Below, one piece after another: positions 1-64,000 of a stretch of 64,000 bases of DNA. Both the position numbers and the translations under genes were made by a program. How positions within the stretch are numbered: the stretch's first letter is position 1; each line of letters begins with the position of its first letter. Below the pieces are notes generated by a model, which was given only the letters and a program-made list of their open reading frames with translations, made no database searches and was not told the origin of the DNA. Origin of the DNA: a virus; the IMG/VR virus record IMGVR_UViG_3300025096_002712, positions 32,001-96,000 of that record; one strand, given 5' to 3'.

Positions 1-737
1 CGAGGGAACAATTTAGTGAACTTGGAACTATCGTAGGTGACAAACCATACAGAAAACGAACTGATGATAGTGAAAAGAAAAATGTACAAGTAGAATTACC
101 CAAAGAGTTTCTATCGTTAGCATATAAACATCCATCTCCAGTATATAAAAATGCAATGATGTATTTACATAAGAGAGGAATAACACACGAAGATGTTTTA
201 AAGTATGGAATTGGTTATTGTGATGAGGGGTTATATACAAATAGAATTATTATTCCGTCTTATGATGAAGATGGACAATTAAACTTTTTTGTAGGACGAG
301 ATATTTTTGAGAGTAAGATGAAATACAGAAACTCACCTACGCAAAAAGACATAATAGGATTTGATTTATTCATTAATTGGGATGAACCTATCGTGTTATG
401 TGAGGGTCCATTTGATGCAATTGCTATTAAAAGAAATGCCATTCCATTGTTTGGAAAAAGTATTTTACCAAAATTAAGAAAAAAAATTATCGAAAAACGA
501 GTTAAACAGATATATATATCTTTAGATAGTGACGCTATTGGTGATTCTATTAAAATGGTAGAAGATTTTATGAATCATAATATAGATGTCTACTTTGTTA
601 AATTAACAGAAAAGGATCCGTCAGATTTGGGATTTGAAAAAGTTACGGAACTTCTAAAAGAAACGAACAAGATGAAGTTTTCAGATTTGATGAGATATAA
701 GCTTAATGGCAAATCAAAAAGATATATGGAAATTTAA
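1..737 (+). CDS. DNA primase, Toprim/DnaG-like (5'-truncated; frame is open from the window start, so the ATG at 156 is internal)
   Basis: YLxKRGI, RIIIP, GR..KY, Toprim LCEGPFDAI, acidic SLDSDA and KDPSD motifs; no stop codon in frame between position 3 and 156. Confidence 0.9.
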   Translation, partial: REQFSELGTIVGDKPYRKRTDDSEKKNVQVELPKEFLSLAYKHPSPVYKNAMMYLHKRGITHEDVLKYGIGYCDEGLYTNRIIIPSYDEDGQLNFFVGRDIFESKMKYRNSPTQKDIIGFDLFINWDEPIVLCEGPFDAIAIKRNAIPLFGKSILPKLRKKIIEKRVKQIYISLDSDAIGDSIKMVEDFMNHNIDVYFVKLTEKDPSDLGFEKVTELLKETNKMKFSDLMRYKLNGKSKRYMEI

Positions 738-927
738 TGATAATGAATGGAAGATTCATATCACGAGTGAATCGTTAAAAGATAATTTGCAAAAAAAGTT
801 TAATCTTGAGAAATCAGGTACTATTTATTATGAGACTGGTAACTTCCAAGAGGAAACTTCATGGGATATCATAGTTCCAAACAATTTAATTAACAAAGTG
901 AAGAAATACATCAAGGAAAATAGTTGA
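706..927 (+). CDS. Hypothetical protein, 73 aa
   Basis: Fills the gap between primase and the nuclease/ATPase gene, overlapping both. Confidence 0.65.
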   Translation: MANQKDIWKFNDNEWKIHITSESLKDNLQKKFNLEKSGTIYYETGNFQEETSWDIIVPNNLINKVKKYIKENS

Positions 928-3900
928 CAAAAAATGTTGTAAAAGTTCCATTTCGTAAACTAAAACACATTCACCACATATCTGATATACAAATCAGAAA
1001 TCTTAAACGACATAGAGAATATGAAGAAGTCTTTATGCGTTTATACGAAAAGGTCAAAGAAAATAAAGACAATGCAGTAGCTTATATTGGTGGTGATATA
1101 GCTCACTCTAAAACTGAAATGTCACCTGAATTGGTTGACCAGTTGTCAAGGTTATTTAAGAATCTATCTGATATATGTCCTACAATTATTATTGCAGGTA
1201 ATCATGATTGTAATCTAAACAATCGTTCTCGGATGGATTGTCTTTCCCCAATAGTAGATAATTTAAAACATCCAAACTTACATTATCTGAAGGATACTGG
1301 CGTATATAAATGTGCTGATGTATCTTTTGTGGTGTGGGATGTTTGGGATACTAAGAAAGATTATATTAAAGCGAAAGATGTAGAGGGTGATACAAAAATA
1401 GTTTTATTTCACGGAACGGTAGATAGATGTGAAACTGATTTAGGATTTAGATTACCTTCAGATGTGAAGATTACCCAATTCAAAGGTTATGATATGGGAT
1501 TGTTGGGTGATATTCATAAAAGACAACACTTGAATAAAGAAGAAACTATTTCTTACTGTGGTTCGTTAGTTCAACAGAATCACGGAGAAGGATTAGACCA
1601 CGGCTATTTACTATGGGATGTTCCAAAACGAAAATCTACTTATATTCCTGTTCATAATGATTATGGATATTACACAATGGATGTTGATAATGGTAAAGTT
1701 CCTGAAGTAGATGATATGCCACAAAAGGCCAGGTTAAGGGTAAGGGTATCCAATACCGACTCAGTTCAATTAAAGAAGGCGTTGAGTGTAATACAGACCA
1801 AATATGGTATAAAGGAGATAGCTGTTAATCGTACAGACAGATTGACAGAGAGAGTTCGTGATGGTCAATTGGTAGATGTTGGTGATGTTATGAATCCAGA
1901 ATATCAATATGAGTTGATTGAGGATTATTTAGGTAGGAATCATATTGTAGATGATAAAACATTATTAAAAATAAAAGAGTTAAATGATGATTTGAATGGT
2001 AATTTACCTGCAGAAGAAATATCTCGTAATGTATTTTGGAAACTCAAACGATTTGATTGGTCTAATATGTTCAGTTATGGAGAAGATAATATTGTAGACT
2101 TTACAAAACTGAATGGTATTATTGGAATGTTTGCACCAAACGCAAGTGGTAAATCAGCACTATTAGATTCCCTTTCATTCTGTTTATTTGATACATCAGC
2201 AAGAGCATTTAAAGCAGACAGAGTATTAAATAATAAGAAGAATAGTTTTAGTTGTAAGATTAATTTTGAGATAAACGAAACAGATTATTATATTGAGAGA
2301 AAAGGTAAGAAGTTACGAAATGGTCATGTAAAGGTAAATGTAGATTTTTGGATGATTGATGATAACAATGATAAAGTTTCATTAAATGGTGACCAACGAA
2401 GAACCACTAACGCAAACATTCGTAGAGTAATTGGTTCTTACGAGGATTTTGTTTTAACGGCACTATCCCTACAAAACAATTCTACGGTATTCATAGACAA
2501 GACACAAAAAGAAAGAAAAGACTTGTTAGCCCAATTTATGGGAATGGGAGTCTTTGACCAACTTTATACAGCAGCAAATGAAAATGTATCTGATATATCT
2601 GCAATATTAAGAGATTTCAATAAAACGGATTATGATACAGACCTTGCAGAAATAGAGAAGAGTGATACACAATATAAGGTAGTTCAAAAAGACTTACGAA
2701 GTCAGAAGAAAACTTTGACCAATAGACAGAAAGAATTATCAGACCAAGTATTTGGTTTAACTAAAAAGTTACGACCTGTTGATGAATCTATTATGGATAT
2801 AGAAAAGTTAGAAGATGACAAGATAGAAGCGGAAATACAACTTGATTCCATAGACACACGATTAGGTGCAGTAGTAGCGACAACAGAAGAAAACAAGTCA
2901 AAGATTAGTGAACTTAAACACAGAATACAAGAGTATTCTGATAGTAATGTTAATGATAAATACCACGAACTTTCTGAATTGGAAGATAGGGAAAGAGAGA
3001 TAAGAGTTGAAATTGATAAACTTAAAATAGAAGTTCGTAATAAATTAGATAAGATTGATAAACTTGGTAATCTAACTTGGAATGACGATTGTGATGATTG
3101 TATGACTAATCCATTCACACTTGACGCAATGGAAACAAAAGAGAAACTAAATGAAGATAAAGTTCGTACAGAAAAGGTATTGTCAAAGTTAGCTGAAATA
3201 GAAGAAAAGATTGAACATATGGGTGATGTTCATAGTGAAAAAGTTGATTTTGATAGGTCTATTGAAACTTTAAAAAATGTAGAGATAAATCAAAACAAGT
3301 TAGAATCAGAAGAAGTTTTATTATCAGAGAGAAAGAAAAATACATTATCTCAAGTTTCGCTTCAAGAGGAAAAAATAGAAAAATATCACGAAAGTAAAAA
3401 TGATATTGTTTATAATAAACAGATAGAAGAAGAAATAGAAAGTTTAAGAAATTCGGTAGATGATTTAGATTATCAAGTTGATACAATAGATAAAAAGATT
3501 CAAACTATTCATGGAGAGATTCAAATCAATAGAACTAATAAGAAGAATATTATAGAAACTATGAATAAGGTTGAGAACTTAGAAACCGAATATGAAGCAT
3601 ACAATTTTTATATGGACGCCGTCAAACGAGATGGTATTCCATATGAACTTATAGAAAAGGCCTTACCTACGATTGAGGGTGAGGTTAATGATATTCTTGC
3701 ACAAATGGTAGATTTTGGTATTGTGTTAGAAATGGATGGTAAGAATATCAATACATATTTAGCTTATGATGACGATAATGTGTGGCCATTAGAATTGTCA
3801 AGTGGTATGGAACGATTTATATCAAGTCTTGCAATGAGAGTTGGTTTAATAAATGTTTGTAATTTACCACGAGCTAACTTCTTAGCCATAGATGAGGGAT

Positions 3901-4085
3901 TTGGTAATATGGATTCAGATAACCTTAATTCTGTTTATATGTTATTTCAATATCTTAAATCTCAATTCCAATTCGCATTTATTGTATCTCATATAGAATC
4001 TATGAGAGATACGGTGGATTCTTTACTTGAGATAACCAAAGTAAATGGTTTTAGTGAATTAAAATTACCTTCTAAATTTAATTAG
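924..4085 (+). CDS. Fused Mre11/SbcD-like metallophosphoesterase nuclease + Rad50/SbcC-like SMC ATPase (gp47-gp46-like)
   Basis: N-term HISDIQ, GGDIAH, AGNHD, FHG, LGDIH; then Walker A APNASGKS, long coiled coil with central CDDC hook, signature LSSGME, Walker B LAIDEGFG, H-loop VSH; TTG start. Confidence 0.92.
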   Translation: MTKNVVKVPFRKLKHIHHISDIQIRNLKRHREYEEVFMRLYEKVKENKDNAVAYIGGDIAHSKTEMSPELVDQLSRLFKNLSDICPTIIIAGNHDCNLNNRSRMDCLSPIVDNLKHPNLHYLKDTGVYKCADVSFVVWDVWDTKKDYIKAKDVEGDTKIVLFHGTVDRCETDLGFRLPSDVKITQFKGYDMGLLGDIHKRQHLNKEETISYCGSLVQQNHGEGLDHGYLLWDVPKRKSTYIPVHNDYGYYTMDVDNGKVPEVDDMPQKARLRVRVSNTDSVQLKKALSVIQTKYGIKEIAVNRTDRLTERVRDGQLVDVGDVMNPEYQYELIEDYLGRNHIVDDKTLLKIKELNDDLNGNLPAEEISRNVFWKLKRFDWSNMFSYGEDNIVDFTKLNGIIGMFAPNASGKSALLDSLSFCLFDTSARAFKADRVLNNKKNSFSCKINFEINETDYYIERKGKKLRNGHVKVNVDFWMIDDNNDKVSLNGDQRRTTNANIRRVIGSYEDFVLTALSLQNNSTVFIDKTQKERKDLLAQFMGMGVFDQLYTAANENVSDISAILRDFNKTDYDTDLAEIEKSDTQYKVVQKDLRSQKKTLTNRQKELSDQVFGLTKKLRPVDESIMDIEKLEDDKIEAEIQLDSIDTRLGAVVATTEENKSKISELKHRIQEYSDSNVNDKYHELSELEDREREIRVEIDKLKIEVRNKLDKIDKLGNLTWNDDCDDCMTNPFTLDAMETKEKLNEDKVRTEKVLSKLAEIEEKIEHMGDVHSEKVDFDRSIETLKNVEINQNKLESEEVLLSERKKNTLSQVSLQEEKIEKYHESKNDIVYNKQIEEEIESLRNSVDDLDYQVDTIDKKIQTIHGEIQINRTNKKNIIETMNKVENLETEYEAYNFYMDAVKRDGIPYELIEKALPTIEGEVNDILAQMVDFGIVLEMDGKNINTYLAYDDDNVWPLELSSGMERFISSLAMRVGLINVCNLPRANFLAIDEGFGNMDSDNLNSVYMLFQYLKSQFQFAFIVSHIESMRDTVDSLLEITKVNGFSELKLPSKFN

Positions 4086-4248
4086 AATGTAAAATATTCT
4101 TTGGAGCGGGACGTCCTTCCCGTTCTCTTTTCAAACTTAAAATATGTTGATTAAGTACACCACTCATAGTTGTGCTTTCTTCCCTAACATAGAGCCTAAA
4201 CCAATCCATCAGTCTATCTTCTATTGTGAACGAATATTTCTTCTTCAT
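4078..4248 (-). CDS. Small ribbon-helix-helix (CopG/Arc/MetJ-like) DNA-binding protein, 56 aa, absent from ORF track
   Basis: Manual translation MKKKYSFTIEDRLMDWFRLYVREESTTMSGVLNQHILSLKREREGRPAPKNILHSN*; alternating beta strand, helix, turn, MS-helix pattern; AAGGA SD upstream on the minus strand. Confidence 0.7.
   Translation of the reverse strand: MKKKYSFTIEDRLMDWFRLYVREESTTMSGVLNQHILSLKREREGRPAPKNILHSN
4104..4132 (+). terminator. Probable intrinsic terminator of the primase-Mre11/Rad50 unit
   Basis: GAGCGGGA-cgtcct-TCCCGTTC 8-bp stem (one G-U) followed by TCTTTTC, 18 nt after the stop codon. Confidence 0.55.
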
Positions 4249-4277
4249 ACCGATAATATCCTTATTTTATACATACA

Positions 4278-4311
4278 ATAAATAGTAAGAATTACCAAAT
4301 ATGATATTTAT
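4278..4311. promoter_or_regulatory. Divergent pair of TATTTAT motifs (candidate phage promoters) between the RHH gene and the giant structural gene
   Basis: TATTTAT at 4305-4311 (+) and 4284-4278 (-); same 7-mer recurs at 19155, 20760 and 33408 before gene starts. Confidence 0.45.
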
Positions 4312-4340
4312 AATTGAATAAATCTATTCGGAGATAATTT

Positions 4341-7300
4341 TTGGCAGTTCCAAAACGTATAAATCCACTTATTGGATTAAAAGACCTTGATGTTTATGTA
4401 GAAGATACTGAATTTGATTCAGCGTATTTTAGAGTTTTAGAGTGCCCATCAGTACTTACACAGGGTAAGAGTAGTTTTCTTGTGGGGGGTTCTAATTTTT
4501 TAAAACCTGGAGTTGATGTTAAATTTGAAATAGTTCACGATATAACAAATGAGGTTATTTATACAGAGGCAGTTAGAGGTCATTTAGAAGGAGATTTACG
4601 AAGAGTTTCAATAGAAGTTTATGAGGATATTATTCCTGGTCCTGCTACATTATATATTGTTGGTGAATTAAATCCACAAACTATAGATGTAGAAATTCCT
4701 ATTTCTTGGCAAAATATTTATAATGTAAGGTGGACAAAAAATGTTACGATAAATGCAGCAGGAATCAATACTCAACCTATTTATTTTTATAAACAACCAA
4801 GTATAAATGTATCCGAAATATTCAGGGGATATTTGGTTTCTGATCCACCACCTACAGTTACAACATATTTAACTGGAAGTGGTGATCCACGACAGGGATT
4901 ATCTTCAATAGCTCCTGTTCAAAATGTAACATCTAATGGACAACAAACTACTGCAACTTATCCAGAAAAAGATTTTGCAGATAAAGCAAATTTGGCAAAA
5001 ATTGAAGAAAATAAACCTATAAATAAACTTACTGGTAAACAAGGACATATAGGTAAACAAGGTAAATTATTACAGAAAAGTTCTCCATCACCAGATGATT
5101 ATTTAATATCGGTCAGTAGTATTTCTCCTGTTAGTAGTTCTTATATAGGACATACTTTTACAATTAATAACCCACAAGTTGATTCGTCAAAATTTCAATT
5201 AGATTCTTATCATACAGTTCCAACGGTTTATACTGCATCTGTAATGAAAATTATTGATGAAACTACTTTTGTACCATCGAGTGTTTTTTATATTAATGAT
5301 ACGAGAACAACACCATCAACTCTTGTTCCCGCCCCACTCGGTAATCAATATATTACCGCAAGTTATCAAAACCTACCAAATCAAAATATATCAGCAAATA
5401 ATTTCTTTTCTTTTGCAGATGTAGAGTTATCTGATTTAAGAACATTTAGTGGTGATGTCCACAAAGTTAAAGTTTATGCAAAAAGTGAAGGTTCACTTGG
5501 AGATTTTGAAAAAATATATGATTCACCGATAGAAAGTTCAGAGATTTTATTAGATAGTTCCGACCTTACTCTATTGGGTAATATGGGTTATATTCAAGAC
5601 CTAAGTAGACTTAATTCTTATTGGGAAATATATCAAGGAAGTGATGGAAATGGTGGAAGTGGAACATTAAGTTATAGTTCTGCTTATATTGTTGATTCGA
5701 TGAAAATATCTGGATCAAATACACAATATGATGATGTATTAAGAGTCCAACTAAAAAAGGATGTTAGTTTTGTAGCAGGAAATACATATACCTTTCGAGC
5801 TTCCCTGTATGGGATAAAAGATTCAGTACAAACTATTAATGGAACTACAATAAATGATGGAAAGTTTGAAATATATGTTTCTGGTTCAGCATTTAATAAA
5901 GATACGACAGAGGGTTCACAATGGGGTATTAAAAAATTAAGTGTTCCAGATTTTCCCGATGGAGTTGGTAGTTATAATTTCGGTACAGTAGAGGGAGATT
6001 TTATAGCAGATAATACTGGTACTGGTAGGATTCAATTTAAAGTTCCATCGGGACAATGGTATGTGTCTGATGTTTCTGTTAAAGCATCGGCCGATACTGC
6101 ATTTAATCCAGAATATGTTAGAGTTGTTGCACCTATGCCACAATTATATGCACGGCCAGACCAAGTAAGATTTTTAGTAGAGTTTTACGATGTAAATAAT
6201 AATATAGCAGATTCGGTTATATTTAGTGATTATTTTACATTTCAAGGTGAAAATGTTTCTATAGGTGGAACTGATAATATATTGAGTGGTTCAATGTTCA
6301 TCTCAAACGCTACTGGTAGTGGTATAGAAATGGCTGGTATTGGTTCTGGATTCATTCGTTCTATGGGATATAAAGGATTTACAAGTGCATCTTCTTATCC
6401 AACGAGTGGTTCTGGATTTATGATGTGGAGTGGTTCTGTTTTATCTGATATAACAAGTGATTATACTCAAGGTGGAGTCGGATTAGAATTAGTAGGACAT
6501 AGTGGAAGTTATTTTAAGTTTAAAACAAATCCAAGTGAACTTGATATAAGAACAGATAAGTTTTTTATAGGTCAAGAGTCTATTCAATACATGAGTGGAT
6601 CTGATAGGAATATTGAAATCAGTTCTTCTTTATTTTGGTTAGATCCTAAAAATGATAGACTTATAATAGGTGCAGATGCCACTATTAATGCAGATTTAAG
6701 TGTAAATAATATATTTGCACCCGCTGGTACTAATATTTTAACTGCTAAAGCGGCAATTACATCACAAGGTTTTGCAAAATTTGTATCTGCTTCTATTGGG
6801 GCATTTAAACTTAACAATGATTCCTTGTTTTCTGGACCCCATAACAAACCAAATTTTTACATAAGTGGTTCCGCAACAGGTACAGATTATTTTATATCAT
6901 CTTCAAACTTTCAAGTAAGGGCAAGTGGTGAAGTTTCTGCATCATCATTAAAATTAAGTGGTGGAGATGTTGGTGGATTAACTGTTACTGAAGGTCAAGT
7001 GGCAGTAGGTGAGATTTTAAAATTAAAAGATAGTGGTGATATAACAGGTTCTGCAGTATTACTTGGTGATAAATCTATAAGTCAATATCTACAATATAAA
7101 AATAATTCATTAGTAGTTAGAGGGGATATTACAGTTGATTCTATCACAACACCAGCAACTATAGGTGGGGCAGCATCAACACCAGCTAACGCATCTGCAT
7201 CTATTGATTCGAGTGGTAATGCAATATTTAAATCTGGTTCTATTGCTGGGTGGAAAATAATTGGAAATTTATTATCGGGTTCAAATGCAACATTGGATGC

Positions 7301-10300
7301 AGATGGGGCGGCGTTATATATGTCCACAAAAGGACCAGATACAGATAGTGCGGCAGCATTTGACCAATTAAGAGATGAATATTATATTGATTTTACACCC
7401 GCAGACCAAGGTAATACTACAAATTATTATGTTAAGTTTGGTCCTAATTTTATGGTGGATAGTGATGGTATTCTTATAGCAAGTGGAGCAAAGTTTGAGG
7501 GAACTATAACTGCTTCTGCAGGTAGTATTGGTGGAGCATCAATAGAAAGTGCATCATTGGCTTATTCACCATATTGGAGAATATCATCTTCCGCAGCAAC
7601 AGATGATCCAGTATCGTTTATCTCATCAAGTCAATTTAAAGTTTCTGCAGATGGACGGATAACTGCAAGTGCAGCAAATATAGAAGGAAAGATAACTGCT
7701 ACAAGTGGTAAAATTGCAAATTGGGACATAATAGGTGATACACTTTCAAGTGTTAACGTTTCCAATAAAGGTATCCTACTTGATGCGGATGCATCAACAC
7801 CAATTATTGAAATTAGAGAAGATGATAATAATCGTTTACAATTATATCACACTACTTCTACTAATTGGGGTATTATAGGAAGAGCAGGTGGTACTAATTT
7901 ATTCCGATTGGGGAGTACAAATCAAATTGCAGGTTGGGCAATAAGTGGAAGTTATATTTCTAAGGCTATAAGTGGTTCAGTTGCACATCAAGATTATACG
8001 AGAGTTTATATGTCATCTGTCAATGACAATGCTAAAAATATTACAGAAGGTTTTAGTCTATATAGAAAAGATGAAGATACAGATAATGGAGCTACAAAGA
8101 TAGTTAGACTTGGTGGATTAAGTGATACTACTGATTTACATGCAAATGATGATTATGGTTTACAAGTAATAAGACAAGATACTGCTGGAAATTATTCTAA
8201 CCTTTTATATATTGGTTCGGGAAGTCAAACGATATCTGGTTGGAATATATCAACTACTGGATTTACTAATACTGGAATTGAATTATCTTCAACACAAGCT
8301 TCAATGTCGTTGGGAACTAACCGAGCGATTATTTTAAAAGGTGGAACTGCCAATCCATATATCAGTATTGGTCAATCAACAATTGCTTATGGTGAAGATG
8401 GATTATTACTTGCATACATCGGTACAGATCCAGTAGTTTCTTTTGTAGGAAGTGGTGGTTATCTTAAATTCAATGGTAGTACGATAGATATACAAACAGA
8501 TACTTTAAAGGCAAGTGGTAGTAATATTATATTAGAAGCACCAAGATTTTTCTTAGGTGGACAATCACAATATGTTAGTGGATCCAATGGAAACATAGAA
8601 ATCAGTTCTTCTAATTTTCATCTTACTAATGCAGGCGATGTTACAATGGCAGGTACTGTTACTGCTACAGCAGGTGAAATTGGTGGTTTTAGTATCAGTA
8701 GTGATGCAATTTATTCAGGAACTAATTTTTATTTAAGTGGTTCATCGAGTGGAAACAATTACTTTCTATCATCTTCTAATTTTAATATAAAGGCAAGTGG
8801 AGATATAACAGGTTCACAAGTATTATTTAGTGGTGGTAAAGTTGCTGGATGGGATTTAAGTAGTACAAGAATAACATCTCCTGATGGGGATATGAGATTA
8901 ACTTCGGGTAATCCAAAAATAACAATCGGTACACATACAATAGGAAATGGTCCAGGAATACAATTAGGTTACGATAGTGGTAATACATTAACATTTTTTG
9001 CTGGACAGAGTGGAACGGATTACATAAAATATACTGCTGGAACTGGAGTAGATATAAAAACAGCCGTTTTTAAACTTGATACAGATAATTTAGATATTAA
9101 TAGTGCAAATGGTGGATCTGTTGCACTTGGTACAACACCTAATACAAGTATTAGTGGTACGAATAAAGGTATCTTTATGAGTGGAAGTGGAGATTTCTTA
9201 CTTTATGGAAGTGCTACTAACTATTTTAAGTTTGATGCTACCGCAACTGCTATTGATATTAAATCAGATACTTTTGATTTGGCCACAACAACAATGATAT
9301 TGGATAGTGGAGTAAATAGTGGTAAAATAGCACTTGGAAATACACCACCAACTTCAGTAGCTTATACAGCCAACTCAGGTGTCTATATGGATGGTACTGG
9401 GGATTTTTTAGTTAGAGGTGATGCAAGTAACTATATAAAAATGTACTCCAATACCATTGATATTAAATCAGAAGTATTTGATTTAGATGCAGGTACATTA
9501 CTATTAAGTAGTGCAACCAATGGTGGTAAAATAGCACTTGGTGGAACGCCACCGACAGCATATAATAGTGGTGTGGGTGTCTACCTTGATGGTACAGGCA
9601 AAGCATTAATAGGAAACTCAACTGGTTCTATGGTACAATTCGATGGAGCTACCTTAATAATGAGTGCATCTAAATTTTATTTGGGTGGAAGTAGTCAATA
9701 TGTTAGTGGATCTAATGGAAACATAGAAATAAGTTCTTCTAATTTCTATCTTGACAATAGTGGTAATGTTACAATGGCGGGAACTATTACAGCAACCGCG
9801 GGTGCAATAGGTGGTTCTACTATAACATCCGATGCATTAGCTTATTCACCATATTGGAGAATATCAGCATCAAACGCCACATCAGATCCAGTATCATTTA
9901 TATCATCAAGTGCATTTAAAGTATCGGCTGGTGGTAATATAACTGGTTCATCAGTAAACTTTACGGGTGGTAAAATTGCAGGATTTACAATAGCAACTAC
10001 TGGTATAACATCTACAGGAATTGGTGTACATCCAACTGGACAAACATACGCATTTACTGCTGGTGGGAGTAATGAGTTTAATGTAAAACATAGTGGACAA
10101 ATAACGGGTTCTAATGTAAAATTTACTGGTGGTCAAATTGGTGGATGGGAAATAGATTCTGATGAAATAAAGAGTTCCGTTGTTACTATGAGTTCCGCAA
10201 CTCAAAGGATAGAAGTATCTGATGGAAGTGGTAATACGAGAGTAAGAATTGGTGAAGTAGATACAACTGCTGCAAGTAAATATGGTTTGGTTATTTTTGA

Positions 10301-13300
10301 TGGTTCTGGAACTGCATATAGTGATGAGATAGTTCACCTTGGAGATGCAAGAAATCAAATAGCAAGTTGGTCATTAAGTACATCTCAAATTTCAAGTAAT
10401 AATCTTATATTAGATTCGAGTGGAATCATACAAACATCAGATTTTGCAAGTGGTGTTAAGGGTTGGAGAATAACATCGGCAAATAATGGTGAGGCAGAAT
10501 TTGAAAAGGTTACTATTAGAGGAACATTGGCTACTACTGTATTTGAAAAAGAATCTGTAAGTGCCGTAGGTGGTCAATTATATGTAGCCAATTCAACTAT
10601 TATATCACAATCAACACAACTAGCAGCATCAGATACGACAATGAGTGTTGCAAATGTAGGTGGGTTTACTGGTAGTTACAATAATAATAATGGGGAAGTT
10701 ATATCTATTAAGAAAGTTACCGACACAGGATTTACAACAGAGTATGTTTTAATTCAAAGTGCATCAAGAGATAATCCTTCAAGTGATAAAGATTTAAGAG
10801 GTAAGTTATATGTAGTTCGTGGATATAGTGGTTCAACACCAGCAGATAGTAGTTCTCTTGGAGATGCTGCACAATCAGCTCAGACTTATGAAAATGGTCA
10901 AGTAATTGTTTCAACAGGTCGCGTCAATACTGGATATATTAGATTAAATGCTAATCCAAATGATACTACAACACCTTATATTGATATTGTTGAAAGAACT
11001 GGTTCTGCAATTTATGATGTAAGTTTAAAGGCAAGACTTGGGGATTTAAGTGGTTTAAGTAGTGGATTATTATATGGAAATACTTCTCCTGGATTTGGAT
11101 TATTTACAGAAAATGTATTCTTACAAGGTGCCATAACAGCCACAACTGGTTCATTTACAGGAATTGTACATATCAGAACTGATGCAAGTAATCAGATAAA
11201 AATGGGTACTAATGTTAATGGTAACGCCGATGGATTTTCCTTAAATAATAATAACTTTTGGTATACGACTGGTGATTTTAGAGTAGGTGGTGCTAGTAGT
11301 AATTATTTTTACATATCTGGTTCTACAATAGATATAAAAACAGATACATTAGTTGCAAGTGGAAGTTCAATACAATTAAAAACACCAAACTTTTATTTTG
11401 GTGATAGTTCCAATTATATAAGTGGAAGTGGTGGAAAAGTAGCAATAGTAAATACAGGTACAACAACCATAAGTGGAAGTGCAGTAAATATCCAAACACC
11501 TAAGTTTTATTTTGGAAACTCTCAAAATTTCATAAGTGGTTCAAATGATAATATTAAAATACAAAGTTATGGTACTACAACATTAAGTGGAAGTGAAGTA
11601 ACAATAGAAACTCCATCATTTTTCTTTGGTAAGAAAAGTACACAATTTGTAAGCGGCTCAAATGGTTATGTAGAAATAAGCTCGTCTAAATTTCATATAC
11701 AGGCAGATGGTGATGTCATAGCAAATAATATAACAGCGTCTAATATATCAATGTCAGGTGTTGTAAATGCCAGCGAAGGTGGTATTGGTGGTTGGGTTAT
11801 AGGATCTAATAAGATTTATACAGGAACGAATGAAACTGTAAGTGGATATACATCAGCCAATGGAAGATTAATATTATCTTCAAGTGGTGCAATTCATGCA
11901 AAAGGATTTTATGTTACAAAAGGTGGAAATGCATCTTTTAGTGGTTCTATATCTTCAAGTGAAGGTAATATAGCTGGTTGGACAATAGATGCAGATGAAA
12001 TAAAATCACCTGGTAGTACGGTAGTATTAGACTCAGATTCGAGTAATGGACAAATAAAATTAGGTTCAGCAACAGCTCTTAATACTGGTGATGGTATTTA
12101 CATGGATGGTGGTGGTAACTTTAGAGCCGGCGACGCAAATGGTAAGAGAATTCAATGGGATGGTACTAATATAACAGTAAGTGCTTCTGATTTCTTTTTC
12201 GGAGATAATTCAAATTATATAAGTGGAAGTGGTGGAAACTTAGCCATACAAAATACAGGTACAACAACTATAAGTGGAAGTGCAGTAAATATCCAAACAC
12301 CTAAGTTTTTCATGGGTGGAAGTAGTCAATATGTTAGTGGATCCAATGGAAACATCGAAATCAGTTCTTCTAATTTCCATCTTTCATCAAGTGGTGATGT
12401 TACAATGGCGGGAACTATTACTGCAACCGAGGGAGCAATAGGTGGTTCTACTATAACATCCGACGCATTAGCTTATTCACCATATTGGAGAATATCATCT
12501 TCTGCAGATACATCAGATCCTGTATCATTTATATCATCAAGTGCATTTAAAGTATCGGCTGGTGGTAATATAACTGGTTCGAGTGTTTTATTCGATGGTG
12601 GAAAAGTCGGTGGTTGGACAATTACAGAAAATCAATTAGAGGCCAATAATATTAAAATAAATGCAGCAAGTGGTTACATTGAAGCAGGAGAGTTGAGTAA
12701 TGTTAATGATATTGATGACACATCAGTAGGATTTTTCGCAAATAAAGATGGTGAAGTACTAATTAAAGCTGGAACTTCCGCAAATAAAAATTATATGCAG
12801 TTCAAAAATGGTACTTTAGATATCAATAGTGATAAAGTACATATCAGCGGAAGTCAGATAACATTGAAAACTCCTGATTTTTATTTTGGTGATAGTTCCA
12901 ATTATATAAGTGGTAGTGGTGGAAACTTAGCCATAGTAAATACTGGAACCACAACCATAAGTGGAAGTGCAGTAACAATTGAAACACCAAGATTCTTTTT
13001 GGGTCAGAAAAGTACACAATATATAAGTGGTTCACTCGGAAATGTAGAGATTAGTTCTTCAAAATTTCATTTACAAGCAGATGGTGATGTCATAGCAAAT
13101 AATATAACGGCATCTAATATATCAATGTCAGGTGTTGTAAATTCAAGTGCTGGTACAATTGGTGGATGGAAAATATTACCTGGGGTATTAAAATCACCTG
13201 GTGAGAATGTTATATTGTCCGCATCAAATGGTGGTTATATATCACTTGGTGCAACACCACCCATAACAGCATCAAGTGGTGTCGGTATATTCCTATCTGG

Positions 13301-14468
13301 TTCAGGTGATTTATTAGTTGGCGATAGTGGTGGTAATAAGATTCAATATGATGCATCTGTAGGTTCTATTAATATGAAGTCTCGTACTTTTAATTTAGAT
13401 GCAACAACAATAGTTGTGGATTCTGCTACAAATAATGGTAAAATGGCACTTGGTGGTACACCACCAACTTCTGTTGCATCAACAGTTACTGGAAGTTATC
13501 TTGATGGGTTTGGAAATGTTTTATTTAGACAGAGTGCAGATGATTATTTAAAATTTACCAATAGAAAGTTGGATATGCATGCTAAAAGCTTTTTCTTGGG
13601 TGGAGCATCACAATATGTAAGTGGAAGTGGTGGAAACTTAAAAATATATAGTACTGGAGATACAACACTTAGTGGAAGTTCTGTTACGGTAGAAACACCT
13701 AAGTTTTTCTTAGGTAAACAAGGTTCTCAATATGTAAGTGGAAGTAACAATCTTCTTGAGATAAGCTCATCTAAGTTTCATTTGAAAAATGATGGTAGTG
13801 TTACAATGACTGGTAATGTTACTGCTACTACTGGAGAAATTGGTGGTTATGTAATAAGTAGTACAGCTATGTCTGCTTCATCAGGTGGTGTTATTATTAC
13901 AACAAATGCAAATGCTGACATTTATCAAGGTGGTGGAGCCTATCTCGACAATGTACCATATATGTATGCAGAAAATGCTATATTTGGTGATTGGGATAAC
14001 TACTTTAGAGTTTTTGATGGTAGAATGTACGCAGGTAAAGGAATACAAACTCAGGGAATTTGGTTAGATGCAAATGATACGACCTTAAAATTAGGTGCTG
14101 ATAATCCAAAACTCATGACATACACATCTAAAACTGGAATATTCTTATCGGGATCTGGACATTTTAGAGTTGGTTCACCTACTGGTTCAAGGGTATCATT
14201 TGACACTACAAACCTTATAATAAGTACCAGTAATTTTGATGTTATAGGTGGTGCAGTAACCGCAAGCGCTGGTTCAATTGCAGACTGGACAATTACGACA
14301 TCAAGTTTGGAATCAAACACGGATGACCTTAGAGGACTTAAACTGAAACCAGGGGATAGAGTAGTTGGATACGGGCCCACGGCACATACAAAACAGACTA
14401 TATCTGGTTCGTTTAGTTTTGGAGTTTTACCAACACCTCCAGGTGAAGGTGGCGGAATAGCTTGGTAA
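4341..14468 (+). CDS. Giant Ser/Gly/Thr-rich repetitive virion structural protein (tail fibre/baseplate-associated), 3375 aa
   Basis: TTG start after GGAG; many G-x-I-G-G-W-x-I and ISGS/ISSS beta-repeats typical of phage fibres; GWRI..GEAEFEKVTIRGTL tail-protein segment; adjacent to S74 tail genes. Confidence 0.8.
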   Translation: MAVPKRINPLIGLKDLDVYVEDTEFDSAYFRVLECPSVLTQGKSSFLVGGSNFLKPGVDVKFEIVHDITNEVIYTEAVRGHLEGDLRRVSIEVYEDIIPGPATLYIVGELNPQTIDVEIPISWQNIYNVRWTKNVTINAAGINTQPIYFYKQPSINVSEIFRGYLVSDPPPTVTTYLTGSGDPRQGLSSIAPVQNVTSNGQQTTATYPEKDFADKANLAKIEENKPINKLTGKQGHIGKQGKLLQKSSPSPDDYLISVSSISPVSSSYIGHTFTINNPQVDSSKFQLDSYHTVPTVYTASVMKIIDETTFVPSSVFYINDTRTTPSTLVPAPLGNQYITASYQNLPNQNISANNFFSFADVELSDLRTFSGDVHKVKVYAKSEGSLGDFEKIYDSPIESSEILLDSSDLTLLGNMGYIQDLSRLNSYWEIYQGSDGNGGSGTLSYSSAYIVDSMKISGSNTQYDDVLRVQLKKDVSFVAGNTYTFRASLYGIKDSVQTINGTTINDGKFEIYVSGSAFNKDTTEGSQWGIKKLSVPDFPDGVGSYNFGTVEGDFIADNTGTGRIQFKVPSGQWYVSDVSVKASADTAFNPEYVRVVAPMPQLYARPDQVRFLVEFYDVNNNIADSVIFSDYFTFQGENVSIGGTDNILSGSMFISNATGSGIEMAGIGSGFIRSMGYKGFTSASSYPTSGSGFMMWSGSVLSDITSDYTQGGVGLELVGHSGSYFKFKTNPSELDIRTDKFFIGQESIQYMSGSDRNIEISSSLFWLDPKNDRLIIGADATINADLSVNNIFAPAGTNILTAKAAITSQGFAKFVSASIGAFKLNNDSLFSGPHNKPNFYISGSATGTDYFISSSNFQVRASGEVSASSLKLSGGDVGGLTVTEGQVAVGEILKLKDSGDITGSAVLLGDKSISQYLQYKNNSLVVRGDITVDSITTPATIGGAASTPANASASIDSSGNAIFKSGSIAGWKIIGNLLSGSNATLDADGAALYMSTKGPDTDSAAAFDQLRDEYYIDFTPADQGNTTNYYVKFGPNFMVDSDGILIASGAKFEGTITASAGSIGGASIESASLAYSPYWRISSSAATDDPVSFISSSQFKVSADGRITASAANIEGKITATSGKIANWDIIGDTLSSVNVSNKGILLDADASTPIIEIREDDNNRLQLYHTTSTNWGIIGRAGGTNLFRLGSTNQIAGWAISGSYISKAISGSVAHQDYTRVYMSSVNDNAKNITEGFSLYRKDEDTDNGATKIVRLGGLSDTTDLHANDDYGLQVIRQDTAGNYSNLLYIGSGSQTISGWNISTTGFTNTGIELSSTQASMSLGTNRAIILKGGTANPYISIGQSTIAYGEDGLLLAYIGTDPVVSFVGSGGYLKFNGSTIDIQTDTLKASGSNIILEAPRFFLGGQSQYVSGSNGNIEISSSNFHLTNAGDVTMAGTVTATAGEIGGFSISSDAIYSGTNFYLSGSSSGNNYFLSSSNFNIKASGDITGSQVLFSGGKVAGWDLSSTRITSPDGDMRLTSGNPKITIGTHTIGNGPGIQLGYDSGNTLTFFAGQSGTDYIKYTAGTGVDIKTAVFKLDTDNLDINSANGGSVALGTTPNTSISGTNKGIFMSGSGDFLLYGSATNYFKFDATATAIDIKSDTFDLATTTMILDSGVNSGKIALGNTPPTSVAYTANSGVYMDGTGDFLVRGDASNYIKMYSNTIDIKSEVFDLDAGTLLLSSATNGGKIALGGTPPTAYNSGVGVYLDGTGKALIGNSTGSMVQFDGATLIMSASKFYLGGSSQYVSGSNGNIEISSSNFYLDNSGNVTMAGTITATAGAIGGSTITSDALAYSPYWRISASNATSDPVSFISSSAFKVSAGGNITGSSVNFTGGKIAGFTIATTGITSTGIGVHPTGQTYAFTAGGSNEFNVKHSGQITGSNVKFTGGQIGGWEIDSDEIKSSVVTMSSATQRIEVSDGSGNTRVRIGEVDTTAASKYGLVIFDGSGTAYSDEIVHLGDARNQIASWSLSTSQISSNNLILDSSGIIQTSDFASGVKGWRITSANNGEAEFEKVTIRGTLATTVFEKESVSAVGGQLYVANSTIISQSTQLAASDTTMSVANVGGFTGSYNNNNGEVISIKKVTDTGFTTEYVLIQSASRDNPSSDKDLRGKLYVVRGYSGSTPADSSSLGDAAQSAQTYENGQVIVSTGRVNTGYIRLNANPNDTTTPYIDIVERTGSAIYDVSLKARLGDLSGLSSGLLYGNTSPGFGLFTENVFLQGAITATTGSFTGIVHIRTDASNQIKMGTNVNGNADGFSLNNNNFWYTTGDFRVGGASSNYFYISGSTIDIKTDTLVASGSSIQLKTPNFYFGDSSNYISGSGGKVAIVNTGTTTISGSAVNIQTPKFYFGNSQNFISGSNDNIKIQSYGTTTLSGSEVTIETPSFFFGKKSTQFVSGSNGYVEISSSKFHIQADGDVIANNITASNISMSGVVNASEGGIGGWVIGSNKIYTGTNETVSGYTSANGRLILSSSGAIHAKGFYVTKGGNASFSGSISSSEGNIAGWTIDADEIKSPGSTVVLDSDSSNGQIKLGSATALNTGDGIYMDGGGNFRAGDANGKRIQWDGTNITVSASDFFFGDNSNYISGSGGNLAIQNTGTTTISGSAVNIQTPKFFMGGSSQYVSGSNGNIEISSSNFHLSSSGDVTMAGTITATEGAIGGSTITSDALAYSPYWRISSSADTSDPVSFISSSAFKVSAGGNITGSSVLFDGGKVGGWTITENQLEANNIKINAASGYIEAGELSNVNDIDDTSVGFFANKDGEVLIKAGTSANKNYMQFKNGTLDINSDKVHISGSQITLKTPDFYFGDSSNYISGSGGNLAIVNTGTTTISGSAVTIETPRFFLGQKSTQYISGSLGNVEISSSKFHLQADGDVIANNITASNISMSGVVNSSAGTIGGWKILPGVLKSPGENVILSASNGGYISLGATPPITASSGVGIFLSGSGDLLVGDSGGNKIQYDASVGSINMKSRTFNLDATTIVVDSATNNGKMALGGTPPTSVASTVTGSYLDGFGNVLFRQSADDYLKFTNRKLDMHAKSFFLGGASQYVSGSGGNLKIYSTGDTTLSGSSVTVETPKFFLGKQGSQYVSGSNNLLEISSSKFHLKNDGSVTMTGNVTATTGEIGGYVISSTAMSASSGGVIITTNANADIYQGGGAYLDNVPYMYAENAIFGDWDNYFRVFDGRMYAGKGIQTQGIWLDANDTTLKLGADNPKLMTYTSKTGIFLSGSGHFRVGSPTGSRVSFDTTNLIISTSNFDVIGGAVTASAGSIADWTITTSSLESNTDDLRGLKLKPGDRVVGYGPTAHTKQTISGSFSFGVLPTPPGEGGGIAW
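9683..12580 (+). repeat. Near-identical ~267-nt direct repeat within the giant gene (9683-9949 and 12314-12580; partial copies near 7561 and 8570)
   Basis: Shared runs such as cttattcaccatattggagaatatca and tatcatcaagtgcatttaaagtatcggctggtggtaatataactggttc at a constant offset of 2631 nt. Confidence 0.9.
11391..13142 (+). repeat. Second repeat family in the giant gene (FYFGDSSNYISGSGG..NTGTTTISGSAV..TP near 11391, 12190 and 12879; QADGDVIANNITASNISMSGVVN near 11700 and 13075)
   Basis: Direct reading of protein and DNA, e.g. gcagatggtgatgtcatagcaaataatataac occurs twice. Confidence 0.85.
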
Positions 14469-14512
14469 CATAATGAAAAAATTATTAATATATATAATAA
14501 AGGAGTTTTAAA

Positions 14513-15898
14513 ATGGCACAAATTTTACCATTTAAATTAAATATTGAAACCGTAAAAGGCCATACAATATCATATGCAACATCATCATTTGCAAAAACAG
14601 ATGAGGCCGGCCTTAGTGGATCTGTTATTTTAAGTAGAATAGATTCTATGCCTTCTATATCTTATAGTTCAAACGAAGTAATAGGAGGTGCAGCCTCACC
14701 GGCACACACTTTTTCACATGCAAATAATATTTGGATTTCTGCTTCAATGAATAGTACACATCACGGGTCAGGTTCAATTACATTTCATCATACAGATTCA
14801 TCGGATGTGAATGATAGATTAAAAAGATATAGATTTTTTGGTGATAAAGTATGTGCTGTTCTTGGATTACCTTCACGTCATTGGATATATCCAGTCAATT
14901 TTCAATTGTCCGATGCAACTGGTGTAGCAAATTATTTTGCTGGGGATGTATCTGCAGACTCTTTGAATGTTGCAAATAGTTTTAATATGTCACCGCTAGC
15001 CTCATCTACATCACATGTCAGACTTAATGCTACATCAGGAAGTAATGATGTGTTTTTCTTAGTTTCAAGTGGATCAGGTGCCTTTCAAAAAAATATGATA
15101 CAGATTGGGTATAATACAGATGATGATAAGTTTGTTATACGAGGTGGAACTGGAGAAAGTAGTCAAGGGGCTTATATTGATGATTTCATAAGTGTAACAT
15201 CTAATTATGTCGATTCGTGGTATTTCAGACAAAAAGCAGTTACTGATTCTTATATAAAGCTTTATAGTGATAGTTTCACCTATAAATCAGAAGGTGAGGA
15301 TTGTGTATATTTTGAGAAAATATCATCTAGCCCTCCAAGACGGAGATATAGGTTTGGTAATCCAGGCGTCAATGGTGTTCCTTCTGAAGTAGGCATTGAA
15401 TCAGATTTCATTTTTTCTGCATCAGGATCTGCTAATGGTATGAATTATACAATTTGTGCTAAAGGTGAAAAAGATGAGGGTTTTGTTGGAATACGAGAAC
15501 AGAGTCCGTCTTATCCACTTGAAGTTTCCGAGCACGTTTCAAATATATCTATATACGCAGAATATGATGTAGCAGCTTATTCGGATATTAGAGTTAAAAC
15601 GGATATAGAAACTATTACTGAACCATTAGATAAAGTATTAAAATTAAGAGGTGTTACTTTTAGAAGAACTGATGATAGTGCAAGTGATAGAGTAATGATG
15701 GGATTAATTGCACAAGAAACCGAACCTATTGTACCTGAAGTTGTTGTTACAAATGAAAATCCTGAAAGTGGTAAACGATATGGACATAAATCAATTTCAT
15801 ATGGAAACCTTGTAGGATTATTAATAGAGGCAGTAAAAGAACAACAAGAACAAATAGAAGAATTAAAACAACAAGTAAAGGAGATAAAAGATGGTTAA
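14513..15898 (+). CDS. Tail fibre/spike protein with C-terminal intramolecular chaperone (peptidase S74-like)
   Basis: YSDIRVKTDI cleavage motif, LRGVTF, GLIAQE, ISYGNLVGLLIEAVKEQ plus terminal coiled coil; AAGGAG SD. Confidence 0.88.
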   Translation: MAQILPFKLNIETVKGHTISYATSSFAKTDEAGLSGSVILSRIDSMPSISYSSNEVIGGAASPAHTFSHANNIWISASMNSTHHGSGSITFHHTDSSDVNDRLKRYRFFGDKVCAVLGLPSRHWIYPVNFQLSDATGVANYFAGDVSADSLNVANSFNMSPLASSTSHVRLNATSGSNDVFFLVSSGSGAFQKNMIQIGYNTDDDKFVIRGGTGESSQGAYIDDFISVTSNYVDSWYFRQKAVTDSYIKLYSDSFTYKSEGEDCVYFEKISSSPPRRRYRFGNPGVNGVPSEVGIESDFIFSASGSANGMNYTICAKGEKDEGFVGIREQSPSYPLEVSEHVSNISIYAEYDVAAYSDIRVKTDIETITEPLDKVLKLRGVTFRRTDDSASDRVMMGLIAQETEPIVPEVVVTNENPESGKRYGHKSISYGNLVGLLIEAVKEQQEQIEELKQQVKEIKDG

Positions 15899-16181
15899 AT
15901 GGGGTGGTAAAGAAAATACAATAATACCAAAATGTGTATGTCCAACAAGTGGAGTAATATATTTGTCTGAAATAAGACAAGAACTTGAATCAACGAGTAA
16001 TTCAAATGATTATGGTAATGGGCCATGGACTACTAATACGACAACATTAAAAAATTGTAATCTCTTCGTGTATGATAGTAGAAATACTAATTCAGATGAT
16101 TATCCAAATAGTTCAGAACCACATAAGATGACAGAGTGGTATAGTTATCATCATAACGCAACAAGTGGTATGGGGATGTAA
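15891..16181 (+). CDS. Small putative fibre-tip/cap protein, 96 aa
   Basis: PTSGVIYLSEIRQE...KMTEWYSY pattern of small proteins that follow S74 fibres; overlaps the fibre stop. Confidence 0.55.
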   Translation: MVKWGGKENTIIPKCVCPTSGVIYLSEIRQELESTSNSNDYGNGPWTTNTTTLKNCNLFVYDSRNTNSDDYPNSSEPHKMTEWYSYHHNATSGMGM

Positions 16182-16594
16182 TGAATAAATTATTTCATAA
16201 TAATAAAATTGAAGTTAGGGATTCATCTATACATGGACGAGGAGTTTTTGCAAAAGAAGATATTAAAAGTGGTGAAATCTTAGAAGAATGTCATTATATT
16301 GTGGTAGATGATGGTAATTCACACGATATGCCACTTTATAAATGGCGTCGTTTAACAGATAGTAATATACAAATTGATGAACGGAAATTTCAATGGCCTA
16401 AAGGTGAAGATTTTGAAAAATATACAATACCATTTGGATTTGGTACTATATACAATAGTGTATTAAACGAAGAAGAAAGAAGTGTTAATTGGGAAAATGA
16501 TTTAGATAGAGATATTTATAGATTTTTTACAGTTAAAGATGTAAAAAAAGATGAAGAACTTTTATTATATTATCATAATGGCAAATTTAAATAA
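16181..16594 (+). CDS. SET-domain protein (putative lysine methyltransferase)
   Basis: SSIHGRGVFAKEDIKSGE, GTIYNS (NHS-like) and KDVKKDEELLLYY (ELxxDY-like); TAATG coupling. Confidence 0.8.
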   Translation: MNKLFHNNKIEVRDSSIHGRGVFAKEDIKSGEILEECHYIVVDDGNSHDMPLYKWRRLTDSNIQIDERKFQWPKGEDFEKYTIPFGFGTIYNSVLNEEERSVNWENDLDRDIYRFFTVKDVKKDEELLLYYHNGKFK

Positions 16595-16609
16595 AAAGGG
16601 TAAATAGAA

Positions 16610-17053
16610 ATGGCTTTTACAGATAGAGGAGCATATTTAGATACATCGGAAAGGGTTCACATAGGTGGAACTGGTGATCCTTCTGTATCGTTGAAAGTAA
16701 CAGGTGAAGTATATGTTACAAACAATATTACTGCCTATTATTCATCAGACATAAGTTTGAAAGATAATATCAGACCGATAGAAAGTGCCATTTTTAAGGT
16801 CAAACAAATCAGAGGTGTTACCTTTGATTGGAATAAAAAATCAGGAAAAATTGAACAAGAAAAAGGTCATGATGTAGGTTTAATTGCACAAGAAGTTGAA
16901 AAGGTTTTACCAGAAGTTATTCAGATTCGTGAAGATGGAATCAAGGCAATTGCATATGAAAAGGTTGTACCACTATTAGTAGAAGCCATTAAAGAACAAC
17001 AAACTCTTATTGAGGATTTATCAAATAGAATAAAGACATTAGAGGAAAGATAA
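16610..17053 (+). CDS. Near stand-alone S74 intramolecular chaperone protein with a ~45-aa N-terminal part
   Basis: YSSDISLKDNI, IRGVTFDW, VGLIAQEVEKVLPE, AYEKVVPLLVEAIKEQ. Confidence 0.88.
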   Translation: MAFTDRGAYLDTSERVHIGGTGDPSVSLKVTGEVYVTNNITAYYSSDISLKDNIRPIESAIFKVKQIRGVTFDWNKKSGKIEQEKGHDVGLIAQEVEKVLPEVIQIREDGIKAIAYEKVVPLLVEAIKEQQTLIEDLSNRIKTLEER

Positions 17054-18135
17054 TGGCACTACAAAGTGGATTTAAAATATTAGGTCTAAATATTATAGAT
17101 AGTGGTGGTGGTTATGGAACATCAAAAACTGGTAGTTTGAGAGCTAGAGATCCAGGTCAAGGAAATGGATTTTTAGGAAATTATTATTCTACGGGTGGTA
17201 AAATAGTTTCTGCTTCAATATCAAATAAAGGTAAAAGTTATTCAAGTGGCTCTTGGGTACAACCGAACACGGCGATTAAAGGTGCAGTTACTTCTATTTC
17301 AATTGGAACATATGCAGATCCAGCTACAGGATCTGGTTCAATAATATTACCAAACATTGGTATGGATATATCTATGAGTATATCTGATATCAATAGAGAA
17401 AAGGGAATAGCAGCCACTACTGCAAATTCAGACATTCACGATTTATATGAAGATTTTTCATCAATAGCAGGTTCAGTTCATAGTGGTTTAGAGGGAAAAC
17501 CAAATTTCGATTGGTGGCAAGGAGGTCCAGTTTCACAGTCAGCATCCCATCCTATAAGATTTGATGAATTTTATAATGCAAATTATTCAATGTATGGTGG
17601 TGCAGGTTGTCTTGCAATAGGAACACCGATAACAATGGCAGATGGTTCTACTAAAAATGTAGAGGATGTAAATGTAGGGGATATGGTAAGGGCAGCAACA
17701 GTAAAAGGTATGCCATTAGATTTTGATGATGAAGATACTTGGTCTATTTGGACTGGTGTACCACACGGAAATCCACCTGGTTCAGTATGGGCTACCGCAT
17801 ATTATGATATACAAGAGATAAATCGAGTTACACCAGCAAGTGCGTCAGTTCAAGAGATTTATTTTGATTTTTATGATAATTATTATCTGATAAATGGTTC
17901 TTTAAAGGCAACATATGAACATCCATTTTTTGTATTAAGAGATGGTAGTTATCATTTTAAAACAACAGCCAGTTTGTTACCTGGTGATAAGTTATTCAAA
18001 GATAATAACGAGTTTGAAGAAATAACATCACTTGAATTTGTACAAGAATCAATAGAAACAGTTAATCTTAATGTAGAAAATTTAGATGTTTATTTCGGTG
18101 GTGGTTATTTAATGCACAATGTTCATTCTAAATAG
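17053..18135 (+). CDS. Putative virion protein with C-terminal Hint (bacterial intein-like) domain at 17608-18120
   Basis: CLAIGTPITMADG block A, ATYEHPF block B, terminal YLMHN followed by VHSK*. Confidence 0.85.
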   Translation: MALQSGFKILGLNIIDSGGGYGTSKTGSLRARDPGQGNGFLGNYYSTGGKIVSASISNKGKSYSSGSWVQPNTAIKGAVTSISIGTYADPATGSGSIILPNIGMDISMSISDINREKGIAATTANSDIHDLYEDFSSIAGSVHSGLEGKPNFDWWQGGPVSQSASHPIRFDEFYNANYSMYGGAGCLAIGTPITMADGSTKNVEDVNVGDMVRAATVKGMPLDFDDEDTWSIWTGVPHGNPPGSVWATAYYDIQEINRVTPASASVQEIYFDFYDNYYLINGSLKATYEHPFFVLRDGSYHFKTTASLLPGDKLFKDNNEFEEITSLEFVQESIETVNLNVENLDVYFGGGYLMHNVHSK

Positions 18136-18143
18136 GAGTTATA

Positions 18144-19154
18144 ATGAGTTATGATGTTTATTACTCTACTGGAGGTGGTTCAGTAGTTTATGGTGGAGCA
18201 GATATTTGGGTTAATAATTGGTTACGAGAAGTAGCCCCTAAATTAAATCATCCATCTAAATTACTAATTCATCGCCGTAGACCTGAAAAAGTAAAGGTAG
18301 AATTTGATTCACCAATAGAAGTTGTATGGCAAGGTGATCACCCAAAAGATTTCGAAGAAATAGCCTCGAAGGCTCGTAAGATTCATGTATTACACGGATA
18401 TTATACACCACATAGGATAATAGAAAGTAATAAAGATAAATTAGAATCAGTATGTATTCATGTATCAGTAGATTTATCGTTAAAGGCAGGATTTCAATTA
18501 GGATTACCGAAGTTAATGCATTATGCAGCAAACGCATCTTGGGAAAAGAGAGTTTCAAAATGGGCAAAGAAGGTAGTGTGGATTGGGTTAGATAAGATTC
18601 CATTACATGATGAAGTAGGTATAATTGATTTACCAAATTATTACGAGTTTACACAAAATAAAAAAGTATGTATGAGTAATAAAGTTGGATTTGCAGCAAG
18701 ATGTGAAACTCGTAAATCACCACATTTCTTAGATGGTATTGATAGTTATTCTTTTACCGATCCAGAAGATTGGAGATGGTGGAAATTAAATCTTGGGTTA
18801 GAGTTTAAAAATACTCGGTTATATCAATTTAAAAATAAAAATATTCATTGGTTTTTTAATAGAGAGGATTGGGGAATATCACATAGCTGTCATCTACATG
18901 AACCATTCGGTTATTCTATATTTCAAGCATTAGATTATGGAAAGTTACCTATATTACAAAAAGATTGGCTGTCAAACTATGATTATCCATTCAGAGCTTT
19001 CAATAAGAAAGAGTTTGATGAACAATTACATAATATATCAGAGTTATCAGAGAAAGAAAGACAAGATTATTTGGATGGACTGAGAGATTATTGTAGGAAG
19101 TATGATAATAAGGATGAATGGGTAGAGAAATATTTGGAAATATACAACGCATGA
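18144..19154 (+). CDS. GT-B fold (GT4-like) glycosyltransferase
   Basis: N-term YGGADIWV; VGFAARCETRK; HEPFGYSIFQALDYGKLPI resembling the E-x7-E motif with the second E replaced by Q. Confidence 0.65.
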   Translation: MSYDVYYSTGGGSVVYGGADIWVNNWLREVAPKLNHPSKLLIHRRRPEKVKVEFDSPIEVVWQGDHPKDFEEIASKARKIHVLHGYYTPHRIIESNKDKLESVCIHVSVDLSLKAGFQLGLPKLMHYAANASWEKRVSKWAKKVVWIGLDKIPLHDEVGIIDLPNYYEFTQNKKVCMSNKVGFAARCETRKSPHFLDGIDSYSFTDPEDWRWWKLNLGLEFKNTRLYQFKNKNIHWFFNREDWGISHSCHLHEPFGYSIFQALDYGKLPILQKDWLSNYDYPFRAFNKKEFDEQLHNISELSEKERQDYLDGLRDYCRKYDNKDEWVEKYLEIYNA

Positions 19155-19180
19155 TATTTATTAATAACACACAACACGGC

Positions 19181-19224
19181 ACGCGTATTAGACGAGAATC
19201 GTCTTTTTCATGCGTATTTTTTTT
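19181..19224 (+). terminator. Hairpin plus T8 (terminator or attenuator) immediately upstream of the second Hint gene
   Basis: ACGCGT..AGACGA-gaa-TCGTCT..ATGCGT nested stems, then A and TTTTTTTT, then GGAG SD. Confidence 0.6.
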
Positions 19225-19235
19225 GGAGAACTTTT

Positions 19236-20732
19236 TTGGCAACACCAACAGATGGAACTAAACTATCATTAGGAAAACTCGGTAGGGCAACCGCCGTAGG
19301 TAATTCCGATTATACTTCTAAGACAAGTCTTAATGATGCTGGCAGAGATAGTGGAACTGATAAAACTAAGGTAAGTGATTTTTACATTGGTTCAGTAGAT
19401 AATACTTTAGATGGTTATCCATATGTGGATGAACAAACAAATGAAACCTATACAATGACTTTCACTAATGAGAATAGTTTATTTCAATCTCGTATAGGTG
19501 GACGACACCAAAACTTTACTTGGAGTGGAAGTGCTTTATTTGCCCCACAATCAAATCAAGATTATACTGCAGTTTTTGCAGCAGGAACAATAACAGACCA
19601 CGCAACACCGAGTGTAAGTGAAAGTAATGTAGTTGTGGACTATGATTTTAATAATTGGGCAGATTCAAACACATTAGTTAGTTGGTCAGGTAGTGGGGCG
19701 AGTGTAATATCAAAGCATACTCTTGTAAGTCAATCACCATCTGGTTCTAATAATTTTGCAGTAAAGTTTAATACACAAGATAGTCATATAAGTCAGTCTT
19801 TAACAGTTAAAGGAAACTCTGTTTATAGAATTAGAGCAATGGCCTCATCTTCTAATCTTGATGAGGGAAATATAAATATGGAAATTAGTGGTGCTTATAC
19901 TCAACAGACATTTAGAGGTATAGCAGGTAACGGTGAATGGAAAGAAACAAGAAATGATTTTTACACGAGTGGTTCTGCAGGAGTAACTCAAACCCTAAAA
20001 CTTACTTTCACTGCAATATCAGCTTCTTCAGACCATAAACCACTATTAGATACGGTATTTTTTGAAAGATGGGAAGGTGCACATATGAGTGATACGAGTG
20101 TAGTTGTATCTGGTAAATATCATGATGCAGGACAGAGTGATGGGTTTAATGACCACGCTACACGATATAATACTGATATTACTAAAACTGTTGAAATACA
20201 AGATACATATGGTGGACTTGCAATAGCCTGTTTCTTACCAGGAACTTTAATATTAATGTCAGATGAAACTACAAAACCCATTGAAGATATTAATGTGGGT
20301 GATGAAGTAATGTCATTAGATTTACCTGGACTTCCAGATGAAGATTTAGGATATTTAGAGTGGAAGGCTTATACAATGAGACCAATGGATAATTTAGATG
20401 AAGTGATAGAAAGGTATAAGAAAACTGCAAATGTAGAACATTTATTTTATGATTATATGGATGGTTATTATAGTATTAATAATGGATACTTAAAAATTAC
20501 GAGAGAACACGATCTTTTTATATATGATAATGGTATGTGGAGATGGATGACACCAAATGAAATAAGTGGTGGTATGAAATTATTTAGTTATGAGGGCGAA
20601 ATAATAAATATAGATTCGATAGAATGGGTAGAAGGTGAAGTTGAAGTTGTAAATTTTGATGTAGAACCATTGGATGTATATTTTGCAGGTGGAGTATTAG
20701 TTCACAACAAAGGAGCAAGTTCTGAACCATAA
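19236..20732 (+). CDS. Putative virion protein with CBM-like beta-sandwich and C-terminal Hint domain at 20229-20708
   Basis: CFLPGTLILMSD block A, ITREH block B, VLVHN then KGASSEP*; ISQSLTVKGNSVYRIR..WKE..F..LLDTV CBM4/9-like pattern; TTG start after GGAG. Confidence 0.85.
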   Translation: MATPTDGTKLSLGKLGRATAVGNSDYTSKTSLNDAGRDSGTDKTKVSDFYIGSVDNTLDGYPYVDEQTNETYTMTFTNENSLFQSRIGGRHQNFTWSGSALFAPQSNQDYTAVFAAGTITDHATPSVSESNVVVDYDFNNWADSNTLVSWSGSGASVISKHTLVSQSPSGSNNFAVKFNTQDSHISQSLTVKGNSVYRIRAMASSSNLDEGNINMEISGAYTQQTFRGIAGNGEWKETRNDFYTSGSAGVTQTLKLTFTAISASSDHKPLLDTVFFERWEGAHMSDTSVVVSGKYHDAGQSDGFNDHATRYNTDITKTVEIQDTYGGLAIACFLPGTLILMSDETTKPIEDINVGDEVMSLDLPGLPDEDLGYLEWKAYTMRPMDNLDEVIERYKKTANVEHLFYDYMDGYYSINNGYLKITREHDLFIYDNGMWRWMTPNEISGGMKLFSYEGEIINIDSIEWVEGEVEVVNFDVEPLDVYFAGGVLVHNKGASSEP

Positions 20733-20789
20733 ATAATATGATTTGAAAGTTTTTTTAACTATTTATTAAAGGATAACAATAGGTTTTAT

Positions 20790-21500
20790 ATGTCAATACT
20801 AAATCGTGGATATATATACGATTCAATAACAAGAAATGAAGATTCAGGTTCAGTATCATATAGATGGACTCATGGTGCTAATGACACTTATATGGGCACT
20901 GGTATATTTTATTATGCCATTCCATATTTTCTAAAGGCACGAGTATGTGTTTGTCTTGGTAGTGGTGGTGGATATGTGCCACGATTGATGGTTGATTGTG
21001 TTCATGAATTAAATGAAGTTGATATGTATGGTGAGAATAAATATGGTGAAGTCTATGTTGTTGATGCGACAAATGGTTTTAATGGTGAAGTTGATTGGTC
21101 TGATGAGGATAGTTTTTTACGAGAAAAGTTTAATCCAAAATTTTTAAACACCACTACGGAAGATGCATTCTATAACTTTTTTGTTAAACGGGATATCAAA
21201 ATAGATTATTTACATATAGATGCAGACCATACTTATGAGGGTTGTAAACTTGACTTTGATTTATATTCTACGATAATGAACGAAAATGGAATTATATCAA
21301 TACACGATACAGATAGAAAATATTGGGAAAACTTTGGAACTTATGATGGAGAGGAACATGATTCCTGTACGGGTCCAAGTGAAGTTATAAATGAAATCAG
21401 TAATAAATGGGAAGTATTTAATTTGTTTGATTATAAAGAAAAAAATGAAGTTTTACCTTCTTCTGGTTTAACTATATTGAGAAGAAAAGATGAGATATAG
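20790..21500 (+). CDS. Class I SAM-dependent methyltransferase (Methyltransf_24-like)
   Basis: CLGSGGGY, IDYLHIDADHTYEG, GIISIHDT. Confidence 0.85.
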   Translation: MSILNRGYIYDSITRNEDSGSVSYRWTHGANDTYMGTGIFYYAIPYFLKARVCVCLGSGGGYVPRLMVDCVHELNEVDMYGENKYGEVYVVDATNGFNGEVDWSDEDSFLREKFNPKFLNTTTEDAFYNFFVKRDIKIDYLHIDADHTYEGCKLDFDLYSTIMNENGIISIHDTDRKYWENFGTYDGEEHDSCTGPSEVINEISNKWEVFNLFDYKEKNEVLPSSGLTILRRKDEI

Positions 21501-23958
21501 ACCAACAAAGTTTACCATAGAAGAACAACAGGATATACGAGAACGATATAGTGAATGGTTAAAACCAGAAAATATTATTTGGGTAGAAAAGGAATATAAA
21601 GATAATATACAATATTATGAATACCAAGAAATAGAAAAGTTTATTGATAAACATTTTAATTTTGCAAAAAGTTATGCAGAAAAAATGTGGGTATTAGAAA
21701 AAATAAAGGATTGGAATTCTCATACTTCTCAATATATTGATAGTAGAATAGGTAATTATAAAATAAATGATTTTAATGATGAAACACTTCAAAGAATTAT
21801 ATTGGAAGAAATAGAACACGGTGGTGCAGAAGGAAAGGGATTTTTAAGTGATTTTATAGAAAATAGAATTAAAGATATGGAACTTTCTTCATTTCAAGAA
21901 GAACTAAGTGTTAGACAAAAGTTGTGTGATTTAGAGTTTCATACAACACCTTATGTTGAAAAAAGAATAGGAGATTATGAAATAGAAGATTTAGATGATG
22001 AATTAGTAAAACGAATAAAATTAGAAGAATGTGAAAAATTAAATAGCCCATTTATATTAAAACAAATAAAAAAACATATGGGAAAAATACATCCTGATGA
22101 TGAACTCTCAAAGAGACAGATATTAAACGAGTGTGAGAAACATACTAATGATTATGTTGCAAAAAGAATAAAAGAATTTCAACCACTAACTTTAAAAACT
22201 GAAAATCACGAAGATTTATATGAACAGTTACAATGGAGAGAAGATTTAGAGCAAATAATTGATCATAGATCTGAGTTTATAGATCAAAATATAAAATTTT
22301 ATAAAGGTCGTGGTGTAGAAATAACAACACCCACACAGGAACTCGAACACAGATTAAAACTTGAAGAATGTGAAAAGTTTAATACAGACTATATTTCAAG
22401 AGAAACAGCAAGATTAAAGGATGAATATTTAATTCGTGATCCACAAGAAGAACTTAAACATAGAATGAATCTTGCATTTTTCGAAGATAATGTAAAGGAT
22501 AAAGAAAAAATAGCAAGTAAAGAAACATTTTGGGATATGATTTCAGTTCATGGATTAGAAAATTTAAATCTACTCAAGGAAGAATTAAATAATGTAGGTA
22601 ATGGTTTTTGTTTAGCAAAATGGAATCAAGTTAGTATTCTTTTACAGACAGGTCAAACTCATAGTTGTCACCACCCAAGACCTCATGTAGTTCCTAAAAG
22701 AGAATTGGAAAACAATCCATCTGCACTTCACAATACATATTTCAAAAAGATGCAAAGAAAGACGATGTTAAAAGGTGGTCGTCCAAAGGAATGTGATTAT
22801 TGTTGGAATGTAGAAGATGCTAATCCAGGAGCATTTAGTGATAGGATTATGAAAAGTGGTGAGGCCTGGGCATTTCCATACTTCGATAAGATTAAAAGGT
22901 CAGATCCAGAAGAAAATACTAATCCATCTTATGTAGAAGTTAGTTTTTCTAATCAATGTAATATGAGTTGTGGTTATTGTGATGTCAAAAGTAGTTCCAA
23001 TTGGCAACACGAAATAGCAACAAAAGGACATTATCCTACGAGTGGAATGTATAACAATACTGAATGGATGGAAAGGGAAGGAATAGTTCCGATACCACAT
23101 ACTAAACCCAATCCATACAGAGATGCTTTTTGGAAATGGTGGCCAGACTTATTCCCAACACTTCATACTTTTAGAATAACTGGAGGTGAACCACTTTTAC
23201 ATAAAGATACATTTAAAGTTTTAGATTATCTAATAGAAAATCCAAAAGTAAATCCTATGTTAGAAATGTCTGTTAATAGTAATTTATGTGCACCACAACA
23301 TTTATTTGAAGAGTTTGTGGATAAAGTTAAGTATATTACAGATAGAGACTTAGTTTGGAATTTTGCACTATTTACAAGTATTGAGGCGGACGGGAAACAC
23401 GCAGAATATATGAGAGATGGAATGGACGCTGATAGATTTTGGAATAACTTAGATTATTTTTTAACCAAATGTCAAAAACCAGAGGCAACTATAATGGCAA
23501 CTTATAATCTTACAAGTGTTTCAACTTATCACGAAGTGATTAAGAAGGTATTTGAATTAAAAAAGAAACATTATAATGGCCAAAGATACAGACATTATGG
23601 TATAATACTGGACACGGCATATCTTAGACATCCAGAGTTCTTACAAGTTCGTTTATTGTCTACACATTGGATTGATAAAATACGAGAAGATGTAAAATTA
23701 ATGGAGAGTTTAGCGGAAGAAAAATATACTCATATTTATGGACATGGACATGCAGGATTTTATGATTTTGAAAGAGAAAAATTAAGACGAGTATTGGATT
23801 GGGTAGATGCCCCACTCGATGATGTAAAATGGTTAATGAAAATGAGGAAAGATTTTGTATTATTTATCGATGAGTTTGATATAAGACGAGGAAAAAACTT
23901 CTTAGAAACTTTTCCAGAGATGGAAGATTTTTACAATTCTTGTAAGAAGTTGATATAA
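21490..23958 (+). CDS. Radical SAM enzyme with an extra Cys-rich (twitch/SPASM-like) segment and an N-terminal helical repeat region
   Basis: CNMSCGYC, ITGGEPLL, upstream CLAKW..SCHHP..CDYCW; first ~350 aa are repeats. Confidence 0.85.
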   Translation: MRYRPTKFTIEEQQDIRERYSEWLKPENIIWVEKEYKDNIQYYEYQEIEKFIDKHFNFAKSYAEKMWVLEKIKDWNSHTSQYIDSRIGNYKINDFNDETLQRIILEEIEHGGAEGKGFLSDFIENRIKDMELSSFQEELSVRQKLCDLEFHTTPYVEKRIGDYEIEDLDDELVKRIKLEECEKLNSPFILKQIKKHMGKIHPDDELSKRQILNECEKHTNDYVAKRIKEFQPLTLKTENHEDLYEQLQWREDLEQIIDHRSEFIDQNIKFYKGRGVEITTPTQELEHRLKLEECEKFNTDYISRETARLKDEYLIRDPQEELKHRMNLAFFEDNVKDKEKIASKETFWDMISVHGLENLNLLKEELNNVGNGFCLAKWNQVSILLQTGQTHSCHHPRPHVVPKRELENNPSALHNTYFKKMQRKTMLKGGRPKECDYCWNVEDANPGAFSDRIMKSGEAWAFPYFDKIKRSDPEENTNPSYVEVSFSNQCNMSCGYCDVKSSSNWQHEIATKGHYPTSGMYNNTEWMEREGIVPIPHTKPNPYRDAFWKWWPDLFPTLHTFRITGGEPLLHKDTFKVLDYLIENPKVNPMLEMSVNSNLCAPQHLFEEFVDKVKYITDRDLVWNFALFTSIEADGKHAEYMRDGMDADRFWNNLDYFLTKCQKPEATIMATYNLTSVSTYHEVIKKVFELKKKHYNGQRYRHYGIILDTAYLRHPEFLQVRLLSTHWIDKIREDVKLMESLAEEKYTHIYGHGHAGFYDFEREKLRRVLDWVDAPLDDVKWLMKMRKDFVLFIDEFDIRRGKNFLETFPEMEDFYNSCKKLI

Positions 23959-24677
23959 TGTTTGGAGTATTAACAAATAAAGGACAAGTTAATTATGTTT
24001 CATTAGATGATTTTATTTCTATTGATAAGATGAATTATTTCGAAACATATTTTGAGAAACAATTTGATAAGTTTTGTAATGATCTTCCACGAATTGTAGA
24101 GAGAAATGGATGGGCTGCAAATGAGTATTCGAAGGATGCTATAAATGATTCAGATAGAGTTTATTTATTCAATTCTTTAATGAGTACTTGGTATGATGAC
24201 ATTATTCCAAGAGATTATGCGTGGAAATTAGTAAAGACATATGTACCTGAATTTGTAGAATATTTATATGACAATGTATTGGATTATATGCATGGGTTTT
24301 TTATAAAACGCGAACTTCACAAGCCTATGGAATTTCATAGAGATTGGGGTGATAATGGACTTGATCCAACAGAAGAAGATTCACGAGGAATGCAGGAAAC
24401 TTGGATATGGTTTAGATTTTCGGATACTAAAAAACTTTATGTTTCAGACATAGATGGTGAACATGATGTTTCTAAAAGAATACCAATGGAATCCTATGGT
24501 GCAGTATTTAATGGGTTAGATTATCATGGTTGTTATGATGGTTCGAGTGGATTTAGTGTAAGGATTAATGGTGGATTAAAACAAAATATCATAGACGATA
24601 CAGGGATTGATGTTACTACTTGGAAAGAATGGTATCCAGCTACTGGTCATTGGTTAGATGAGAAATTAACTCTATGA
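23958..24677 (+). CDS. Putative Fe(II)/2OG-type (double-stranded beta-helix) enzyme
   Basis: FHRD...YHGC..SVRI facial-triad-like pattern. Confidence 0.45.
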   Translation: MFGVLTNKGQVNYVSLDDFISIDKMNYFETYFEKQFDKFCNDLPRIVERNGWAANEYSKDAINDSDRVYLFNSLMSTWYDDIIPRDYAWKLVKTYVPEFVEYLYDNVLDYMHGFFIKRELHKPMEFHRDWGDNGLDPTEEDSRGMQETWIWFRFSDTKKLYVSDIDGEHDVSKRIPMESYGAVFNGLDYHGCYDGSSGFSVRINGGLKQNIIDDTGIDVTTWKEWYPATGHWLDEKLTL

Positions 24678-25528
24678 GTATAAATTTAGTTACAGTTTGT
24701 GGTCATAATACCACAATGTTAAGACATATGTTGCAACATTACAAAGATTTTGTTGATGAAATCTATGTAGTTGTATATTTATCAACAGACAAGGATAGAG
24801 TTTTATCTGAAGTCAAAGAAATCACTCGTGATTTAAATATTGATATACATAAGACGACAGTTGAAGAACCATTTAATTGGACAAGGGTTACGGAGTTATA
24901 TAATGAAACAAAGTTATTAAAACCAGATGATTGGTGGATTGTAGCAGATGATGATGAACTTCATGTATATCCAACACCAATCAATGAACTCATAGAAGAT
25001 TGTGAAGAAAATGGTTATCAGTTTATTACAGGAGCATTTTTAGATAGGATCGGTGAAAGAGGTCGATTCCCAAAGATTGATGATGATAGTGATGTTTGGA
25101 AAGAGTTTCCATTGGCTGGTTCATTTAGATATCCAGTTTCAAATGCCTGTCCAAATAAAACTGTAGTGATGAAAGGTATTATACAAGTCACTAATGGACA
25201 ACATTATGCAATGGTAAACGATTTCCAAGATACTTATGGTGATAGGTGGATGCACGAGTTGAGATATCCAGTCGGTGGGTGTTTTATTCAAGTTCATCAT
25301 TTTAAATGGGATATTTCAGTTATTGATAGAATAAGAGATGTTTCTCTTACAAAAAAAGATTACACATTTCATGATGAATATAAGAAAATGTTTGATTATA
25401 TAATGGATAATTTTGGAACAATTAATATTAGAGATGAAAGATTTATGATAGAAAGAAGTGGTAAAAATTATTACGATTATCCATATTGGGATAAAATAAG
25501 AACACAGGCTATAGAGTATAGAACATGA
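24674..25528 (+). CDS. GT-A (GT2-like) glycosyltransferase
   Basis: MLRHMLQHY, WWIVADDDELH DxD motif, HHFKW. Confidence 0.75.
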   Translation: MSINLVTVCGHNTTMLRHMLQHYKDFVDEIYVVVYLSTDKDRVLSEVKEITRDLNIDIHKTTVEEPFNWTRVTELYNETKLLKPDDWWIVADDDELHVYPTPINELIEDCEENGYQFITGAFLDRIGERGRFPKIDDDSDVWKEFPLAGSFRYPVSNACPNKTVVMKGIIQVTNGQHYAMVNDFQDTYGDRWMHELRYPVGGCFIQVHHFKWDISVIDRIRDVSLTKKDYTFHDEYKKMFDYIMDNFGTINIRDERFMIERSGKNYYDYPYWDKIRTQAIEYRT

Positions 25529-27006
25529 AAAGATTAGCAGTTATACTACCATATAACGAGAGTCATATAGAAAACTTTACAGAACATTTTAGGGCTACTA
25601 TACAAGAGGGTGAAGATTTATATTATAAATTATGTTTTATAAAACAAAAGTCTAATAGACCATTAAATAAAGGTAAGTTGTTTAATATTGGATATATGTT
25701 ACATAAGGATAGTTTTGATTATTTTTGTTTTCACGATTCAGATTTAATACCAATTTCTGATGAATGTGATTATTCATATGAAGAAAAACCAATTTCATTA
25801 GTAGGTATGAGAGATAAAATAAAGTTTGGTGATCAAGAAAATTTAGAAGATTTTGATGATTATACTTTACCTTATGATGAGTATTTTGGTGGAGCAGTTT
25901 TATTTTCAAAAGAACATTTTCAAGAAGTTAATGGATACTCAAATGAATATTGGGGTGTTGGTTATGAAGATTATGATTTACTGCTTAGATGTGTGGTTAA
26001 GGGATTGCCTATTAGAAAAGAGTTGGAAGTTGAACCATCAAAAACTTATGGAACTTTTAATGGTGTAAATTCGTATTTAAAAATACCAGCAAAAAATGCA
26101 AAAATTAGAAATGCAACTAATAAAAGTTTTACAATGTGTGGGTGGTTCAAGACTGACGGAGAACCACCGTATGGAGCTGATATAGATAGTAATAGATGTG
26201 AATATTTTATATTTGGTCGTCCAGGATATCATATGGGACTTTCTTATACTCATGGTGGATTCGCCAAGGGTGTAATTTGGATTAGGGAACAGGGAAAAAG
26301 TGAAAGAAATGCATTAGTAATAAAAACTTTGTTAGGTGCAGACCAATGGCATCATATAGCACTTACTGTTGACGAAATGAAACAAGAGATGATTCTTTAT
26401 ATAAATGGAATAGAAGTTGGTAAAGAATCTTATGATGGAGAAATCCTTCCATACCATAGTAAACCATATTATATTGGAGTCGGTGATCCAGATATAAATC
26501 ATTGGAGAAACTATTTCGTGGGTAAAATTGCAGAAGTAGGATTATGGTCTGAATCATTAAAATCTGATGAAATTGTACATATTTTTAATAAGGGCATAGT
26601 TGATAATAGAGGTGAATATTCAACTTCTGCTTTACCAGTAGGAGTTTGGGATTTTAAAGGTGGATATTCAGATAGAACTTTTGATGTGTCTGGAAATGGA
26701 AATCATGCAAAGTTTAATAATATCGATTTTGCAAATAAATCGTTAAAAAGTAATACTGAGCGATATTTACCTTATAGAAGAAATGGTGCTTATGGTTTTA
26801 TATCACATCCAAATGAATATTTAAATCTCGAAAATATAAAGAGAAGTCAACATCCTGAAATAATGACAAATCGTAATTCTTTTAATAAGAAAATTAGAAA
26901 TCAAATGCAGGATATAGATAAAGATGGCCTATCATCAACAAGATTTCGGATAGTCAATAGAAAAGACTATCAAGGAAAACATGAAATAATAGAAGTTGTA
27001 ATATAA
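25525..27006 (+). CDS. GT7 (beta-1,4-galactosyltransferase-like) with inserted LamG domain, copy 1
   Basis: AVILPY, NKGKLFNIG, FHDSD, NGYSNEYWGVGYEDYD; LamG WHHIALTVD..LYING; C-term DGLSS. Confidence 0.85.
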   Translation: MKRLAVILPYNESHIENFTEHFRATIQEGEDLYYKLCFIKQKSNRPLNKGKLFNIGYMLHKDSFDYFCFHDSDLIPISDECDYSYEEKPISLVGMRDKIKFGDQENLEDFDDYTLPYDEYFGGAVLFSKEHFQEVNGYSNEYWGVGYEDYDLLLRCVVKGLPIRKELEVEPSKTYGTFNGVNSYLKIPAKNAKIRNATNKSFTMCGWFKTDGEPPYGADIDSNRCEYFIFGRPGYHMGLSYTHGGFAKGVIWIREQGKSERNALVIKTLLGADQWHHIALTVDEMKQEMILYINGIEVGKESYDGEILPYHSKPYYIGVGDPDINHWRNYFVGKIAEVGLWSESLKSDEIVHIFNKGIVDNRGEYSTSALPVGVWDFKGGYSDRTFDVSGNGNHAKFNNIDFANKSLKSNTERYLPYRRNGAYGFISHPNEYLNLENIKRSQHPEIMTNRNSFNKKIRNQMQDIDKDGLSSTRFRIVNRKDYQGKHEIIEVVI

Positions 27007-27017
27007 GGAGAAAAATT

Positions 27018-27341
27018 ATGGCTACAAAGAAAAAAGAAACAGATGCAAGAGATGCTCTCGACGCTGGAACTACTAATGAAGGCAGTGAACTTTCTGCAAT
27101 AGCAGTTAAGTCATTGACCAATTTGGAAGAAAAGGTTGATGCAATCGATTGGAAACTATGGGAAATCTACAATATCGTAAAGACATATGTAGAAAATAAT
27201 CCAGCAGGTTCATCAGCACCAGCCGTTTCACAACCACAAGCATCCGCAGCAGATATTGCTGGGGAGATTGCAAAAGCATTAGGTGGAGCATCAGGCAAAG
27301 AGGAAAAGAAGTCAGCAGTATCTAAACTATTTGGGGGATAA
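27018..27341 (+). CDS. Small coiled-coil protein with Ala/Pro linker and amphipathic C-terminus
   Basis: AAGGAG SD; LTNLEEKVDAIDWKLWEIYNIVK heptads; ends KKSAVSKLFGG. Confidence 0.75.
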   Translation: MATKKKETDARDALDAGTTNEGSELSAIAVKSLTNLEEKVDAIDWKLWEIYNIVKTYVENNPAGSSAPAVSQPQASAADIAGEIAKALGGASGKEEKKSAVSKLFGG

Positions 27342-27344
27342 ACC

Positions 27345-28826
27345 TTGAAACCAAAACTCGCTATAATAGTACCATATCGAGATAGGGAAGAACATTTAGC
27401 TCTATTTGTGCCTCATATGGACAAGTTTTTGTCCGATAGGGAAATTCCATACAAGATATTTGTTGTAGAACAAGGGAATGATAGGGCCTTTAATCGTGGT
27501 TGGTTAATAAATGTTGGTTATTCAATAGCAAAAGAACAAGGATTTGATTATTTTTGTTTTCACGATATTGATATGCTTCCAGAGGATAATTCTTGTGATT
27601 ATTCTTGGGTAGATAAACCAACACATTTGGCCGCACGGTTAAGTAAGTTTAAATATCGTTTAGTCTATCCTGAATATATGGGTGGTGTTACTCTAATGAA
27701 TAGAGAACATTTTGAATGGATTAATGGATTTTCTAACAACTATTGGGGATGGGGATTTGAAGATGATGATTTACTTTATCGTTGTAGAACCCGTGGAGTG
27801 CCCTTAGAAGAACAGAGAACCTTTAAGGCAAAAGATAAAAATCCACTTTATACAAATTGTATGGAGTTTAATGGACGAGATTATCTTGAAATAAAGAATA
27901 GCCTTTCATTAAACAAAGTTGTTAATTCGTCTTTTTCAGTTGAAGCCTGGGTAGAACCATATGGAGATTTAAAACTTGACCCGAATAAAGAATATGATGA
28001 GTTTCATGTCTTTACTCGTCCAGGTCATCACGTTGGAATTGCATATACAAGTGGATTGCAATACAAAGGTGCAATTTGGACAGAAGATGGTAGTCAACCT
28101 ATGGTTATTTCTGATAGGCGTTCTGGTGAATGGGTTCATGTTATTTATACAGTTGATACATTGTTAAAAAGATTGAGAATGTATGTGAATGGTGTAGAAA
28201 CAGCTGAATCACCAACAGATTATTTGGGTAAACTTAAAGAGGCAAACAATGTTCCATATTATATTGGATGTGCAAATCCAATGGCAAGGTTCAACGATAG
28301 GGGTTACTTTATAGGTAATGTCGCTCAAGTTGCAATGTGGTCAACTTGTTTAGAATCGAGTGAAGTAGAACATCTATACAATGAAGGTCGACCATATAAT
28401 GTTACAGAGGATCAAAAATTTGACGGATGGAAATCTGGAAAAGAAACCTATAAATCAGCAAATAAAGTTGTTGGATATTGGGACTTTGAAAATATAGTCG
28501 GTGATATGGCTCTTGACAAAAGTGGAAATGATAATCACGCTAAAATAATAGGGGCGATAAAGAAAGAAAAGGAATTACGGATAGGTAGTAGTGCATTAGT
28601 ACCTAATAGACGAGATGGAAGATTTACTTGTTTAGAACATGAAGAAAATGGTTGGGGACAAAGTAAGTTCACACATTGGGAAACGCGAGAAAACCAATTA
28701 CGATTTTTTAATAGAGTGAGAAGTGGATTAACCGACATTAAAGATGATGGTTTGAGTTCATTATCATATGAAGTTATACATAAAGAAACATTTTTGGATG
28801 ATCACGAGTTTATATCAGTAACATGA
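27345..28826 (+). CDS. GT7 with inserted LamG domain, copy 2
   Basis: AIIVPYRDR, FNRGWLINVG, FHDID, NGFSNNYWGWGFEDDD, LamG, DGLSSLSY. Confidence 0.9.
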   Translation: MKPKLAIIVPYRDREEHLALFVPHMDKFLSDREIPYKIFVVEQGNDRAFNRGWLINVGYSIAKEQGFDYFCFHDIDMLPEDNSCDYSWVDKPTHLAARLSKFKYRLVYPEYMGGVTLMNREHFEWINGFSNNYWGWGFEDDDLLYRCRTRGVPLEEQRTFKAKDKNPLYTNCMEFNGRDYLEIKNSLSLNKVVNSSFSVEAWVEPYGDLKLDPNKEYDEFHVFTRPGHHVGIAYTSGLQYKGAIWTEDGSQPMVISDRRSGEWVHVIYTVDTLLKRLRMYVNGVETAESPTDYLGKLKEANNVPYYIGCANPMARFNDRGYFIGNVAQVAMWSTCLESSEVEHLYNEGRPYNVTEDQKFDGWKSGKETYKSANKVVGYWDFENIVGDMALDKSGNDNHAKIIGAIKKEKELRIGSSALVPNRRDGRFTCLEHEENGWGQSKFTHWETRENQLRFFNRVRSGLTDIKDDGLSSLSYEVIHKETFLDDHEFISVT

Positions 28827-30325
28827 GTAAGAAATTAGCAATATGTGTCCCACATTACAAAAGGGAAGAACATCTTAAAAAGTTTGTTCCACATATGGAT
28901 GAGTTTTTTAAAGATAAAGACATAGAATATAAAATATTTGTGGCCAATCAAGTTTATCCTGATTCGGTTAGTGGATTTAACAGAGGAACATCTAAGAATG
29001 TTGCTTTTGATGTTGCACAAAAGGAAGGTTATGATTATTTCTGTTTTCACGACATAGATATGTTACCTGAAGATGATACTTGTGATTATTCTTATCCTGA
29101 TAAAGTGGAACATTTAGCAGTTCATGTGGCACAATTTGATTACGGATTAAAATACCAAGAATATTTTGGTGGTTCTATTTTGTTTACCAAAGAACATTAT
29201 GAAAAAATAAATGGATATTCTAATGGATACTTTAATTGGGGAATGGAAGATGATGATTTATTTTACAGAACCAAGAAAAAGGGATTGGCAGAAGAAACAT
29301 TTATGAATCACGAATCAGATGAACCACGAAGTTTTTTAAGATTTAATGGTTTAAGTGATTATGTAAAAATAAGTCCAAATGATTCTATACGAGAAATTAC
29401 AAGTGGTAATTTCACGATGTCAGTTCTTGTTCGTGCTGAAGATAGATTTGATATACCAAAGTATTTGATTGGTGATATAGAAAATAGACAATTTATTCAT
29501 CAATATATTTTTGGACGACCAAGTTTTCAAATGGGATTAGGTTGGGATAATTCAGATGCATATTCATTTGGATTGTTTAACCAAAAGAACAATCATTCTT
29601 ATATGTGGATAAAAAGGCATCCCGATGTTTGGACTCATTTAATGGTTACAGTAGATGTTGATGAAAATGAAATGAGATTTTACCTAAATGGTAGAGAATC
29701 CGATTCACGATTTGGACATGGTTCACAATCACCATTAGGATTTGAATCACCATTAAAGAGATATGGTGGGAATCCATTTTATTTAGGAGTTGGTGATCCT
29801 AATAAAGAAGAATCTAATTTCTTTGCAGGTGATATTGCACAAGTATGTATTTGGAATAAAGTTTTTGATGAAGATAGAATTGAAGAATACTATTCTACTG
29901 ATTATCCGTTTGATGGAAATGATGTACAATTATATTATGATTTTTCAAAAATACAAGATGAGATAGTTTATGATTTAAGTGGTAATGGGAATCATGGTGT
30001 ATTAAATGGATGTTCAGTTGGATCAGAACCTATTAGTAAAATACAACATACAACATTACCATACAGAAGTAGACCAGGCAGATTCTTTTCACAAGAACAT
30101 AAACGAAATGATATGGTAGGTGGAAAATGGGTACATCAAAAAGATACAAGTGTGAATGAAAAACGATTTGTAGAGGAAGTTCAAGGTGGTTTAATTAGTA
30201 TAGATGAAGATGGACTTACAGATTTAAATTATAGTATTGTAAGAAAAGAAAAGTTATTCGGAACTTATCATGAAATAATAGATTTCAGATGTGAACAAGA
30301 TATACCAGACCATGTAGAGTTTTAA
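28823..30325 (+). CDS. GT7 with inserted LamG domain, copy 3
   Basis: FNRG, FHDID, NGYSNGYFNWGMEDDD, LamG WTHLMVTVD..FYLNG, DGLTDLNY. Confidence 0.9.
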   Translation: MSKKLAICVPHYKREEHLKKFVPHMDEFFKDKDIEYKIFVANQVYPDSVSGFNRGTSKNVAFDVAQKEGYDYFCFHDIDMLPEDDTCDYSYPDKVEHLAVHVAQFDYGLKYQEYFGGSILFTKEHYEKINGYSNGYFNWGMEDDDLFYRTKKKGLAEETFMNHESDEPRSFLRFNGLSDYVKISPNDSIREITSGNFTMSVLVRAEDRFDIPKYLIGDIENRQFIHQYIFGRPSFQMGLGWDNSDAYSFGLFNQKNNHSYMWIKRHPDVWTHLMVTVDVDENEMRFYLNGRESDSRFGHGSQSPLGFESPLKRYGGNPFYLGVGDPNKEESNFFAGDIAQVCIWNKVFDEDRIEEYYSTDYPFDGNDVQLYYDFSKIQDEIVYDLSGNGNHGVLNGCSVGSEPISKIQHTTLPYRSRPGRFFSQEHKRNDMVGGKWVHQKDTSVNEKRFVEEVQGGLISIDEDGLTDLNYSIVRKEKLFGTYHEIIDFRCEQDIPDHVEF

Positions 30326-32115
30326 TGAAACCAAACAAAGATTTACTTATTTCCATAACAAAGGGTAATGCTACCAAAGAAGAATACTCTGCTTATCAAA
30401 AAGAAAAACAAAGAAATAGTGATGATTTAAAAATTGATTTAACTACTTCTGTAATGGATAGAGAAAACTTTCATGGTGCTAAAAATGTCAAAGAAAATAT
30501 TTCTACTCATACAGTTAAGTCTGAAGTTATAAAAAACATTGGAAAACAGGATATATTAGTTACTCAAGTTCCTAATCTAAATGAAGCTGGATTTTTTGCA
30601 GGAATGGCAAATCTAATATCATATATTAGAGAAGAGGAAAAGGATATTAAAATAAAAGGATTTGATCCTTGTACTGATTATTTTTTCTCAAATGACATTG
30701 ATTTAAAATCTAATTTCTTTGCTGACTTTAATACTTACGCCAAACAAGGAACTGTTGATCTTAGCAAATACGAAGAATTAAATGAAATTATAAAGATATT
30801 TGAAAAATATATTAAATCTGTAGAACCTAAATTTATCGGGTTTGGTTTAATTGATGGTAATATTGATGCTTCACTATTTTTTGCAGAACATCTTAAATCG
30901 ATATTTCCAAACATTAAAATTATATTAGGTGGGTGTGGTGTTGGTTTGTTGGGAAGAAATGAAGATAATTTGAATTTGAGTGTTGCATCAAATCAATGTT
31001 ATGATATAAAAAAGTATTGGTTTATTGATTATATTATTAATGGAGATGGTGAAAAAACCTTGATAGAGTTATTTTATTCTAATTTTAAAAATTTAGAAAA
31101 AATAAAAGGGTTAGTTTGGAAAAAAAATGGTAAGAAATGGGTTATTAATCAAAAAAGGGATTTTACAGATTTAAATGTTTCCCCATCACCAGATTATAGT
31201 GATTTTCTTGAAAATCCATATTATAAAAAGTTTTATGATATAGCCATACCATTGACATTTTCAAGGGGATGTAATTTTAGATGTACTTTTTGTTCAGTTC
31301 CTACTTTTGTTCCAATATATAGACATAGACCAATAGAAAAATGTTTAGATGAAATAGGACATTGGATTGATTTACATAAAGAAAAATTTGAAGAAGTTGA
31401 TTGGTATCGTGTTGGTATGTTGGCACATGATTCTATAATGAATGGAAATCCTAAATGGTTATCGGATTTGTGTAATGGTATAATTGAAAGGGGATATGGT
31501 GATAAAATAACCTGGGGTGGTAATATTAGACTTATGAAACCGTTGGCAGATATTGATACATTAAGGTTATATAGTCGTGCCGGAATAGAATATATGGTAA
31601 CAGGTATGGAATCTGCTTCTGAAAGTGTTTTAAAACACATGAAGAAAAATAAGAATATGAAAATAGTAAGGAAAATATTTGAAAATATTAGACAGATTAA
31701 TAAAGAGGCGGGTAATAAAGAAAATGATAAAATAAGAGTTCAATTACAATTGATTGTTGGTTATTTAAACGAGTCAGAAGAAGATTTTCAAATGACACTT
31801 GATTTTATAGAAGAATTTCATGATGTGATATATGAAATATTAACTTGTTCTGTTTTTTCAATATGGTATCCGTTGAAGGCCCAATGGGAATCAGAGGGAG
31901 AATATTTAAAATATTATAGTCCAGTTGTTTGGGATACTAAGTATAATACTACTGCAGACAGAATAGAAAGGATTGATAGGATAGAAAAGTTATTTGATAA
32001 ACTTGGACTACAATATAATACATATCATCGAGGTCTCATGTTAGAAGAATATGAGAACTACCAAAGATTGACCAAACCCAAGTATATTAAATATACGATA
32101 GAAGATAAGGGTTAA
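30325..32115 (+). CDS. B12-binding radical SAM enzyme
   Basis: IILGG and INGDGE cobalamin-domain motifs; SRGCNFRCTFC; GMESAS. Confidence 0.85.
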   Translation: MKPNKDLLISITKGNATKEEYSAYQKEKQRNSDDLKIDLTTSVMDRENFHGAKNVKENISTHTVKSEVIKNIGKQDILVTQVPNLNEAGFFAGMANLISYIREEEKDIKIKGFDPCTDYFFSNDIDLKSNFFADFNTYAKQGTVDLSKYEELNEIIKIFEKYIKSVEPKFIGFGLIDGNIDASLFFAEHLKSIFPNIKIILGGCGVGLLGRNEDNLNLSVASNQCYDIKKYWFIDYIINGDGEKTLIELFYSNFKNLEKIKGLVWKKNGKKWVINQKRDFTDLNVSPSPDYSDFLENPYYKKFYDIAIPLTFSRGCNFRCTFCSVPTFVPIYRHRPIEKCLDEIGHWIDLHKEKFEEVDWYRVGMLAHDSIMNGNPKWLSDLCNGIIERGYGDKITWGGNIRLMKPLADIDTLRLYSRAGIEYMVTGMESASESVLKHMKKNKNMKIVRKIFENIRQINKEAGNKENDKIRVQLQLIVGYLNESEEDFQMTLDFIEEFHDVIYEILTCSVFSIWYPLKAQWESEGEYLKYYSPVVWDTKYNTTADRIERIDRIEKLFDKLGLQYNTYHRGLMLEEYENYQRLTKPKYIKYTIEDKG

Positions 32116-32117
32116 TA

Positions 32118-33407
32118 ATGTTAAGATTTGGTTATGATCAGTGGAATGAAGATACTTGGGAAATAATAGAACCTAATGGTTTAATAGGACAAGAAAGAGA
32201 ACCAGAAACTTTTAAGTTATATTTACCTCCGTGGTGGGGAAGAATTTTTAAGAGATATAATTTTCTATATGAAATTAAATCTTCTAAAGAATTAATAAAT
32301 TCTAATCACCAAGAAAAATGGATATATATGATAGAACCAAATGGAGATCCAAGAGGCTGGTTTGGACAATATACAGATGGAAATCCAAATCCAATTAAAT
32401 CATTGTTGGCTGGTGTTGATGAAAGAACATTACAGAGTTGTAGAGATGATAAATCAGTAATATGTTTGTGGCAACCAAATGAGGGATTTCCATCAGAATG
32501 GATTGGTATTAATGTATTTGAAGAAATATATAAAGAATTAAAGAGAACAAAAATATCACCTAAAAATTTTATATATGTAAGTTCTAATTGGAAAACTGAA
32601 ATAGAATATAAAAGATGGAAAGAACAATTAACTAAAGAATTTAATAATAGTGACGATATTTATTTATCTATTTTTAATAATGAAAGATTTATAGACTTTC
32701 GTAAAAAATGGAAACTTGCACGATTTAATAGTGAGTTAAAAAGAAAAAAACATTTTTTATGTTTTAATAGAGAGTTAAGACCACATAGAAAATTGTTATT
32801 AACAATGTTATTAGAAGAAAATCTTTTAGATTCAGGTATGGTTTCGAGTAAGAAATTTGATAAAGAAACTTTTTTTAGAGTTCCTAAAGAACTTTCTATT
32901 GGAAGTGGTATGATTAAACGGTTAGAAAAACAGGCCGATAAACTTGTGGAAATGACCCCGTTGGTAGTGGATGTTGAAGAATGGGACACTAATCATTTTG
33001 ATACTTCACCATCTTGGGTATATGATGAAACTTATTTTTCTGTAGTTACTACTACTTGGTTTGTAGAGGATACTATATTCTTTGATGAAAAAATTTGGAA
33101 ACCTATAGCAAACGAACATCCATTTTTAGTAGTTGGGAATTATAAAGTACTTGAAGAATTGAGGAGACAAGGATTTAAGACATTTCATCCTTTTATTGAT
33201 GAATCATATGATTTGGAACAGCATCCGTATAGAAGAATGAAAATGATTATAAAGGAAATTAAAAGATTATCTAATTTTACAATAGAAGAAATGAATGGGT
33301 GGTATAAACAATTGAAACCAATTGTTGAACATAACAATAAACAATTATATGAACTTGATTCACTAAATGAACTGCTGAAAAAATTTAAGGATATTACTGA
33401 GAAATAA
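32118..33407 (+). CDS. GT10 (alpha-1,3-fucosyltransferase)-like GT-B protein, paralog 1
   Basis: FLCFNRELRPHR; YFSVVT..FFDEKIWKPI..HPFLVVG; GFKTFHPFIDESYD. Confidence 0.55.
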   Translation: MLRFGYDQWNEDTWEIIEPNGLIGQEREPETFKLYLPPWWGRIFKRYNFLYEIKSSKELINSNHQEKWIYMIEPNGDPRGWFGQYTDGNPNPIKSLLAGVDERTLQSCRDDKSVICLWQPNEGFPSEWIGINVFEEIYKELKRTKISPKNFIYVSSNWKTEIEYKRWKEQLTKEFNNSDDIYLSIFNNERFIDFRKKWKLARFNSELKRKKHFLCFNRELRPHRKLLLTMLLEENLLDSGMVSSKKFDKETFFRVPKELSIGSGMIKRLEKQADKLVEMTPLVVDVEEWDTNHFDTSPSWVYDETYFSVVTTTWFVEDTIFFDEKIWKPIANEHPFLVVGNYKVLEELRRQGFKTFHPFIDESYDLEQHPYRRMKMIIKEIKRLSNFTIEEMNGWYKQLKPIVEHNNKQLYELDSLNELLKKFKDITEK

Positions 33408-33418
33408 TATTTATTAGT

Positions 33419-35389
33419 ATGAAAAAGAAAAATATATATTTTATAGAAGTTAATTCTGTATATTCTGGAATAGAAAAGAAAATTAAATTGCCTTATAGTA
33501 CAGGATTAATTTGGTCTTATTGTTCACAAAATAAAGAGATTAGAGATAATTATGAGTTTGCAGATTGGATATGTCACAGAGATGGTATAGATGAAATTTT
33601 TGATAGAATTAAAGAACCATCAATAGTTGGGTTTTCTTGTTTTACTTGGAATTGGAAATTTAATAAAATTTTAGCACAAAAAATAAAAGATAAATACCCA
33701 AATTGTTTAATAGTTTTTGGTGGAAAAGAACCGCCAAATGAACAATGGTTATTACAGAATCCAGAATGGTATAGGGATTATCCATATTTAGATATTATAG
33801 TTCATGGTGAGGGAGAATTAACTTTTGAAGAAATATTACTTGAAACTTTAAAAGATAGGCCAAATTATACAGGAGTTGCAGGATGTTCATTGATAACTAA
33901 TAATGGTCACTTAACAACTTTACCGAGACAGAGATTAACGGATATGAGTAAAACACCATCTCCGTATTTAAGTGGAATGTTTGATGAGATTTATGAAAAA
34001 TATAAAAAAGATGGATTTATATTTTCTGCAGTTCTTGAAACTGCCCGCGGGTGTCCATATTCTTGTACTTTTTGTGAGATAGGTGATTCTTATTATACCA
34101 AAGTAAAACAACAACCATTACAGCAAGTATTTGATGAGATAGAATGGATTGGTTCTCGTGGGATAGATTATATTGATGATGCCAATTCTAATTTTGGACT
34201 TTACTATGAGAGAGACATGGAAATAGCAAAATGGTTAGTTCATTGTAATGAAAAATATGGAAATCCCAAATTATGGAAAGTAGATTGGGCAAAGAGTAAA
34301 GCAGAAAAGTTATTTGATATTGCTAAAGTTCTTCATGATGGTGGGTTACATAAAGGTATGACTTTAGCAATGCAATCAATGGATGACCAAGTATTAAAGG
34401 CCGTCAAAAGAAAAAATCTTGTTGATGATTCAGATATGCAACGAATTACTAAGATGTATGAGGATGCGGGTATCTCAACTTATATAGAAATTATAATTGG
34501 TTTACCAGACGAGACATTAGAAAGTTTTAAGAAAGGTTTGTGTAGAACACTTGAAATAGGAGAACACAATCATATTGGGATGTATGTTTTAGTTGCACTT
34601 AGAAATACACCTTTCGGGGACGAAGAATATGTAAAGAAATATGAGTTAAAAACAAAAAGAATATTGGCACCAATAGCGAGATGGGTTGAGCCTCCTGATG
34701 GTATAAGAGAGGAAGCGGATTTGGTTATAGGACATAAAAATTTAACTACATCGGAATGGGTTGATATGTACTTATTTTCGTGGTTAGTTGCAAGCTGCCA
34801 CCACATGGGATTTACAGAAATGGTGGTCAGATTTTTGAGAGTTCATTATGATATAAGTTATGAAGAACTTTATAAAAAATTATTTGACTTTGTTATATCT
34901 CATCCAAAAACTATATTAGGAAAAGAGTTATTAGAAGTTAAAAATCATGTTATTAAAATTATTACAGAACCTGAACCTAAAACACAATGGGGTAGAACTT
35001 TGAAAGGATGGAGAGGTTTTGAAAACTTTCAGGGTGAAAAGGAAGAATTGTCATCACTTGTTTTTACAAAAAATAAAGATGTTTTTTATAGTGAATTTGG
35101 TGAGTTTATAAAAAATAACTTTGATATTAATAGGGATGTAATTAATGCATTAATAGATTTTCAAAAAATATCTATGATAGATCCACTTACCTATTATCCT
35201 ATAAAGACAGATGTTAAATATAATTTTATTGATGTAATACATAAAAATAAAAAATTGAAAATGGGGAAATATAAAGTTGAGTTAGATGCAAATAATTATG
35301 GTGGTGATTATTTTGAATATGGAACAGCATTATATTATACAAGAAGATTGGGGGCAGGTAGAACAAGAGTAAAGGATTATGCACAGTAG
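33419..35389 (+). CDS. B12-binding radical SAM enzyme (paralog of 52362)
   Basis: KLPYSTGLIW, IVFGG, HGEGE, RGCPYSCTFC, DANSNFG. Confidence 0.9.
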   Translation: MKKKNIYFIEVNSVYSGIEKKIKLPYSTGLIWSYCSQNKEIRDNYEFADWICHRDGIDEIFDRIKEPSIVGFSCFTWNWKFNKILAQKIKDKYPNCLIVFGGKEPPNEQWLLQNPEWYRDYPYLDIIVHGEGELTFEEILLETLKDRPNYTGVAGCSLITNNGHLTTLPRQRLTDMSKTPSPYLSGMFDEIYEKYKKDGFIFSAVLETARGCPYSCTFCEIGDSYYTKVKQQPLQQVFDEIEWIGSRGIDYIDDANSNFGLYYERDMEIAKWLVHCNEKYGNPKLWKVDWAKSKAEKLFDIAKVLHDGGLHKGMTLAMQSMDDQVLKAVKRKNLVDDSDMQRITKMYEDAGISTYIEIIIGLPDETLESFKKGLCRTLEIGEHNHIGMYVLVALRNTPFGDEEYVKKYELKTKRILAPIARWVEPPDGIREEADLVIGHKNLTTSEWVDMYLFSWLVASCHHMGFTEMVVRFLRVHYDISYEELYKKLFDFVISHPKTILGKELLEVKNHVIKIITEPEPKTQWGRTLKGWRGFENFQGEKEELSSLVFTKNKDVFYSEFGEFIKNNFDINRDVINALIDFQKISMIDPLTYYPIKTDVKYNFIDVIHKNKKLKMGKYKVELDANNYGGDYFEYGTALYYTRRLGAGRTRVKDYAQ

Positions 35390-36098
35390 TGAAATATTAG
35401 ACTTTTATAATACGAATGGTTTTTATGTTGAAAGGTTATTTTCTCGTAGTGAAATGGATAAGTACAGAGAAGAATCTGGTAGATTATTAGAACTTAGGGG
35501 AGAGGATGCTCGTCCATATGCATATCCACACGAAGATTCTAAATTATTTGATGATTTGTGGAAACATCCAAGAACTTTAGAAATACTAAAATTATTGATT
35601 GGTGGTGATGTGAGTGGATTACAGACCTGGATGTACTTTAAACCACCAGGTGAACTTGGTAGAGACATACACCAAAATATATTTTATACTCATACCAACA
35701 AAGGTGATATAATTAATGCCTCTTTGGCAATAGATGATGCTGATAGAGAAAATGGATGTTTGTATGCATATATAGGGTCCCATAAGGAGTGGTGTTTACC
35801 AATAGAAAAGGATGTAGAACGAATGAAAACAAATCCAGATGATTGGAGAAATGAAAGAGGTAAACCTTGTGTGATTCCTGGTGAATGGGTTGATGGAGTT
35901 TGGACGGAAAAATATGAAAAAAGGTATTTACCAATTAATAGTGGGGAGATAATATTTTTACATTCTCATGTACTTCACGGGTCAGATGATAATAATTCAA
36001 AGGACAAATGGAGAAGATCATTTCTTTGTGGTTATCTAAGAGAAGGGGCACATTTTAATTCAGGTGGTCAGATGAAACGTGTTGGTTTGTCGTTTTAA
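35379..36098 (+). CDS. PhyH-family Fe(II)/2OG dioxygenase
   Basis: YFKPPG, HQN, AIDDADRENGCL..GSHK, HSHVLHGS..N....RR. Confidence 0.85.
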   Translation: MHSSEILDFYNTNGFYVERLFSRSEMDKYREESGRLLELRGEDARPYAYPHEDSKLFDDLWKHPRTLEILKLLIGGDVSGLQTWMYFKPPGELGRDIHQNIFYTHTNKGDIINASLAIDDADRENGCLYAYIGSHKEWCLPIEKDVERMKTNPDDWRNERGKPCVIPGEWVDGVWTEKYEKRYLPINSGEIIFLHSHVLHGSDDNNSKDKWRRSFLCGYLREGAHFNSGGQMKRVGLSF

Positions 36099-36109
36099 AA
36101 GGAGTTGGA

Positions 36110-37069
36110 ATGATAAAACTTTATTATGATGATCCTTCAGGATGTGATAGAAATGGAGTAGAGTTGTGGCGTTATGTCGGTACAAAAAACGGAGATAAAG
36201 AAAACAGATTATCACCAAAAGAAATGAAAGATGCTATTACTAAAGATAATTTTAAGTTGGTAGTTGCATCTACAGATGGTATGGCAAGTAGATTAAAAAC
36301 TTGGGCTTCTGCATTAAGAATAGATTCAAATCCAAAAGTTTTTTGGTGGTTAAAATCTGCACTAAAAGAACATAAGTTTATTGAGTTATTTAAAGATAGT
36401 GAAATGGAAGTACAAACTCTACCACCAGATTTTGATTTTATTTTATATAGTGATGGATTCTTGTTGATATTACCAGAAGATGAACTTCCAATGGATTTTA
36501 CTAATGATAAATTATTTCAAAGAAGAAACGGATTTTATAATACAGATACCAAACAGAGAATAGATTGGGAGTTTGATAGAATACCAAGTCATCTTAAAGA
36601 AGAATATTCAAAAATGTTTTCAATAATAAAATCTCAAGTTAGAGATGATATTATATTAGAAGTGGATAATTTTTCTGAAAAGTTTAATGATAAAACTATT
36701 TCGATTCATATCAGAAGTGGAACTGGACATCCAATTGAAGGGATAGCACAAGAAGAAAGACGGGCATTTAAATTGGATGAAACTATAAAAGTAATGGAAT
36801 CGTATACAGATGATTATACATTTTTTGTTTCAACGGATGAATATATTGAACAAGGAAATAATAATATTTTAAGTACATTACGAGAAAAATTCGGTGATAG
36901 AATTTTATATCATAAAAAAGATTCATTGAGTGTTAGGGGGTCGTTAATAGATTTATTGTTACTATCAAAAAACACAACAATTATTGGTACATATTTTAGT
37001 AGCTTTACTGAGGTTTCGTGGTGGTTAGGTGGAGCCAAGGCTAAAGTAATTTTTCCAGGATGGGAATAG
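36110..37069 (+). CDS. GT11/GT23 (NodZ-like) fucosyltransferase-like protein
   Basis: TISIHIRSG, FFVSTD, IDLLLLSK..IIGTYFSSF motifs I-III. Confidence 0.7.
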   Translation: MIKLYYDDPSGCDRNGVELWRYVGTKNGDKENRLSPKEMKDAITKDNFKLVVASTDGMASRLKTWASALRIDSNPKVFWWLKSALKEHKFIELFKDSEMEVQTLPPDFDFILYSDGFLLILPEDELPMDFTNDKLFQRRNGFYNTDTKQRIDWEFDRIPSHLKEEYSKMFSIIKSQVRDDIILEVDNFSEKFNDKTISIHIRSGTGHPIEGIAQEERRAFKLDETIKVMESYTDDYTFFVSTDEYIEQGNNNILSTLREKFGDRILYHKKDSLSVRGSLIDLLLLSKNTTIIGTYFSSFTEVSWWLGGAKAKVIFPGWE

Positions 37070-37077
37070 GAGTTGAT

Positions 37078-38355
37078 ATGAATATAGGATTTATAGGATT
37101 GGGTAAACTTGGTTTACCTTGTGCATTAGCGATAGAATCGAGAGGTCATAAAGTAGTTGGTTATGATCCTTCTGAACAAGTTAAAGATATTATTGGTACG
37201 AAGAAATTACAATATCAAGAAATATGGGCACAAGAACATTTAGATAAAAGTAAGATAGAGATAAAATCAATACAAGATGTTGTTAGTGAATCTGATATCA
37301 TTTTTGTTCCAATTCAGACACCACATGGAAAGGAGTTCGAAGGAACTACACGAATACCAGATGAGAGAAAAGATTTTGATTATTCGCATTTGATACGGGG
37401 TATTAAAGATTTAGAAATCGAGATGTGGTATCAACAAACAAGAAAAGTTGTTATTATTATTTCTACGGTTTTACCTGGTACAATTCGTAAAGAAATTAAA
37501 CCACTTATAGACCATAATCCATATTTTAAATTATGTTATAATCCATTCTTTATAGCTATGGGAACTACTATGAGAGATTTTTTACATCCTGAGTTTATAT
37601 TGTTTGGTCAAGATGATGATTGGGCACTAAAAACTGCAAAGAAGTTTTACAAAACAATAACACATGCTCCTGTATTTGAAACCACAATAGAAAATGCAGA
37701 ATTAATTAAAGTGTGTTACAATACTTTTATTTCTACAAAATTATCTTTTACCAATACTGTTATGGAGATGTGTCATAAATTACCAAATACTAATTGTGAT
37801 GATGTTATGAATGCACTTGCACTTGGTAGTAAAAGAATACTTGCAGAATCATATTGGTCTGGTGGTATGGGTGATGGTGGTGGTTGTCATCCAAGAGATA
37901 ATATAGCATTGAGTTGGTTATCTAAAGAGTTGGATTTATCTCACGACTGGTTTGATAATATAATGATGCAGCGAGAAAAACAAACTGATTGGTTGGCAAA
38001 TTTAATAGAGGAAACTTCTTTTAAATATAAAGGTTGTTCTGATGGTTATCCAATTAAAATACTTGGGAAATCTTTTAAACCTGAGACCAATATTACAACA
38101 GGTAGTCCATCTATTTTATTGAAAAATATTTTAGAAGAAAGGGGACACGAGGTTGATATGTGGGATCCGTATGTTGATGATAGTGAGAATGAGTCTCAAC
38201 AAGAAGCACAAATATATTTTATTGGAACTAAACATCCCGATTTTACTTTTTATGAATACAATCAAGGTTCTATTATAATTGATCCTTGGCGATATATACC
38301 CAAACAAGATAATTGTGTGATTATTCATATAGGAGATAATTTAGGTGAAATATGA
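37078..38355 (+). CDS. UDP-glucose/GDP-mannose 6-dehydrogenase family (start probably 37078)
   Basis: GLGKLG Rossmann, STVLPGT, AELIKVCYN, catalytic GGGCHPRD, SFKPET; AGGAG SD before 37078. Confidence 0.9.
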   Translation: MNIGFIGLGKLGLPCALAIESRGHKVVGYDPSEQVKDIIGTKKLQYQEIWAQEHLDKSKIEIKSIQDVVSESDIIFVPIQTPHGKEFEGTTRIPDERKDFDYSHLIRGIKDLEIEMWYQQTRKVVIIISTVLPGTIRKEIKPLIDHNPYFKLCYNPFFIAMGTTMRDFLHPEFILFGQDDDWALKTAKKFYKTITHAPVFETTIENAELIKVCYNTFISTKLSFTNTVMEMCHKLPNTNCDDVMNALALGSKRILAESYWSGGMGDGGGCHPRDNIALSWLSKELDLSHDWFDNIMMQREKQTDWLANLIEETSFKYKGCSDGYPIKILGKSFKPETNITTGSPSILLKNILEERGHEVDMWDPYVDDSENESQQEAQIYFIGTKHPDFTFYEYNQGSIIIDPWRYIPKQDNCVIIHIGDNLGEI

Positions 38356-39268
38356 TATAATTTTTACAACACTTTTTTATCACAATCCCTTTATGGTAGT
38401 TCCTTGGGTAGAGTATCATAAGAAAATAGGAGTAGACCATTTTCTTTTGTATTATGATGGATTATTGGGAGATTTAAGTAAAAAATATCCAGATGTATAT
38501 GAAAAAATATTGGAATATTGTGATGAAGATATTGTTACTTTAATTGAATGGGATATACACGATTCAAACTCATGGAGAAATAATTTAAATGACGAATTGA
38601 ATGTAGTTGATATTGAGAATAGGTTATGGGAAAGGCATAGGTATCACCAATTCCATGATACATTGTGGAAGTATGGACACCATACTAAATGGGTTGGTAA
38701 TTTTGACCTTGATGAATTTTTTATAATGGAAAAATATTGTTCTATAAAAGAGTTTTTATCTGAATATGAAAAAGAGGAAGTTTCACATCTTAGGATGAAA
38801 AACAATTGGGCTTTATTGGATGGTATGAGTTCGTTGGACTATAAAAAATTTAATATAGAAGATTTTTTAAAGTGTGATACTTATGTCCAGAAAAGTATAG
38901 ATCAAAATGGCGAGATATTCAGTTTTTCAACATCAGAGGGTAAATATATTTATAATCCACGAAAGGTTATAGAATTGAGTAATCATCATGTTGAAAAATA
39001 TGAAGGTGAAATTATTTATTTGGATGAATCTGAAGCTTCTTATTTACATTATAAGAGAGAATGGGATGAAAATGATGATAGTAATTTGAGAAGGGATTAT
39101 ATGATAAAATGGCCAACTGGACATAAAAATGTATGGGGGCACCACATTAGTGATTCAAATTATGATATAGATGAATATATTTTTGGTAAGTGGGCATTAC
39201 TCAATGTAGGTGGAGATATAATAATTAATAATAGAATTAGAGATTTAATTAGAGGAAGTATAAAATGA
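38345..39268 (+). CDS. GT-A glycosyltransferase (GT92/DUF23 or GT2-like)
   Basis: WVEYHKKIGVDHFLLYYD, WVGNFDLDEFF, YLHY; GTG start. Confidence 0.75.
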   Translation: MKYDIIFTTLFYHNPFMVVPWVEYHKKIGVDHFLLYYDGLLGDLSKKYPDVYEKILEYCDEDIVTLIEWDIHDSNSWRNNLNDELNVVDIENRLWERHRYHQFHDTLWKYGHHTKWVGNFDLDEFFIMEKYCSIKEFLSEYEKEEVSHLRMKNNWALLDGMSSLDYKKFNIEDFLKCDTYVQKSIDQNGEIFSFSTSEGKYIYNPRKVIELSNHHVEKYEGEIIYLDESEASYLHYKREWDENDDSNLRRDYMIKWPTGHKNVWGHHISDSNYDIDEYIFGKWALLNVGGDIIINNRIRDLIRGSIK

Positions 39269-39369
39269 TAAAATGGATAAAATATCTGTGGTTTAAAGTA
39301 AAATCACATTATTTATATAAGAAGAAGATAAAGGCATTACGGAAAAAAGATCCATTTATTTACAAATGA
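39265..39369 (+). CDS. 34-aa basic micropeptide ending DPFIYK, absent from ORF track
   Basis: MIKWIKYLWFKVKSHYLYKKKIKALRKKDPFIYK*; ATGA overlaps with both neighbours; AGAGGA SD. Confidence 0.85.
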   Translation: MIKWIKYLWFKVKSHYLYKKKIKALRKKDPFIYK

Positions 39370-40106
39370 AACATTTAGTAACAAGTGGTTGTAGTTTTTC
39401 TGATGCATCAAATCCACATAAATCTTGGCCATTACACTTAGAGGATTTGGTACAAGATAAATACCATTTTCGACATATTGGAGCATGTGCTCAAGGTGAA
39501 GATTATATAAGTCGTTCTGTGATATGTAAAGTTAATCAGTTATTAAAAGATTATAACTCGGATGATATTTTTGTAATAGTTGGTTGGTCAGGGTTACAAA
39601 GACGTGCCATATTAGTGAATAACGAAACTACAAAAATGCATTATAAGTTTAAAGATTGGGAAATGAGTAAGGGAGAATCTATGTATGGAAATCCCATTGG
39701 TAGTTGGCAAGATTTTGATGAGGAATATCAAAAGATACAATCAGAAGAACATAATATAATTCAGAGTATGGAACATATTATTAGAACACAAGATTTTTTA
39801 CGAGTTAATAATGTTGATTATAAGTTTTTTGGATTCGGTAATCTGTTTGCAAATTTAGATGAGACAAATTTTTTAACAAAAGGTAAGGGAACAAGAATAG
39901 ATAAAAAATATCCTAATACATCTTATTTATTTGATATAATGGATTGGGATAAATGGTGGTTTCATAATGAATTTGGTGGATTGGGAGAATGGGTTAATGA
40001 CAATGTACCGAATGGATTTGATGGTGGGTTTGGAAACTCTGGACACCCATTGGCAAATTCACAAAGATTATTTACACAAGAGGTTGTTTTAAAATGGATA
40101 AAATAA
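39366..40106 (+). CDS. SGNH-hydrolase-like protein, paralog 1
   Basis: N-term SGCSFS block I, VGWS, C-term GHP. Confidence 0.65.
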   Translation: MKHLVTSGCSFSDASNPHKSWPLHLEDLVQDKYHFRHIGACAQGEDYISRSVICKVNQLLKDYNSDDIFVIVGWSGLQRRAILVNNETTKMHYKFKDWEMSKGESMYGNPIGSWQDFDEEYQKIQSEEHNIIQSMEHIIRTQDFLRVNNVDYKFFGFGNLFANLDETNFLTKGKGTRIDKKYPNTSYLFDIMDWDKWWFHNEFGGLGEWVNDNVPNGFDGGFGNSGHPLANSQRLFTQEVVLKWIK

Positions 40107-41038
40107 TAATAACTGCTGGATGTAGTTTTACTAATTCAGATGGTACTTGGCCATATCATATAGATGAACAAAAATATGGCTGGTCTCTTAATGTAGGAGA
40201 TACGGGTGCTGGTAATTCATATATTAGTAGGTCTGTCATTTGGGAAGTAAATGACCAATTAAAACTTGGAAAGAATCCAAAGGATATTGAGGTTGTTATA
40301 ATGTGGTCGGGTATAACAAGAAAAGAGTTTTTGTCTACTAAAAGAGAAAATCCAATGCACGAACTTTGGGTAGATGGACCTCACAAAAATTGGATGGGTA
40401 ATTTTATCCATGATGAACATTGGCACAGACATCCAACTGAAGATTCTACTTGGATAAAAAGTAGTATTCCTTATATGAGTTGGGACAATAAAGCAGTAAC
40501 TAAGTTTTTAGATTTGTATTGGAAACACTTTTATTCAGAGGAAGAAAGTTTAATAAATACATTTGAATCTATTTTAAGAACCCAATGGTATTTAGATGGT
40601 TTGGGGGTTAAGTATACAATGATGTGTTGGCAAAATATATTTAATCAATATTCTTTCAAAGTTCCAAGTGGATGGGTAAGACAAGAAGGCGATGAAATAT
40701 TTGGACACGAAATATGGAATCTTGCGTGGAGAGATAATACACATTTTAAAACGGATAGATACTGGCCTGATAACGCAACTGAAAAAATATCAAAAGATAC
40801 ACCATTACTAAAGGACATATATCCAAACGCAACTCATTTGTGGGATATGATAGATTGGGATAAATGGTGGTTTTATGAAGATGAACAAGTAGAGTATGGT
40901 GGTTTGGCAGAATGGGTTTGTTTGAAAGCTCGTGATCCTTGGGGAAATGGTGAACACGATCCAGGTCATCCATCACCATCTTCACATAAAAAGTTTTGTG
41001 AACAAGTTATAATACCAATTTTAGAGGATAAAGTATGA
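40094..41038 (+). CDS. SGNH-hydrolase-like protein, paralog 2
   Basis: AGCSFT, GAGN, MWSG, DPGHPSPSSH. Confidence 0.7.
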   Translation: MDKIIITAGCSFTNSDGTWPYHIDEQKYGWSLNVGDTGAGNSYISRSVIWEVNDQLKLGKNPKDIEVVIMWSGITRKEFLSTKRENPMHELWVDGPHKNWMGNFIHDEHWHRHPTEDSTWIKSSIPYMSWDNKAVTKFLDLYWKHFYSEEESLINTFESILRTQWYLDGLGVKYTMMCWQNIFNQYSFKVPSGWVRQEGDEIFGHEIWNLAWRDNTHFKTDRYWPDNATEKISKDTPLLKDIYPNATHLWDMIDWDKWWFYEDEQVEYGGLAEWVCLKARDPWGNGEHDPGHPSPSSHKKFCEQVIIPILEDKV

Positions 41039-41865
41039 AATTAATTACAACTGGATGTAGTTTTGCAGGACCTACATCACATCCACCTATTGAAGAAGAA
41101 TCTTGGGGAATTCAACTGGCCAAAATACTAAATTTAGAGGAATGTGTTGAAGGTAACGGAGATGGTTGGTTAAATTTAGGACTTGGTGGGTGTTCTTTAG
41201 ATTATATCAGTAGAGGTATAATTGATCAAGTTATACCTAATTTAGATAAAGATTTAGTTGTTGTTGTGGGGTGGACATCAATACAAAGGTGGGAACACTT
41301 TACAGATGAACTTGGTAAGTGTCAAGCAAATACTAACGAACCATATCATTACGGTGCACAGGCTTTTTGGAAGAGCACATTAACCTCGGACAGAGAATAT
41401 AAACAACATTTGCTGAACCATACTTTATTTCAAGAACATATGAGAAAATTAAATATGATTATTACATTGGCAGGATTTTTAAAATCACACAATATAAAAT
41501 ATGTATTTTTTAATGCATTTGAACCATTGGATGGTTGGAAAAAAGGAACAGGATACTATGATAAATCAGAAACGGGAGAAGATTGTCCAGTACTAAATAA
41601 ACTTACTGATTATGTTAGACAAAATGTTAATTTTTTAGAACAACTTCAAATAGAAATAGGTGCTAAAGAAGGATATGAAGAAAGGGTTAGAATTGGAGAT
41701 TTTGATGGTGATGATAAATCATACCCATATACTAAAAAAGAATATTTTACACACGATGGTTGGCATCCAAGTCTGGTGGCACACAAAGAATGGTCTAAAA
41801 TATTATATGACGCTATTATGAGTGAGAGTGTGTGTCATCTTAATAAAAAATATGGAATTAAATAA
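41035..41865 (+). CDS. SGNH-hydrolase-like protein, paralog 3
   Basis: TGCSFA, NLGLGGCS, GWTS, DGWHPSLVAH. Confidence 0.7.
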   Translation: MKLITTGCSFAGPTSHPPIEEESWGIQLAKILNLEECVEGNGDGWLNLGLGGCSLDYISRGIIDQVIPNLDKDLVVVVGWTSIQRWEHFTDELGKCQANTNEPYHYGAQAFWKSTLTSDREYKQHLLNHTLFQEHMRKLNMIITLAGFLKSHNIKYVFFNAFEPLDGWKKGTGYYDKSETGEDCPVLNKLTDYVRQNVNFLEQLQIEIGAKEGYEERVRIGDFDGDDKSYPYTKKEYFTHDGWHPSLVAHKEWSKILYDAIMSESVCHLNKKYGIK

Positions 41866-43355
41866 TGAAAATATTAGGAATAAATGCATTAAACCATGAC
41901 GCTGCTATAGCTATGATACAAGATGGTGAGGTATTATTTGCTGGTCATAGTGAGAGATATAGTGGGGTTAAAAACGATTCTGATTTAAACGCAGCACTAT
42001 TAGCAGATTCGTTTAGACATGGTGGTAAACCAGATAAAGTGGTTTATTTTGAAAGACCTTGGCTCAAAAAGGCAAGACAATTAAAGGCAGGTCAATACGG
42101 AGAAGTATTTTCTCGTAAGAATACACCACAATACTATCTACGAGATTATGTTGGTAATGCAGAAATAGAGTATGTCCAACATCATCAATCTCATGCTGCA
42201 GCAGGTTATTATACAAGTCCATACGAAGAATCAGCAATCGTAGTTATAGATGCAATAGGTGAGTTTGAAACTTGCACTATTTGGTATGCTTGGGGAAGTC
42301 ATTTTGAAAAACGATATAGTTTAAAGTATCCAAAATCACTTGGTCTTTGGTATTCAGCAATGACTCAACGATTAGGATTGAAACCACAAGAGGATGAATA
42401 CATTCTTATGGGAATGGCTGGTTGGGGAACGGTTGATGAAGAATTAAAACAGAACATACGAAACGATTTCTTTAAAGATAGTGATAAACTAATTGATTTA
42501 AAGGATAATTTACATAGAGGTTGTTTAGGTTGGAATCCTGAATACTACAAAGATGATGATAGTGAACAATGGAAATTTGATATAGCAGCAAATGTCCAAG
42601 CAATTTGTGAAGAAGAAATCGTAAAGGTATTTGAACTAACAAAACAATTAGTTCCTGAAACGGATAATTGTGTTTATATGGGTGGAGTGGCACTAAATTG
42701 TGTAGCCAACTCAATTATAGCCCGTGACCATTATCCTAATTTATGGATACTACCAAACCCAGGTGATGCGGGAAGTTCACTCGGTTGTGCAGCATATGTA
42801 TTCGGTGAACATATTAATTGGACTTCACCATTTACAGGTTATGATATTAAAGGTCGTTATCCAAGAAGGAAAGTATTAAACGAGTTACTTGAAGGTAACA
42901 TCGTTGGTGTGGCAAACGGAAGGGCAGAGTTCGGTCCAAGAGCACTTGGTAATCGTTCTCTACTGGCAGATCCGAGAGGACATAAAATAAAGGATAGAGT
43001 GAATGAGATAAAACACAGACAAAAGTTTCGTCCATTCGCTCCATCCGTCCTTGAGGAATATGCACACGAGGTATTTGATATGCCAGTTAAGAAGAGTCAG
43101 TTTATGCAGTTTACGGCACCTTGTAAGTTTCCTGATAAGTATCCTGCAATATGTCATGTTGATAATACTTCAAGAGTTCAAACCGTGAGTAAGGAAGATA
43201 ATCCAGGTTATTATAAACTTATTAAAGAGTTCTACCATAAAACAGGATGTCCTATGGTTTTGAACACAAGTCTAAACATAAAAGGACAACCAATAGTCAA
43301 TTCTTATCATGATGGTGTTGCATTTGAAAAACAATATAATGTAAAGGTTTTTTAA
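41865..43355 (+). CDS. O-carbamoyltransferase (CmcH/NodU/TobZ family)
   Basis: HDAA, HHQSHAA, IDAIGE, GGVALNCVAN, GDAGSSLG, EFGPRALGNRSLLADP, FRPFAP, LNTSLN. Confidence 0.95.
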   Translation: MKILGINALNHDAAIAMIQDGEVLFAGHSERYSGVKNDSDLNAALLADSFRHGGKPDKVVYFERPWLKKARQLKAGQYGEVFSRKNTPQYYLRDYVGNAEIEYVQHHQSHAAAGYYTSPYEESAIVVIDAIGEFETCTIWYAWGSHFEKRYSLKYPKSLGLWYSAMTQRLGLKPQEDEYILMGMAGWGTVDEELKQNIRNDFFKDSDKLIDLKDNLHRGCLGWNPEYYKDDDSEQWKFDIAANVQAICEEEIVKVFELTKQLVPETDNCVYMGGVALNCVANSIIARDHYPNLWILPNPGDAGSSLGCAAYVFGEHINWTSPFTGYDIKGRYPRRKVLNELLEGNIVGVANGRAEFGPRALGNRSLLADPRGHKIKDRVNEIKHRQKFRPFAPSVLEEYAHEVFDMPVKKSQFMQFTAPCKFPDKYPAICHVDNTSRVQTVSKEDNPGYYKLIKEFYHKTGCPMVLNTSLNIKGQPIVNSYHDGVAFEKQYNVKVF

Positions 43356-43357
43356 TT

Positions 43358-44656
43358 ATGATAAATTTAGTTTGTATGACTGATACTTTAACACCAGAAA
43401 GAGAAAAGGATATAGATTTATTGCCACATAATAGTCTTGGATCAGATTTATTTTTTGAATATACAAGATTAAATAATGATTGGATTCGAGATGAAAGATG
43501 GAACGATGTTAATATCAATGAAGAATTACCAAAGACAGAAAAATATGTTATTGTTTATGATACTTTTAATCCCATACTTACAATGGAAAATATGGTAAGT
43601 AAAAATAGTTCGGTATCAAATAAAATTATTTCGGATTTAAAAGAATCTAAATGTTCAATTGTATTTTTTCACACGGATTTATTTTGGGTTGGATTTAATA
43701 AAGATGAATGGGAAGATTTTTATACGGTCGTAAAGGGTATAGACCTTAAAAGATTTTACTTTTTATTCGATGAACAGACAATAGATGATGAGATAAAAGA
43801 TATAGATTTGGGATTCAATGTTTTTACTGAAAGAAGTTGGCCATCAGTTTTCTTACTCAAGTCAGAAGATTGGACAAAAAATGCAGGTGGCTACCAATCT
43901 ACATTATTAAGGTCTATATTTAATAATACGAGAGGATATTATAGACAATTTAAATATTGTACACATAATAACAATATAAAGGATCATAGAGTTGAATTAC
44001 TTTTATTTTTAGTACAGAACAATTTATTAGATGGTGGAGTGTGGTCTTGGTTTGGTGGGGTAGAACCAGCACAACAAGGAGCTGATAAATTAGATTTTAC
44101 TAACTTTGAAAGTGTTGGAAACGAAAAAGTTGATTATACTATAGAATACGGAAAAGAGGCCGTGGAGTTTGCAAATAATCTTGTACCATATACATATGAT
44201 TATAAAGTTGATGGATTACAAGATTATTTAAATCTTATTCCTTATTTTAATAGCTATTTTAATATAGTTACGGAAAGTGTATGGGGACCTGGATATGATA
44301 ATACTCACCCACAAAAAATACATATTACAGAAAAAGTGTGGAAATGTATAATTACATTCCAACCTTTTATTTTAATTACTAACAAAAATAATTTAAAAAA
44401 ATTACGAGAGTGGGGATTTAAAACTTTCCATCCGTTTATTGATGAATCATATGATGAGTTGGATACTTATAAAGAGAGAAAGGCATTACTTGAAAAGGAA
44501 ATTAAAAGACTTTGTAGTATGACAAGAAAAGAATTAGACGAGTGGTATTGGTCAATGGAAGATATTTTACGACACAATCAACAACATTATGTTGAGTTTA
44601 TGAAGTATCAGTATAATGGAATTACGGATTTTATATTTAAGGCATATAATGATTGA
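43358..44656 (+). CDS. GT10-like protein, paralog 2
   Basis: YFNIVTES..HITEKVWK..QPFI; GFKTFHPFIDESYD. Confidence 0.55.
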   Translation: MINLVCMTDTLTPEREKDIDLLPHNSLGSDLFFEYTRLNNDWIRDERWNDVNINEELPKTEKYVIVYDTFNPILTMENMVSKNSSVSNKIISDLKESKCSIVFFHTDLFWVGFNKDEWEDFYTVVKGIDLKRFYFLFDEQTIDDEIKDIDLGFNVFTERSWPSVFLLKSEDWTKNAGGYQSTLLRSIFNNTRGYYRQFKYCTHNNNIKDHRVELLLFLVQNNLLDGGVWSWFGGVEPAQQGADKLDFTNFESVGNEKVDYTIEYGKEAVEFANNLVPYTYDYKVDGLQDYLNLIPYFNSYFNIVTESVWGPGYDNTHPQKIHITEKVWKCIITFQPFILITNKNNLKKLREWGFKTFHPFIDESYDELDTYKERKALLEKEIKRLCSMTRKELDEWYWSMEDILRHNQQHYVEFMKYQYNGITDFIFKAYND

Positions 44657-46082
44657 TATTTTATTTGTACATACCAATTCAAGTGCACAAACATTTCAAA
44701 GTTTATCAAAATACGCTGCAATAGAACCACCAATATGGGCTGCATTATTAGCAGAAAGTATGAGAAAACTTGGTATGAGAGTGGGCATTTTAGATTGTGA
44801 AGCGTTACAATTAGATACAGAACAGAGTTATAATCATATAAAGGAAATAAATCCTAAGTTAGTTTGTTTTGTTCAGTTCGGACAGCATCCATCTGCATCC
44901 GCACAAAGTATGCAGGGAACACACGAATTATTGGAAGTTATGGATTATGAATTTAAGACTATTTTAGTTGGTCTATATCCATCAGCATTACCAAGAAAAA
45001 CACTTCAAGATGAAAAGTGTGATTTTGTATGTGAAGGAGAAGGAGTAGATACTTTGTTAGGATTATTTCAGAGTGATTTAGTTAATGTAAGTAAAGTTCC
45101 TCGTTTGTGGTATAGAGATGATGGTGAAATAAAATTTACTAATATGACACCAATTATTGGTAATCTTGAACAAGGTTTACCTGGTATGGCTTGGGATTTG
45201 TTACCGATGGAAAAATATAGAAATACAGTTCATTTTTCTATGACAAATAATAATGATAGAACACCATTTGCATCACTTTATACTTCACTTGGTTGTCCTT
45301 ATAAATGTGAATTTTGTTGTATTAATGCTCCATTTGGAAAGGCAACTTTTAGATACTGGGAACCAGAGTTCATCATAAAAGAGTTTGATAAGATTGCCGA
45401 TATGGGAATACGAAATATTAAAATTGCAGATGAGATGTTTGTATTAAATAAAAATCATTTTTTAAAGATATGTGATTTGATAATTGAGAGGGGATATGAT
45501 TTTAATATTTGGGCATATGCACGAGTAGATACAGTTAGAGAAGAATATTTGGAAAAATTAAAAAGAGCAGGTGTGAATTGGTTGGCACTCGGTATTGAAA
45601 GTGGTAATAGAAAGATTCGTATCGATTCAGTAAAGGGTAAGTTTCAAGAAGTAGATGTAGTTGATATAGTGAGAAAAATTGAATCATTTGAGATTGAAGC
45701 ACTTGGTAATTATATGTTTGGTATGTCTGGTGATACATTTGAAACGATGCAACAAACACTTGATTTAGCAATGGAATTAAATACAAGCTGGGCAAATTTT
45801 AATCCAACTATAATTTTTCCTGGATCACCACTTTTTACTGAATCAGTTAACAAAGGAGTTGATTTACCACCGACATATTCAGGTTATTCATATTATTCTA
45901 AAGATTCATTTCCAAATCCAACAGAAAGTTTAACAAGACAAGATATTTTATCATTCAGAGATGAGGCTTTTGTAAAATATTGTGATAGACCAGTGTGGTT
46001 TGATAAAATAAGAAATAGATTTGGTCAAGAGTCTGTTGATATATATAAAGATATATTAAAAGTGAAATTGGTGAGGTCTTGA
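44649..46082 (+). CDS. B12-binding radical SAM enzyme (start probably 44649)
   Basis: EPPIWAALLA, EGEG, LGCPYKCEFC, ADEMF, LGIESG. Confidence 0.9.
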   Translation: MIDILFVHTNSSAQTFQSLSKYAAIEPPIWAALLAESMRKLGMRVGILDCEALQLDTEQSYNHIKEINPKLVCFVQFGQHPSASAQSMQGTHELLEVMDYEFKTILVGLYPSALPRKTLQDEKCDFVCEGEGVDTLLGLFQSDLVNVSKVPRLWYRDDGEIKFTNMTPIIGNLEQGLPGMAWDLLPMEKYRNTVHFSMTNNNDRTPFASLYTSLGCPYKCEFCCINAPFGKATFRYWEPEFIIKEFDKIADMGIRNIKIADEMFVLNKNHFLKICDLIIERGYDFNIWAYARVDTVREEYLEKLKRAGVNWLALGIESGNRKIRIDSVKGKFQEVDVVDIVRKIESFEIEALGNYMFGMSGDTFETMQQTLDLAMELNTSWANFNPTIIFPGSPLFTESVNKGVDLPPTYSGYSYYSKDSFPNPTESLTRQDILSFRDEAFVKYCDRPVWFDKIRNRFGQESVDIYKDILKVKLVRS

Positions 46083-47107
46083 TGAATGAAGTTATAAGTA
46101 AGGATGTATTGAATGATATTAGAAAATTAGACAAACGAGTAGTATCAAATAACCCCTCGGGTACTGGATCAACTCTGATAAGTTATATAAGTGCATTAAG
46201 AGTAAAAGATGATGCTAAACTTTTTTTTACACCACATGGTAATAATACGGTACTTTCGTATCCACATTCTAAGTTTGCAACTCAAGGTGATTCAGTTGGA
46301 GATAACATAAAAGATGAATTTATAGTAGATGAGATTTTAGAAGATGATATAATAATTAGTAACGATAAGTTTATACTTTTTGAGGGAGATCAGTATAGTG
46401 ATTTCCCAGCAAGACTTCAATTTTTTTATCAATGGGGACGAGTTGATGAGAAAAAACTTGTACAATGGGGACTTCCACCGAAAGAAAAAGGTTTTACTAA
46501 ATCCTTGGGTAATAGACCCCCTTTAGACAATTTTATTTCTTGTGCAAAAAAACTTGAAAAGAGATTAAAACCAGACTTTCTACAAAAAGTAGAAAAATAT
46601 TCTTCTTTTTTTACTGATAAGACTATATCTGTACATATAAGAACTGGAAATAATATGGATTGGACACAGAGTAAATCTGAAATGGAAAAGTATAAAAATA
46701 TGACAGAAAATATAGTTTTAGATTATTATAAACATATGGATGATGTTGATAGTACATCTAATTTTTTTGTGTGTTGTGACAATGATGAAATATTAACAAG
46801 ATTTAAAGATAGATATAAAAATAGAGTTCTCACTTTTGATGACGAAGTTGATACATCTTCACGGGCATTACTTGACATTTTTTTATTGTCTAAAAATAAC
46901 CGTATGATTTTATTTCATAGTAGTTGTTTTGGTGAACTTGCATGGATATTAGCAGGTGCACCTACATCTGTTAAAATTGTATCTACTGAAAGATTTACAA
47001 ATCCATTTTGGGAACACGAAGAAGAAGAACAAGAAAGTTTAATGAAGTGTGGATGTAACATTGATACACATCAACCACATTGTAAGTATCACGTGTGGAA
47101 TAGATAA
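46082..47107 (+). CDS. GT11/GT23-like fucosyltransferase-like protein
   Basis: TISVHIRTG, FFVCCD, LDIFLLSK..SSCFGE; similar to 36110. Confidence 0.65.
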   Translation: MNEVISKDVLNDIRKLDKRVVSNNPSGTGSTLISYISALRVKDDAKLFFTPHGNNTVLSYPHSKFATQGDSVGDNIKDEFIVDEILEDDIIISNDKFILFEGDQYSDFPARLQFFYQWGRVDEKKLVQWGLPPKEKGFTKSLGNRPPLDNFISCAKKLEKRLKPDFLQKVEKYSSFFTDKTISVHIRTGNNMDWTQSKSEMEKYKNMTENIVLDYYKHMDDVDSTSNFFVCCDNDEILTRFKDRYKNRVLTFDDEVDTSSRALLDIFLLSKNNRMILFHSSCFGELAWILAGAPTSVKIVSTERFTNPFWEHEEEEQESLMKCGCNIDTHQPHCKYHVWNR

Positions 47108-47116
47108 GGAGTTATT

Positions 47117-48079
47117 ATGAAAATATTAGTTACTGGAGGAGCAGGTTATTTAGGTTCTGTATTGTGTGCAGATTTAATTAAAAATCATGAGGTAGTAGTG
47201 TATGATAATTTGATGTATAATCAATCATCATTATTAAACTTATTTAATAATAAAAACTTTAAATTTGTTTATGGTGATGTTAGAGATTATAAAAAATTAT
47301 TTCCATATGTTAAGGAGGCAGATGTTATAATACCATTAGCAGCAATAGTTGGATTTCCTGCATGTGATAGAGATAAACAATTAGCAACCGCAATAAATTA
47401 TTATCAGATTAAAAATATTGTTAAAAACATTTCGAAAGATCAAAAGATTTTATATCCCAATACAAATAGTGGATATGGACAAAAAACTGAAGGAGTATGT
47501 ACAGAGGATCAAAAATTAACACCAATAAGTCATTATGGAGTTACCAAATGTGATTCTGAAAATCTTCTTTTAGATAGTGGTCGGGCAATTACATTTAGAT
47601 TGGCTACAGTTTTTGGTATGTCTGAAAGAATGAGATTAGATTTACTTGTAAATGAGTTTGTATACAAGGCACTAACAGATAGATATATTACTTTATTTCA
47701 GGCACATACGGTTAGGAATTATATTCATGTAAAGGATGTATCTTCTGTATTCCAATTTATGATGGAAAATTATGATGAGAATGTAGGAGAGGCGTTTAAT
47801 GTGGGGTTGAGTGATACTAATTTAAATAAAAGAGAATTGACTGAACGAATCAAAAAATATATACCAGATTTTGTTGTTAATGAATCAGATTATTATGAAG
47901 ATCCAGATAAGCGAGATTACATAGTTTCAAATGAAAAGATTGAATCAAGAGGATGGAAACCACAATATACATTGAATGGTGGAATACAAGAATTGATAAG
48001 TGGATATCAAATAATAATAAACAAGGATAGTAGTCATTTTAGGAATGGATTTCCTATAAAATATGGACAGGGATTATAG
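47117..48079 (+). CDS. NAD-dependent sugar epimerase/dehydratase (extended SDR)
   Basis: TGGAGYLG, YGVTK, RLATVFG, RNYIHVKD. Confidence 0.9.
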   Translation: MKILVTGGAGYLGSVLCADLIKNHEVVVYDNLMYNQSSLLNLFNNKNFKFVYGDVRDYKKLFPYVKEADVIIPLAAIVGFPACDRDKQLATAINYYQIKNIVKNISKDQKILYPNTNSGYGQKTEGVCTEDQKLTPISHYGVTKCDSENLLLDSGRAITFRLATVFGMSERMRLDLLVNEFVYKALTDRYITLFQAHTVRNYIHVKDVSSVFQFMMENYDENVGEAFNVGLSDTNLNKRELTERIKKYIPDFVVNESDYYEDPDKRDYIVSNEKIESRGWKPQYTLNGGIQELISGYQIIINKDSSHFRNGFPIKYGQGL

Positions 48080-49410
48080 TGAATAAAATTAATATTTTAT
48101 TAAATACATATACAGAACAATTAGATGGTTGGTCTAATTCAATAGGTACTTTAGAATCATCTGATTTTGGGGAATTTAATAAAATTCAGATTTCTGATTT
48201 AAAGGATGATTCAAATTTTATTTTACCTATATCATGTGGTGGTTTACATAGATACCTTGATATACTTGATGGGGGTGGTAGTGGCGGAAAAACTTTTTTA
48301 TATTTTTTAGATGAGAGAGTAAGAAATTTAATTCGTGAGGGAAGTGGTTATATTTTGATAAATTATATACATGAGGGACATATTCAACATCAAAATTATA
48401 AAGATTTACATAATGAGTTATTAAAATATAAAATTCTAGCAAATAAAGTTTTTTTTGTTGCAAGTAATTTGAATGGTAAAAATCAATATAAAACTTTTTG
48501 TGATATAATGCCCACTTTAACAAAAGACAAGATGAATATTATTGAAGTGAACCATATGTTAGAGTCAAGTGTAGACATTTATCATTATGTTATTGATAAT
48601 AATTACAATAAAGATTTAGATAAACTTTTACCATATAAACAATCATTTGTTAATAAAAAAGATTTAGATGATATGAGAGATACGATAAGGGAAAAGTATT
48701 TTTTATCTTACAATAGAGTAATCAGAGAGTATAGATTGGCATTAGTTGCAATGATTTATAAAATGGAGTTACAAAATAAAGGAATTATTAGTCTTGGGGC
48801 AAAAGAAGTAGATAGTGCTTTTGGTGGGGTTTGGCCAGCACATATAGGAGATTTTATAAAGGATAAGCAACAGAATGAAGTAGTAAGTAATGCATTAAAA
48901 AAGATAAAACCATTATATCCTATTGATGCGGATGGTGATATAGATGCAAATTGGGTTTATAAAGATGGTGAAAAATGGGGTGGGGCTGTCGGTCAATGGT
49001 CTAATTTTTCTCATCAATATAAAAGAGTTTATTTTAATGTAGTTACTGAAAGTTGTTATTATGAAGATTGTATTTATATGAGCGAAAAAATATTTAAACC
49101 AATTAGTAATTTAGTTCCATTTATAATAGTATCTAATCCATTTTTTCTTGCAAAGTTAAGAGAGATAGGATATAAAACTTTTTCACCTTGGATTGATGAG
49201 TCGTATGATGAAGAAGTGGATAATGATAAAAGATTTTTTATGATATTAGACGAGATAAAAAGATTATGTAGTATGTCAAAAGAAGAAATACATAAATGGT
49301 ATTATGAAATGGAAGATATTCTTTTATATAATCAAGAACATTTCGCAAATTATAAACACCAAGATAGAAAAAATTGTTGGACTGAAATATCGGAGGTTAT
49401 GGGTGGTTAA
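48079..49410 (+). CDS. GT10-like protein, paralog 3
   Basis: YFLSYNR, YFNVVTES..MSEKIFKPI, GYKTFSPWIDESYD; GTG start. Confidence 0.55.
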   Translation: MNKINILLNTYTEQLDGWSNSIGTLESSDFGEFNKIQISDLKDDSNFILPISCGGLHRYLDILDGGGSGGKTFLYFLDERVRNLIREGSGYILINYIHEGHIQHQNYKDLHNELLKYKILANKVFFVASNLNGKNQYKTFCDIMPTLTKDKMNIIEVNHMLESSVDIYHYVIDNNYNKDLDKLLPYKQSFVNKKDLDDMRDTIREKYFLSYNRVIREYRLALVAMIYKMELQNKGIISLGAKEVDSAFGGVWPAHIGDFIKDKQQNEVVSNALKKIKPLYPIDADGDIDANWVYKDGEKWGGAVGQWSNFSHQYKRVYFNVVTESCYYEDCIYMSEKIFKPISNLVPFIIVSNPFFLAKLREIGYKTFSPWIDESYDEEVDNDKRFFMILDEIKRLCSMSKEEIHKWYYEMEDILLYNQEHFANYKHQDRKNCWTEISEVMGG

Positions 49411-50050
49411 AAAACTATTAGTAAATGGTTGTAGTTTTACTGTCGAAGATGTCCTTGATCCCGATAATTGGGGGGCGTTATTAGCAAGAAAACTTGGAGT
49501 ATTAAATAATTATACAAATTTAGCTCTTGGTGGGGGTGGAAATGATAGAATTTATAGAACAACAATAGAATATTTAGAAAATTTAAATGATAAATATTAT
49601 AAAGAGTTGATGGTAATAATTTGTTGGTCATTTGAACCGAGGAGAGAATATATGTCCGATGGGGAATATGAATTAATTACTTGGGAAGATCACCCGTATC
49701 TTTGGGATGTATTTGAGATTGGTAAAGAAAAGCCGAGTGGGCGTGATTTATTTACGACTACTGCTGTAAATTATGTTATAGGACTTCATAATATCTTGGA
49801 GAATTTAAACATAAATAATTATCACTTTTTTGCTGACAGTTGGTTATCTGAAATTAAAAAACATAAAAAATTATTAGATTGTAGTAAATTCTATTTTGAT
49901 AAACCTTACCACACTACCAATACAGATTATGATACTCCAAATTTACAAATAGATAAGATTTCAATTGATGATGATCATCCAGGACCAAAATCAAAAGAAT
50001 TAGTTAGTGAACTTTTATATGATAAAATAAAACATAATTTTTTAAAATGA
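49403..50050 (+). CDS. SGNH-hydrolase-like protein, paralog 4 (start probably GTG 49403)
   Basis: NGCSFT, NLALGGGGN, DDDHPGP; GGAGG SD at 49392. Confidence 0.7.
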   Translation: MVKKLLVNGCSFTVEDVLDPDNWGALLARKLGVLNNYTNLALGGGGNDRIYRTTIEYLENLNDKYYKELMVIICWSFEPRREYMSDGEYELITWEDHPYLWDVFEIGKEKPSGRDLFTTTAVNYVIGLHNILENLNINNYHFFADSWLSEIKKHKKLLDCSKFYFDKPYHTTNTDYDTPNLQIDKISIDDDHPGPKSKELVSELLYDKIKHNFLK

Positions 50051-50556
50051 TTAGAAAAGAAGAACTTAAATACATTAAAGAGGTGTATGAAGAACCTGAT
50101 GGATATCTACACTACACAAAGTTTTTTGACTATGTTGGTATTGATAACTTTGGTATTATACCAGATATTGACCATTGGGATGAAATACAACATTGTATAA
50201 GGCCTACCAAAAATGAAAATGAATTTAGGGGAGATAAAAAAAAAGTAACAGTATGTCAATGTGTATGGGAAATGACTGGTAAAAATACTCATGGTGCATT
50301 AGTATATTACTTACGAGAAGTTATTAAGGCAGGTGGAGTAATGCCAGTAGATGTTAAAATTGAAGATGGAAAGGTTACTTATTTGGATGGTTCTCATAGA
50401 GTAACTGCACACATACAACTTGGAAACGAAATGATTCCTGTTTATATTAATCGAGAGAAACACCATTGGGTGACTTGTTGGAGACCTGGTATGATTTTGG
50501 AAGATGGAACTCTTGATATGAGTTATGATTTTAGTAATGAGGGTATCATTGCATGA
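50047..50556 (+). CDS. ParB/Sulfiredoxin-like domain protein
   Basis: PVDV..YLDGSHRVTA..LG...IPV motif. Confidence 0.55.
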   Translation: MIRKEELKYIKEVYEEPDGYLHYTKFFDYVGIDNFGIIPDIDHWDEIQHCIRPTKNENEFRGDKKKVTVCQCVWEMTGKNTHGALVYYLREVIKAGGVMPVDVKIEDGKVTYLDGSHRVTAHIQLGNEMIPVYINREKHHWVTCWRPGMILEDGTLDMSYDFSNEGIIA

Positions 50557-51671
50557 TAGATATTTTAACGATTAAATATTGGAATAAAATTGAAATAATG
50601 AATGAACAAGATGTTATTTCATATGAAGATGGGAGATGGCCAGATAAGAACTTACCATTTTCATTTCCAGAGTTTAATAGAGATAAGTTTAATTTTATAG
50701 AATCCCCTACTAAAAAATATATTGTATTTTTTGCATTAAAGTTGGGTATGGGATTTAATAAAGAAGATATAGAGAATGATAGATTATGGAAAGAAATTGT
50801 AGAAGATTTAAAAAACGATAAATGTAAAATAATATTTTATAGTCCAGATTGGGATTCAAGTGATTTAGTAGAAGATTTAGGTGTACCAAACGCATATGTT
50901 GTAAGTGGAGAACATGGTGATAATGAAGATGTTTTATATGTAGATTTTGTGGGAATATCATATGTCGATAAACAAAATAAATATGTAGATTTTTCTAAGT
51001 ATTTTGAATCAATGAAACCATACAATAGAGATTTTCATTTTTTAAGTTTCAATCATCATTTAAAGGAAGAAAGATTTCACTTATACAATTTTCTTAAAGA
51101 GAATGATATACTTAAAAAAACAAAGCACACTTTCTTCTCTCAGTATAAAAAATCAGAAATTGAAAATGCATTCGGTAGTTCAGAAGGATTACCAACAAAA
51201 GGTGATATGAATGATGTTAAGTTATTACCAGGTAATTTTCAGAATGAAGAATTTTATTTAAATACATCAGCACAATTTAATTCTTATATAAATATAACTA
51301 CTGAAAATAGAATTAGTAGTGATGAAATATTTTTGGCAGAAAGAATACATAAAAATTTCATGACCTTTCAACCATTTATTGTGATAGGACAACCAAATAC
51401 ATTATTGTTGTTGAAGAAGTGGGGATATAAAACATTTGAACCACTAATCAATGAAGAATATGATAGAGAATTGGATTTTGATACGAGATTTAAAATGATA
51501 AAAGAAAATATTATTAGGCTATCTATTTATAGTATAGATGAACTACACAATTTATATTATAATATACAAGATATTCTTTACCATAACTTTAACCATTTAA
51601 AAACACAATATGATTACGAATTAAAGAGATTCGAAATTTTTTTGGAGGACTTATATAATGAAAGTTCATAA
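50553..51671 (+). CDS. GT10-like protein, paralog 4
   Basis: FLSFN, YINITTE..LAERIHK..QPFIVIG, GYKTFEPLINEEYD. Confidence 0.55.
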   Translation: MIDILTIKYWNKIEIMNEQDVISYEDGRWPDKNLPFSFPEFNRDKFNFIESPTKKYIVFFALKLGMGFNKEDIENDRLWKEIVEDLKNDKCKIIFYSPDWDSSDLVEDLGVPNAYVVSGEHGDNEDVLYVDFVGISYVDKQNKYVDFSKYFESMKPYNRDFHFLSFNHHLKEERFHLYNFLKENDILKKTKHTFFSQYKKSEIENAFGSSEGLPTKGDMNDVKLLPGNFQNEEFYLNTSAQFNSYINITTENRISSDEIFLAERIHKNFMTFQPFIVIGQPNTLLLLKKWGYKTFEPLINEEYDRELDFDTRFKMIKENIIRLSIYSIDELHNLYYNIQDILYHNFNHLKTQYDYELKRFEIFLEDLYNESS

Positions 51672-52359
51672 TTATGACACTCAAAAATATTCATTCAAGA
51701 TATTACTTGAAGATTTATTAGAGTGCAAATTAGAAAAGATACACGAAAAATATAAAATTAGTAGTGAAGAAATAGTTGGTAAGGTGTATGAGTATTTTAG
51801 AACCGATAATGATTTTCAGTCTTTGTGGAAGTCTTTCTGTAAAGATGTAATAAAGAACATTCTTGAAGATACAAAAATAGTAGTTCAACAATTACCATCC
51901 GTTAAGATTATACCATCAAAGGAAAAACTAACTGAGTCAGATGAAAATAATGAATGGGTACAATTTGGTGGTAAGATAGTTGAACAAGATGGAATTAAAT
52001 TTAATTGCCATACAGATGGCGAGGCACCATTTCATCATCCAAGTTGGGAAACTAATTTTTGGATACCAATGATTAATGTGGATGATGATAACACAATGTA
52101 TGTAATGGATGATAAGGGCCAACTTAAACCTTGTTTACTTAAACACGGACAAATATTAGAGGCAGACCTCAATACTATTCGACATGGTGTAAAAACTTTT
52201 AATAATTCTAAAAACAGTAGAGTTTCTTTGGATTGTAGGGGATTGGCATATAGAGAATATGATACCGATAAATTATCAGATACTATAATAAAATCCAAAA
52301 ATATTAATTTCCAACAATCAGAATATTTCTCGGTTGGTCAATATTATATGGAAGTGTAA
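51658..52359 (+). CDS. Fe(II)/2OG-type oxygenase (StrG-like)
   Basis: CHTD..HHP.WETNFWIP, RHG...N...RVSLDCR. Confidence 0.6.
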   Translation: MKVHNYDTQKYSFKILLEDLLECKLEKIHEKYKISSEEIVGKVYEYFRTDNDFQSLWKSFCKDVIKNILEDTKIVVQQLPSVKIIPSKEKLTESDENNEWVQFGGKIVEQDGIKFNCHTDGEAPFHHPSWETNFWIPMINVDDDNTMYVMDDKGQLKPCLLKHGQILEADLNTIRHGVKTFNNSKNSRVSLDCRGLAYREYDTDKLSDTIIKSKNINFQQSEYFSVGQYYMEV

Positions 52360-52361
52360 AA

Positions 52362-54275
52362 ATGAAAAATGTTTATTTATTTGAAATAGCTGATGTTACA
52401 GCGCAACAAGTAAAATTACCTTATAGTACTGGTTTAATTTGGGGACATTGCCATAAAAATAAAAATATAACAGATAACTATAAATTAGATGGTTGGTTTT
52501 ATTATCGTGAACCGATAGAAGTAATTATGAAACGATTAGATAATCCAACTGTAATAGGATTTTCAGATTTTGTTTGGAATACACAATATGACCATAAAAT
52601 TGCAAAACAAATAAAACAGAAGTATCCTAATTGTATTATTGTTTTCGGTGGACAAGGAACACCGAAGGCAGATAGAGTTTCTAACTTTTTTAAAGAAAGT
52701 CCATATGTAGATATTGCAGTACATGGTGAAGGTGAGGTTACATTTGAAGATATACTAATAGAAAACTTAAAAGAAAAACCTGACTTTAAAAATGTATTGG
52801 GGTGTTCGGTTAGAAAATCAGATTTAAGTGCACACACTACACTACCAAGACCAAGAATAGATGATATTGATTCTATGCCAAGTCCTTACTTAGATGGTCT
52901 ATTTGATGAACTCGTAGAAAATAAAGACCACGAGTATGATTTTGAAGGGGCAATAGAAACCGTTAGGGGGTGTCCATATCGTTGTACATTTTGTGATATA
53001 GGAGATTTATATTTTCAAAAAATTAAAAAACAATCAAATGAAAAGGTATTTAAAGAATTAGATTGGTTAGTAGATAATAATGTAGAATTTTTATATAATG
53101 CAGATTCTAACTTTGGGATGTTTAAAGAACATAGAGATATTGTTAAATATATGACAGATTTAAAAAGTAAAACTGGATATCCTGATAATATTCGTGTTGA
53201 TTGGGCAAAGGCTAAAGCGGATAAGGTTATTGATTTGGCTAAATTATTAACTGATGCGAATATGATGAAAGGAATTACTATTGCTCTACAATCTATGAGT
53301 CCAGAAGTATTAGATGCGGTAAAGAGAAAAAATGTGGATGGTGGAAAGTTAAAAGAGTTTTTTGAATTATATAAAGGTGAAAATTTAAAAACATATATTG
53401 AATTAATTCTTGGACTTCCAAAAGAAACCGTTAAATCATTTAAGGATGGAATATTTCAAATATTAGATTTGGAATATTATGATTACATTGGTGTGTATCC
53501 AATGACAGTTTTACCTAATACACCATTTGCAGAACCAGAATATGTTGAAGAATATGGTATTGATGTAACAGAAACATTACCCGCATTTTTTCACCATGAT
53601 TATCCACAGGGTATGAAAGATGAAACTTCAACGATGGTAGTTGGACATAAGACATTAACTCGTGATGAGTATATTGAAATGAGTATGTGGAGATGGTTAT
53701 TTATGTTTGGTCATAATCTTGGGTATTTACAATATATGGCAAGATTTTTAAAATCTATTAAGGGAATATCCTATAGTGAGTTTTATGAAAAATTTTATTC
53801 ATATATGATTGATAATCCTACTACTCTTGTCGGTAAAGAATATTTAGAAACACAAAAAAGATTTAGGGGTATTCTTAATAGAACAGAGTATTGGGGAAGA
53901 AGTATAGATGAAATTAAAAAGGATTATTATTGGGATTTTGAAGAGGCAACCGCGCTAGTTTTTTCAATAAATGAAGATGAATGGTATAAAGATTTGAGAG
54001 TATTTTTAAGACAATTTGATTTGGGTGCAAAACTTGAAGATGATATACTTAATTTTCAGCACTTATTTGTTTCGAATCCACTTCAAGTATATCCAGTCAA
54101 AAAGGATTTTAATTATAATATAAAAGAAGTTTTATTTGAAAACAAAAAATTAAAAAATTCAGGTTATGAATACACCTTTGAAAATAAAAATTATCAACGA
54201 GATTTATTAAAATGGTGTAAGGAAATGATGTGGTGGGGCAGAAGAAATATGCAACATCAATCAGTAGTTTTATAA
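52362..54275 (+). CDS. B12-binding radical SAM enzyme (paralog of 33419)
   Basis: KLPYSTGLIW, HGEGE, RGCPYRCTFC, NADSNFG. Confidence 0.9.
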   Translation: MKNVYLFEIADVTAQQVKLPYSTGLIWGHCHKNKNITDNYKLDGWFYYREPIEVIMKRLDNPTVIGFSDFVWNTQYDHKIAKQIKQKYPNCIIVFGGQGTPKADRVSNFFKESPYVDIAVHGEGEVTFEDILIENLKEKPDFKNVLGCSVRKSDLSAHTTLPRPRIDDIDSMPSPYLDGLFDELVENKDHEYDFEGAIETVRGCPYRCTFCDIGDLYFQKIKKQSNEKVFKELDWLVDNNVEFLYNADSNFGMFKEHRDIVKYMTDLKSKTGYPDNIRVDWAKAKADKVIDLAKLLTDANMMKGITIALQSMSPEVLDAVKRKNVDGGKLKEFFELYKGENLKTYIELILGLPKETVKSFKDGIFQILDLEYYDYIGVYPMTVLPNTPFAEPEYVEEYGIDVTETLPAFFHHDYPQGMKDETSTMVVGHKTLTRDEYIEMSMWRWLFMFGHNLGYLQYMARFLKSIKGISYSEFYEKFYSYMIDNPTTLVGKEYLETQKRFRGILNRTEYWGRSIDEIKKDYYWDFEEATALVFSINEDEWYKDLRVFLRQFDLGAKLEDDILNFQHLFVSNPLQVYPVKKDFNYNIKEVLFENKKLKNSGYEYTFENKNYQRDLLKWCKEMMWWGRRNMQHQSVVL

Positions 54276-54277
54276 AA

Positions 54278-55339
54278 ATGGAAACACGATTTTATTTAAA
54301 TAATAAACTAATAGATAATTTTAATGAGATTTGGACGAATAGAATACTTTTCGAAAAGATCCAGGAAGTAAAAGTATCTAAACTTTGTGATATTTTTTTG
54401 ATTAAGCCTGGGTATCCAGAAGATAATCCATTTGATGTTATACAAACACTTGGTAAGGATAGAAAAATAATTGTGTGGTATATGGATACAGTTTCAAATC
54501 AGATATATTATAATCATAAAAATAGTATTAATATGTTATGTGAGAAGGGATATGATTTAAAAGTTATAATACCAGATCATTTAGACAATTATGATTTATC
54601 TTGTGAGGTTTTTAATAATTATTCAATGGCAGATTGTATTTTAGAACAGCAAGAGAGAGATAAGTGGTTGATAAGCTATTTATATAATGATAGAAAAAAA
54701 TTGTATAGACAAAAATATTTTTTATCCTTTAACGGAGTTCCTAAACTTCATAGGATTGCACTTTTAGGTCTTATTATTTCTAATAATTTGTTGAAAAAAT
54801 TTGATATATCCTTCAATTCATTTTTTTGGAATGAAGAATTAAATTTAAGTGGTTTAAGTGAGTATAATATTGAGAAGTTTGATACTTCAATTTTACCTTT
54901 ACATTTGGATTTGTTAGAATCAACATATTATACATCCACTAAATTGAATTTACCATTATATTCTAATTCTTATATAGATATAGTTTCTTGCTCTAATTAT
55001 AATAGGGATGGTGTTTATATTGATGAAAAAACTTATAAATCCTTTGCATGTATGAAACCATTTATTTTAGTTAGTCAATGTGGGGCATTAAAAAAATTAA
55101 GAGAATTGGGATTTAAAACTTTTTCACCTTGGATAGACGAATCATATGATGATGAAAAGAATCATGTTAAAAGAATGAGTTTAATTGTTGAAGAAATAAA
55201 AAGAATCTCTAAATTATCATTAAAAGAAATTGATAAAATGTATTTTGATATGGAGTTGGTTTTGAAACACAATAGTAGTCAATTAGGAATTTATATACAT
55301 AATACAGATAAAAAAATATTGGGTATTTTTAATGATTGA
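54278..55339 (+). CDS. GT10-like protein, paralog 5 (start probably 54278)
   Basis: YFLSFNGVPKLHR, YIDEKTYK..KPFI, GFKTFSPWIDESYD. Confidence 0.55.
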   Translation: METRFYLNNKLIDNFNEIWTNRILFEKIQEVKVSKLCDIFLIKPGYPEDNPFDVIQTLGKDRKIIVWYMDTVSNQIYYNHKNSINMLCEKGYDLKVIIPDHLDNYDLSCEVFNNYSMADCILEQQERDKWLISYLYNDRKKLYRQKYFLSFNGVPKLHRIALLGLIISNNLLKKFDISFNSFFWNEELNLSGLSEYNIEKFDTSILPLHLDLLESTYYTSTKLNLPLYSNSYIDIVSCSNYNRDGVYIDEKTYKSFACMKPFILVSQCGALKKLRELGFKTFSPWIDESYDDEKNHVKRMSLIVEEIKRISKLSLKEIDKMYFDMELVLKHNSSQLGIYIHNTDKKILGIFND

Positions 55340-56573
55340 TGTAGTTTATATTAAATATGTAGATGGCAAATATAATATTGTTACTGATATGGGATTGGTT
55401 TTTGATAATAGTTTTTTCATGGATAAGTTTTCTAATATTAATAATTTTGTTAATAATGAAATTAATTTGTGTGATAATTTTCCAAGTAATGAGTATGTGA
55501 TAATATTAGATCCAGAAGATGCAGCAGATGCTATACGATATATTGAATCTTCTAAAAATATTATTTCAGATTTAAAAAAAAATAAATGTAGGATATTTGT
55601 TACTATAAGAGAAGGAGCAGTAAATGATAATGGTAGTACCCATTTTGATTTTGAAAATTCTACATATGATCCAGGGGAGTTAGGTTATATAATAAAAGAA
55701 AATAAGATTCCACGAGATAATTTTATTTGGATGAGTCCTGAGATTTTGATAAATGATGAACATTATAGTGATTTTGATTTTACTCATAAATTTTTTAATA
55801 TTTGGTTACTAAAATTAGATAATGTTAGTAGATCACATTATTATCCACACATGATGAACTTGTTTAAAAGAGGAACAAACTTTTCGAGAACAAAATATTT
55901 TTATACAGTTAATTCATCACCACGACCACATAGATTAGAATTGTTAGATTTTCTTAAAAATAACAATTTATTAAAATATGGAAATGCCAATTTTTTTAGT
56001 AATGCACACGGAGAAACATCCAATAGTGATTATCATACTGATTGGATGGGTGTAGAGATGGTGGGTAGCAAAGATTTAAAATGGAATGATGAAAACTATC
56101 ATATGGGTGCACAAATTAATGATAATGAGAGTTATCTTCCAACATATGCAATTAATGTAGTTCAATCTTTTAATGCATATTTTCAAATTATAACAACTTC
56201 TATATATGATTATGATAAAGATTGTAAATATCCATATATTTTTTTTAATGAAAAAATATGGAAGTCTATGATTACATTACAACCTTTTATTATTATGTCT
56301 CAACCTAATATTTTAAGAATGTTAAAGGAGTTTGGATTTAAAACATTTCATCCATATATTGATGAGAGTTACGATAGTGTTTTAGATGATGATGAAAGGA
56401 AAAATCTTATTTTTAAGGAGATAAAAAGATTGTGTTCTATGACAAGAGATGATATACATAAGTGGTTTTGGAATACAAAAGATATATTAGTACATAATCA
56501 TAATAGACTTTCTGAATATTCAGATGAACATTGTGCTGATTTTATAGAATTATTGAAGAAAAATATTAATTAA
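55332..56573 (+). CDS. GT10-like protein, paralog 6
   Basis: NSSPRPHR, YFQIIT..FFNEKIWK..QPFI, GFKTFHPYIDESYD. Confidence 0.55.
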   Translation: MIDVVYIKYVDGKYNIVTDMGLVFDNSFFMDKFSNINNFVNNEINLCDNFPSNEYVIILDPEDAADAIRYIESSKNIISDLKKNKCRIFVTIREGAVNDNGSTHFDFENSTYDPGELGYIIKENKIPRDNFIWMSPEILINDEHYSDFDFTHKFFNIWLLKLDNVSRSHYYPHMMNLFKRGTNFSRTKYFYTVNSSPRPHRLELLDFLKNNNLLKYGNANFFSNAHGETSNSDYHTDWMGVEMVGSKDLKWNDENYHMGAQINDNESYLPTYAINVVQSFNAYFQIITTSIYDYDKDCKYPYIFFNEKIWKSMITLQPFIIMSQPNILRMLKEFGFKTFHPYIDESYDSVLDDDERKNLIFKEIKRLCSMTRDDIHKWFWNTKDILVHNHNRLSEYSDEHCADFIELLKKNIN

Positions 56574-56588
56574 TTATACTTATATATA

Positions 56589-56681
56589 AGTCCAGTAGTG
56601 ATAACAGGGGGTATAAAAACCCAAAGACCTAACCGACTACAGAAAATGGACTATAAAAACGGAGGCACTTTAAATAGTGTC
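56589..56681 (+). ncRNA. Candidate structured cis-regulatory leader RNA upstream of gmd
   Basis: Nested stems AGTCCA/TGGACT, GTAGT/ACTAC, AGG/CCT, GGGT/ACCC, then hairpin GGCACT/AGTGTC, in the longest non-coding gap of the island. Confidence 0.45.
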
Positions 56682-56701
56682 CTTATAATGAGGATTTTTT
56701 A

Positions 56702-57733
56702 ATGCGAGTTTTAATAACAGGTATTACAGGTTTTGTCGGTAGTCATATGGTAGACTACTTAATCAAAAATGTTCCAAATGTAGAAATATTTGCAATTCGA
56801 AGGTGGAGAAGTAGAGACGATAGTATTAAACATTTATATTCTCCTGAAAAATATGGCGATGATAAACAAGATAATGTTCAATTCATAGAGTCAGATTTAT
56901 TAGATAGGGGAAGTATTTATAATGCAATTTATATTTCAAAACCAGATGTTGTTTATCATTTTGCCGCTCAAAGTTTTCCAGAAGCTAGTTTTCTAACACC
57001 AAGTAGTACGCTAACTACTAACATAATAGGAACTACAAATCTCTTAGAAGAATTACGACTTGCAAAAGAAAGAAATTATTGTAATCCTACAATAATAAGT
57101 GTTTCTTCATCAGAAGTTTATGGTAATCCAACCGAAGATGAAATACCAATCACAGAAGATAATCCAATTAGAGCAGCAAATCCCTATTCTATATCAAAAG
57201 TTGGACATGATTTAATGTCCCAATATTATCATAAGGCATATGATATGAAAGTTATAATCACTCGAATGTTTTCACACGAGGGTTCTCGTAGAGGAAAACG
57301 ATTTGCATTATCATGGTTTGCATATCAAATAGCAATGGCAGAAAATAGAGAGGATTTTCCGCCCTATGCTCCAAGTTTTCCAACACATCCTATTAAACAC
57401 GGAAATCTTGATTCTGTTAGAACTTACAATCATATAGAAGATGCAGTTTATGCCTATTGGTTGGCAGTAGATAAATGTGATTATGGAGAAGTGTATAACA
57501 TCGGTGGAGATTATACTTGTACGGTTGGAGATGCATTAGATATGTTGATATCCAAATCAAAAAATCCAAAGGCCTTTATAAAAGAACTTGATCCTGATAG
57601 AGTCAGGCCAACAGATATCACATTGCAGATACCAAGTAGTGATAAGTTTAGAGAAAAAACTGGATGGAAACCAACAAAAGGATTGGAAGAAATTTGTGAA
57701 GATTTATTAAATTATTGGAGAGGGGTTTTATAG
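56702..57733 (+). CDS. gmd: GDP-mannose 4,6-dehydratase-like SDR
   Basis: TGITGFVGSH, HFAAQS, SSSEVYG, PYSISK, GNLDSVR, RPTDI. Confidence 0.8.
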   Translation: MRVLITGITGFVGSHMVDYLIKNVPNVEIFAIRRWRSRDDSIKHLYSPEKYGDDKQDNVQFIESDLLDRGSIYNAIYISKPDVVYHFAAQSFPEASFLTPSSTLTTNIIGTTNLLEELRLAKERNYCNPTIISVSSSEVYGNPTEDEIPITEDNPIRAANPYSISKVGHDLMSQYYHKAYDMKVIITRMFSHEGSRRGKRFALSWFAYQIAMAENREDFPPYAPSFPTHPIKHGNLDSVRTYNHIEDAVYAYWLAVDKCDYGEVYNIGGDYTCTVGDALDMLISKSKNPKAFIKELDPDRVRPTDITLQIPSSDKFREKTGWKPTKGLEEICEDLLNYWRGVL

Positions 57734-58326
57734 TGAAAAATAGATTTTATGCAGTGGATATGTTTTATTATCCTTATGTCCAAAAACATTTGGGTGATAA
57801 ATCACTACAAAATATTGTAACTACTGGTGGTTCTTTTGGAGCAATACATTGTGAAATTAAAAGACACGATGAACTTACATATGAAAATATTTTTCATTAT
57901 GAATTGATGGATAATCAAATACTTGACTTTGAGGATCAACGCCAATTTGGGGGTAAAATAGGTGGTAATGTAAAAAGTAAATCAGGACAAATAATAAAAG
58001 ATAATATTTTATGTCCAGATGACCCCATTCAATCTGTAAATTTAATTTATGCTGATGTCGGTGGAAATGGAGAATTGTATGATATAATGATGGAAGGTGG
58101 TATTGAAAACGGGGTGAATAAAATACTTGAAGCTGGATTTGTTAATAATAAACTTGGAATATTAGTTTTTTTATATTTTGATGGGATAGGAATAGAACCA
58201 TTTTTAGATAAACAATATGGTTCTTATAAATCAAAAGATTTTTTTAGTTCAAACATCGTGTGGGATGATGGACAACCAAACTGTTCTGGAACTCAAAGAT
58301 TAGATGGAGTAGTATTTTATGAGTGA
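57733..58326 (+). CDS. Hypothetical protein (start probably GTG 57733)
   Basis: Operon-coupled ORF; no recognisable motif. Confidence 0.6.
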   Translation: MKNRFYAVDMFYYPYVQKHLGDKSLQNIVTTGGSFGAIHCEIKRHDELTYENIFHYELMDNQILDFEDQRQFGGKIGGNVKSKSGQIIKDNILCPDDPIQSVNLIYADVGGNGELYDIMMEGGIENGVNKILEAGFVNNKLGILVFLYFDGIGIEPFLDKQYGSYKSKDFFSSNIVWDDGQPNCSGTQRLDGVVFYE

Positions 58327-58840
58327 TTTTAAAGTAGAAGTAATAGATTCAGAAGTGTTTCCTGAGGTGAAAATATTGAAACCTGATCCTTGGTTTGATT
58401 ATCGCGGTGAAATGTGGACATTTTGGGAAAAGGAAAACGAAGTGTTACCAAAAAAACACGAATGGAAAATATCCAAGTTTACTCGTTCAAGAAAAAATGT
58501 TCTTCGTGGATTACACGGAGATAATGTAACTTGGAAAAATATTACTTGTGTGTGGGGAGAAATATATCTGGTAGTTGTAGATAACCGACCAGATTCAGTA
58601 AATTATTTAGAATGGGATAGTTTTCTTATTTCTGAAAGAAATCATTTGAGTGTCTTAGTTCCACCTAATTTTTTAAATGGTCATTTATGTTTAAGTGAAG
58701 AATGTTTATTTCATTATACACAGGCATATCCAAACGACTACGTAGATTGGCAAGACCAAGATACTGCTAAGTGGAATGATGAAAGAATAGGAATAGAGTG
58801 GCCTATAAAAAACCCTATATTAAATTGGAGAGATAAGTGA
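58319..58840 (+). CDS. rmlC: dTDP-4-dehydrorhamnose 3,5-epimerase-like cupin
   Basis: DYRGE, SRKNVLRGLH, VVVDNRPDS, VPPNFLNGH, WND..IGIEWP. Confidence 0.85.
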   Translation: MSDFKVEVIDSEVFPEVKILKPDPWFDYRGEMWTFWEKENEVLPKKHEWKISKFTRSRKNVLRGLHGDNVTWKNITCVWGEIYLVVVDNRPDSVNYLEWDSFLISERNHLSVLVPPNFLNGHLCLSEECLFHYTQAYPNDYVDWQDQDTAKWNDERIGIEWPIKNPILNWRDK

Positions 58841-59325
58841 GTATAGAGGACAATAAATTTATTCAAGAAATTTTAGAAAGTGGAGAAGTTCCTTTAATTT
58901 TTAATATGGGATACACAAACTGGCCAGTTGATGGAGAAATAATACCATTATTAAGATATTTTTGGAAGAATGGTATTGAAACTTTTAATTCTTGTGCTAG
59001 TCATGTTGAAGTATCTACTATTGAAGGTTGGGGATATTATTTTTCTTCGAAACCTTATGTTGTAGTTGATGATACTTCTATGCATTCACCATTTATTGAA
59101 CAATTAGAAAAGGAAGTTGATGAGATGGGATATCGTATGGAAGGAAGAGAGGATACTCGCTATCTAGCAACAAGGTTAGAGTTTATAAATAAATCTATAA
59201 ATCAACCCAAATATTCAAAATACGAATGGGATTTTAGAGACAACGGTATTGTTATTGGTGAAGTAGAAGAATTAATTGAAAAAAATCATAACTTTTTAAG
59301 TAAGTTTAGGGATAAGGAGAATTAA
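58837..59325 (+). CDS. Hypothetical protein
   Basis: GTG start coupled to the upstream gene; VDGEIIPLL..GIETFNSCASH segment, function unknown. Confidence 0.6.
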   Translation: MSIEDNKFIQEILESGEVPLIFNMGYTNWPVDGEIIPLLRYFWKNGIETFNSCASHVEVSTIEGWGYYFSSKPYVVVDDTSMHSPFIEQLEKEVDEMGYRMEGREDTRYLATRLEFINKSINQPKYSKYEWDFRDNGIVIGEVEELIEKNHNFLSKFRDKEN

Positions 59326-59326
59326 T

Positions 59327-59914
59327 ATGATAGATAAACAATTTTTAATAGACTTTGAAACAGAAGTCAAAGAACGATATGAAGCAGGTGAAATTAAAGC
59401 GCCTGTTCATCTTGCATCAAATAATGAAGATGAACTTATAGAAATATTCGAGAATGTTAATAAAGATGATTGGGTATTTGCTAGTTGGAGAAATCATTAT
59501 CATGCATTATTACACGGAATACCAAGAGATGTTCTGATGAACCAAATTATTAGAGGTAAGAGTATGAGTGTGTACTCAAAAGAACCAAAGTTTTATTCAT
59601 CTGCAATAGTTGGTGGGATAATTCCAATAGCACTTGGAGTTGCACAATCAATTAAATTAAAAGGTGAATCAAATAAAGTTTGGTGTTTTGTTGGAGATAT
59701 GACTTTTGAGAGTGGAATATTTCACGAGTCATATAAATACGCTAAGAACTTTGATTTACCATTACGATTTGTAGTTGAGGATAATAATCTTTCTACAAAT
59801 ACACCAGTTGATGAAACTTGGGGTGGTAAACAAGAAGTTCCAAGTGATATAATTTATTATCAATATAAAAGTGATTATCCACATCACGGAACAGGAAATT
59901 GGGTGTTATTCTAA
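59327..59914 (+). CDS. TPP-dependent dehydrogenase E1 alpha-like subunit (short)
   Basis: WRNHYHAL, SAIVGG, GDMTFESG...EDNN TPP-binding motif, YPHHG. Confidence 0.85.
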   Translation: MIDKQFLIDFETEVKERYEAGEIKAPVHLASNNEDELIEIFENVNKDDWVFASWRNHYHALLHGIPRDVLMNQIIRGKSMSVYSKEPKFYSSAIVGGIIPIALGVAQSIKLKGESNKVWCFVGDMTFESGIFHESYKYAKNFDLPLRFVVEDNNLSTNTPVDETWGGKQEVPSDIIYYQYKSDYPHHGTGNWVLF

Positions 59915-60444
59915 TGAAGTATAAAGATGAATTAATAAGAAGTATGGAGTGGTTATCCGAAAAAGAAGATACATATTTTATCGGACAATCAGTTAAGTAT
60001 AGTGGTAATGCAATTTACAATACATTGAGTACATTACCAAGTGAAAAATTAATTGAATTACCAGTATTTGAAGAAATTCAAATGAGTATGAGTACAGGTA
60101 TGGCTATGAATGGATTAGTTCCTATTAGTTGTTTTCCACGATTTGATTTTTTAATGAGATGTATGGATGCGTTGGTAAATCATTTAGATAAAATGCAAAA
60201 TATGACCGAATTCAATTATAGACCAAAAGTAATTATGAGAACATCTATTGGTTCTACCAATCCTTTAAATGGTGGTGTTCAGCATACCAATAATTATACA
60301 AATGAATTTAAATCAATTTTAAAAGAAGTCAAAGTTGTATTGTTAAATGAACCAGAAGAAATATTTCCTGCGTTTGAGAAGGCATATAATAGACAAGGTT
60401 CTACATTATTGATTGAACACGGAGATCATTATAATGATAAGTAA
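59914..60444 (+). CDS. E1 beta/transketolase pyrimidine-binding-like subunit (start probably 59914; lacks C-terminal domain)
   Basis: IELPVFEEIQMSMSTGMA, DALVNHLDK, GGVQH; TAATG coupling. Confidence 0.8.
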   Translation: MKYKDELIRSMEWLSEKEDTYFIGQSVKYSGNAIYNTLSTLPSEKLIELPVFEEIQMSMSTGMAMNGLVPISCFPRFDFLMRCMDALVNHLDKMQNMTEFNYRPKVIMRTSIGSTNPLNGGVQHTNNYTNEFKSILKEVKVVLLNEPEEIFPAFEKAYNRQGSTLLIEHGDHYNDK

Positions 60445-61606
60445 ATCTTTAGATTTAACTGGACAATCACTATGGAAATATCCACTTGCAAGTGATACTA
60501 TAGATGAACTTGATATAAGTTCTCTAATTGATTGGTTAAGCACAAATCCAAGACTTACTATGGGGGATGTTACTAAAAAGTTTGAAAGATTATGGGCCGA
60601 ATATATTGGTACTAAATATTCTGTATATGTTAATAGTGGTTCATCAGCAAATTTATTGATGGTGTATTCTCTGTTAAATGCTAACAAATTAAAGAATAAA
60701 AGATTGTTAGTTCCAGCGTGTGGATGGGTTACTACCGTAAGCCCACTCATTCAGTTTGGTATTGAACCTATAATGGTTGATGCAGATAAAGACAATTATA
60801 ATATTGATTTGAATATCGTAGAAGATTATTTAAAACAAGGTGATATTGATGGGTTTATATTTGTTCATGTTCTTGGAGTTCCACACAGAAAGAAAGACCT
60901 TTTATATTTAAAGGAAAAGTATGGATGTTATATTCTCGAAGATTCTTGTGCATCAGTCGGTGCCAAGTATGACGATGGAAGTTATGTTGGTACACTTGGG
61001 GATATGTCATCTTATTCATTTTATTTTGGTCATCAATTATCTACGATTGAAGGTGGTTTTATTAATACAGACGATGAGTTTTTATATAAGGAATTATTAA
61101 AGTTAAGATCACACGGGTGGGTAAAGGATATAGTAAATGATGAATATCGAAATGATGAAAACTTTCCTTTTATATTTAATGAACCAGGATTTAATGTAAG
61201 GTCTACTGATTTACAGGCATATATAGGATTGGGACAATTAAAAAAGGCTGATGGTATATTTCAAAAACGAAGCGAAAATCATTTACGGTATATTGAAAAA
61301 TTAAATTATAGGTTTGAATTACAAGATTGTACAAATACTATTCCTGTTAGTTTACATATTGGTATATTGGCAGAATCAAACGAACATAGAAAAAAAGTAA
61401 TTCAAGAATGTAATGAGAATAGTATAGAAACAAGAGTTTGGTCACACGGAAATCTTGGAAAACATAATTTTTGGACAAGTAGATATGGTGAATTTGAAGG
61501 AAAAATTGCAAACAAAATTTATGAACGAGGATTTATTATACCAACTCATCCATTAATAAACTTGGAAGATGTAGATTTCATATCAGAGGTTTGTAATGGA
61601 GTATAA
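60434..61606 (+). CDS. DegT-fold PLP enzyme with His at the Schiff-base position (ColD/E1-type 3-dehydratase-like; start probably 60434)
   Basis: VNSGSSANLL, EDSC, SFYFGHQLSTIEGG, LRSHGW, PGFNVR. Confidence 0.8.
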   Translation: MISKSLDLTGQSLWKYPLASDTIDELDISSLIDWLSTNPRLTMGDVTKKFERLWAEYIGTKYSVYVNSGSSANLLMVYSLLNANKLKNKRLLVPACGWVTTVSPLIQFGIEPIMVDADKDNYNIDLNIVEDYLKQGDIDGFIFVHVLGVPHRKKDLLYLKEKYGCYILEDSCASVGAKYDDGSYVGTLGDMSSYSFYFGHQLSTIEGGFINTDDEFLYKELLKLRSHGWVKDIVNDEYRNDENFPFIFNEPGFNVRSTDLQAYIGLGQLKKADGIFQKRSENHLRYIEKLNYRFELQDCTNTIPVSLHIGILAESNEHRKKVIQECNENSIETRVWSHGNLGKHNFWTSRYGEFEGKIANKIYERGFIIPTHPLINLEDVDFISEVCNGV

Positions 61607-62222
61607 TAAATTTCTTAAAGAGGGATATATAATAGTTGATGACTTTTTACCACAAGATGAGGCGTTAAAATTAGAATCGTTATATTCTAATAATAGTGAT
61701 TGGTCACTTGCAGATCAAGTAAGAGACGATTTATATACAACATCTCATTTTCAAAGTGCACGAACAAAATCTAAGTACTTACCTAAAGAGAATGAATCAT
61801 ATAGTGCTAGATTTTGGAGTTCTGTAGAATTGGTTTCACAAGTAGAAAAAATTCATGATAAATATTTTAAACCTTTATTGAAAGAAATTAGTTCGTTTGA
61901 GTTGAGTGAATATAATGTTAGATGTTATAAAATGGATGAGGGTTGTCATTACAGAACACATTTAGACCAATGGGTTGGTGATATTGGCTGTATATATTAC
62001 ATTAATCAAAAATGGATGTGGGATTGGGGAGGCATATTACATTTGGATACAGCATCAGAAGAAAATGATGATAGTGATTCTGTTGTTCCAATTTTTCCAA
62101 AATTTAATCGAGCATTGATTATGAATAATACACTTGAAAAGTTTAAGTTTCCACATTTTATTAGTCATGTGGCAGACTACGCACAGTATCCAAGATATAC
62201 ATTAATTACATTTGGGAGATAA
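61596..62222 (+). CDS. Fe(II)/2OG oxygenase (prolyl-4-hydroxylase-like)
   Basis: YRTHLD, YYIN..W..DWGG.L, PKFNR, HFISHV, RYTL. Confidence 0.85.
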   Translation: MEYNKFLKEGYIIVDDFLPQDEALKLESLYSNNSDWSLADQVRDDLYTTSHFQSARTKSKYLPKENESYSARFWSSVELVSQVEKIHDKYFKPLLKEISSFELSEYNVRCYKMDEGCHYRTHLDQWVGDIGCIYYINQKWMWDWGGILHLDTASEENDDSDSVVPIFPKFNRALIMNNTLEKFKFPHFISHVADYAQYPRYTLITFGR

Positions 62223-62223
62223 A

Positions 62224-63198
62224 ATGTTTAAAGATAAAAATATATTAGTAACTGGTGGAACAGGAATGATAGGTAGAGAGTTAGTTCAACTACTATTAGA
62301 TAGGGGAGCAAAAATAAGAGTTGCATCACTTGATGAACCAGTTGATTTTTTTGAAGAAGTAGAATTTCATAAAGTAGATTTGACCAATTATGAAAATTGT
62401 GAAATGATATGTGAGGGTATGGATTATGTATTTCATGTTGCTGGTATAAAGGCATCTGCGGAAATGCCTAAAATAAAACCTTTAAATTATTTTATTCCAT
62501 TGGTTAAGTTTAATATTAATATGATGGAAGCAGCATTTAAAGCAGGAGTGAATTGGTATTTATATACGAGTTCGTATGGAGTATACACACCATCAGAAAT
62601 ATCACACGAAGATGATATGTGGAAAACATTTCCATCTGATAATGATAAGTTGCCTGGTTGGGCAAAACGAATGGGTGAATTACAGGCAGAAGGTTATAAA
62701 ATACAATATGATTGGGATAATATTTCTATTGTTAGACCAGCCAATGTTTATGGTAAATGGGATAATTTTGAATTAGAAACTGCAATGGTAATCCCATCTT
62801 TAATTAGAAAGGCAGAAGAGGCAGGTGTTGGTGGAACTATGAGTGTTTGGGGAGATGGAACACCAATTAGAGATTTTATTCATTCTAAAGATGTAGCAAG
62901 AGGAATGGTTTTTGCAGTAGAAAATAAAATAACTGAACCATTGAATCTTGGAAGTGGGGATGGTGTTAATATTGCAAAATTAGCATCAAGTATTGCTGCA
63001 CGTTTTGAATGTGGAATTGATTTTGATTCAAGTAAACCAAATGGTGATCACAAAAGAATATTAGATATGTCAAGGGCATATAGTTATGGTTTTAAAAATG
63101 TGGTTGATATTGATGATGGTATTGAAGAAACTATTGAATGGTATCTTGATAATAAAGATAATAAATTAGATTTTAGACATAATCCATTTGAGGACTGA
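62224..63198 (+). CDS. GDP-L-fucose synthase/ColC-like extended SDR (start probably 62224)
   Basis: TGGTGMIG, RPANVYG, VIPSLIRK, VWGDGTPIRDFIH, NLGSG, FDSSKPNG; YxxxK appears as PGWAK. Confidence 0.75.
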   Translation: MFKDKNILVTGGTGMIGRELVQLLLDRGAKIRVASLDEPVDFFEEVEFHKVDLTNYENCEMICEGMDYVFHVAGIKASAEMPKIKPLNYFIPLVKFNINMMEAAFKAGVNWYLYTSSYGVYTPSEISHEDDMWKTFPSDNDKLPGWAKRMGELQAEGYKIQYDWDNISIVRPANVYGKWDNFELETAMVIPSLIRKAEEAGVGGTMSVWGDGTPIRDFIHSKDVARGMVFAVENKITEPLNLGSGDGVNIAKLASSIAARFECGIDFDSSKPNGDHKRILDMSRAYSYGFKNVVDIDDGIEETIEWYLDNKDNKLDFRHNPFED

Positions 63199-63199
63199 T

Positions 63200-64000
63200 A
63201 TGGGATATTTAAAAATAACGAACAAATTTTGGCAAAGTGACGTCTGTACTGGTTTTGGAAATCGTATTCCACATTGGGCATTAGCATATAAAATAAGTGA
63301 ACACCACGATTTTAAATTTACTATTTTACTTGATTCATTTCATTGGCCAGAAACCACTTATGTTGATTTCCCACAGACAGAATCTACTTTTTTAGATGAT
63401 AATTTATACGGAGAGTTTATAGAACTCACAATGGATGAGAGTATATTAGACTTGGATACATCTAAAAATTACTATTTGAATGGTGAGAATTTAGAAAGTG
63501 TAGAAAAATCAGAACCATCTAATCCAGAACCAACTGGAATTTTCTATTTACCTCCAGTTTATACATTATTAAAATTAAAAAATTCTTATTTAGAGTCTTT
63601 AATAAAAGATAAAGTAAAAGATGCAGTAGGTGTTCATGTGAGAAAAAATAATGTTGCTCCTGTTGATATTTCAGAAGGAGATATTATTTACGAAAGAAAT
63701 ACTGATTTATATGAAGCATATGAAAAGGTAGAATATATTAATACCTTTTCTGAATTGGTAAAAGATTATGATGATGGTCAAATATTTTACATAAGTAGTG
63801 ATATATCAACAACATATAGAGATTTAAAGGCTATGAATGAAGAAGAACTTTTTTCTTTGTTCCCTAATTATAGTGATTTTTTTGTTACAAAAGAAATATA
63901 TCAAGAATATAATTGTATAGATTATACTGATATAATTCCAGATTATAATTTTGGATTTCCACTTGGAGCTATGAATGATAATGGTGTATTAAAAAGTGGT
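63200..64000 (+). CDS. GT11-like fucosyltransferase-like protein, 3'-truncated, absent from ORF track
   Basis: Manual translation open to the window end: MGYLKIT..TGFGNRI..AVGVHVRK..FYISSD. Confidence 0.7.
   Translation, partial: MGYLKITNKFWQSDVCTGFGNRIPHWALAYKISEHHDFKFTILLDSFHWPETTYVDFPQTESTFLDDNLYGEFIELTMDESILDLDTSKNYYLNGENLESVEKSEPSNPEPTGIFYLPPVYTLLKLKNSYLESLIKDKVKDAVGVHVRKNNVAPVDISEGDIIYERNTDLYEAYEKVEYINTFSELVKDYDDGQIFYISSDISTTYRDLKAMNEEELFSLFPNYSDFFVTKEIYQEYNCIDYTDIIPDYNFGFPLGAMNDNGVLKSG

What the first reader, a model, noticed from the sequence alone, without database searches (positions are those of the whole stretch)
4341..64000. Candidate phage-encoded virion glycosylation system: a ~43 kb soluble glycan-building island next to structural proteins full of [ST]-[GAS]-S triplets
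Seen: SGS/SAS/SSS/TGS/TAS triplets (often hydrophobic-S-G-S) recur throughout the 3375-aa protein and also in the otherwise dissimilar 461-, 360- and 498-aa structural proteins, including non-repetitive parts; they look much rarer in the downstream enzymes. About 15 GT-like genes, NDP-sugar synthesis and many tailoring enzymes lie in or right after the structural block. I saw no Wzx/Wzy/ABC exporter, no priming phosphoglycosyltransferase and no obvious polytopic membrane protein. Established: some phages glycosylate their virions with their own GTs; Ser-Gly is the acceptor in animal proteoglycans, where a GT7 enzyme (B4GALT7) extends the linker. Inference: the triplet is an O-glycosylation sequon and the island builds a heavily decorated glycan on the virion in the cytoplasm, rather than a lipid-linked host polysaccharide.
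Basis: partly seen in the sequence, partly recalled or inferred. Interest (0 to 1): 0.9.

Follow-up and report, generated by a model that had tools for sequence, protein, structure and literature searches.

The report
Phage fibre Ser-Gly-Ser tag, giant sugar island
A large uncultured marine phage carries the ordered tripeptide Ser/Thr-Gly/Ala-Ser far too often on its tail-fibre and baseplate proteins. Next to these genes lies a 53-kb block of soluble sugar-building genes, so the phage probably coats its own particle with a complex sugar, though no chemistry shows this and the tripeptide does not depend on this block.

Summary
[ST]-[GA]-S, and above all S-G-S (85 seen, 13.7 expected), is the most enriched tripeptide in nine fibre and baseplate proteins of this 106-kb phage contig. 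It is not enriched in the 51 island enzymes. Permuted triplets are not enriched, and T4, RsoM2USA and BCD7 show no excess.

The island is real and entirely soluble. It holds up to 16 glycosyltransferases, nine of them from a new Pfam-less GT-B family. A complete relative with the same island has no priming transferase or flippase.

The proposed link between motif and island is not supported as stated. Mel-JY01, immuto, G001 and RM378 show the same bias, and the first three keep it at conserved positions. All four lack the island's transferases.

In my sample the bias instead follows a conserved tandem GT4 pair encoded elsewhere. The pair is present in 5 of 5 biased genomes and absent or incomplete in 4 of 4 unbiased ones.

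Best reading (about 0.45): cytoplasmic O-glycosylation of outer virion proteins, with the island as an optional module that elaborates the glycan. The main rival is a structural turn motif.

This scan has noted the same tripeptide bias before on other DNA (141 notes in at least 124 genomes). Nothing is proven chemically.

The parts
4341..14468 (+). 3375-aa fibre protein. Residues ~660-3330 are diverged ~50-115-aa repeats. It carries 72 [ST][GA]S sites.
   Evidence: No Pfam or PDB match.
14513..15898 (+). 461-aa fibre protein with a Peptidase_S74 intramolecular chaperone domain. Motif-biased (10 vs 3.1).
16181..16594 (+). SET-domain protein among the fibre genes
   Evidence: PF00856, E 1.9e-8
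16610..17053 (+). 147-aa protein with a Peptidase_S74 domain
17053..18135 (+). 360-aa motif-biased protein (8 vs 1.9) ending in a Hint-like domain
18144..19154 (+). 336-aa conserved ORF of unknown family, possibly a GT-B glycosyltransferase (lead only)
   Evidence: 57% identical in G002 and 38% in LR756508. ESM Atlas clusters are auto-named CAP10/AGT-like. No Pfam, PDB or hhalign support.
19236..20732 (+). 498-aa protein with DUF642 and a C-terminal Hint-like domain. Weakly motif-biased (6 vs 2.4).
20790..23958 (+). Start of the island: Methyltransf_24 methyltransferase and an 822-aa radical-SAM-like protein
24674..25528 (+). GT2_4-like glycosyltransferase (below the Pfam cut-off)
   Evidence: E 1.8e-5
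25525..30325 (+). Three tandem GT7 galactosyltransferase-like enzymes, each with a LamG_3 domain. A 107-aa ORF lies between the first and second.
   Evidence: 36 related IMG/VR loci.
30325..32115 (+). 596-aa radical SAM enzyme, paralog of the B12-rSAM set
32118..33407 (+). GT-B paralog 1 of the new Pfam-less family
33419..36098 (+). B12-binding radical SAM enzyme (656 aa) and PhyH dioxygenase
36110..37069 (+). phrog_32718 member with a weak match to a phage glycosyltransferase family (phrog_2644). Paralog at 46079.
37060..39268 (+). UDP-glucose/GDP-mannose dehydrogenase and a GT92 glycosyltransferase
39366..41865 (+). Three DUF6071-family paralogs. A fourth lies at 49304-50050.
41865..43355 (+). 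NodU/CmcH-type carbamoyltransferase
   Evidence: E 8.8e-57
43358..44656 (+). GT-B paralog 2, the member that was folded
44616..46082 (+). B12-binding radical SAM enzyme (488 aa)
46079..48079 (+). Second phrog_32718 paralog and an SDR epimerase/dehydratase
48079..49410 (+). GT-B paralog 3
50553..51671 (+). GT-B paralog 4
52362..54275 (+). B12-binding radical SAM enzyme (637 aa)
54230..56573 (+). GT-B paralogs 5 and 6
56702..58840 (+). NDP-hexose 4,6-dehydratase, a 203-aa unknown ORF and an RmlC-like 3,5-epimerase
59327..60444 (+). Split thiamine-diphosphate E1-type enzyme (alpha-like and beta-like halves). Inferred to add a two-carbon branch to a sugar.
   Evidence: PF00676, PF02779. The function is inferred by analogy to E1-type enzymes in branched-sugar pathways, from my own knowledge.
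60413..64000 (+). DegT aminotransferase, 2OG-Fe(II) oxygenase, SDR epimerase and the start of a further ORF. The island continues to the contig end with three more GT-B paralogs, a B12-rSAM enzyme and SDRs.

Best explanation
The window holds the distal fibre module of a large marine myovirus. CheckV puts the contig at 45% of the genome, and a complete relative is 216 kb. An all-soluble glycan factory of at least 53 kb follows the fibre genes.

Proposed mechanism. Host NDP-sugars are re-tailored by a UDP-sugar dehydrogenase, a 4,6-dehydratase, a 3,5-epimerase, an aminotransferase, SDR reductases/epimerases and a ThDP-dependent C2-branching enzyme. Up to 16 glycosyltransferases then assemble the sugars: three GT7-LamG, one GT92, one GT2-like, nine new GT-B paralogs and two phrog_2644-like. 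Five B12-radical-SAM enzymes, a carbamoyltransferase, a methyltransferase, dioxygenases and four DUF6071 proteins decorate the product.

The acceptor is most likely the phage's own outer proteins, glycosylated in the cytoplasm before or during assembly. The hydrophobic-[ST]-[GA]-S tripeptide is the probable attachment tag.

The tag is older and more widespread than the island. It is probably read by a conserved tandem GT4 pair encoded elsewhere in the genome, off this contig. The island would then be a variable, lineage-specific module that lengthens and decorates the glycan.

Shown: the motif excess and its specificity, the gene content, solubility, the GT-B fold, synteny, and the co-occurrence pattern. 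Inferred: that any Ser carries sugar, which enzyme starts the chain, and what the glycan is.
For: - Motif excess and order-specificity.
- The bias is restricted to fibre and distal baseplate proteins here and in complete relatives.
- The bias is absent from fibre and baseplate proteins of T4, RsoM2USA and BCD7.
- Motif sites are nearly invariant in 120 homologues of the 351-aa family, with 8.7 per protein against 1.2 expected.
- Island content.
- The nine-member family folds confidently (pLDDT 81) and every top PDB match is a GT-B glycosyltransferase (Z up to 13.6 over 311 residues).
- No TM proteins in the island. In complete G002, no ORF of 150 aa or more near the island has three or more TM-like segments. 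No PGT or Wzx in G002.
- The island follows the fibre genes in G002, G015 and several IMG/VR loci.
- The tandem GT4 pair is present in Mel-JY01, immuto, G001 and G002 and, diverged, in RM378. RM378 was then predicted to be biased and found to be so.
- The pair is absent or incomplete in T4, RsoM2USA, BCD7 and LR756508. All four are unbiased, although LR756508 has orthologues of the biased proteins.
Against: - There is no chemical evidence at all.
- The motif does not co-vary with the island.
- In G002 the fibre-tip proteins next to the island are not biased.
- Motif sites sit in invariant, hydrophobic contexts. Gly is the most conserved position, and S and T do not interchange at a given site. 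That pattern also fits a structural turn.
- Two sites survive in LR756508, which lacks the second GT.
- In G002 the GT4 pair lies beside Mom, nuclease and clamp-loader genes. That neighbourhood would equally suit DNA modification.
- G015 (83% complete) has strong bias but no pair on its contig.
- The 5-of-5 versus 0-of-4 association is small and phylogenetically confounded.
- This contig does not include the region where the pair would lie.
Confidence: 0.45

Rival explanations
1. The tripeptide is a structural element, a tight turn between two beta-strands, of the fibre and baseplate folds used by this broad phage clade. It is not a modification site. The island makes a glycan for some other acceptor.
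For: - Sites are positionally conserved across 36-70% identical homologues, with invariant Gly and invariant hydrophobic flanks.
- The motif recurs at fixed positions of the internal repeats of the 3375-aa fibre.
- The bias is independent of the island.
- The two best-conserved sites persist in LR756508.
Against: - At least six BLAST-unrelated protein families share the motif.
- No N- or D-containing turn tripeptide (NG*, DG*) appears among the 40 most enriched tripeptides, and S-N-S and S-D-S are depleted.
- Three unrelated myoviruses lack the excess.
- The orthologous proteins of LR756508 have largely lost the excess.
- RM378, distant and at 42% GC, has the bias together with the GT pair.
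Confidence: 0.3
2. The island remodels a host envelope polysaccharide during infection. Its soluble GTs act on undecaprenyl-linked intermediates started and exported by host enzymes.
For: - GTs of O-antigen and capsule pathways are typically soluble or peripheral (established knowledge).
- The island has the paralog-rich, variable make-up of surface-glycan loci.
Against: - No PGT, Wzx or multi-TM protein on this contig. The complete relative G002 has no PGT or Wzx match, and its only ORF of 150 aa or more with three or more TM-like segments lies far from the island.
- More than 50 genes is a very large investment for a lytic phage to spend on a host glycan.
- The island is co-oriented with and directly downstream of the fibre genes.
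Confidence: 0.12
3. The island glycosylates phage DNA bases or makes a free aminoglycoside-like small molecule.
For: - B12-rSAM methylases, a carbamoyltransferase, a PhyH dioxygenase and DegT aminotransferases also occur together in aminoglycoside pathways (own knowledge).
- Phage GTs that hypermodify DNA are known (Pyle et al. 2024, cited in PMC12619734).
- T4 DNA glucosyltransferases are among the fold matches.
Against: - No base-hydroxymethylase is seen on the contig.
- GT7-LamG and GT92 are glycan- or protein-directed families.
- Sixteen GTs far exceed those of known DNA-glycan systems.
- No cyclitol or core-scaffold enzymes are recognised.
Confidence: 0.08

Closest known systems
Mycobacteriophage virion O-glycosylation by phage-encoded glycosyltransferases (Freeman et al. 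2023, as described in PMC12619734; the paper itself was not held)
   Same: The phage encodes its own soluble GTs. Structural proteins are the proposed acceptors, and modification occurs in the host cytoplasm.
   Different: There, glycans sit at the C-termini of capsid and tail-tube subunits and only a few GTs are involved. Here an internal ordered tripeptide marks fibre and baseplate proteins, with a GT4 pair plus an island of up to 16 GTs and more than 30 tailoring genes. There is no chemical proof here.
Autonomous glycosylation machinery of giant viruses (chlorovirus capsid glycans, Mimivirus/Megavirinae fibril glycans; PMC9614988, PMC10117803, PMC8456856)
   Same: Virus-encoded NDP-sugar pathways for rare bacterial-like sugars work with soluble GTs. 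They decorate outer virion fibrils without host secretory or lipid-carrier machinery, and the gene clusters are clade-specific. The lineage GT4 best matches chlorovirus GT B736L in the PDB (E 9.6e-8).
   Different: Those viruses infect eukaryotes and are unrelated to this one. This is a tailed phage. Its island is rich in B12-radical-SAM enzymes, and a short candidate sequon is visible.
Bacterial autotransporter heptosyltransferases (Aah/AIDA-I, TibC/TibA)
   Same: Cytoplasmic O-glycosylation of many serines in repeated beta-rich passenger domains. Recognition is reported to involve a strand-loop-strand motif (own knowledge).
   Different: The GT family and the sugar differ. The strand-turn-strand context here is inferred from sequence only, and no BAHT homologue was sought.
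Animal proteoglycan linker synthesis (Ser-Gly acceptor, GT7 B4GALT7)
   Same: A Ser-Gly-containing acceptor, and GT7-family enzymes are present.
   Different: The flanks are hydrophobic, not acidic. No xylosyltransferase-type domain was found in any scanned ORF. The GT7 genes are absent from most motif-bearing relatives.

Membership tests
Phage/virus-encoded virion glycosylation system | The virus encodes its own glycosyltransferases and sugar-nucleotide enzymes | tested here: met
Phage/virus-encoded virion glycosylation system | A structural protein carries covalently bound glycan | not testable with these tools
   Needs mass spectrometry or glycan staining of virions.
Phage/virus-encoded virion glycosylation system | Acceptor sites lie on exposed parts of virion proteins | tested here: inconclusive
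   The AF2 model of the 351-aa motif-rich protein failed (pLDDT 32). There is no PDB relative. Only sequence context is available.
Wzx/Wzy- or ABC-dependent lipid-linked polysaccharide locus | Priming phosphoglycosyltransferase | tested here: not met
   PF02397 is absent from this contig and from complete G002, while 10 of 14 control genomes were positive. PF00953 was not searched.
Wzx/Wzy- or ABC-dependent lipid-linked polysaccharide locus | Flippase, polymerase or other polytopic membrane proteins | tested here: not met
   PF01943 is absent. No island ORF has a credible TM segment. In G002 only one ORF of 150 aa or more has three or more TM-like segments, and it is far from the island.
GT-B fold glycosyltransferases (nine-member paralog family) | Two Rossmann-like domains that superpose on solved GT-B enzymes | tested here: met
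   pLDDT 81, pTM 0.86. All 50 top VIA-align matches are GT-B GTs, with Z 13.6-8.2. Foldseek agrees.
GT10 fucosyltransferases | Sequence match to PF00852 or specific structural closeness to FucT | tested here: inconclusive
   No Pfam hit even at E 10. FucT 5zoi has Z 11.3, tied with many other GT-B families. The ESM Atlas lead scores only 0.79.
GT7 (beta-1,4-galactosyltransferase-like) | Glyco_transf_7N and 7C domains above the Pfam cut-offs | tested here: met
   Three proteins, E 1e-12 to 5e-25, each also with LamG_3.
Proteoglycan-type Ser-Gly xylosylation | Acidic residues flanking Ser-Gly, and a xylosyltransferase | tested here: not met
   The flanks are enriched in I/V/L/Y/F, not D/E. No such domain appears in the Pfam scans.

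The most novel reading that the evidence does not exclude
Hydrophobic-[ST]-[GA]-S is a true O-glycosylation sequon used by several lineages of aquatic tailed phages. A conserved phage GT4 pair reads it. Some lineages, this one included, have added a hypervariable elaboration island of 50 kb or more, so the virion wears a complex, methylated, carbamoylated, branched-sugar coat comparable to those of giant viruses. The nine-paralog GT-B family (12,255 cluster representatives, no Pfam model) would be its chain-building enzymes.
Probability: 0.35. Interest if true: 0.9.

Novelty: new variant of a known kind. Interest (0 to 1): 0.7.

Why it matters
If the tag is a sequon, virion glycosylation would be a common and overlooked feature of abundant marine phages. 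The 351-aa family alone has more than 5,900 metagenomic homologues. A sequence signature would let glycosylated proteins be predicted from genomes.

The island would be by far the largest glycan-building locus known in a phage. It is also a source of unexplored enzymes: a large Pfam-less GT-B family, GT7-LamG fusions, and B12-radical-SAM sugar methylases.

Three cultured phages carry both the tag and the GT pair: Flavobacterium phage immuto, Microcystis phage Mel-JY01 and Rhodothermus phage RM378. The question can therefore be tested directly.

Tried and rejected
- AF2 of the 351-aa motif-rich protein with a 42-sequence alignment gave pLDDT 32, so the motif could not be mapped on a structure.
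- Sequence and profile searches of the PDB with the 351-aa family, the 3375-aa fibre, the 336-aa ORF and the GT-B family found nothing.
- hhalign of the 336-aa family against the GT-B family and against a GT4 gave no support. Its GT status stays a lead.
- Pfam at E 10 on the nine paralogs found no GT10.
- PHROGs left eight of ten unknown island ORFs unnamed.
- A DNA-level artefact was rejected. There are 25 distinct codon triplets among 85 SGS, although the first Ser is AGT in 67%.
- Low complexity was rejected, because permuted triplets are not enriched.
- 'Any fibre protein has it' was rejected on T4, RsoM2USA and BCD7.
- The search for the GT4 pair on 19 island-bearing IMG/VR contigs was uninformative because they are fragments. 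G015, 83% complete, lacks it.
- Literature searches found no paper on this motif or on Mel-JY01. Freeman et al. 2023 is not held.
Full report
**What the DNA is.** The window is bases 32001-96000 of a single 106,290-bp IMG/VR virus contig (31.5% GC, every gene on the + strand, both ends cut inside ORFs). CheckV estimates it is 45% complete. Upstream of the window lie gp25-like and gp6-like baseplate wedge genes and tail-fibre genes. The window opens with a DnaG-type primase and a fused SbcCD-like protein.

By the gp6-like protein, the nearest cultured relatives are Microcystis phage Mel-JY01 (46% identity) and Flavobacterium phage immuto (40%). The 484-kb uncultured phage LR756508 is also 40% identical. 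IMG/VR holds 539 loci of the same lineage. They include G002 (216 kb, 100% complete), G001 (293 kb, 91%) and G015 (164 kb, 83%). One baseplate-region family of about 350 aa has more than 5,900 metagenomic homologues, many from Tara Oceans. The host is unknown.

Each ORF of the contig was compared with 300 shuffles of its own residues. Only nine proteins show an excess of [ST][GAS]S:
- five upstream of the window (507 aa, 2844 aa and three ~360-aa paralogs).

Pooled over these nine, S-G-S is the single most enriched of all tripeptides (85 vs 13.7, z 20). S-A-S (31 vs 7.9) and T-G-S (28 vs 9.0) follow. SSG, GSS, GGS and SGG sit at expectation, and S-x-S is enriched only for x = G or A, weakly for S. 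Composition and low complexity are therefore excluded.

The residue before the motif is hydrophobic in 61% of sites against a 31% background, and position -2 is often aromatic. The codons are varied. By BLAST the nine proteins form at least six unrelated families. The 3375-aa protein is largely made of diverged repeats. After removing repeats, paralogs and Hint domains the excess remains: 59 vs 14.3, Poisson p about 8e-19. The 51 island ORFs have 7 vs 10.2. Baseplate and fibre proteins of T4, Ralstonia phage RsoM2USA and Bacillus phage BCD7 show no excess.

**The island.** From window 20790 to the contig end (at least 53 kb) lie 51 co-oriented ORFs.

Pfam names these:
- three GT7 enzymes with LamG_3 domains, one GT92 and one GT2_4-like protein;
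- a UDP-sugar dehydrogenase, a 4,6-dehydratase and an RmlC-like epimerase;
- a split ThDP E1-type enzyme, a DegT aminotransferase and five SDRs;
- a carbamoyltransferase, a methyltransferase, and PhyH and 2OG oxygenases;
- four DUF6071 proteins, and five paralogous radical-SAM enzymes (four with B12-binding domains) plus an 822-aa radical-SAM-like protein.

All-against-all BLAST revealed a nine-member paralog family of 370-445 aa, six members in the window, with no Pfam, PHROG or PDB sequence match. A profile of the nine finds 12,255 cluster representatives in the 1.84-billion-protein library.

With a 77-sequence alignment, AlphaFold gives a confident model (pLDDT 81, pTM 0.86). All top structural matches are GT-B glycosyltransferases: Z 13.6 with 311 aligned residues down to Z 8.2 at rank 50. 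They include T4 beta-glucosyltransferase, FucT, POGLUT1, a chlorovirus GT and GtfA/B-type enzymes. Assignment to a specific CAZy family is not possible. Adding two weak phrog_2644-like proteins, the island encodes up to 16 GTs.

**No lipid-carrier machinery.** No island ORF has a credible TM segment. The complete relative G002 carries a homologous island directly after its fibre genes. G002 has no PF02397 or PF01943 match. Its only ORF of 150 aa or more with three or more TM-like segments lies about 130 kb from the island. The 'flippase just outside the window' refutation therefore fails for the best available proxy.

**The motif is not tied to the island.** Mel-JY01, immuto and G001 show the same bias in the orthologous post-baseplate proteins. 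In immuto the 1053-aa 'tail spike' has 53 vs 12. Yet tblastn with every protein of this contig finds none of the island GTs in them.

In the ~350-aa family, seven motif sites are almost invariant across 120 homologues whose mean column identity is 68%. Several persist to Mel-JY01 and immuto at 36-40% identity. Gly is the most conserved position, S and T do not swap at a given site, and the flanks are conserved too. In G002 the fibre-tip proteins next to the island are not biased. The motif is therefore ancient, lineage-wide and under selection. The island is a later, variable addition.

**A better correlate.** Earlier follow-up notes of this scan report the same tripeptide bias in many other phage genomes and link it to a conserved pair of phage GTs. 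I tested that lead.

A tandem pair of GT4-type genes, followed by a small GT2, is conserved in Mel-JY01, immuto, G001 and G002. In G002 the pair lies at 120244-121632 and 121641-122996. It sits beside Mom-family, PD-(D/E)XK and clamp-loader genes.

The only other cultured phage with a homologue of the first gene is Rhodothermus phage RM378. Its adjacent gene p014 aligns collinearly with the second GT. I then predicted a bias in RM378 and found one. A block of ORFs at 64.8-78.5 kb has z 3.4-6.4, and TGS, TAS and SGS are among its top four tripeptides.

T4, RsoM2USA and BCD7 lack both genes. LR756508 has the first but not the second. None of these four shows a biased ORF. LR756508 nevertheless has orthologues of the biased proteins, which have largely lost the excess while keeping the two most conserved sites.

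The tally is five of five against zero of four. The sample is small and phylogenetically confounded. G015 (83% complete, strong bias, island present) shows no pair on its contig. The pair's replication-module neighbourhood would also suit DNA modification. This contig does not reach the region where the pair would lie.

**Reading.** I put about 0.45 on cytoplasmic O-glycosylation of outer virion proteins at the tag, started by the conserved GT pair and elaborated in this sub-lineage by the island. About 0.30 goes to the tag being a purely structural turn, with the island serving another acceptor. About 0.12 goes to host-envelope remodelling, and about 0.08 to DNA or small-molecule products.

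The closest known systems are mycobacteriophage virion glycosylation (known here through PMC12619734) and the autonomous glycosylation machinery of giant viruses (PMC9614988, PMC10117803, PMC8456856).

**Limits.** There is no chemistry and no structure of a motif-bearing protein. The genome is incomplete, and the 336-aa ORF among the fibre genes remains unassigned.

Noticed in passing
window 32118-33407, 43358-44656, 48079-49410, 50553-51671, 54230-56573; L003 2653-7209: A nine-member paralog family with no Pfam, PHROG or PDB sequence match folds as a GT-B glycosyltransferase. Its profile finds 12,255 cluster representatives in the 1.84-billion-protein library, so it is a very large undescribed GT family. 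Its conserved C-terminal signature is TE..EKIWK..PFI..GFKTF.P.IDESYD.
   Followed up: yes
window 17053-18135 and 19236-20732: Two fibre-region proteins end in Hint-like domains (weak Pfam hits to Hom_end_hint and PT-HINT) and are 32% identical over that part. This may be a C-terminal autoprocessing module, used where other fibres have the S74 chaperone. Whether cleavage couples to attachment of another group is unknown.
   Followed up: partly
window 16181-16594: A SET-domain (lysine methyltransferase-type) gene sits among the fibre genes.
   Followed up: no
window 924-4085: A single 1053-aa polypeptide joins an Mre11/SbcD-type phosphoesterase to an SbcC/Rad50-type ATPase. It is conserved in Mel-JY01, G001, G015 and LR756508.
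   Followed up: partly
L164 17667-18302 and L165 244-4590 (relative G002): The lineage-conserved GT4-GT4-GT2 cluster lies immediately after a Mom-family gene, a PD-(D/E)XK nuclease and a clamp-loader gene. The first GT4's best PDB match is chlorovirus glycosyltransferase B736L (E 9.6e-8).
   Followed up: partly
L001 11270-19801 (upstream of the window): The 2844-aa protein is more than twice as long as its orthologues (1246-1400 aa). Near its C-terminus it carries a 32-residue periodic repeat, each unit with E-[ST]-G-S-[FL]-x-S-A-S.
   Followed up: partly
window 4341-20732 (motif codons): The first Ser of S-G-S is encoded by AGT in 67% of cases, against 37% for all Ser in the same proteins. 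The third Ser follows normal usage. AGT is one mutation from ACT (Thr), which fits the S/T alternation at that position.
   Followed up: partly
window 59327-60444: A thiamine-diphosphate E1-type enzyme is split into alpha-like and beta-like genes and lies among NDP-sugar enzymes. It is 77-84% identical in G002. This suggests a two-carbon branched sugar.
   Followed up: no
L205 8262-13904 (relative G015): An 1880-aa ORF has 86 [ST][GA]S against 20.7 expected (z 14.5). This is the strongest single-protein bias seen here.
   Followed up: no
proteins P0064 and P0359: Homologues of phage structural and fibre-region proteins are deposited under MAGs named Woesearchaeota and Pelagibacteraceae. These are probably binning artefacts. 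The Pelagibacteraceae label and the 31% GC are only a faint hint about the host.
   Followed up: no

What the first reader, a model, noticed from the sequence alone, without database searches (positions are those of the whole stretch)
17053..20732. Two tail-region proteins end in non-splicing Hint domains preceded by a shared YGG linker and flank a glycosyltransferase
Seen: Hint domains at 17608-18120 and 20229-20708 keep Cys1, TxxH and terminal HN, but the +1 residues are Val and Lys (not C/S/T) and only 4 and 7 residues follow. There is no endonuclease insert. Both are preceded by YGG (MYGGAG|C, TYGGLAIA|C) and share an acidic G(M/L)P..D..W insertion and a DVYFxGG block F variant. Established: Hedgehog and BIL Hint domains form a thioester at Cys1 that is hydrolysed or captured by an external nucleophile. 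Inference: these domains release or covalently ligate the N-terminal virion domain to a partner such as another virion protein, a sugar or a lipid, adding a second autoprocessing chemistry beside the S74 chaperones.
Basis: partly seen in the sequence, partly recalled or inferred. Interest (0 to 1): 0.8.

Follow-up and report, generated by a model that had tools for sequence, protein, structure and literature searches.

The report
Self-processing Hint caps on phage proteins
Two neighbouring fibre-region proteins of an uncultured marine phage each end in an intact intein-like (Hint) self-processing domain of the bacterial-intein-like type; it belongs to a very large, unstudied family that caps phage appendage proteins and carries a conserved lysine just after its cut site, so it probably removes itself, and may re-attach the protein's end to that lysine, by thioester chemistry not yet described for phage particles.

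Summary
Proteins A (17053-18135) and B (19236-20732) end in paralogous 171- and 160-residue Hint domains. Both have Cys1, TxxH, a terminal His-Asn, no endonuclease and no +1 nucleophile, followed by tails of 4 and 7 residues.

By sequence and by fold they are closest to bacterial intein-like (BIL) domains: Tetrahymena BIL2 and C. thermocellum BIL.

They are not mobile inteins. All listed orthologues (about 240) keep the Hint, and it diverges at the same rate as its flanks. The same module ends unrelated proteins in thousands of clusters.

- 73 of 74 short tails contain lysine.
- B's tail KGASSEP is a conserved C-flank motif, also present where a lectin domain follows the Hint.
- A Hint-less paralogue family ends exactly at the YGG junction.

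Most likely these are self-excising type-A-BIL-like caps: a thioester at Cys1 plus Asn cyclisation. The outcome would be hydrolysis or acyl transfer to the tail amine. Ligation to an outside partner is unsupported.

The "glycosyltransferase" call has only weak support.

This scan has already met the same glycine-Hint-lysine module on other DNA. I found no paper that describes it.

The parts
17053..18135 (+). Protein A (360 aa): small beta domain (about residues 7-103), low-confidence stalk (120-183), Hint, 4-residue tail
   Evidence: ORF. AF2 model m3cef33f63d34. 167 homologues, most full length.
17593..17607 (+). A N-junction linker Y181-G-G-A-G185, immediately before Cys186
   Evidence: xYGGxG|C in 119 of 121 family rows. 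Y181, G182, G183, G185 and C186 are invariant in alignment A2.
17608..18120 (+). Hint domain A (Cys186 to Asn356; block B T287-Y-E-H290 at 17911-17922)
   Evidence: VIA-align: BIL2 6y75 Z 19.4; 2lwy 17.4; DnaB mini-intein 17.3; Hedgehog 1at0 16.3. Profile versus PDB: 2lwy E = 1.8e-5.
18121..18132 (+). A tail V-H-S-K; Val+1 and Lys+4 are invariant in the family
   Evidence: HN|V[HYN]xK in 118 of 118 complete homologues. V357 and K360 are invariant.
18144..19154 (+). 336-aa gene between A and B; glycosyltransferase-like by language-model neighbours only
   Evidence: No Pfam, PHROG or NCBIfam hit. ESM Atlas neighbours. Adjacent to B in 4 of 4 related contigs.
19236..20732 (+). Protein B (498 aa): anchor module, inserted CBM-like jelly roll, stalk, Hint, 7-residue tail
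   Evidence: ORF. 656 homologues; the top 120 are full length at 61-100% identity. AF2 model m3c8b188823c5.
19617..20120 (+). B residues about 128-295: carbohydrate-binding-module-like beta sandwich, inserted into the anchor module
   Evidence: Foldseek hits to CBM16, CBM4 and CBM51. Pfam DUF642 E = 1.7e-5, below cut-off. Absent from the 162-aa paralogue, which aligns to B 2-115 and 125-153.
20208..20228 (+). B N-junction Y325-G-G-L-A-I-A331, before Cys332
   Evidence: YGG[LVI][AS]IA|C in 116 of 120 homologues. Y325, G327, A331 and C332 are invariant.
20229..20708 (+). Hint domain B (Cys332 to Asn491; block B T422-R-E-H425 at 20499-20510)
   Evidence: Foldseek: BIL2 6y75 E = 2.9e-9, TM 0.77; 2lwy TM 0.82. 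phmmer over 1.84 billion representatives: 3198 clusters at E <= 1e-3.
20709..20729 (+). B tail K-G-A-S-S-E-P, the conserved C-flank motif K-G-x-x-x-(E/Q/D)-P
   Evidence: HN|KG.S.[ED]P in 120 of 120 homologues. The same motif (KGTTTQP) precedes a LamG domain in 26 of 26 P0216-type loci.
14513..15898 (+). Context: 461-aa fibre-type protein with a C-terminal S74 intramolecular chaperone
   Evidence: Pfam PF13884 E = 7.6e-15; 35 PHROG families matched, most annotated tail fibre.
16610..17053 (+). Context: 147-aa S74-chaperone protein directly upstream of A, overlapping A's start
   Evidence: Pfam PF13884 E = 8.6e-17. The S74-A order is conserved in L006, L007 and L009.

Best explanation
A and B each carry a type-A bacterial-intein-like (BIL-A-like) Hint domain that acts as a self-excising C-terminal cap.

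Inferred mechanism, following established Hint chemistry:
1. Cys186 (A) or Cys332 (B), helped by the block-B Thr and His, converts the Gly185|Cys186 or Ala331|Cys332 peptide bond into a thioester.
2. The terminal Asn (356 or 491), helped by the penultimate His, cyclises and cuts the Asn|Val357 or Asn|Lys492 bond.
3. The acyl group (the N-terminal module) goes either to water or to an amine of the short lysine-bearing tail. Water gives a mature protein ending ...YGGAG or ...YGGLAIA. Transfer to the tail would be BIL-A-type aminolysis through the freed alpha-amine, or a BIL2-type lysine isopeptide.

Either way the Hint leaves the mature protein. I put hydrolytic release slightly ahead of tail transfer, roughly 45:35 within this explanation.

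The Gly-rich YGG stretch is the end of a conserved stalk shared by A, B and their Hint-less paralogues. The biological role is most likely a removable maturation or assembly cap, analogous in logic to the neighbouring S74 chaperones.

Shown here: the fold, the catalytic residues, their conservation, the fixed C-terminal position and the conserved flanks. Inferred: that the reactions occur, and their products.
For: Hint fold, closest to BIL domains:
- B: Foldseek BIL2 E = 2.9e-9, 2lwy TM 0.82.
- A: VIA-align BIL2 Z 19.4, 2lwy Z 17.4.
- The best PDB sequence hit for both is 2lwy.

All type-A BIL hallmarks are present: Cys1, TxxH, terminal HN, no +1 nucleophile, no endonuclease (definition in PMC4031507).

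The catalytic columns are the most conserved residue columns across 99 segments from clusters at 50% identity or less. They are invariant within the A and B families.

The module is fixed and vertically inherited:
- Every listed orthologue keeps it.
- In 36 of 38 complete P0216-type loci the Hint is intact, with divergence equal to its flanks.

The position is modular. 74 of 150 representatives have one Hint 1-18 residues from the C-terminus, behind N-terminal parts that range up to 1541 aa, after a Gly-rich linker (3.1 Gly in 8 residues against 0.73 expected).

The tail is part of the module:
- Lys is in 73 of 74 tails, against 41 +/- 4 (maximum 58) for real C-termini of this phage.
- K+4 is invariant in the A family.
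- The KGxxx(E/Q)P flank is conserved with or without a following domain.

Hint-less paralogues (34 clusters) mostly end 4-7 residues after the conserved Tyr (...NFNYGDAG-stop). That is at the predicted cut site.

Precedents: type A BILs cleave and, less often, ligate through the freed amine (PMC4031507). BIL2 forms a Lys isopeptide (PMC8616854).
Against: No experiment exists for any member of this family. I found no proteomic data for the cultured-phage members.

Pfam Hint-type hits for A and B are all below the gathering thresholds.

Plain hydrolytic release does not explain why His-Asn and the lysine tail are so strictly kept. Tail transfer does not explain why Hint-less paralogues end without any tail-like extension.

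The models have moderate confidence (mean pLDDT 74 and 71).

Virion location is inferred from context only.

The 74 representatives are not phylogenetically independent, although 42 of the 43 tails that do not start with Lys still contain one.
Confidence: 0.7

Rival explanations
1. Thioester capture by an outside partner. The Cys1 thioester is attacked by a lysine or N-terminus of another particle protein, or by a sugar or lipid. This would weld the N-terminal module covalently onto a partner, as Hedgehog does with cholesterol and BIL2 does with target lysines.
For: BIL2, the top structural match for both proteins, conjugates its N-extein to lysines of other proteins (PMC8616854). The genes sit at the edge of a sugar-modification island, next to a GT-like gene whose adjacency to B is conserved. 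B carries a CBM-like domain.
Against: There is no ligand-recognition region after the Hint, only 4-7 residues. The strict conservation of the terminal His-Asn and the tail is unnecessary for outside capture; Hedgehog and type B BILs lack it. Hint-less paralogues with an unactivated free C-terminus at the same position are common and coexist with A and B. No candidate acceptor was identified.
Confidence: 0.12
2. Selfish hitch-hiker. These are ordinary endonuclease-less mini-inteins or BILs that invaded near the C-terminus of their host genes. They persist only because they must splice out; the tail is simply the host protein's native end.
For: Mini-inteins of similar size give nearly as good structural matches (gp41-1, DnaB; Z 16-17). 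Related Hints are genuine inteins in Vibrio phage helicases. Hint-less relatives of B's anchor module exist. Two P0216-type copies have decayed Hints (L048 and L055).
Against: No +1 Cys, Ser or Thr. No Hint-minus orthologue among about 240 listed A and B homologues or in 38 P0216-type loci. The same module sits 1-18 residues from the end of unrelated proteins of many lengths, which fits domain shuffling and not homing into conserved sites. The flanks (Gly-rich linker, Lys or KG..P tail) travel with the Hint across different host proteins. The Hint-less family is a co-resident paralogue without the tail.
Confidence: 0.08
3. Retained structural domain. The Hint is not processed and stays on the mature protein as a globular distal knob, for example a binding or spacer domain. 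The catalytic residues would be kept for folding reasons.
For: Tandem arrays of up to about 13 Hint units exist in the same sequence family, which suggests Hints can serve as building blocks. The acidic insertion specific to the single-Hint subfamily could be a binding surface.
Against: The five catalytic positions are the most conserved residue columns of the domain, which is hard to explain by folding alone. Hint-less paralogues stop exactly at the junction. Every experimentally studied Hint with this residue set is active (PMC4031507).
Confidence: 0.07

Closest known systems
Type A bacterial intein-like (BIL) domains (Amitai 2003; Dassa 2004; C. thermocellum BIL, PDB 2LWY)
   Same: Hint fold of about 140-170 aa without an endonuclease. 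Cys1, TxxH and terminal His-Asn are present, with no +1 nucleophile. They sit in variable, non-housekeeping proteins. 2LWY is the best PDB sequence hit for both proteins, with TM 0.82 and Z 17.4. Known chemistry: thioester plus Asn cyclisation, with cleavage dominant and some ligation through the freed amine (PMC4031507).
   Different: Here the domain is terminal, with only 1-18 residues after it, on phage appendage-region proteins. It has a near-universal lysine in the tail, a Gly-rich or YGG linker and an acidic insertion between blocks A and B. Pfam PT-HINT scores are below threshold. No activity has been tested.
BIL2 of the Tetrahymena thermophila BUBL1 polyubiquitin-like locus (PDB 6Y75, 6TMM)
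   Same: It is the top structural match for both A and B (E = 2.9e-9; Z 19.4, rmsd 1.7 A, 26% identity). It uses a lysine amine as acyl acceptor and makes an isopeptide bond (PMC8616854). This is a precedent for the conserved tail lysine.
   Different: BIL2 lies between two ubiquitin-like domains in a eukaryote and conjugates a Ubl. Here the N-terminal parts are phage stalk and CBM-like modules, and the C-side is a 4-7-residue tail. Zn dependence and lysine attack are untested here.
Pretoxin HINT (Pfam PF07591) of polymorphic toxins
   Same: A BIL-A-like Hint used as a built-in processing peptidase in filamentous or fibre-like extracellular proteins (PMC3482391). It is the Pfam model that covers most of both domains.
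   Different: PT-HINT sits just before a C-terminal toxin domain that it releases. Here nothing (A, B) or a lectin-like domain (P0216 type) follows. Scores of 19.6 and 23.5 bits are under the 27.7-bit cut-off.
Hedgehog C-terminal autoprocessing (Hog) domain
   Same: A C-terminal Hint whose Cys1 thioester releases and modifies the N-terminal functional domain. Z = 16.3 to 1AT0.
   Different: Hog has a sterol-recognition region after the Hint and no terminal His-Asn or Asn cyclisation. The phage domains keep His-Asn at 97-98% and have only a short tail.
Peptidase S74 intramolecular chaperone of phage fibres and spikes
   Same: A C-terminal, self-removing domain on phage appendage proteins. Two examples lie immediately upstream in the same gene run.
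   Different: Unrelated fold and chemistry: a Ser-Lys dyad protease acting after trimerisation, against Cys thioester plus Asn cyclisation.
Canonical class 1 mini-inteins (gp41-1, Ssp/Npu DnaB)
   Same: Same fold and blocks A, B, F and G (Z 16-17).
   Different: Inteins need Cys, Ser or Thr at +1, interrupt conserved sites of conserved enzymes and show presence/absence among alleles. None of this holds here.

Membership tests
HINT superfamily | Hint (Hedgehog/intein) horseshoe beta fold | tested here: met
   B: Foldseek E = 2.9e-9 to 6y75, TM 0.77-0.82 to BIL domains. A: VIA-align Z 19.4 to 14 against about 50 Hint structures.
Type A BIL | N-terminal Cys or Ser nucleophile and block B TxxH | tested here: met
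   Cys186 and TYEH in A; Cys332 and TREH in B. Invariant within the families. Cys 93%, Thr 89%, His 95% in 99 segments.
Type A BIL | C-terminal His-Asn, as in inteins | tested here: met
   H355-N356 and H490-N491. HN in 72 of 74 single-Hint representatives.
Type A BIL | No nucleophilic residue at +1 | tested here: met
   +1 is Val (A) and Lys (B). In the family: K 31, A 10, V 6, F 6, I 5, L 4; only S 4 and T 2 of 74.
Type A BIL | Located in variable, non-conserved proteins rather than at conserved sites of housekeeping enzymes | tested here: met
   N-terminal parts range up to 1541 aa and are unrelated to one another. Hosts are fibre-region proteins.
Type A BIL | Autocatalytic N- and C-terminal cleavage (with minor splicing) shown biochemically | not testable with these tools
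   No experiment on any member was found.
Pfam PT-HINT (PF07591) | Score at or above the curated gathering cut-off (27.7 bits) | tested here: not met
   19.6 bits (A) and 23.5 bits (B). Some homologues carry a precomputed PF07591 hit.
Pfam PT-HINT (PF07591) | Sits immediately before a C-terminal toxin domain | tested here: not met
   Only 4 and 7 residues follow the Hint. Relatives have a LamG lectin domain, not a toxin.
Canonical (class 1) intein | Cys, Ser or Thr at +1 for the branched intermediate | tested here: not met
   Val357 and Lys492. Invariant V+1 or K+1 in the families.
Canonical (class 1) intein | Sporadic presence: intein-free alleles with the flanks joined at the same site | tested here: not met
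   None among 120 + 118 listed orthologues or in 38 complete P0216-type loci. The Hint-less 162-aa family is a co-resident paralogue that ends at the junction without the tail.
Hedgehog Hog domain | Sterol-recognition region after the Hint; no terminal Asn cyclisation | tested here: not met
   Tails of 4 and 7 residues; His-Asn kept.
BUBL-type BIL (Tetrahymena BIL2) | N-extein is a ubiquitin-like domain | not tested
   A's N-terminal domain is all-beta in the model, and B's is an anchor module plus a CBM-like domain. I made no dedicated fold search of the N-terminal domains.
Glycosyltransferase (middle gene 18144-19154) | Significant match to a GT family profile or GT-A/GT-B fold | tested here: inconclusive
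   No Pfam, PHROG or NCBIfam hit. ESM Atlas neighbours are auto-named CAP10-type GT, and a PF11440 AGT cluster scores 0.97.

The most novel reading that the evidence does not exclude
The module Gly-rich linker - Hint - lysine tail is a self-contained, ATP-free protein ligase. The Cys1 thioester is resolved by the tail lysine (or the amine freed by Asn cyclisation), giving an isopeptide- or peptide-linked product. In relatives where a lectin domain follows the Hint, this would join the anchor and the receptor-binding domain through a non-canonical, nucleophile-free splice. That would be a third natural route to amide bonds in virus particles, beside HK97-type chainmail and sortase- or pilin-like isopeptides. 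It would also be a new family of cysteine-light splicing tools.
Probability: 0.3. Interest if true: 0.85.

Novelty: new variant of a known kind. Interest (0 to 1): 0.62.

Why it matters
Self-removing C-terminal domains of phage fibres are known only as S74 serine-lysine chaperones. A second, chemically different system based on a Hint thioester seems to be very widespread: 3198 clusters at 50% identity match this one domain at E <= 0.001. It occurs from marine phages to cultured Erwinia and Dickeya jumbo phages, yet I could find no paper on it.

The family offers a natural test of how Hint domains work without a +1 nucleophile. It could show what a conserved lysine next to the C-terminal scissile bond does. 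It could also show whether phages use thioester chemistry to time assembly, unmask a C-terminal stalk or ligate distal domains.

Short, endonuclease-free, nucleophile-independent Hint domains are also of practical interest for protein ligation and tag removal.

For annotation, the family is missed by the curated Pfam thresholds, so these proteins are usually labelled hypothetical or mislabelled as intein-containing.

Tried and rejected
- DNA search of the 3.7-kb region against 50,697 phage records: no match.
- Protein search of B in the phage records found only the Hint part, so there is no cultured close relative of A or B.
- Literature: eight searches on Hint, BIL, tail fibre and the jumbo phages. 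I read the phiCbK, CBB, PaBG, jumbo-phage overview and polymorphic-toxin papers. They describe only true inteins (terminase, RNR) or PT-HINT before toxins, never a terminal Hint on phage appendage proteins. Subscription papers on Y3 and AD1 are not in the library.
- Search for Hint-minus fusions of anchor and lectin domain in 41 P0216-type loci: none. Only two frameshifted copies turned up.
- T4 gp23 capsid family in the 106-kb contig: none, and the control genomes did not ring either, so the phage type stays unassigned.
- Model coordinates are not exposed, so the Lys-to-Cys1 distance was not measured.
- I considered YGG as a ubiquitin-like Gly-Gly tag and rejected it. Its distance to Cys1 differs between the two proteins (the Tyr is 5 residues before Cys1 in A and 7 in B). 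It belongs to a stalk motif (GFNDH.T.YN...Y-G-G) that is also present in the Hint-less paralogues.
- I rejected 'DVYFxGG' as a special block F variant: it is this family's normal block F/G.
- No profile-profile comparison against separate BIL-A, BIL-B, Hog and intein models was possible, because those models are not available in the script box.

Full report
**What is there**

The window is bases 32001-96000 of a 106-kb viral contig estimated at about 45% complete, with about 31% G+C. On the + strand the gene run is:
- primase and an SbcCD-like fusion;
- a 3375-aa serine/glycine-rich giant protein;
- a 461-aa protein and a 147-aa protein, both carrying Peptidase_S74 intramolecular chaperone domains (E = 7.6e-15 and 8.6e-17) and matching many tail-fibre PHROGs, with a SET-domain protein between them;
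- protein A (17053-18135, 360 aa);
- a 336-aa gene (18144-19154);
- protein B (19236-20732, 498 aa);
- a methyltransferase, an 822-aa radical-SAM-like protein, a GT2-like protein and further sugar-modifying genes.

**Checking the observation**

- A: ...MYGGAG|C186 ... T287-Y-E-H290 ... H355-N356|VHSK.
- B: ...TYGGLAIA|C332 ... T422-R-E-H425 ... H490-N491|KGASSEP.

The two C-terminal regions are paralogous: BLASTP E = 3e-27, 32% identity over A residues 135-356. The alignment covers about 50 residues of stalk before the Hint as well as the Hint itself.

Pfam gives several Hint-type hits (Hom_end_hint, PT-HINT, Hint, Hint_2, Intein_splicing), but all are below the curated cut-offs. That explains why such proteins go unannotated.

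The fold is not in doubt.
- B's AlphaFold model (mean pLDDT 74) matches Tetrahymena BIL2 (6Y75, E = 2.9e-9, TM 0.77) and the C. thermocellum BIL domain (2LWY, TM 0.82) ahead of mini-inteins.
- A's model (mean pLDDT 71; the Hint itself 84-97) gives BIL2 Z 19.4 (rmsd 1.7 A over 139 residues), 2LWY 17.4, DnaB mini-inteins about 17 and Hedgehog 16.3.
- By sequence, 2LWY is the best solved-structure hit for both proteins (E = 0.005 and 0.011 singly; 1.8e-5 with the A-family profile).

The domains are 171 and 160 aa, with no room for an endonuclease.

The acidic [GS][LM]P..acid..W insertion is real and marks the subfamily of single C-terminal Hints: 24 of 56 against 2 of 30 in tandem-array Hints. 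Their stretch between blocks A and B is about 16 residues longer.

The 'DVYFxGG' block is simply this family's block F/G (58 of 99 segments).

The middle gene has no profile hit in Pfam, PHROGs or NCBIfam. Only language-model neighbours, auto-named CAP10-type glycosyltransferase, and a T4 alpha-glucosyltransferase-like cluster suggest a glycosyltransferase. That part of the title is a lead, not a finding.

**Not a mobile intein**

B has 656 homologues. The 120 best (61-100% identical, 490-534 aa) all cover the full length, and all read ...HN|KG.S.(E/D)P; 116 of them read YGG(L/V/I)(A/S)IA|C.

A has 167 homologues. In 119 of 121 rows the junction is xYGGxG|C. All 118 complete ones end HN|V-(H/Y/N)-x-K.

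The order S74 protein - A - GT-like - B - methyltransferase - radical-SAM-like protein recurs in three related contigs. A fourth has GT-like - B - methyltransferase - radical-SAM-like protein behind sugar enzymes, without A nearby.

In a sister clade (P0216 type) the Hint lies between the same kind of anchor module and a LamG lectin domain (PF13385, E = 2.5e-15). Of 38 complete loci, 36 have an intact Hint whose divergence equals that of its flanks (Hint 53-61% identity where the flanks are 41-68%). Two have frameshifting deletions inside the Hint. None is a clean Hint-less fusion. This is vertical inheritance of an integral domain.

**A large family with its own signature**

A full scan of 1.84 billion cluster representatives with B's Hint found 3198 clusters at E <= 1e-3 and 521 at E <= 1e-10.

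Of the best 150:
- 74 have one Hint 1-18 residues from the C-terminus, behind N-terminal parts that range up to 1541 aa;
- 15 have a longer C-terminal extension;
- 59 have several Hints, often head to tail (...LVHNKGG|CFLAGT...).

In the 74 single-Hint proteins:
- Cys1 is present in 60 of 60 where the start is aligned.
- His-Asn is present in 72 of 74.
- The +1 residue is K 31, A 10, V 6, F 6, I 5, L 4, with Ser or Thr only 6 times.
- The eight residues before Cys1 hold 3.1 Gly on average, against 0.73 expected.

73 of the 74 tails contain lysine. Composition predicts 17. Real C-termini of this phage's own genes, sampled at the same lengths, give 41 +/- 4, with a maximum of 58 in 2000 draws. 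Of the 43 tails that do not begin with Lys, 42 still contain one.

Across 99 aligned Hint segments the most conserved residue columns are the terminal Asn (98%), the penultimate His (97%), the block-B His (95%), Cys1 (93%) and the block-B Thr (89%). So both junction chemistries are under selection, including the C-terminal one, although almost nothing follows it.

Cultured examples show the same anatomy in tail gene modules:
- Erwinia phage Yoloswag gp103: ...GVQSG|C ... VLVHN|TDIVAQAEKT.
- Erwinia phage Y3 gp110, whose GenBank note says 'contains intein domain'.
- Phage NCTB, a 1304-aa protein: ...SGGGGGG|C ... VLVHN|APVDQKH.

**What this locus adds**

1. The YGG belongs to a stalk motif (G-F-N-D-H-x-T-x-Y-N ... 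Y-G-G). A, B, P0131, P0159 and P0173 share it; P0217 has a looser form.

2. One related phage (L009) encodes, besides A and B, a 162-aa paralogue of B's anchor plus stalk. It lacks both the CBM-like insert and the Hint. It ends ...NFNYGDAG-stop and aligns to B residues 2-115 and 125-153. This is a family of 34 clusters. Most end 4-7 residues after the conserved Tyr (...YGDAG...YTGGS...YDPVGGP). That is where A (Y-G-G-A-G|C) and B (Y-G-G-L-A-I-A|C) would be cut. A free C-terminus at this position is therefore a natural, functional state of the module.

3. B's tail KGASSEP is not arbitrary. It is the conserved C-flank motif K-G-x-x-x-(E/Q/D)-P. In P0216-type proteins this motif (KGTTTQP, 26 of 26) leads into the lectin domain, while the N-flank VDVYNTIN(Q/E)PDF|C is equally fixed.

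4. In a tree of the Hint segments, short-tail and long-extension forms are interleaved within the 'KG' clade. The A-type (VHxK) clade lies next to the Erwinia phage Hints, and the tandem-array Hints mostly fall outside the single-Hint clades. The tree is FastTree, midpoint-rooted, and I did not inspect support values. Downstream domains come and go; the Hint with its flanks stays.

5. B's residues about 128-295 form a CBM-like jelly roll (CBM16, CBM4, CBM51 matches; DUF642 below cut-off).

**How it most likely works**

By established knowledge, type A BILs have a terminal His-Asn and lack the +1 nucleophile. They form the N-terminal thioester and cleave at the C-terminus by Asn cyclisation. 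They give mainly cleavage products, with some ligation when the freed amine attacks the thioester (PMC4031507). They sit in variable regions of non-conserved proteins (PMC7765530). BIL2 resolves its thioester with a lysine to make an isopeptide (PMC8616854).

A and B meet every sequence and structure criterion of type A BILs that I could test.

I therefore read them as self-excising caps: a thioester at Gly185|Cys186 and Ala331|Cys332, Asn cyclisation at Asn356|Val and Asn491|Lys, and loss of the Hint from the mature protein (confidence 0.7). What happens to the acyl group is open.
- The Hint-less paralogues favour simple release of a free ...YGGxx carboxyl.
- The strict retention of His-Asn and of a lysine-bearing, motif-like tail favours transfer to an amine of the tail.

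I rate these about 45:35.

A selfish mini-intein (0.08) and an unprocessed structural knob (0.07) fit the distribution and conservation data poorly.

**Limits**

Nothing has been tested biochemically for any member. Virion location is inferred from context. The representatives are not independent samples. Subscription papers on the cultured phages could not be read.

**Relation to earlier notes of this scan**

The scan has met the same glycine-Hint-lysine module at the ends of phage tail proteins on other DNA: 90 notes in at least 82 genomes. Earlier follow-ups named type A BIL as the closest known family. My tests here agree. They add the Hint-less paralogue family, the conserved C-flank motif shared with lectin-bearing relatives, and BIL2 as the top structural match.

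Noticed in passing
proteins P0126, P0128, P0133, P0136, P0167 (hits): Head-to-tail arrays of about 4-13 Hint domains joined by 2-4 residues (...LVHNKGG|CFLAGT...), each unit keeping Cys1 and His-Asn. 59 of the 150 best representatives hold more than one Hint. One is from a Nanoarchaeota MAG, and some carry a Tim44-like domain after the array. It is unclear what a chain of self-cleaving domains would be for.
   Followed up: partly
L018-L058 (P0216-type loci), e.g. L018:3001-4743: A clade of phage proteins with anchor module - Hint - LamG/ConA-like lectin domain. The junction flanks are nearly invariant (VDVYNTIN[QE]PDF|C ... SHN|KGTTTQP.IP), although the proteins are only 42-68% identical. This is a good test case for nucleophile-free splicing against cleavage.
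   Followed up: partly
L048:2450-2754 and L055:3496-3892: Two P0216-type copies have internal deletions with a frame change inside the Hint. They are either decaying genes or assembly errors.
   Followed up: no
L009:2715-3203: A 162-aa Hint-less, CBM-less paralogue of protein B's anchor and stalk, ending ...NFNYGDAG. It represents a family of 34 clusters. In this phage it sits between the two S74-chaperone genes.
   Followed up: yes
window 21490-23958: The N-terminal half of the 822-aa radical-SAM-like protein (Pfam Radical_SAM just below cut-off) contains about four degenerate repeats of roughly 50 residues (H-T/S-x-x-Y-I/V-x-x-R-I-x-x-Y/F-x-I-x-D...). The gene follows B and the methyltransferase in all four related contigs.
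   Followed up: no
window 16181-16594: A SET-domain protein (PF00856, E = 1.9e-8) is encoded between the two S74-chaperone fibre-type genes.
   Followed up: no
window 4341-14468: The 3375-aa Ser/Gly-rich repetitive giant protein has no PHROG match at E <= 1e-5. Pieces of it match the upstream parts of three of the four related contigs at 25-55% identity.
   Followed up: no
window 18144-19154: The 336-aa gene between A and B is 76-81% identical in related contigs. It is more conserved than the N-terminal part of either Hint protein, and it stays next to B even where A is absent (L008).
   Followed up: partly
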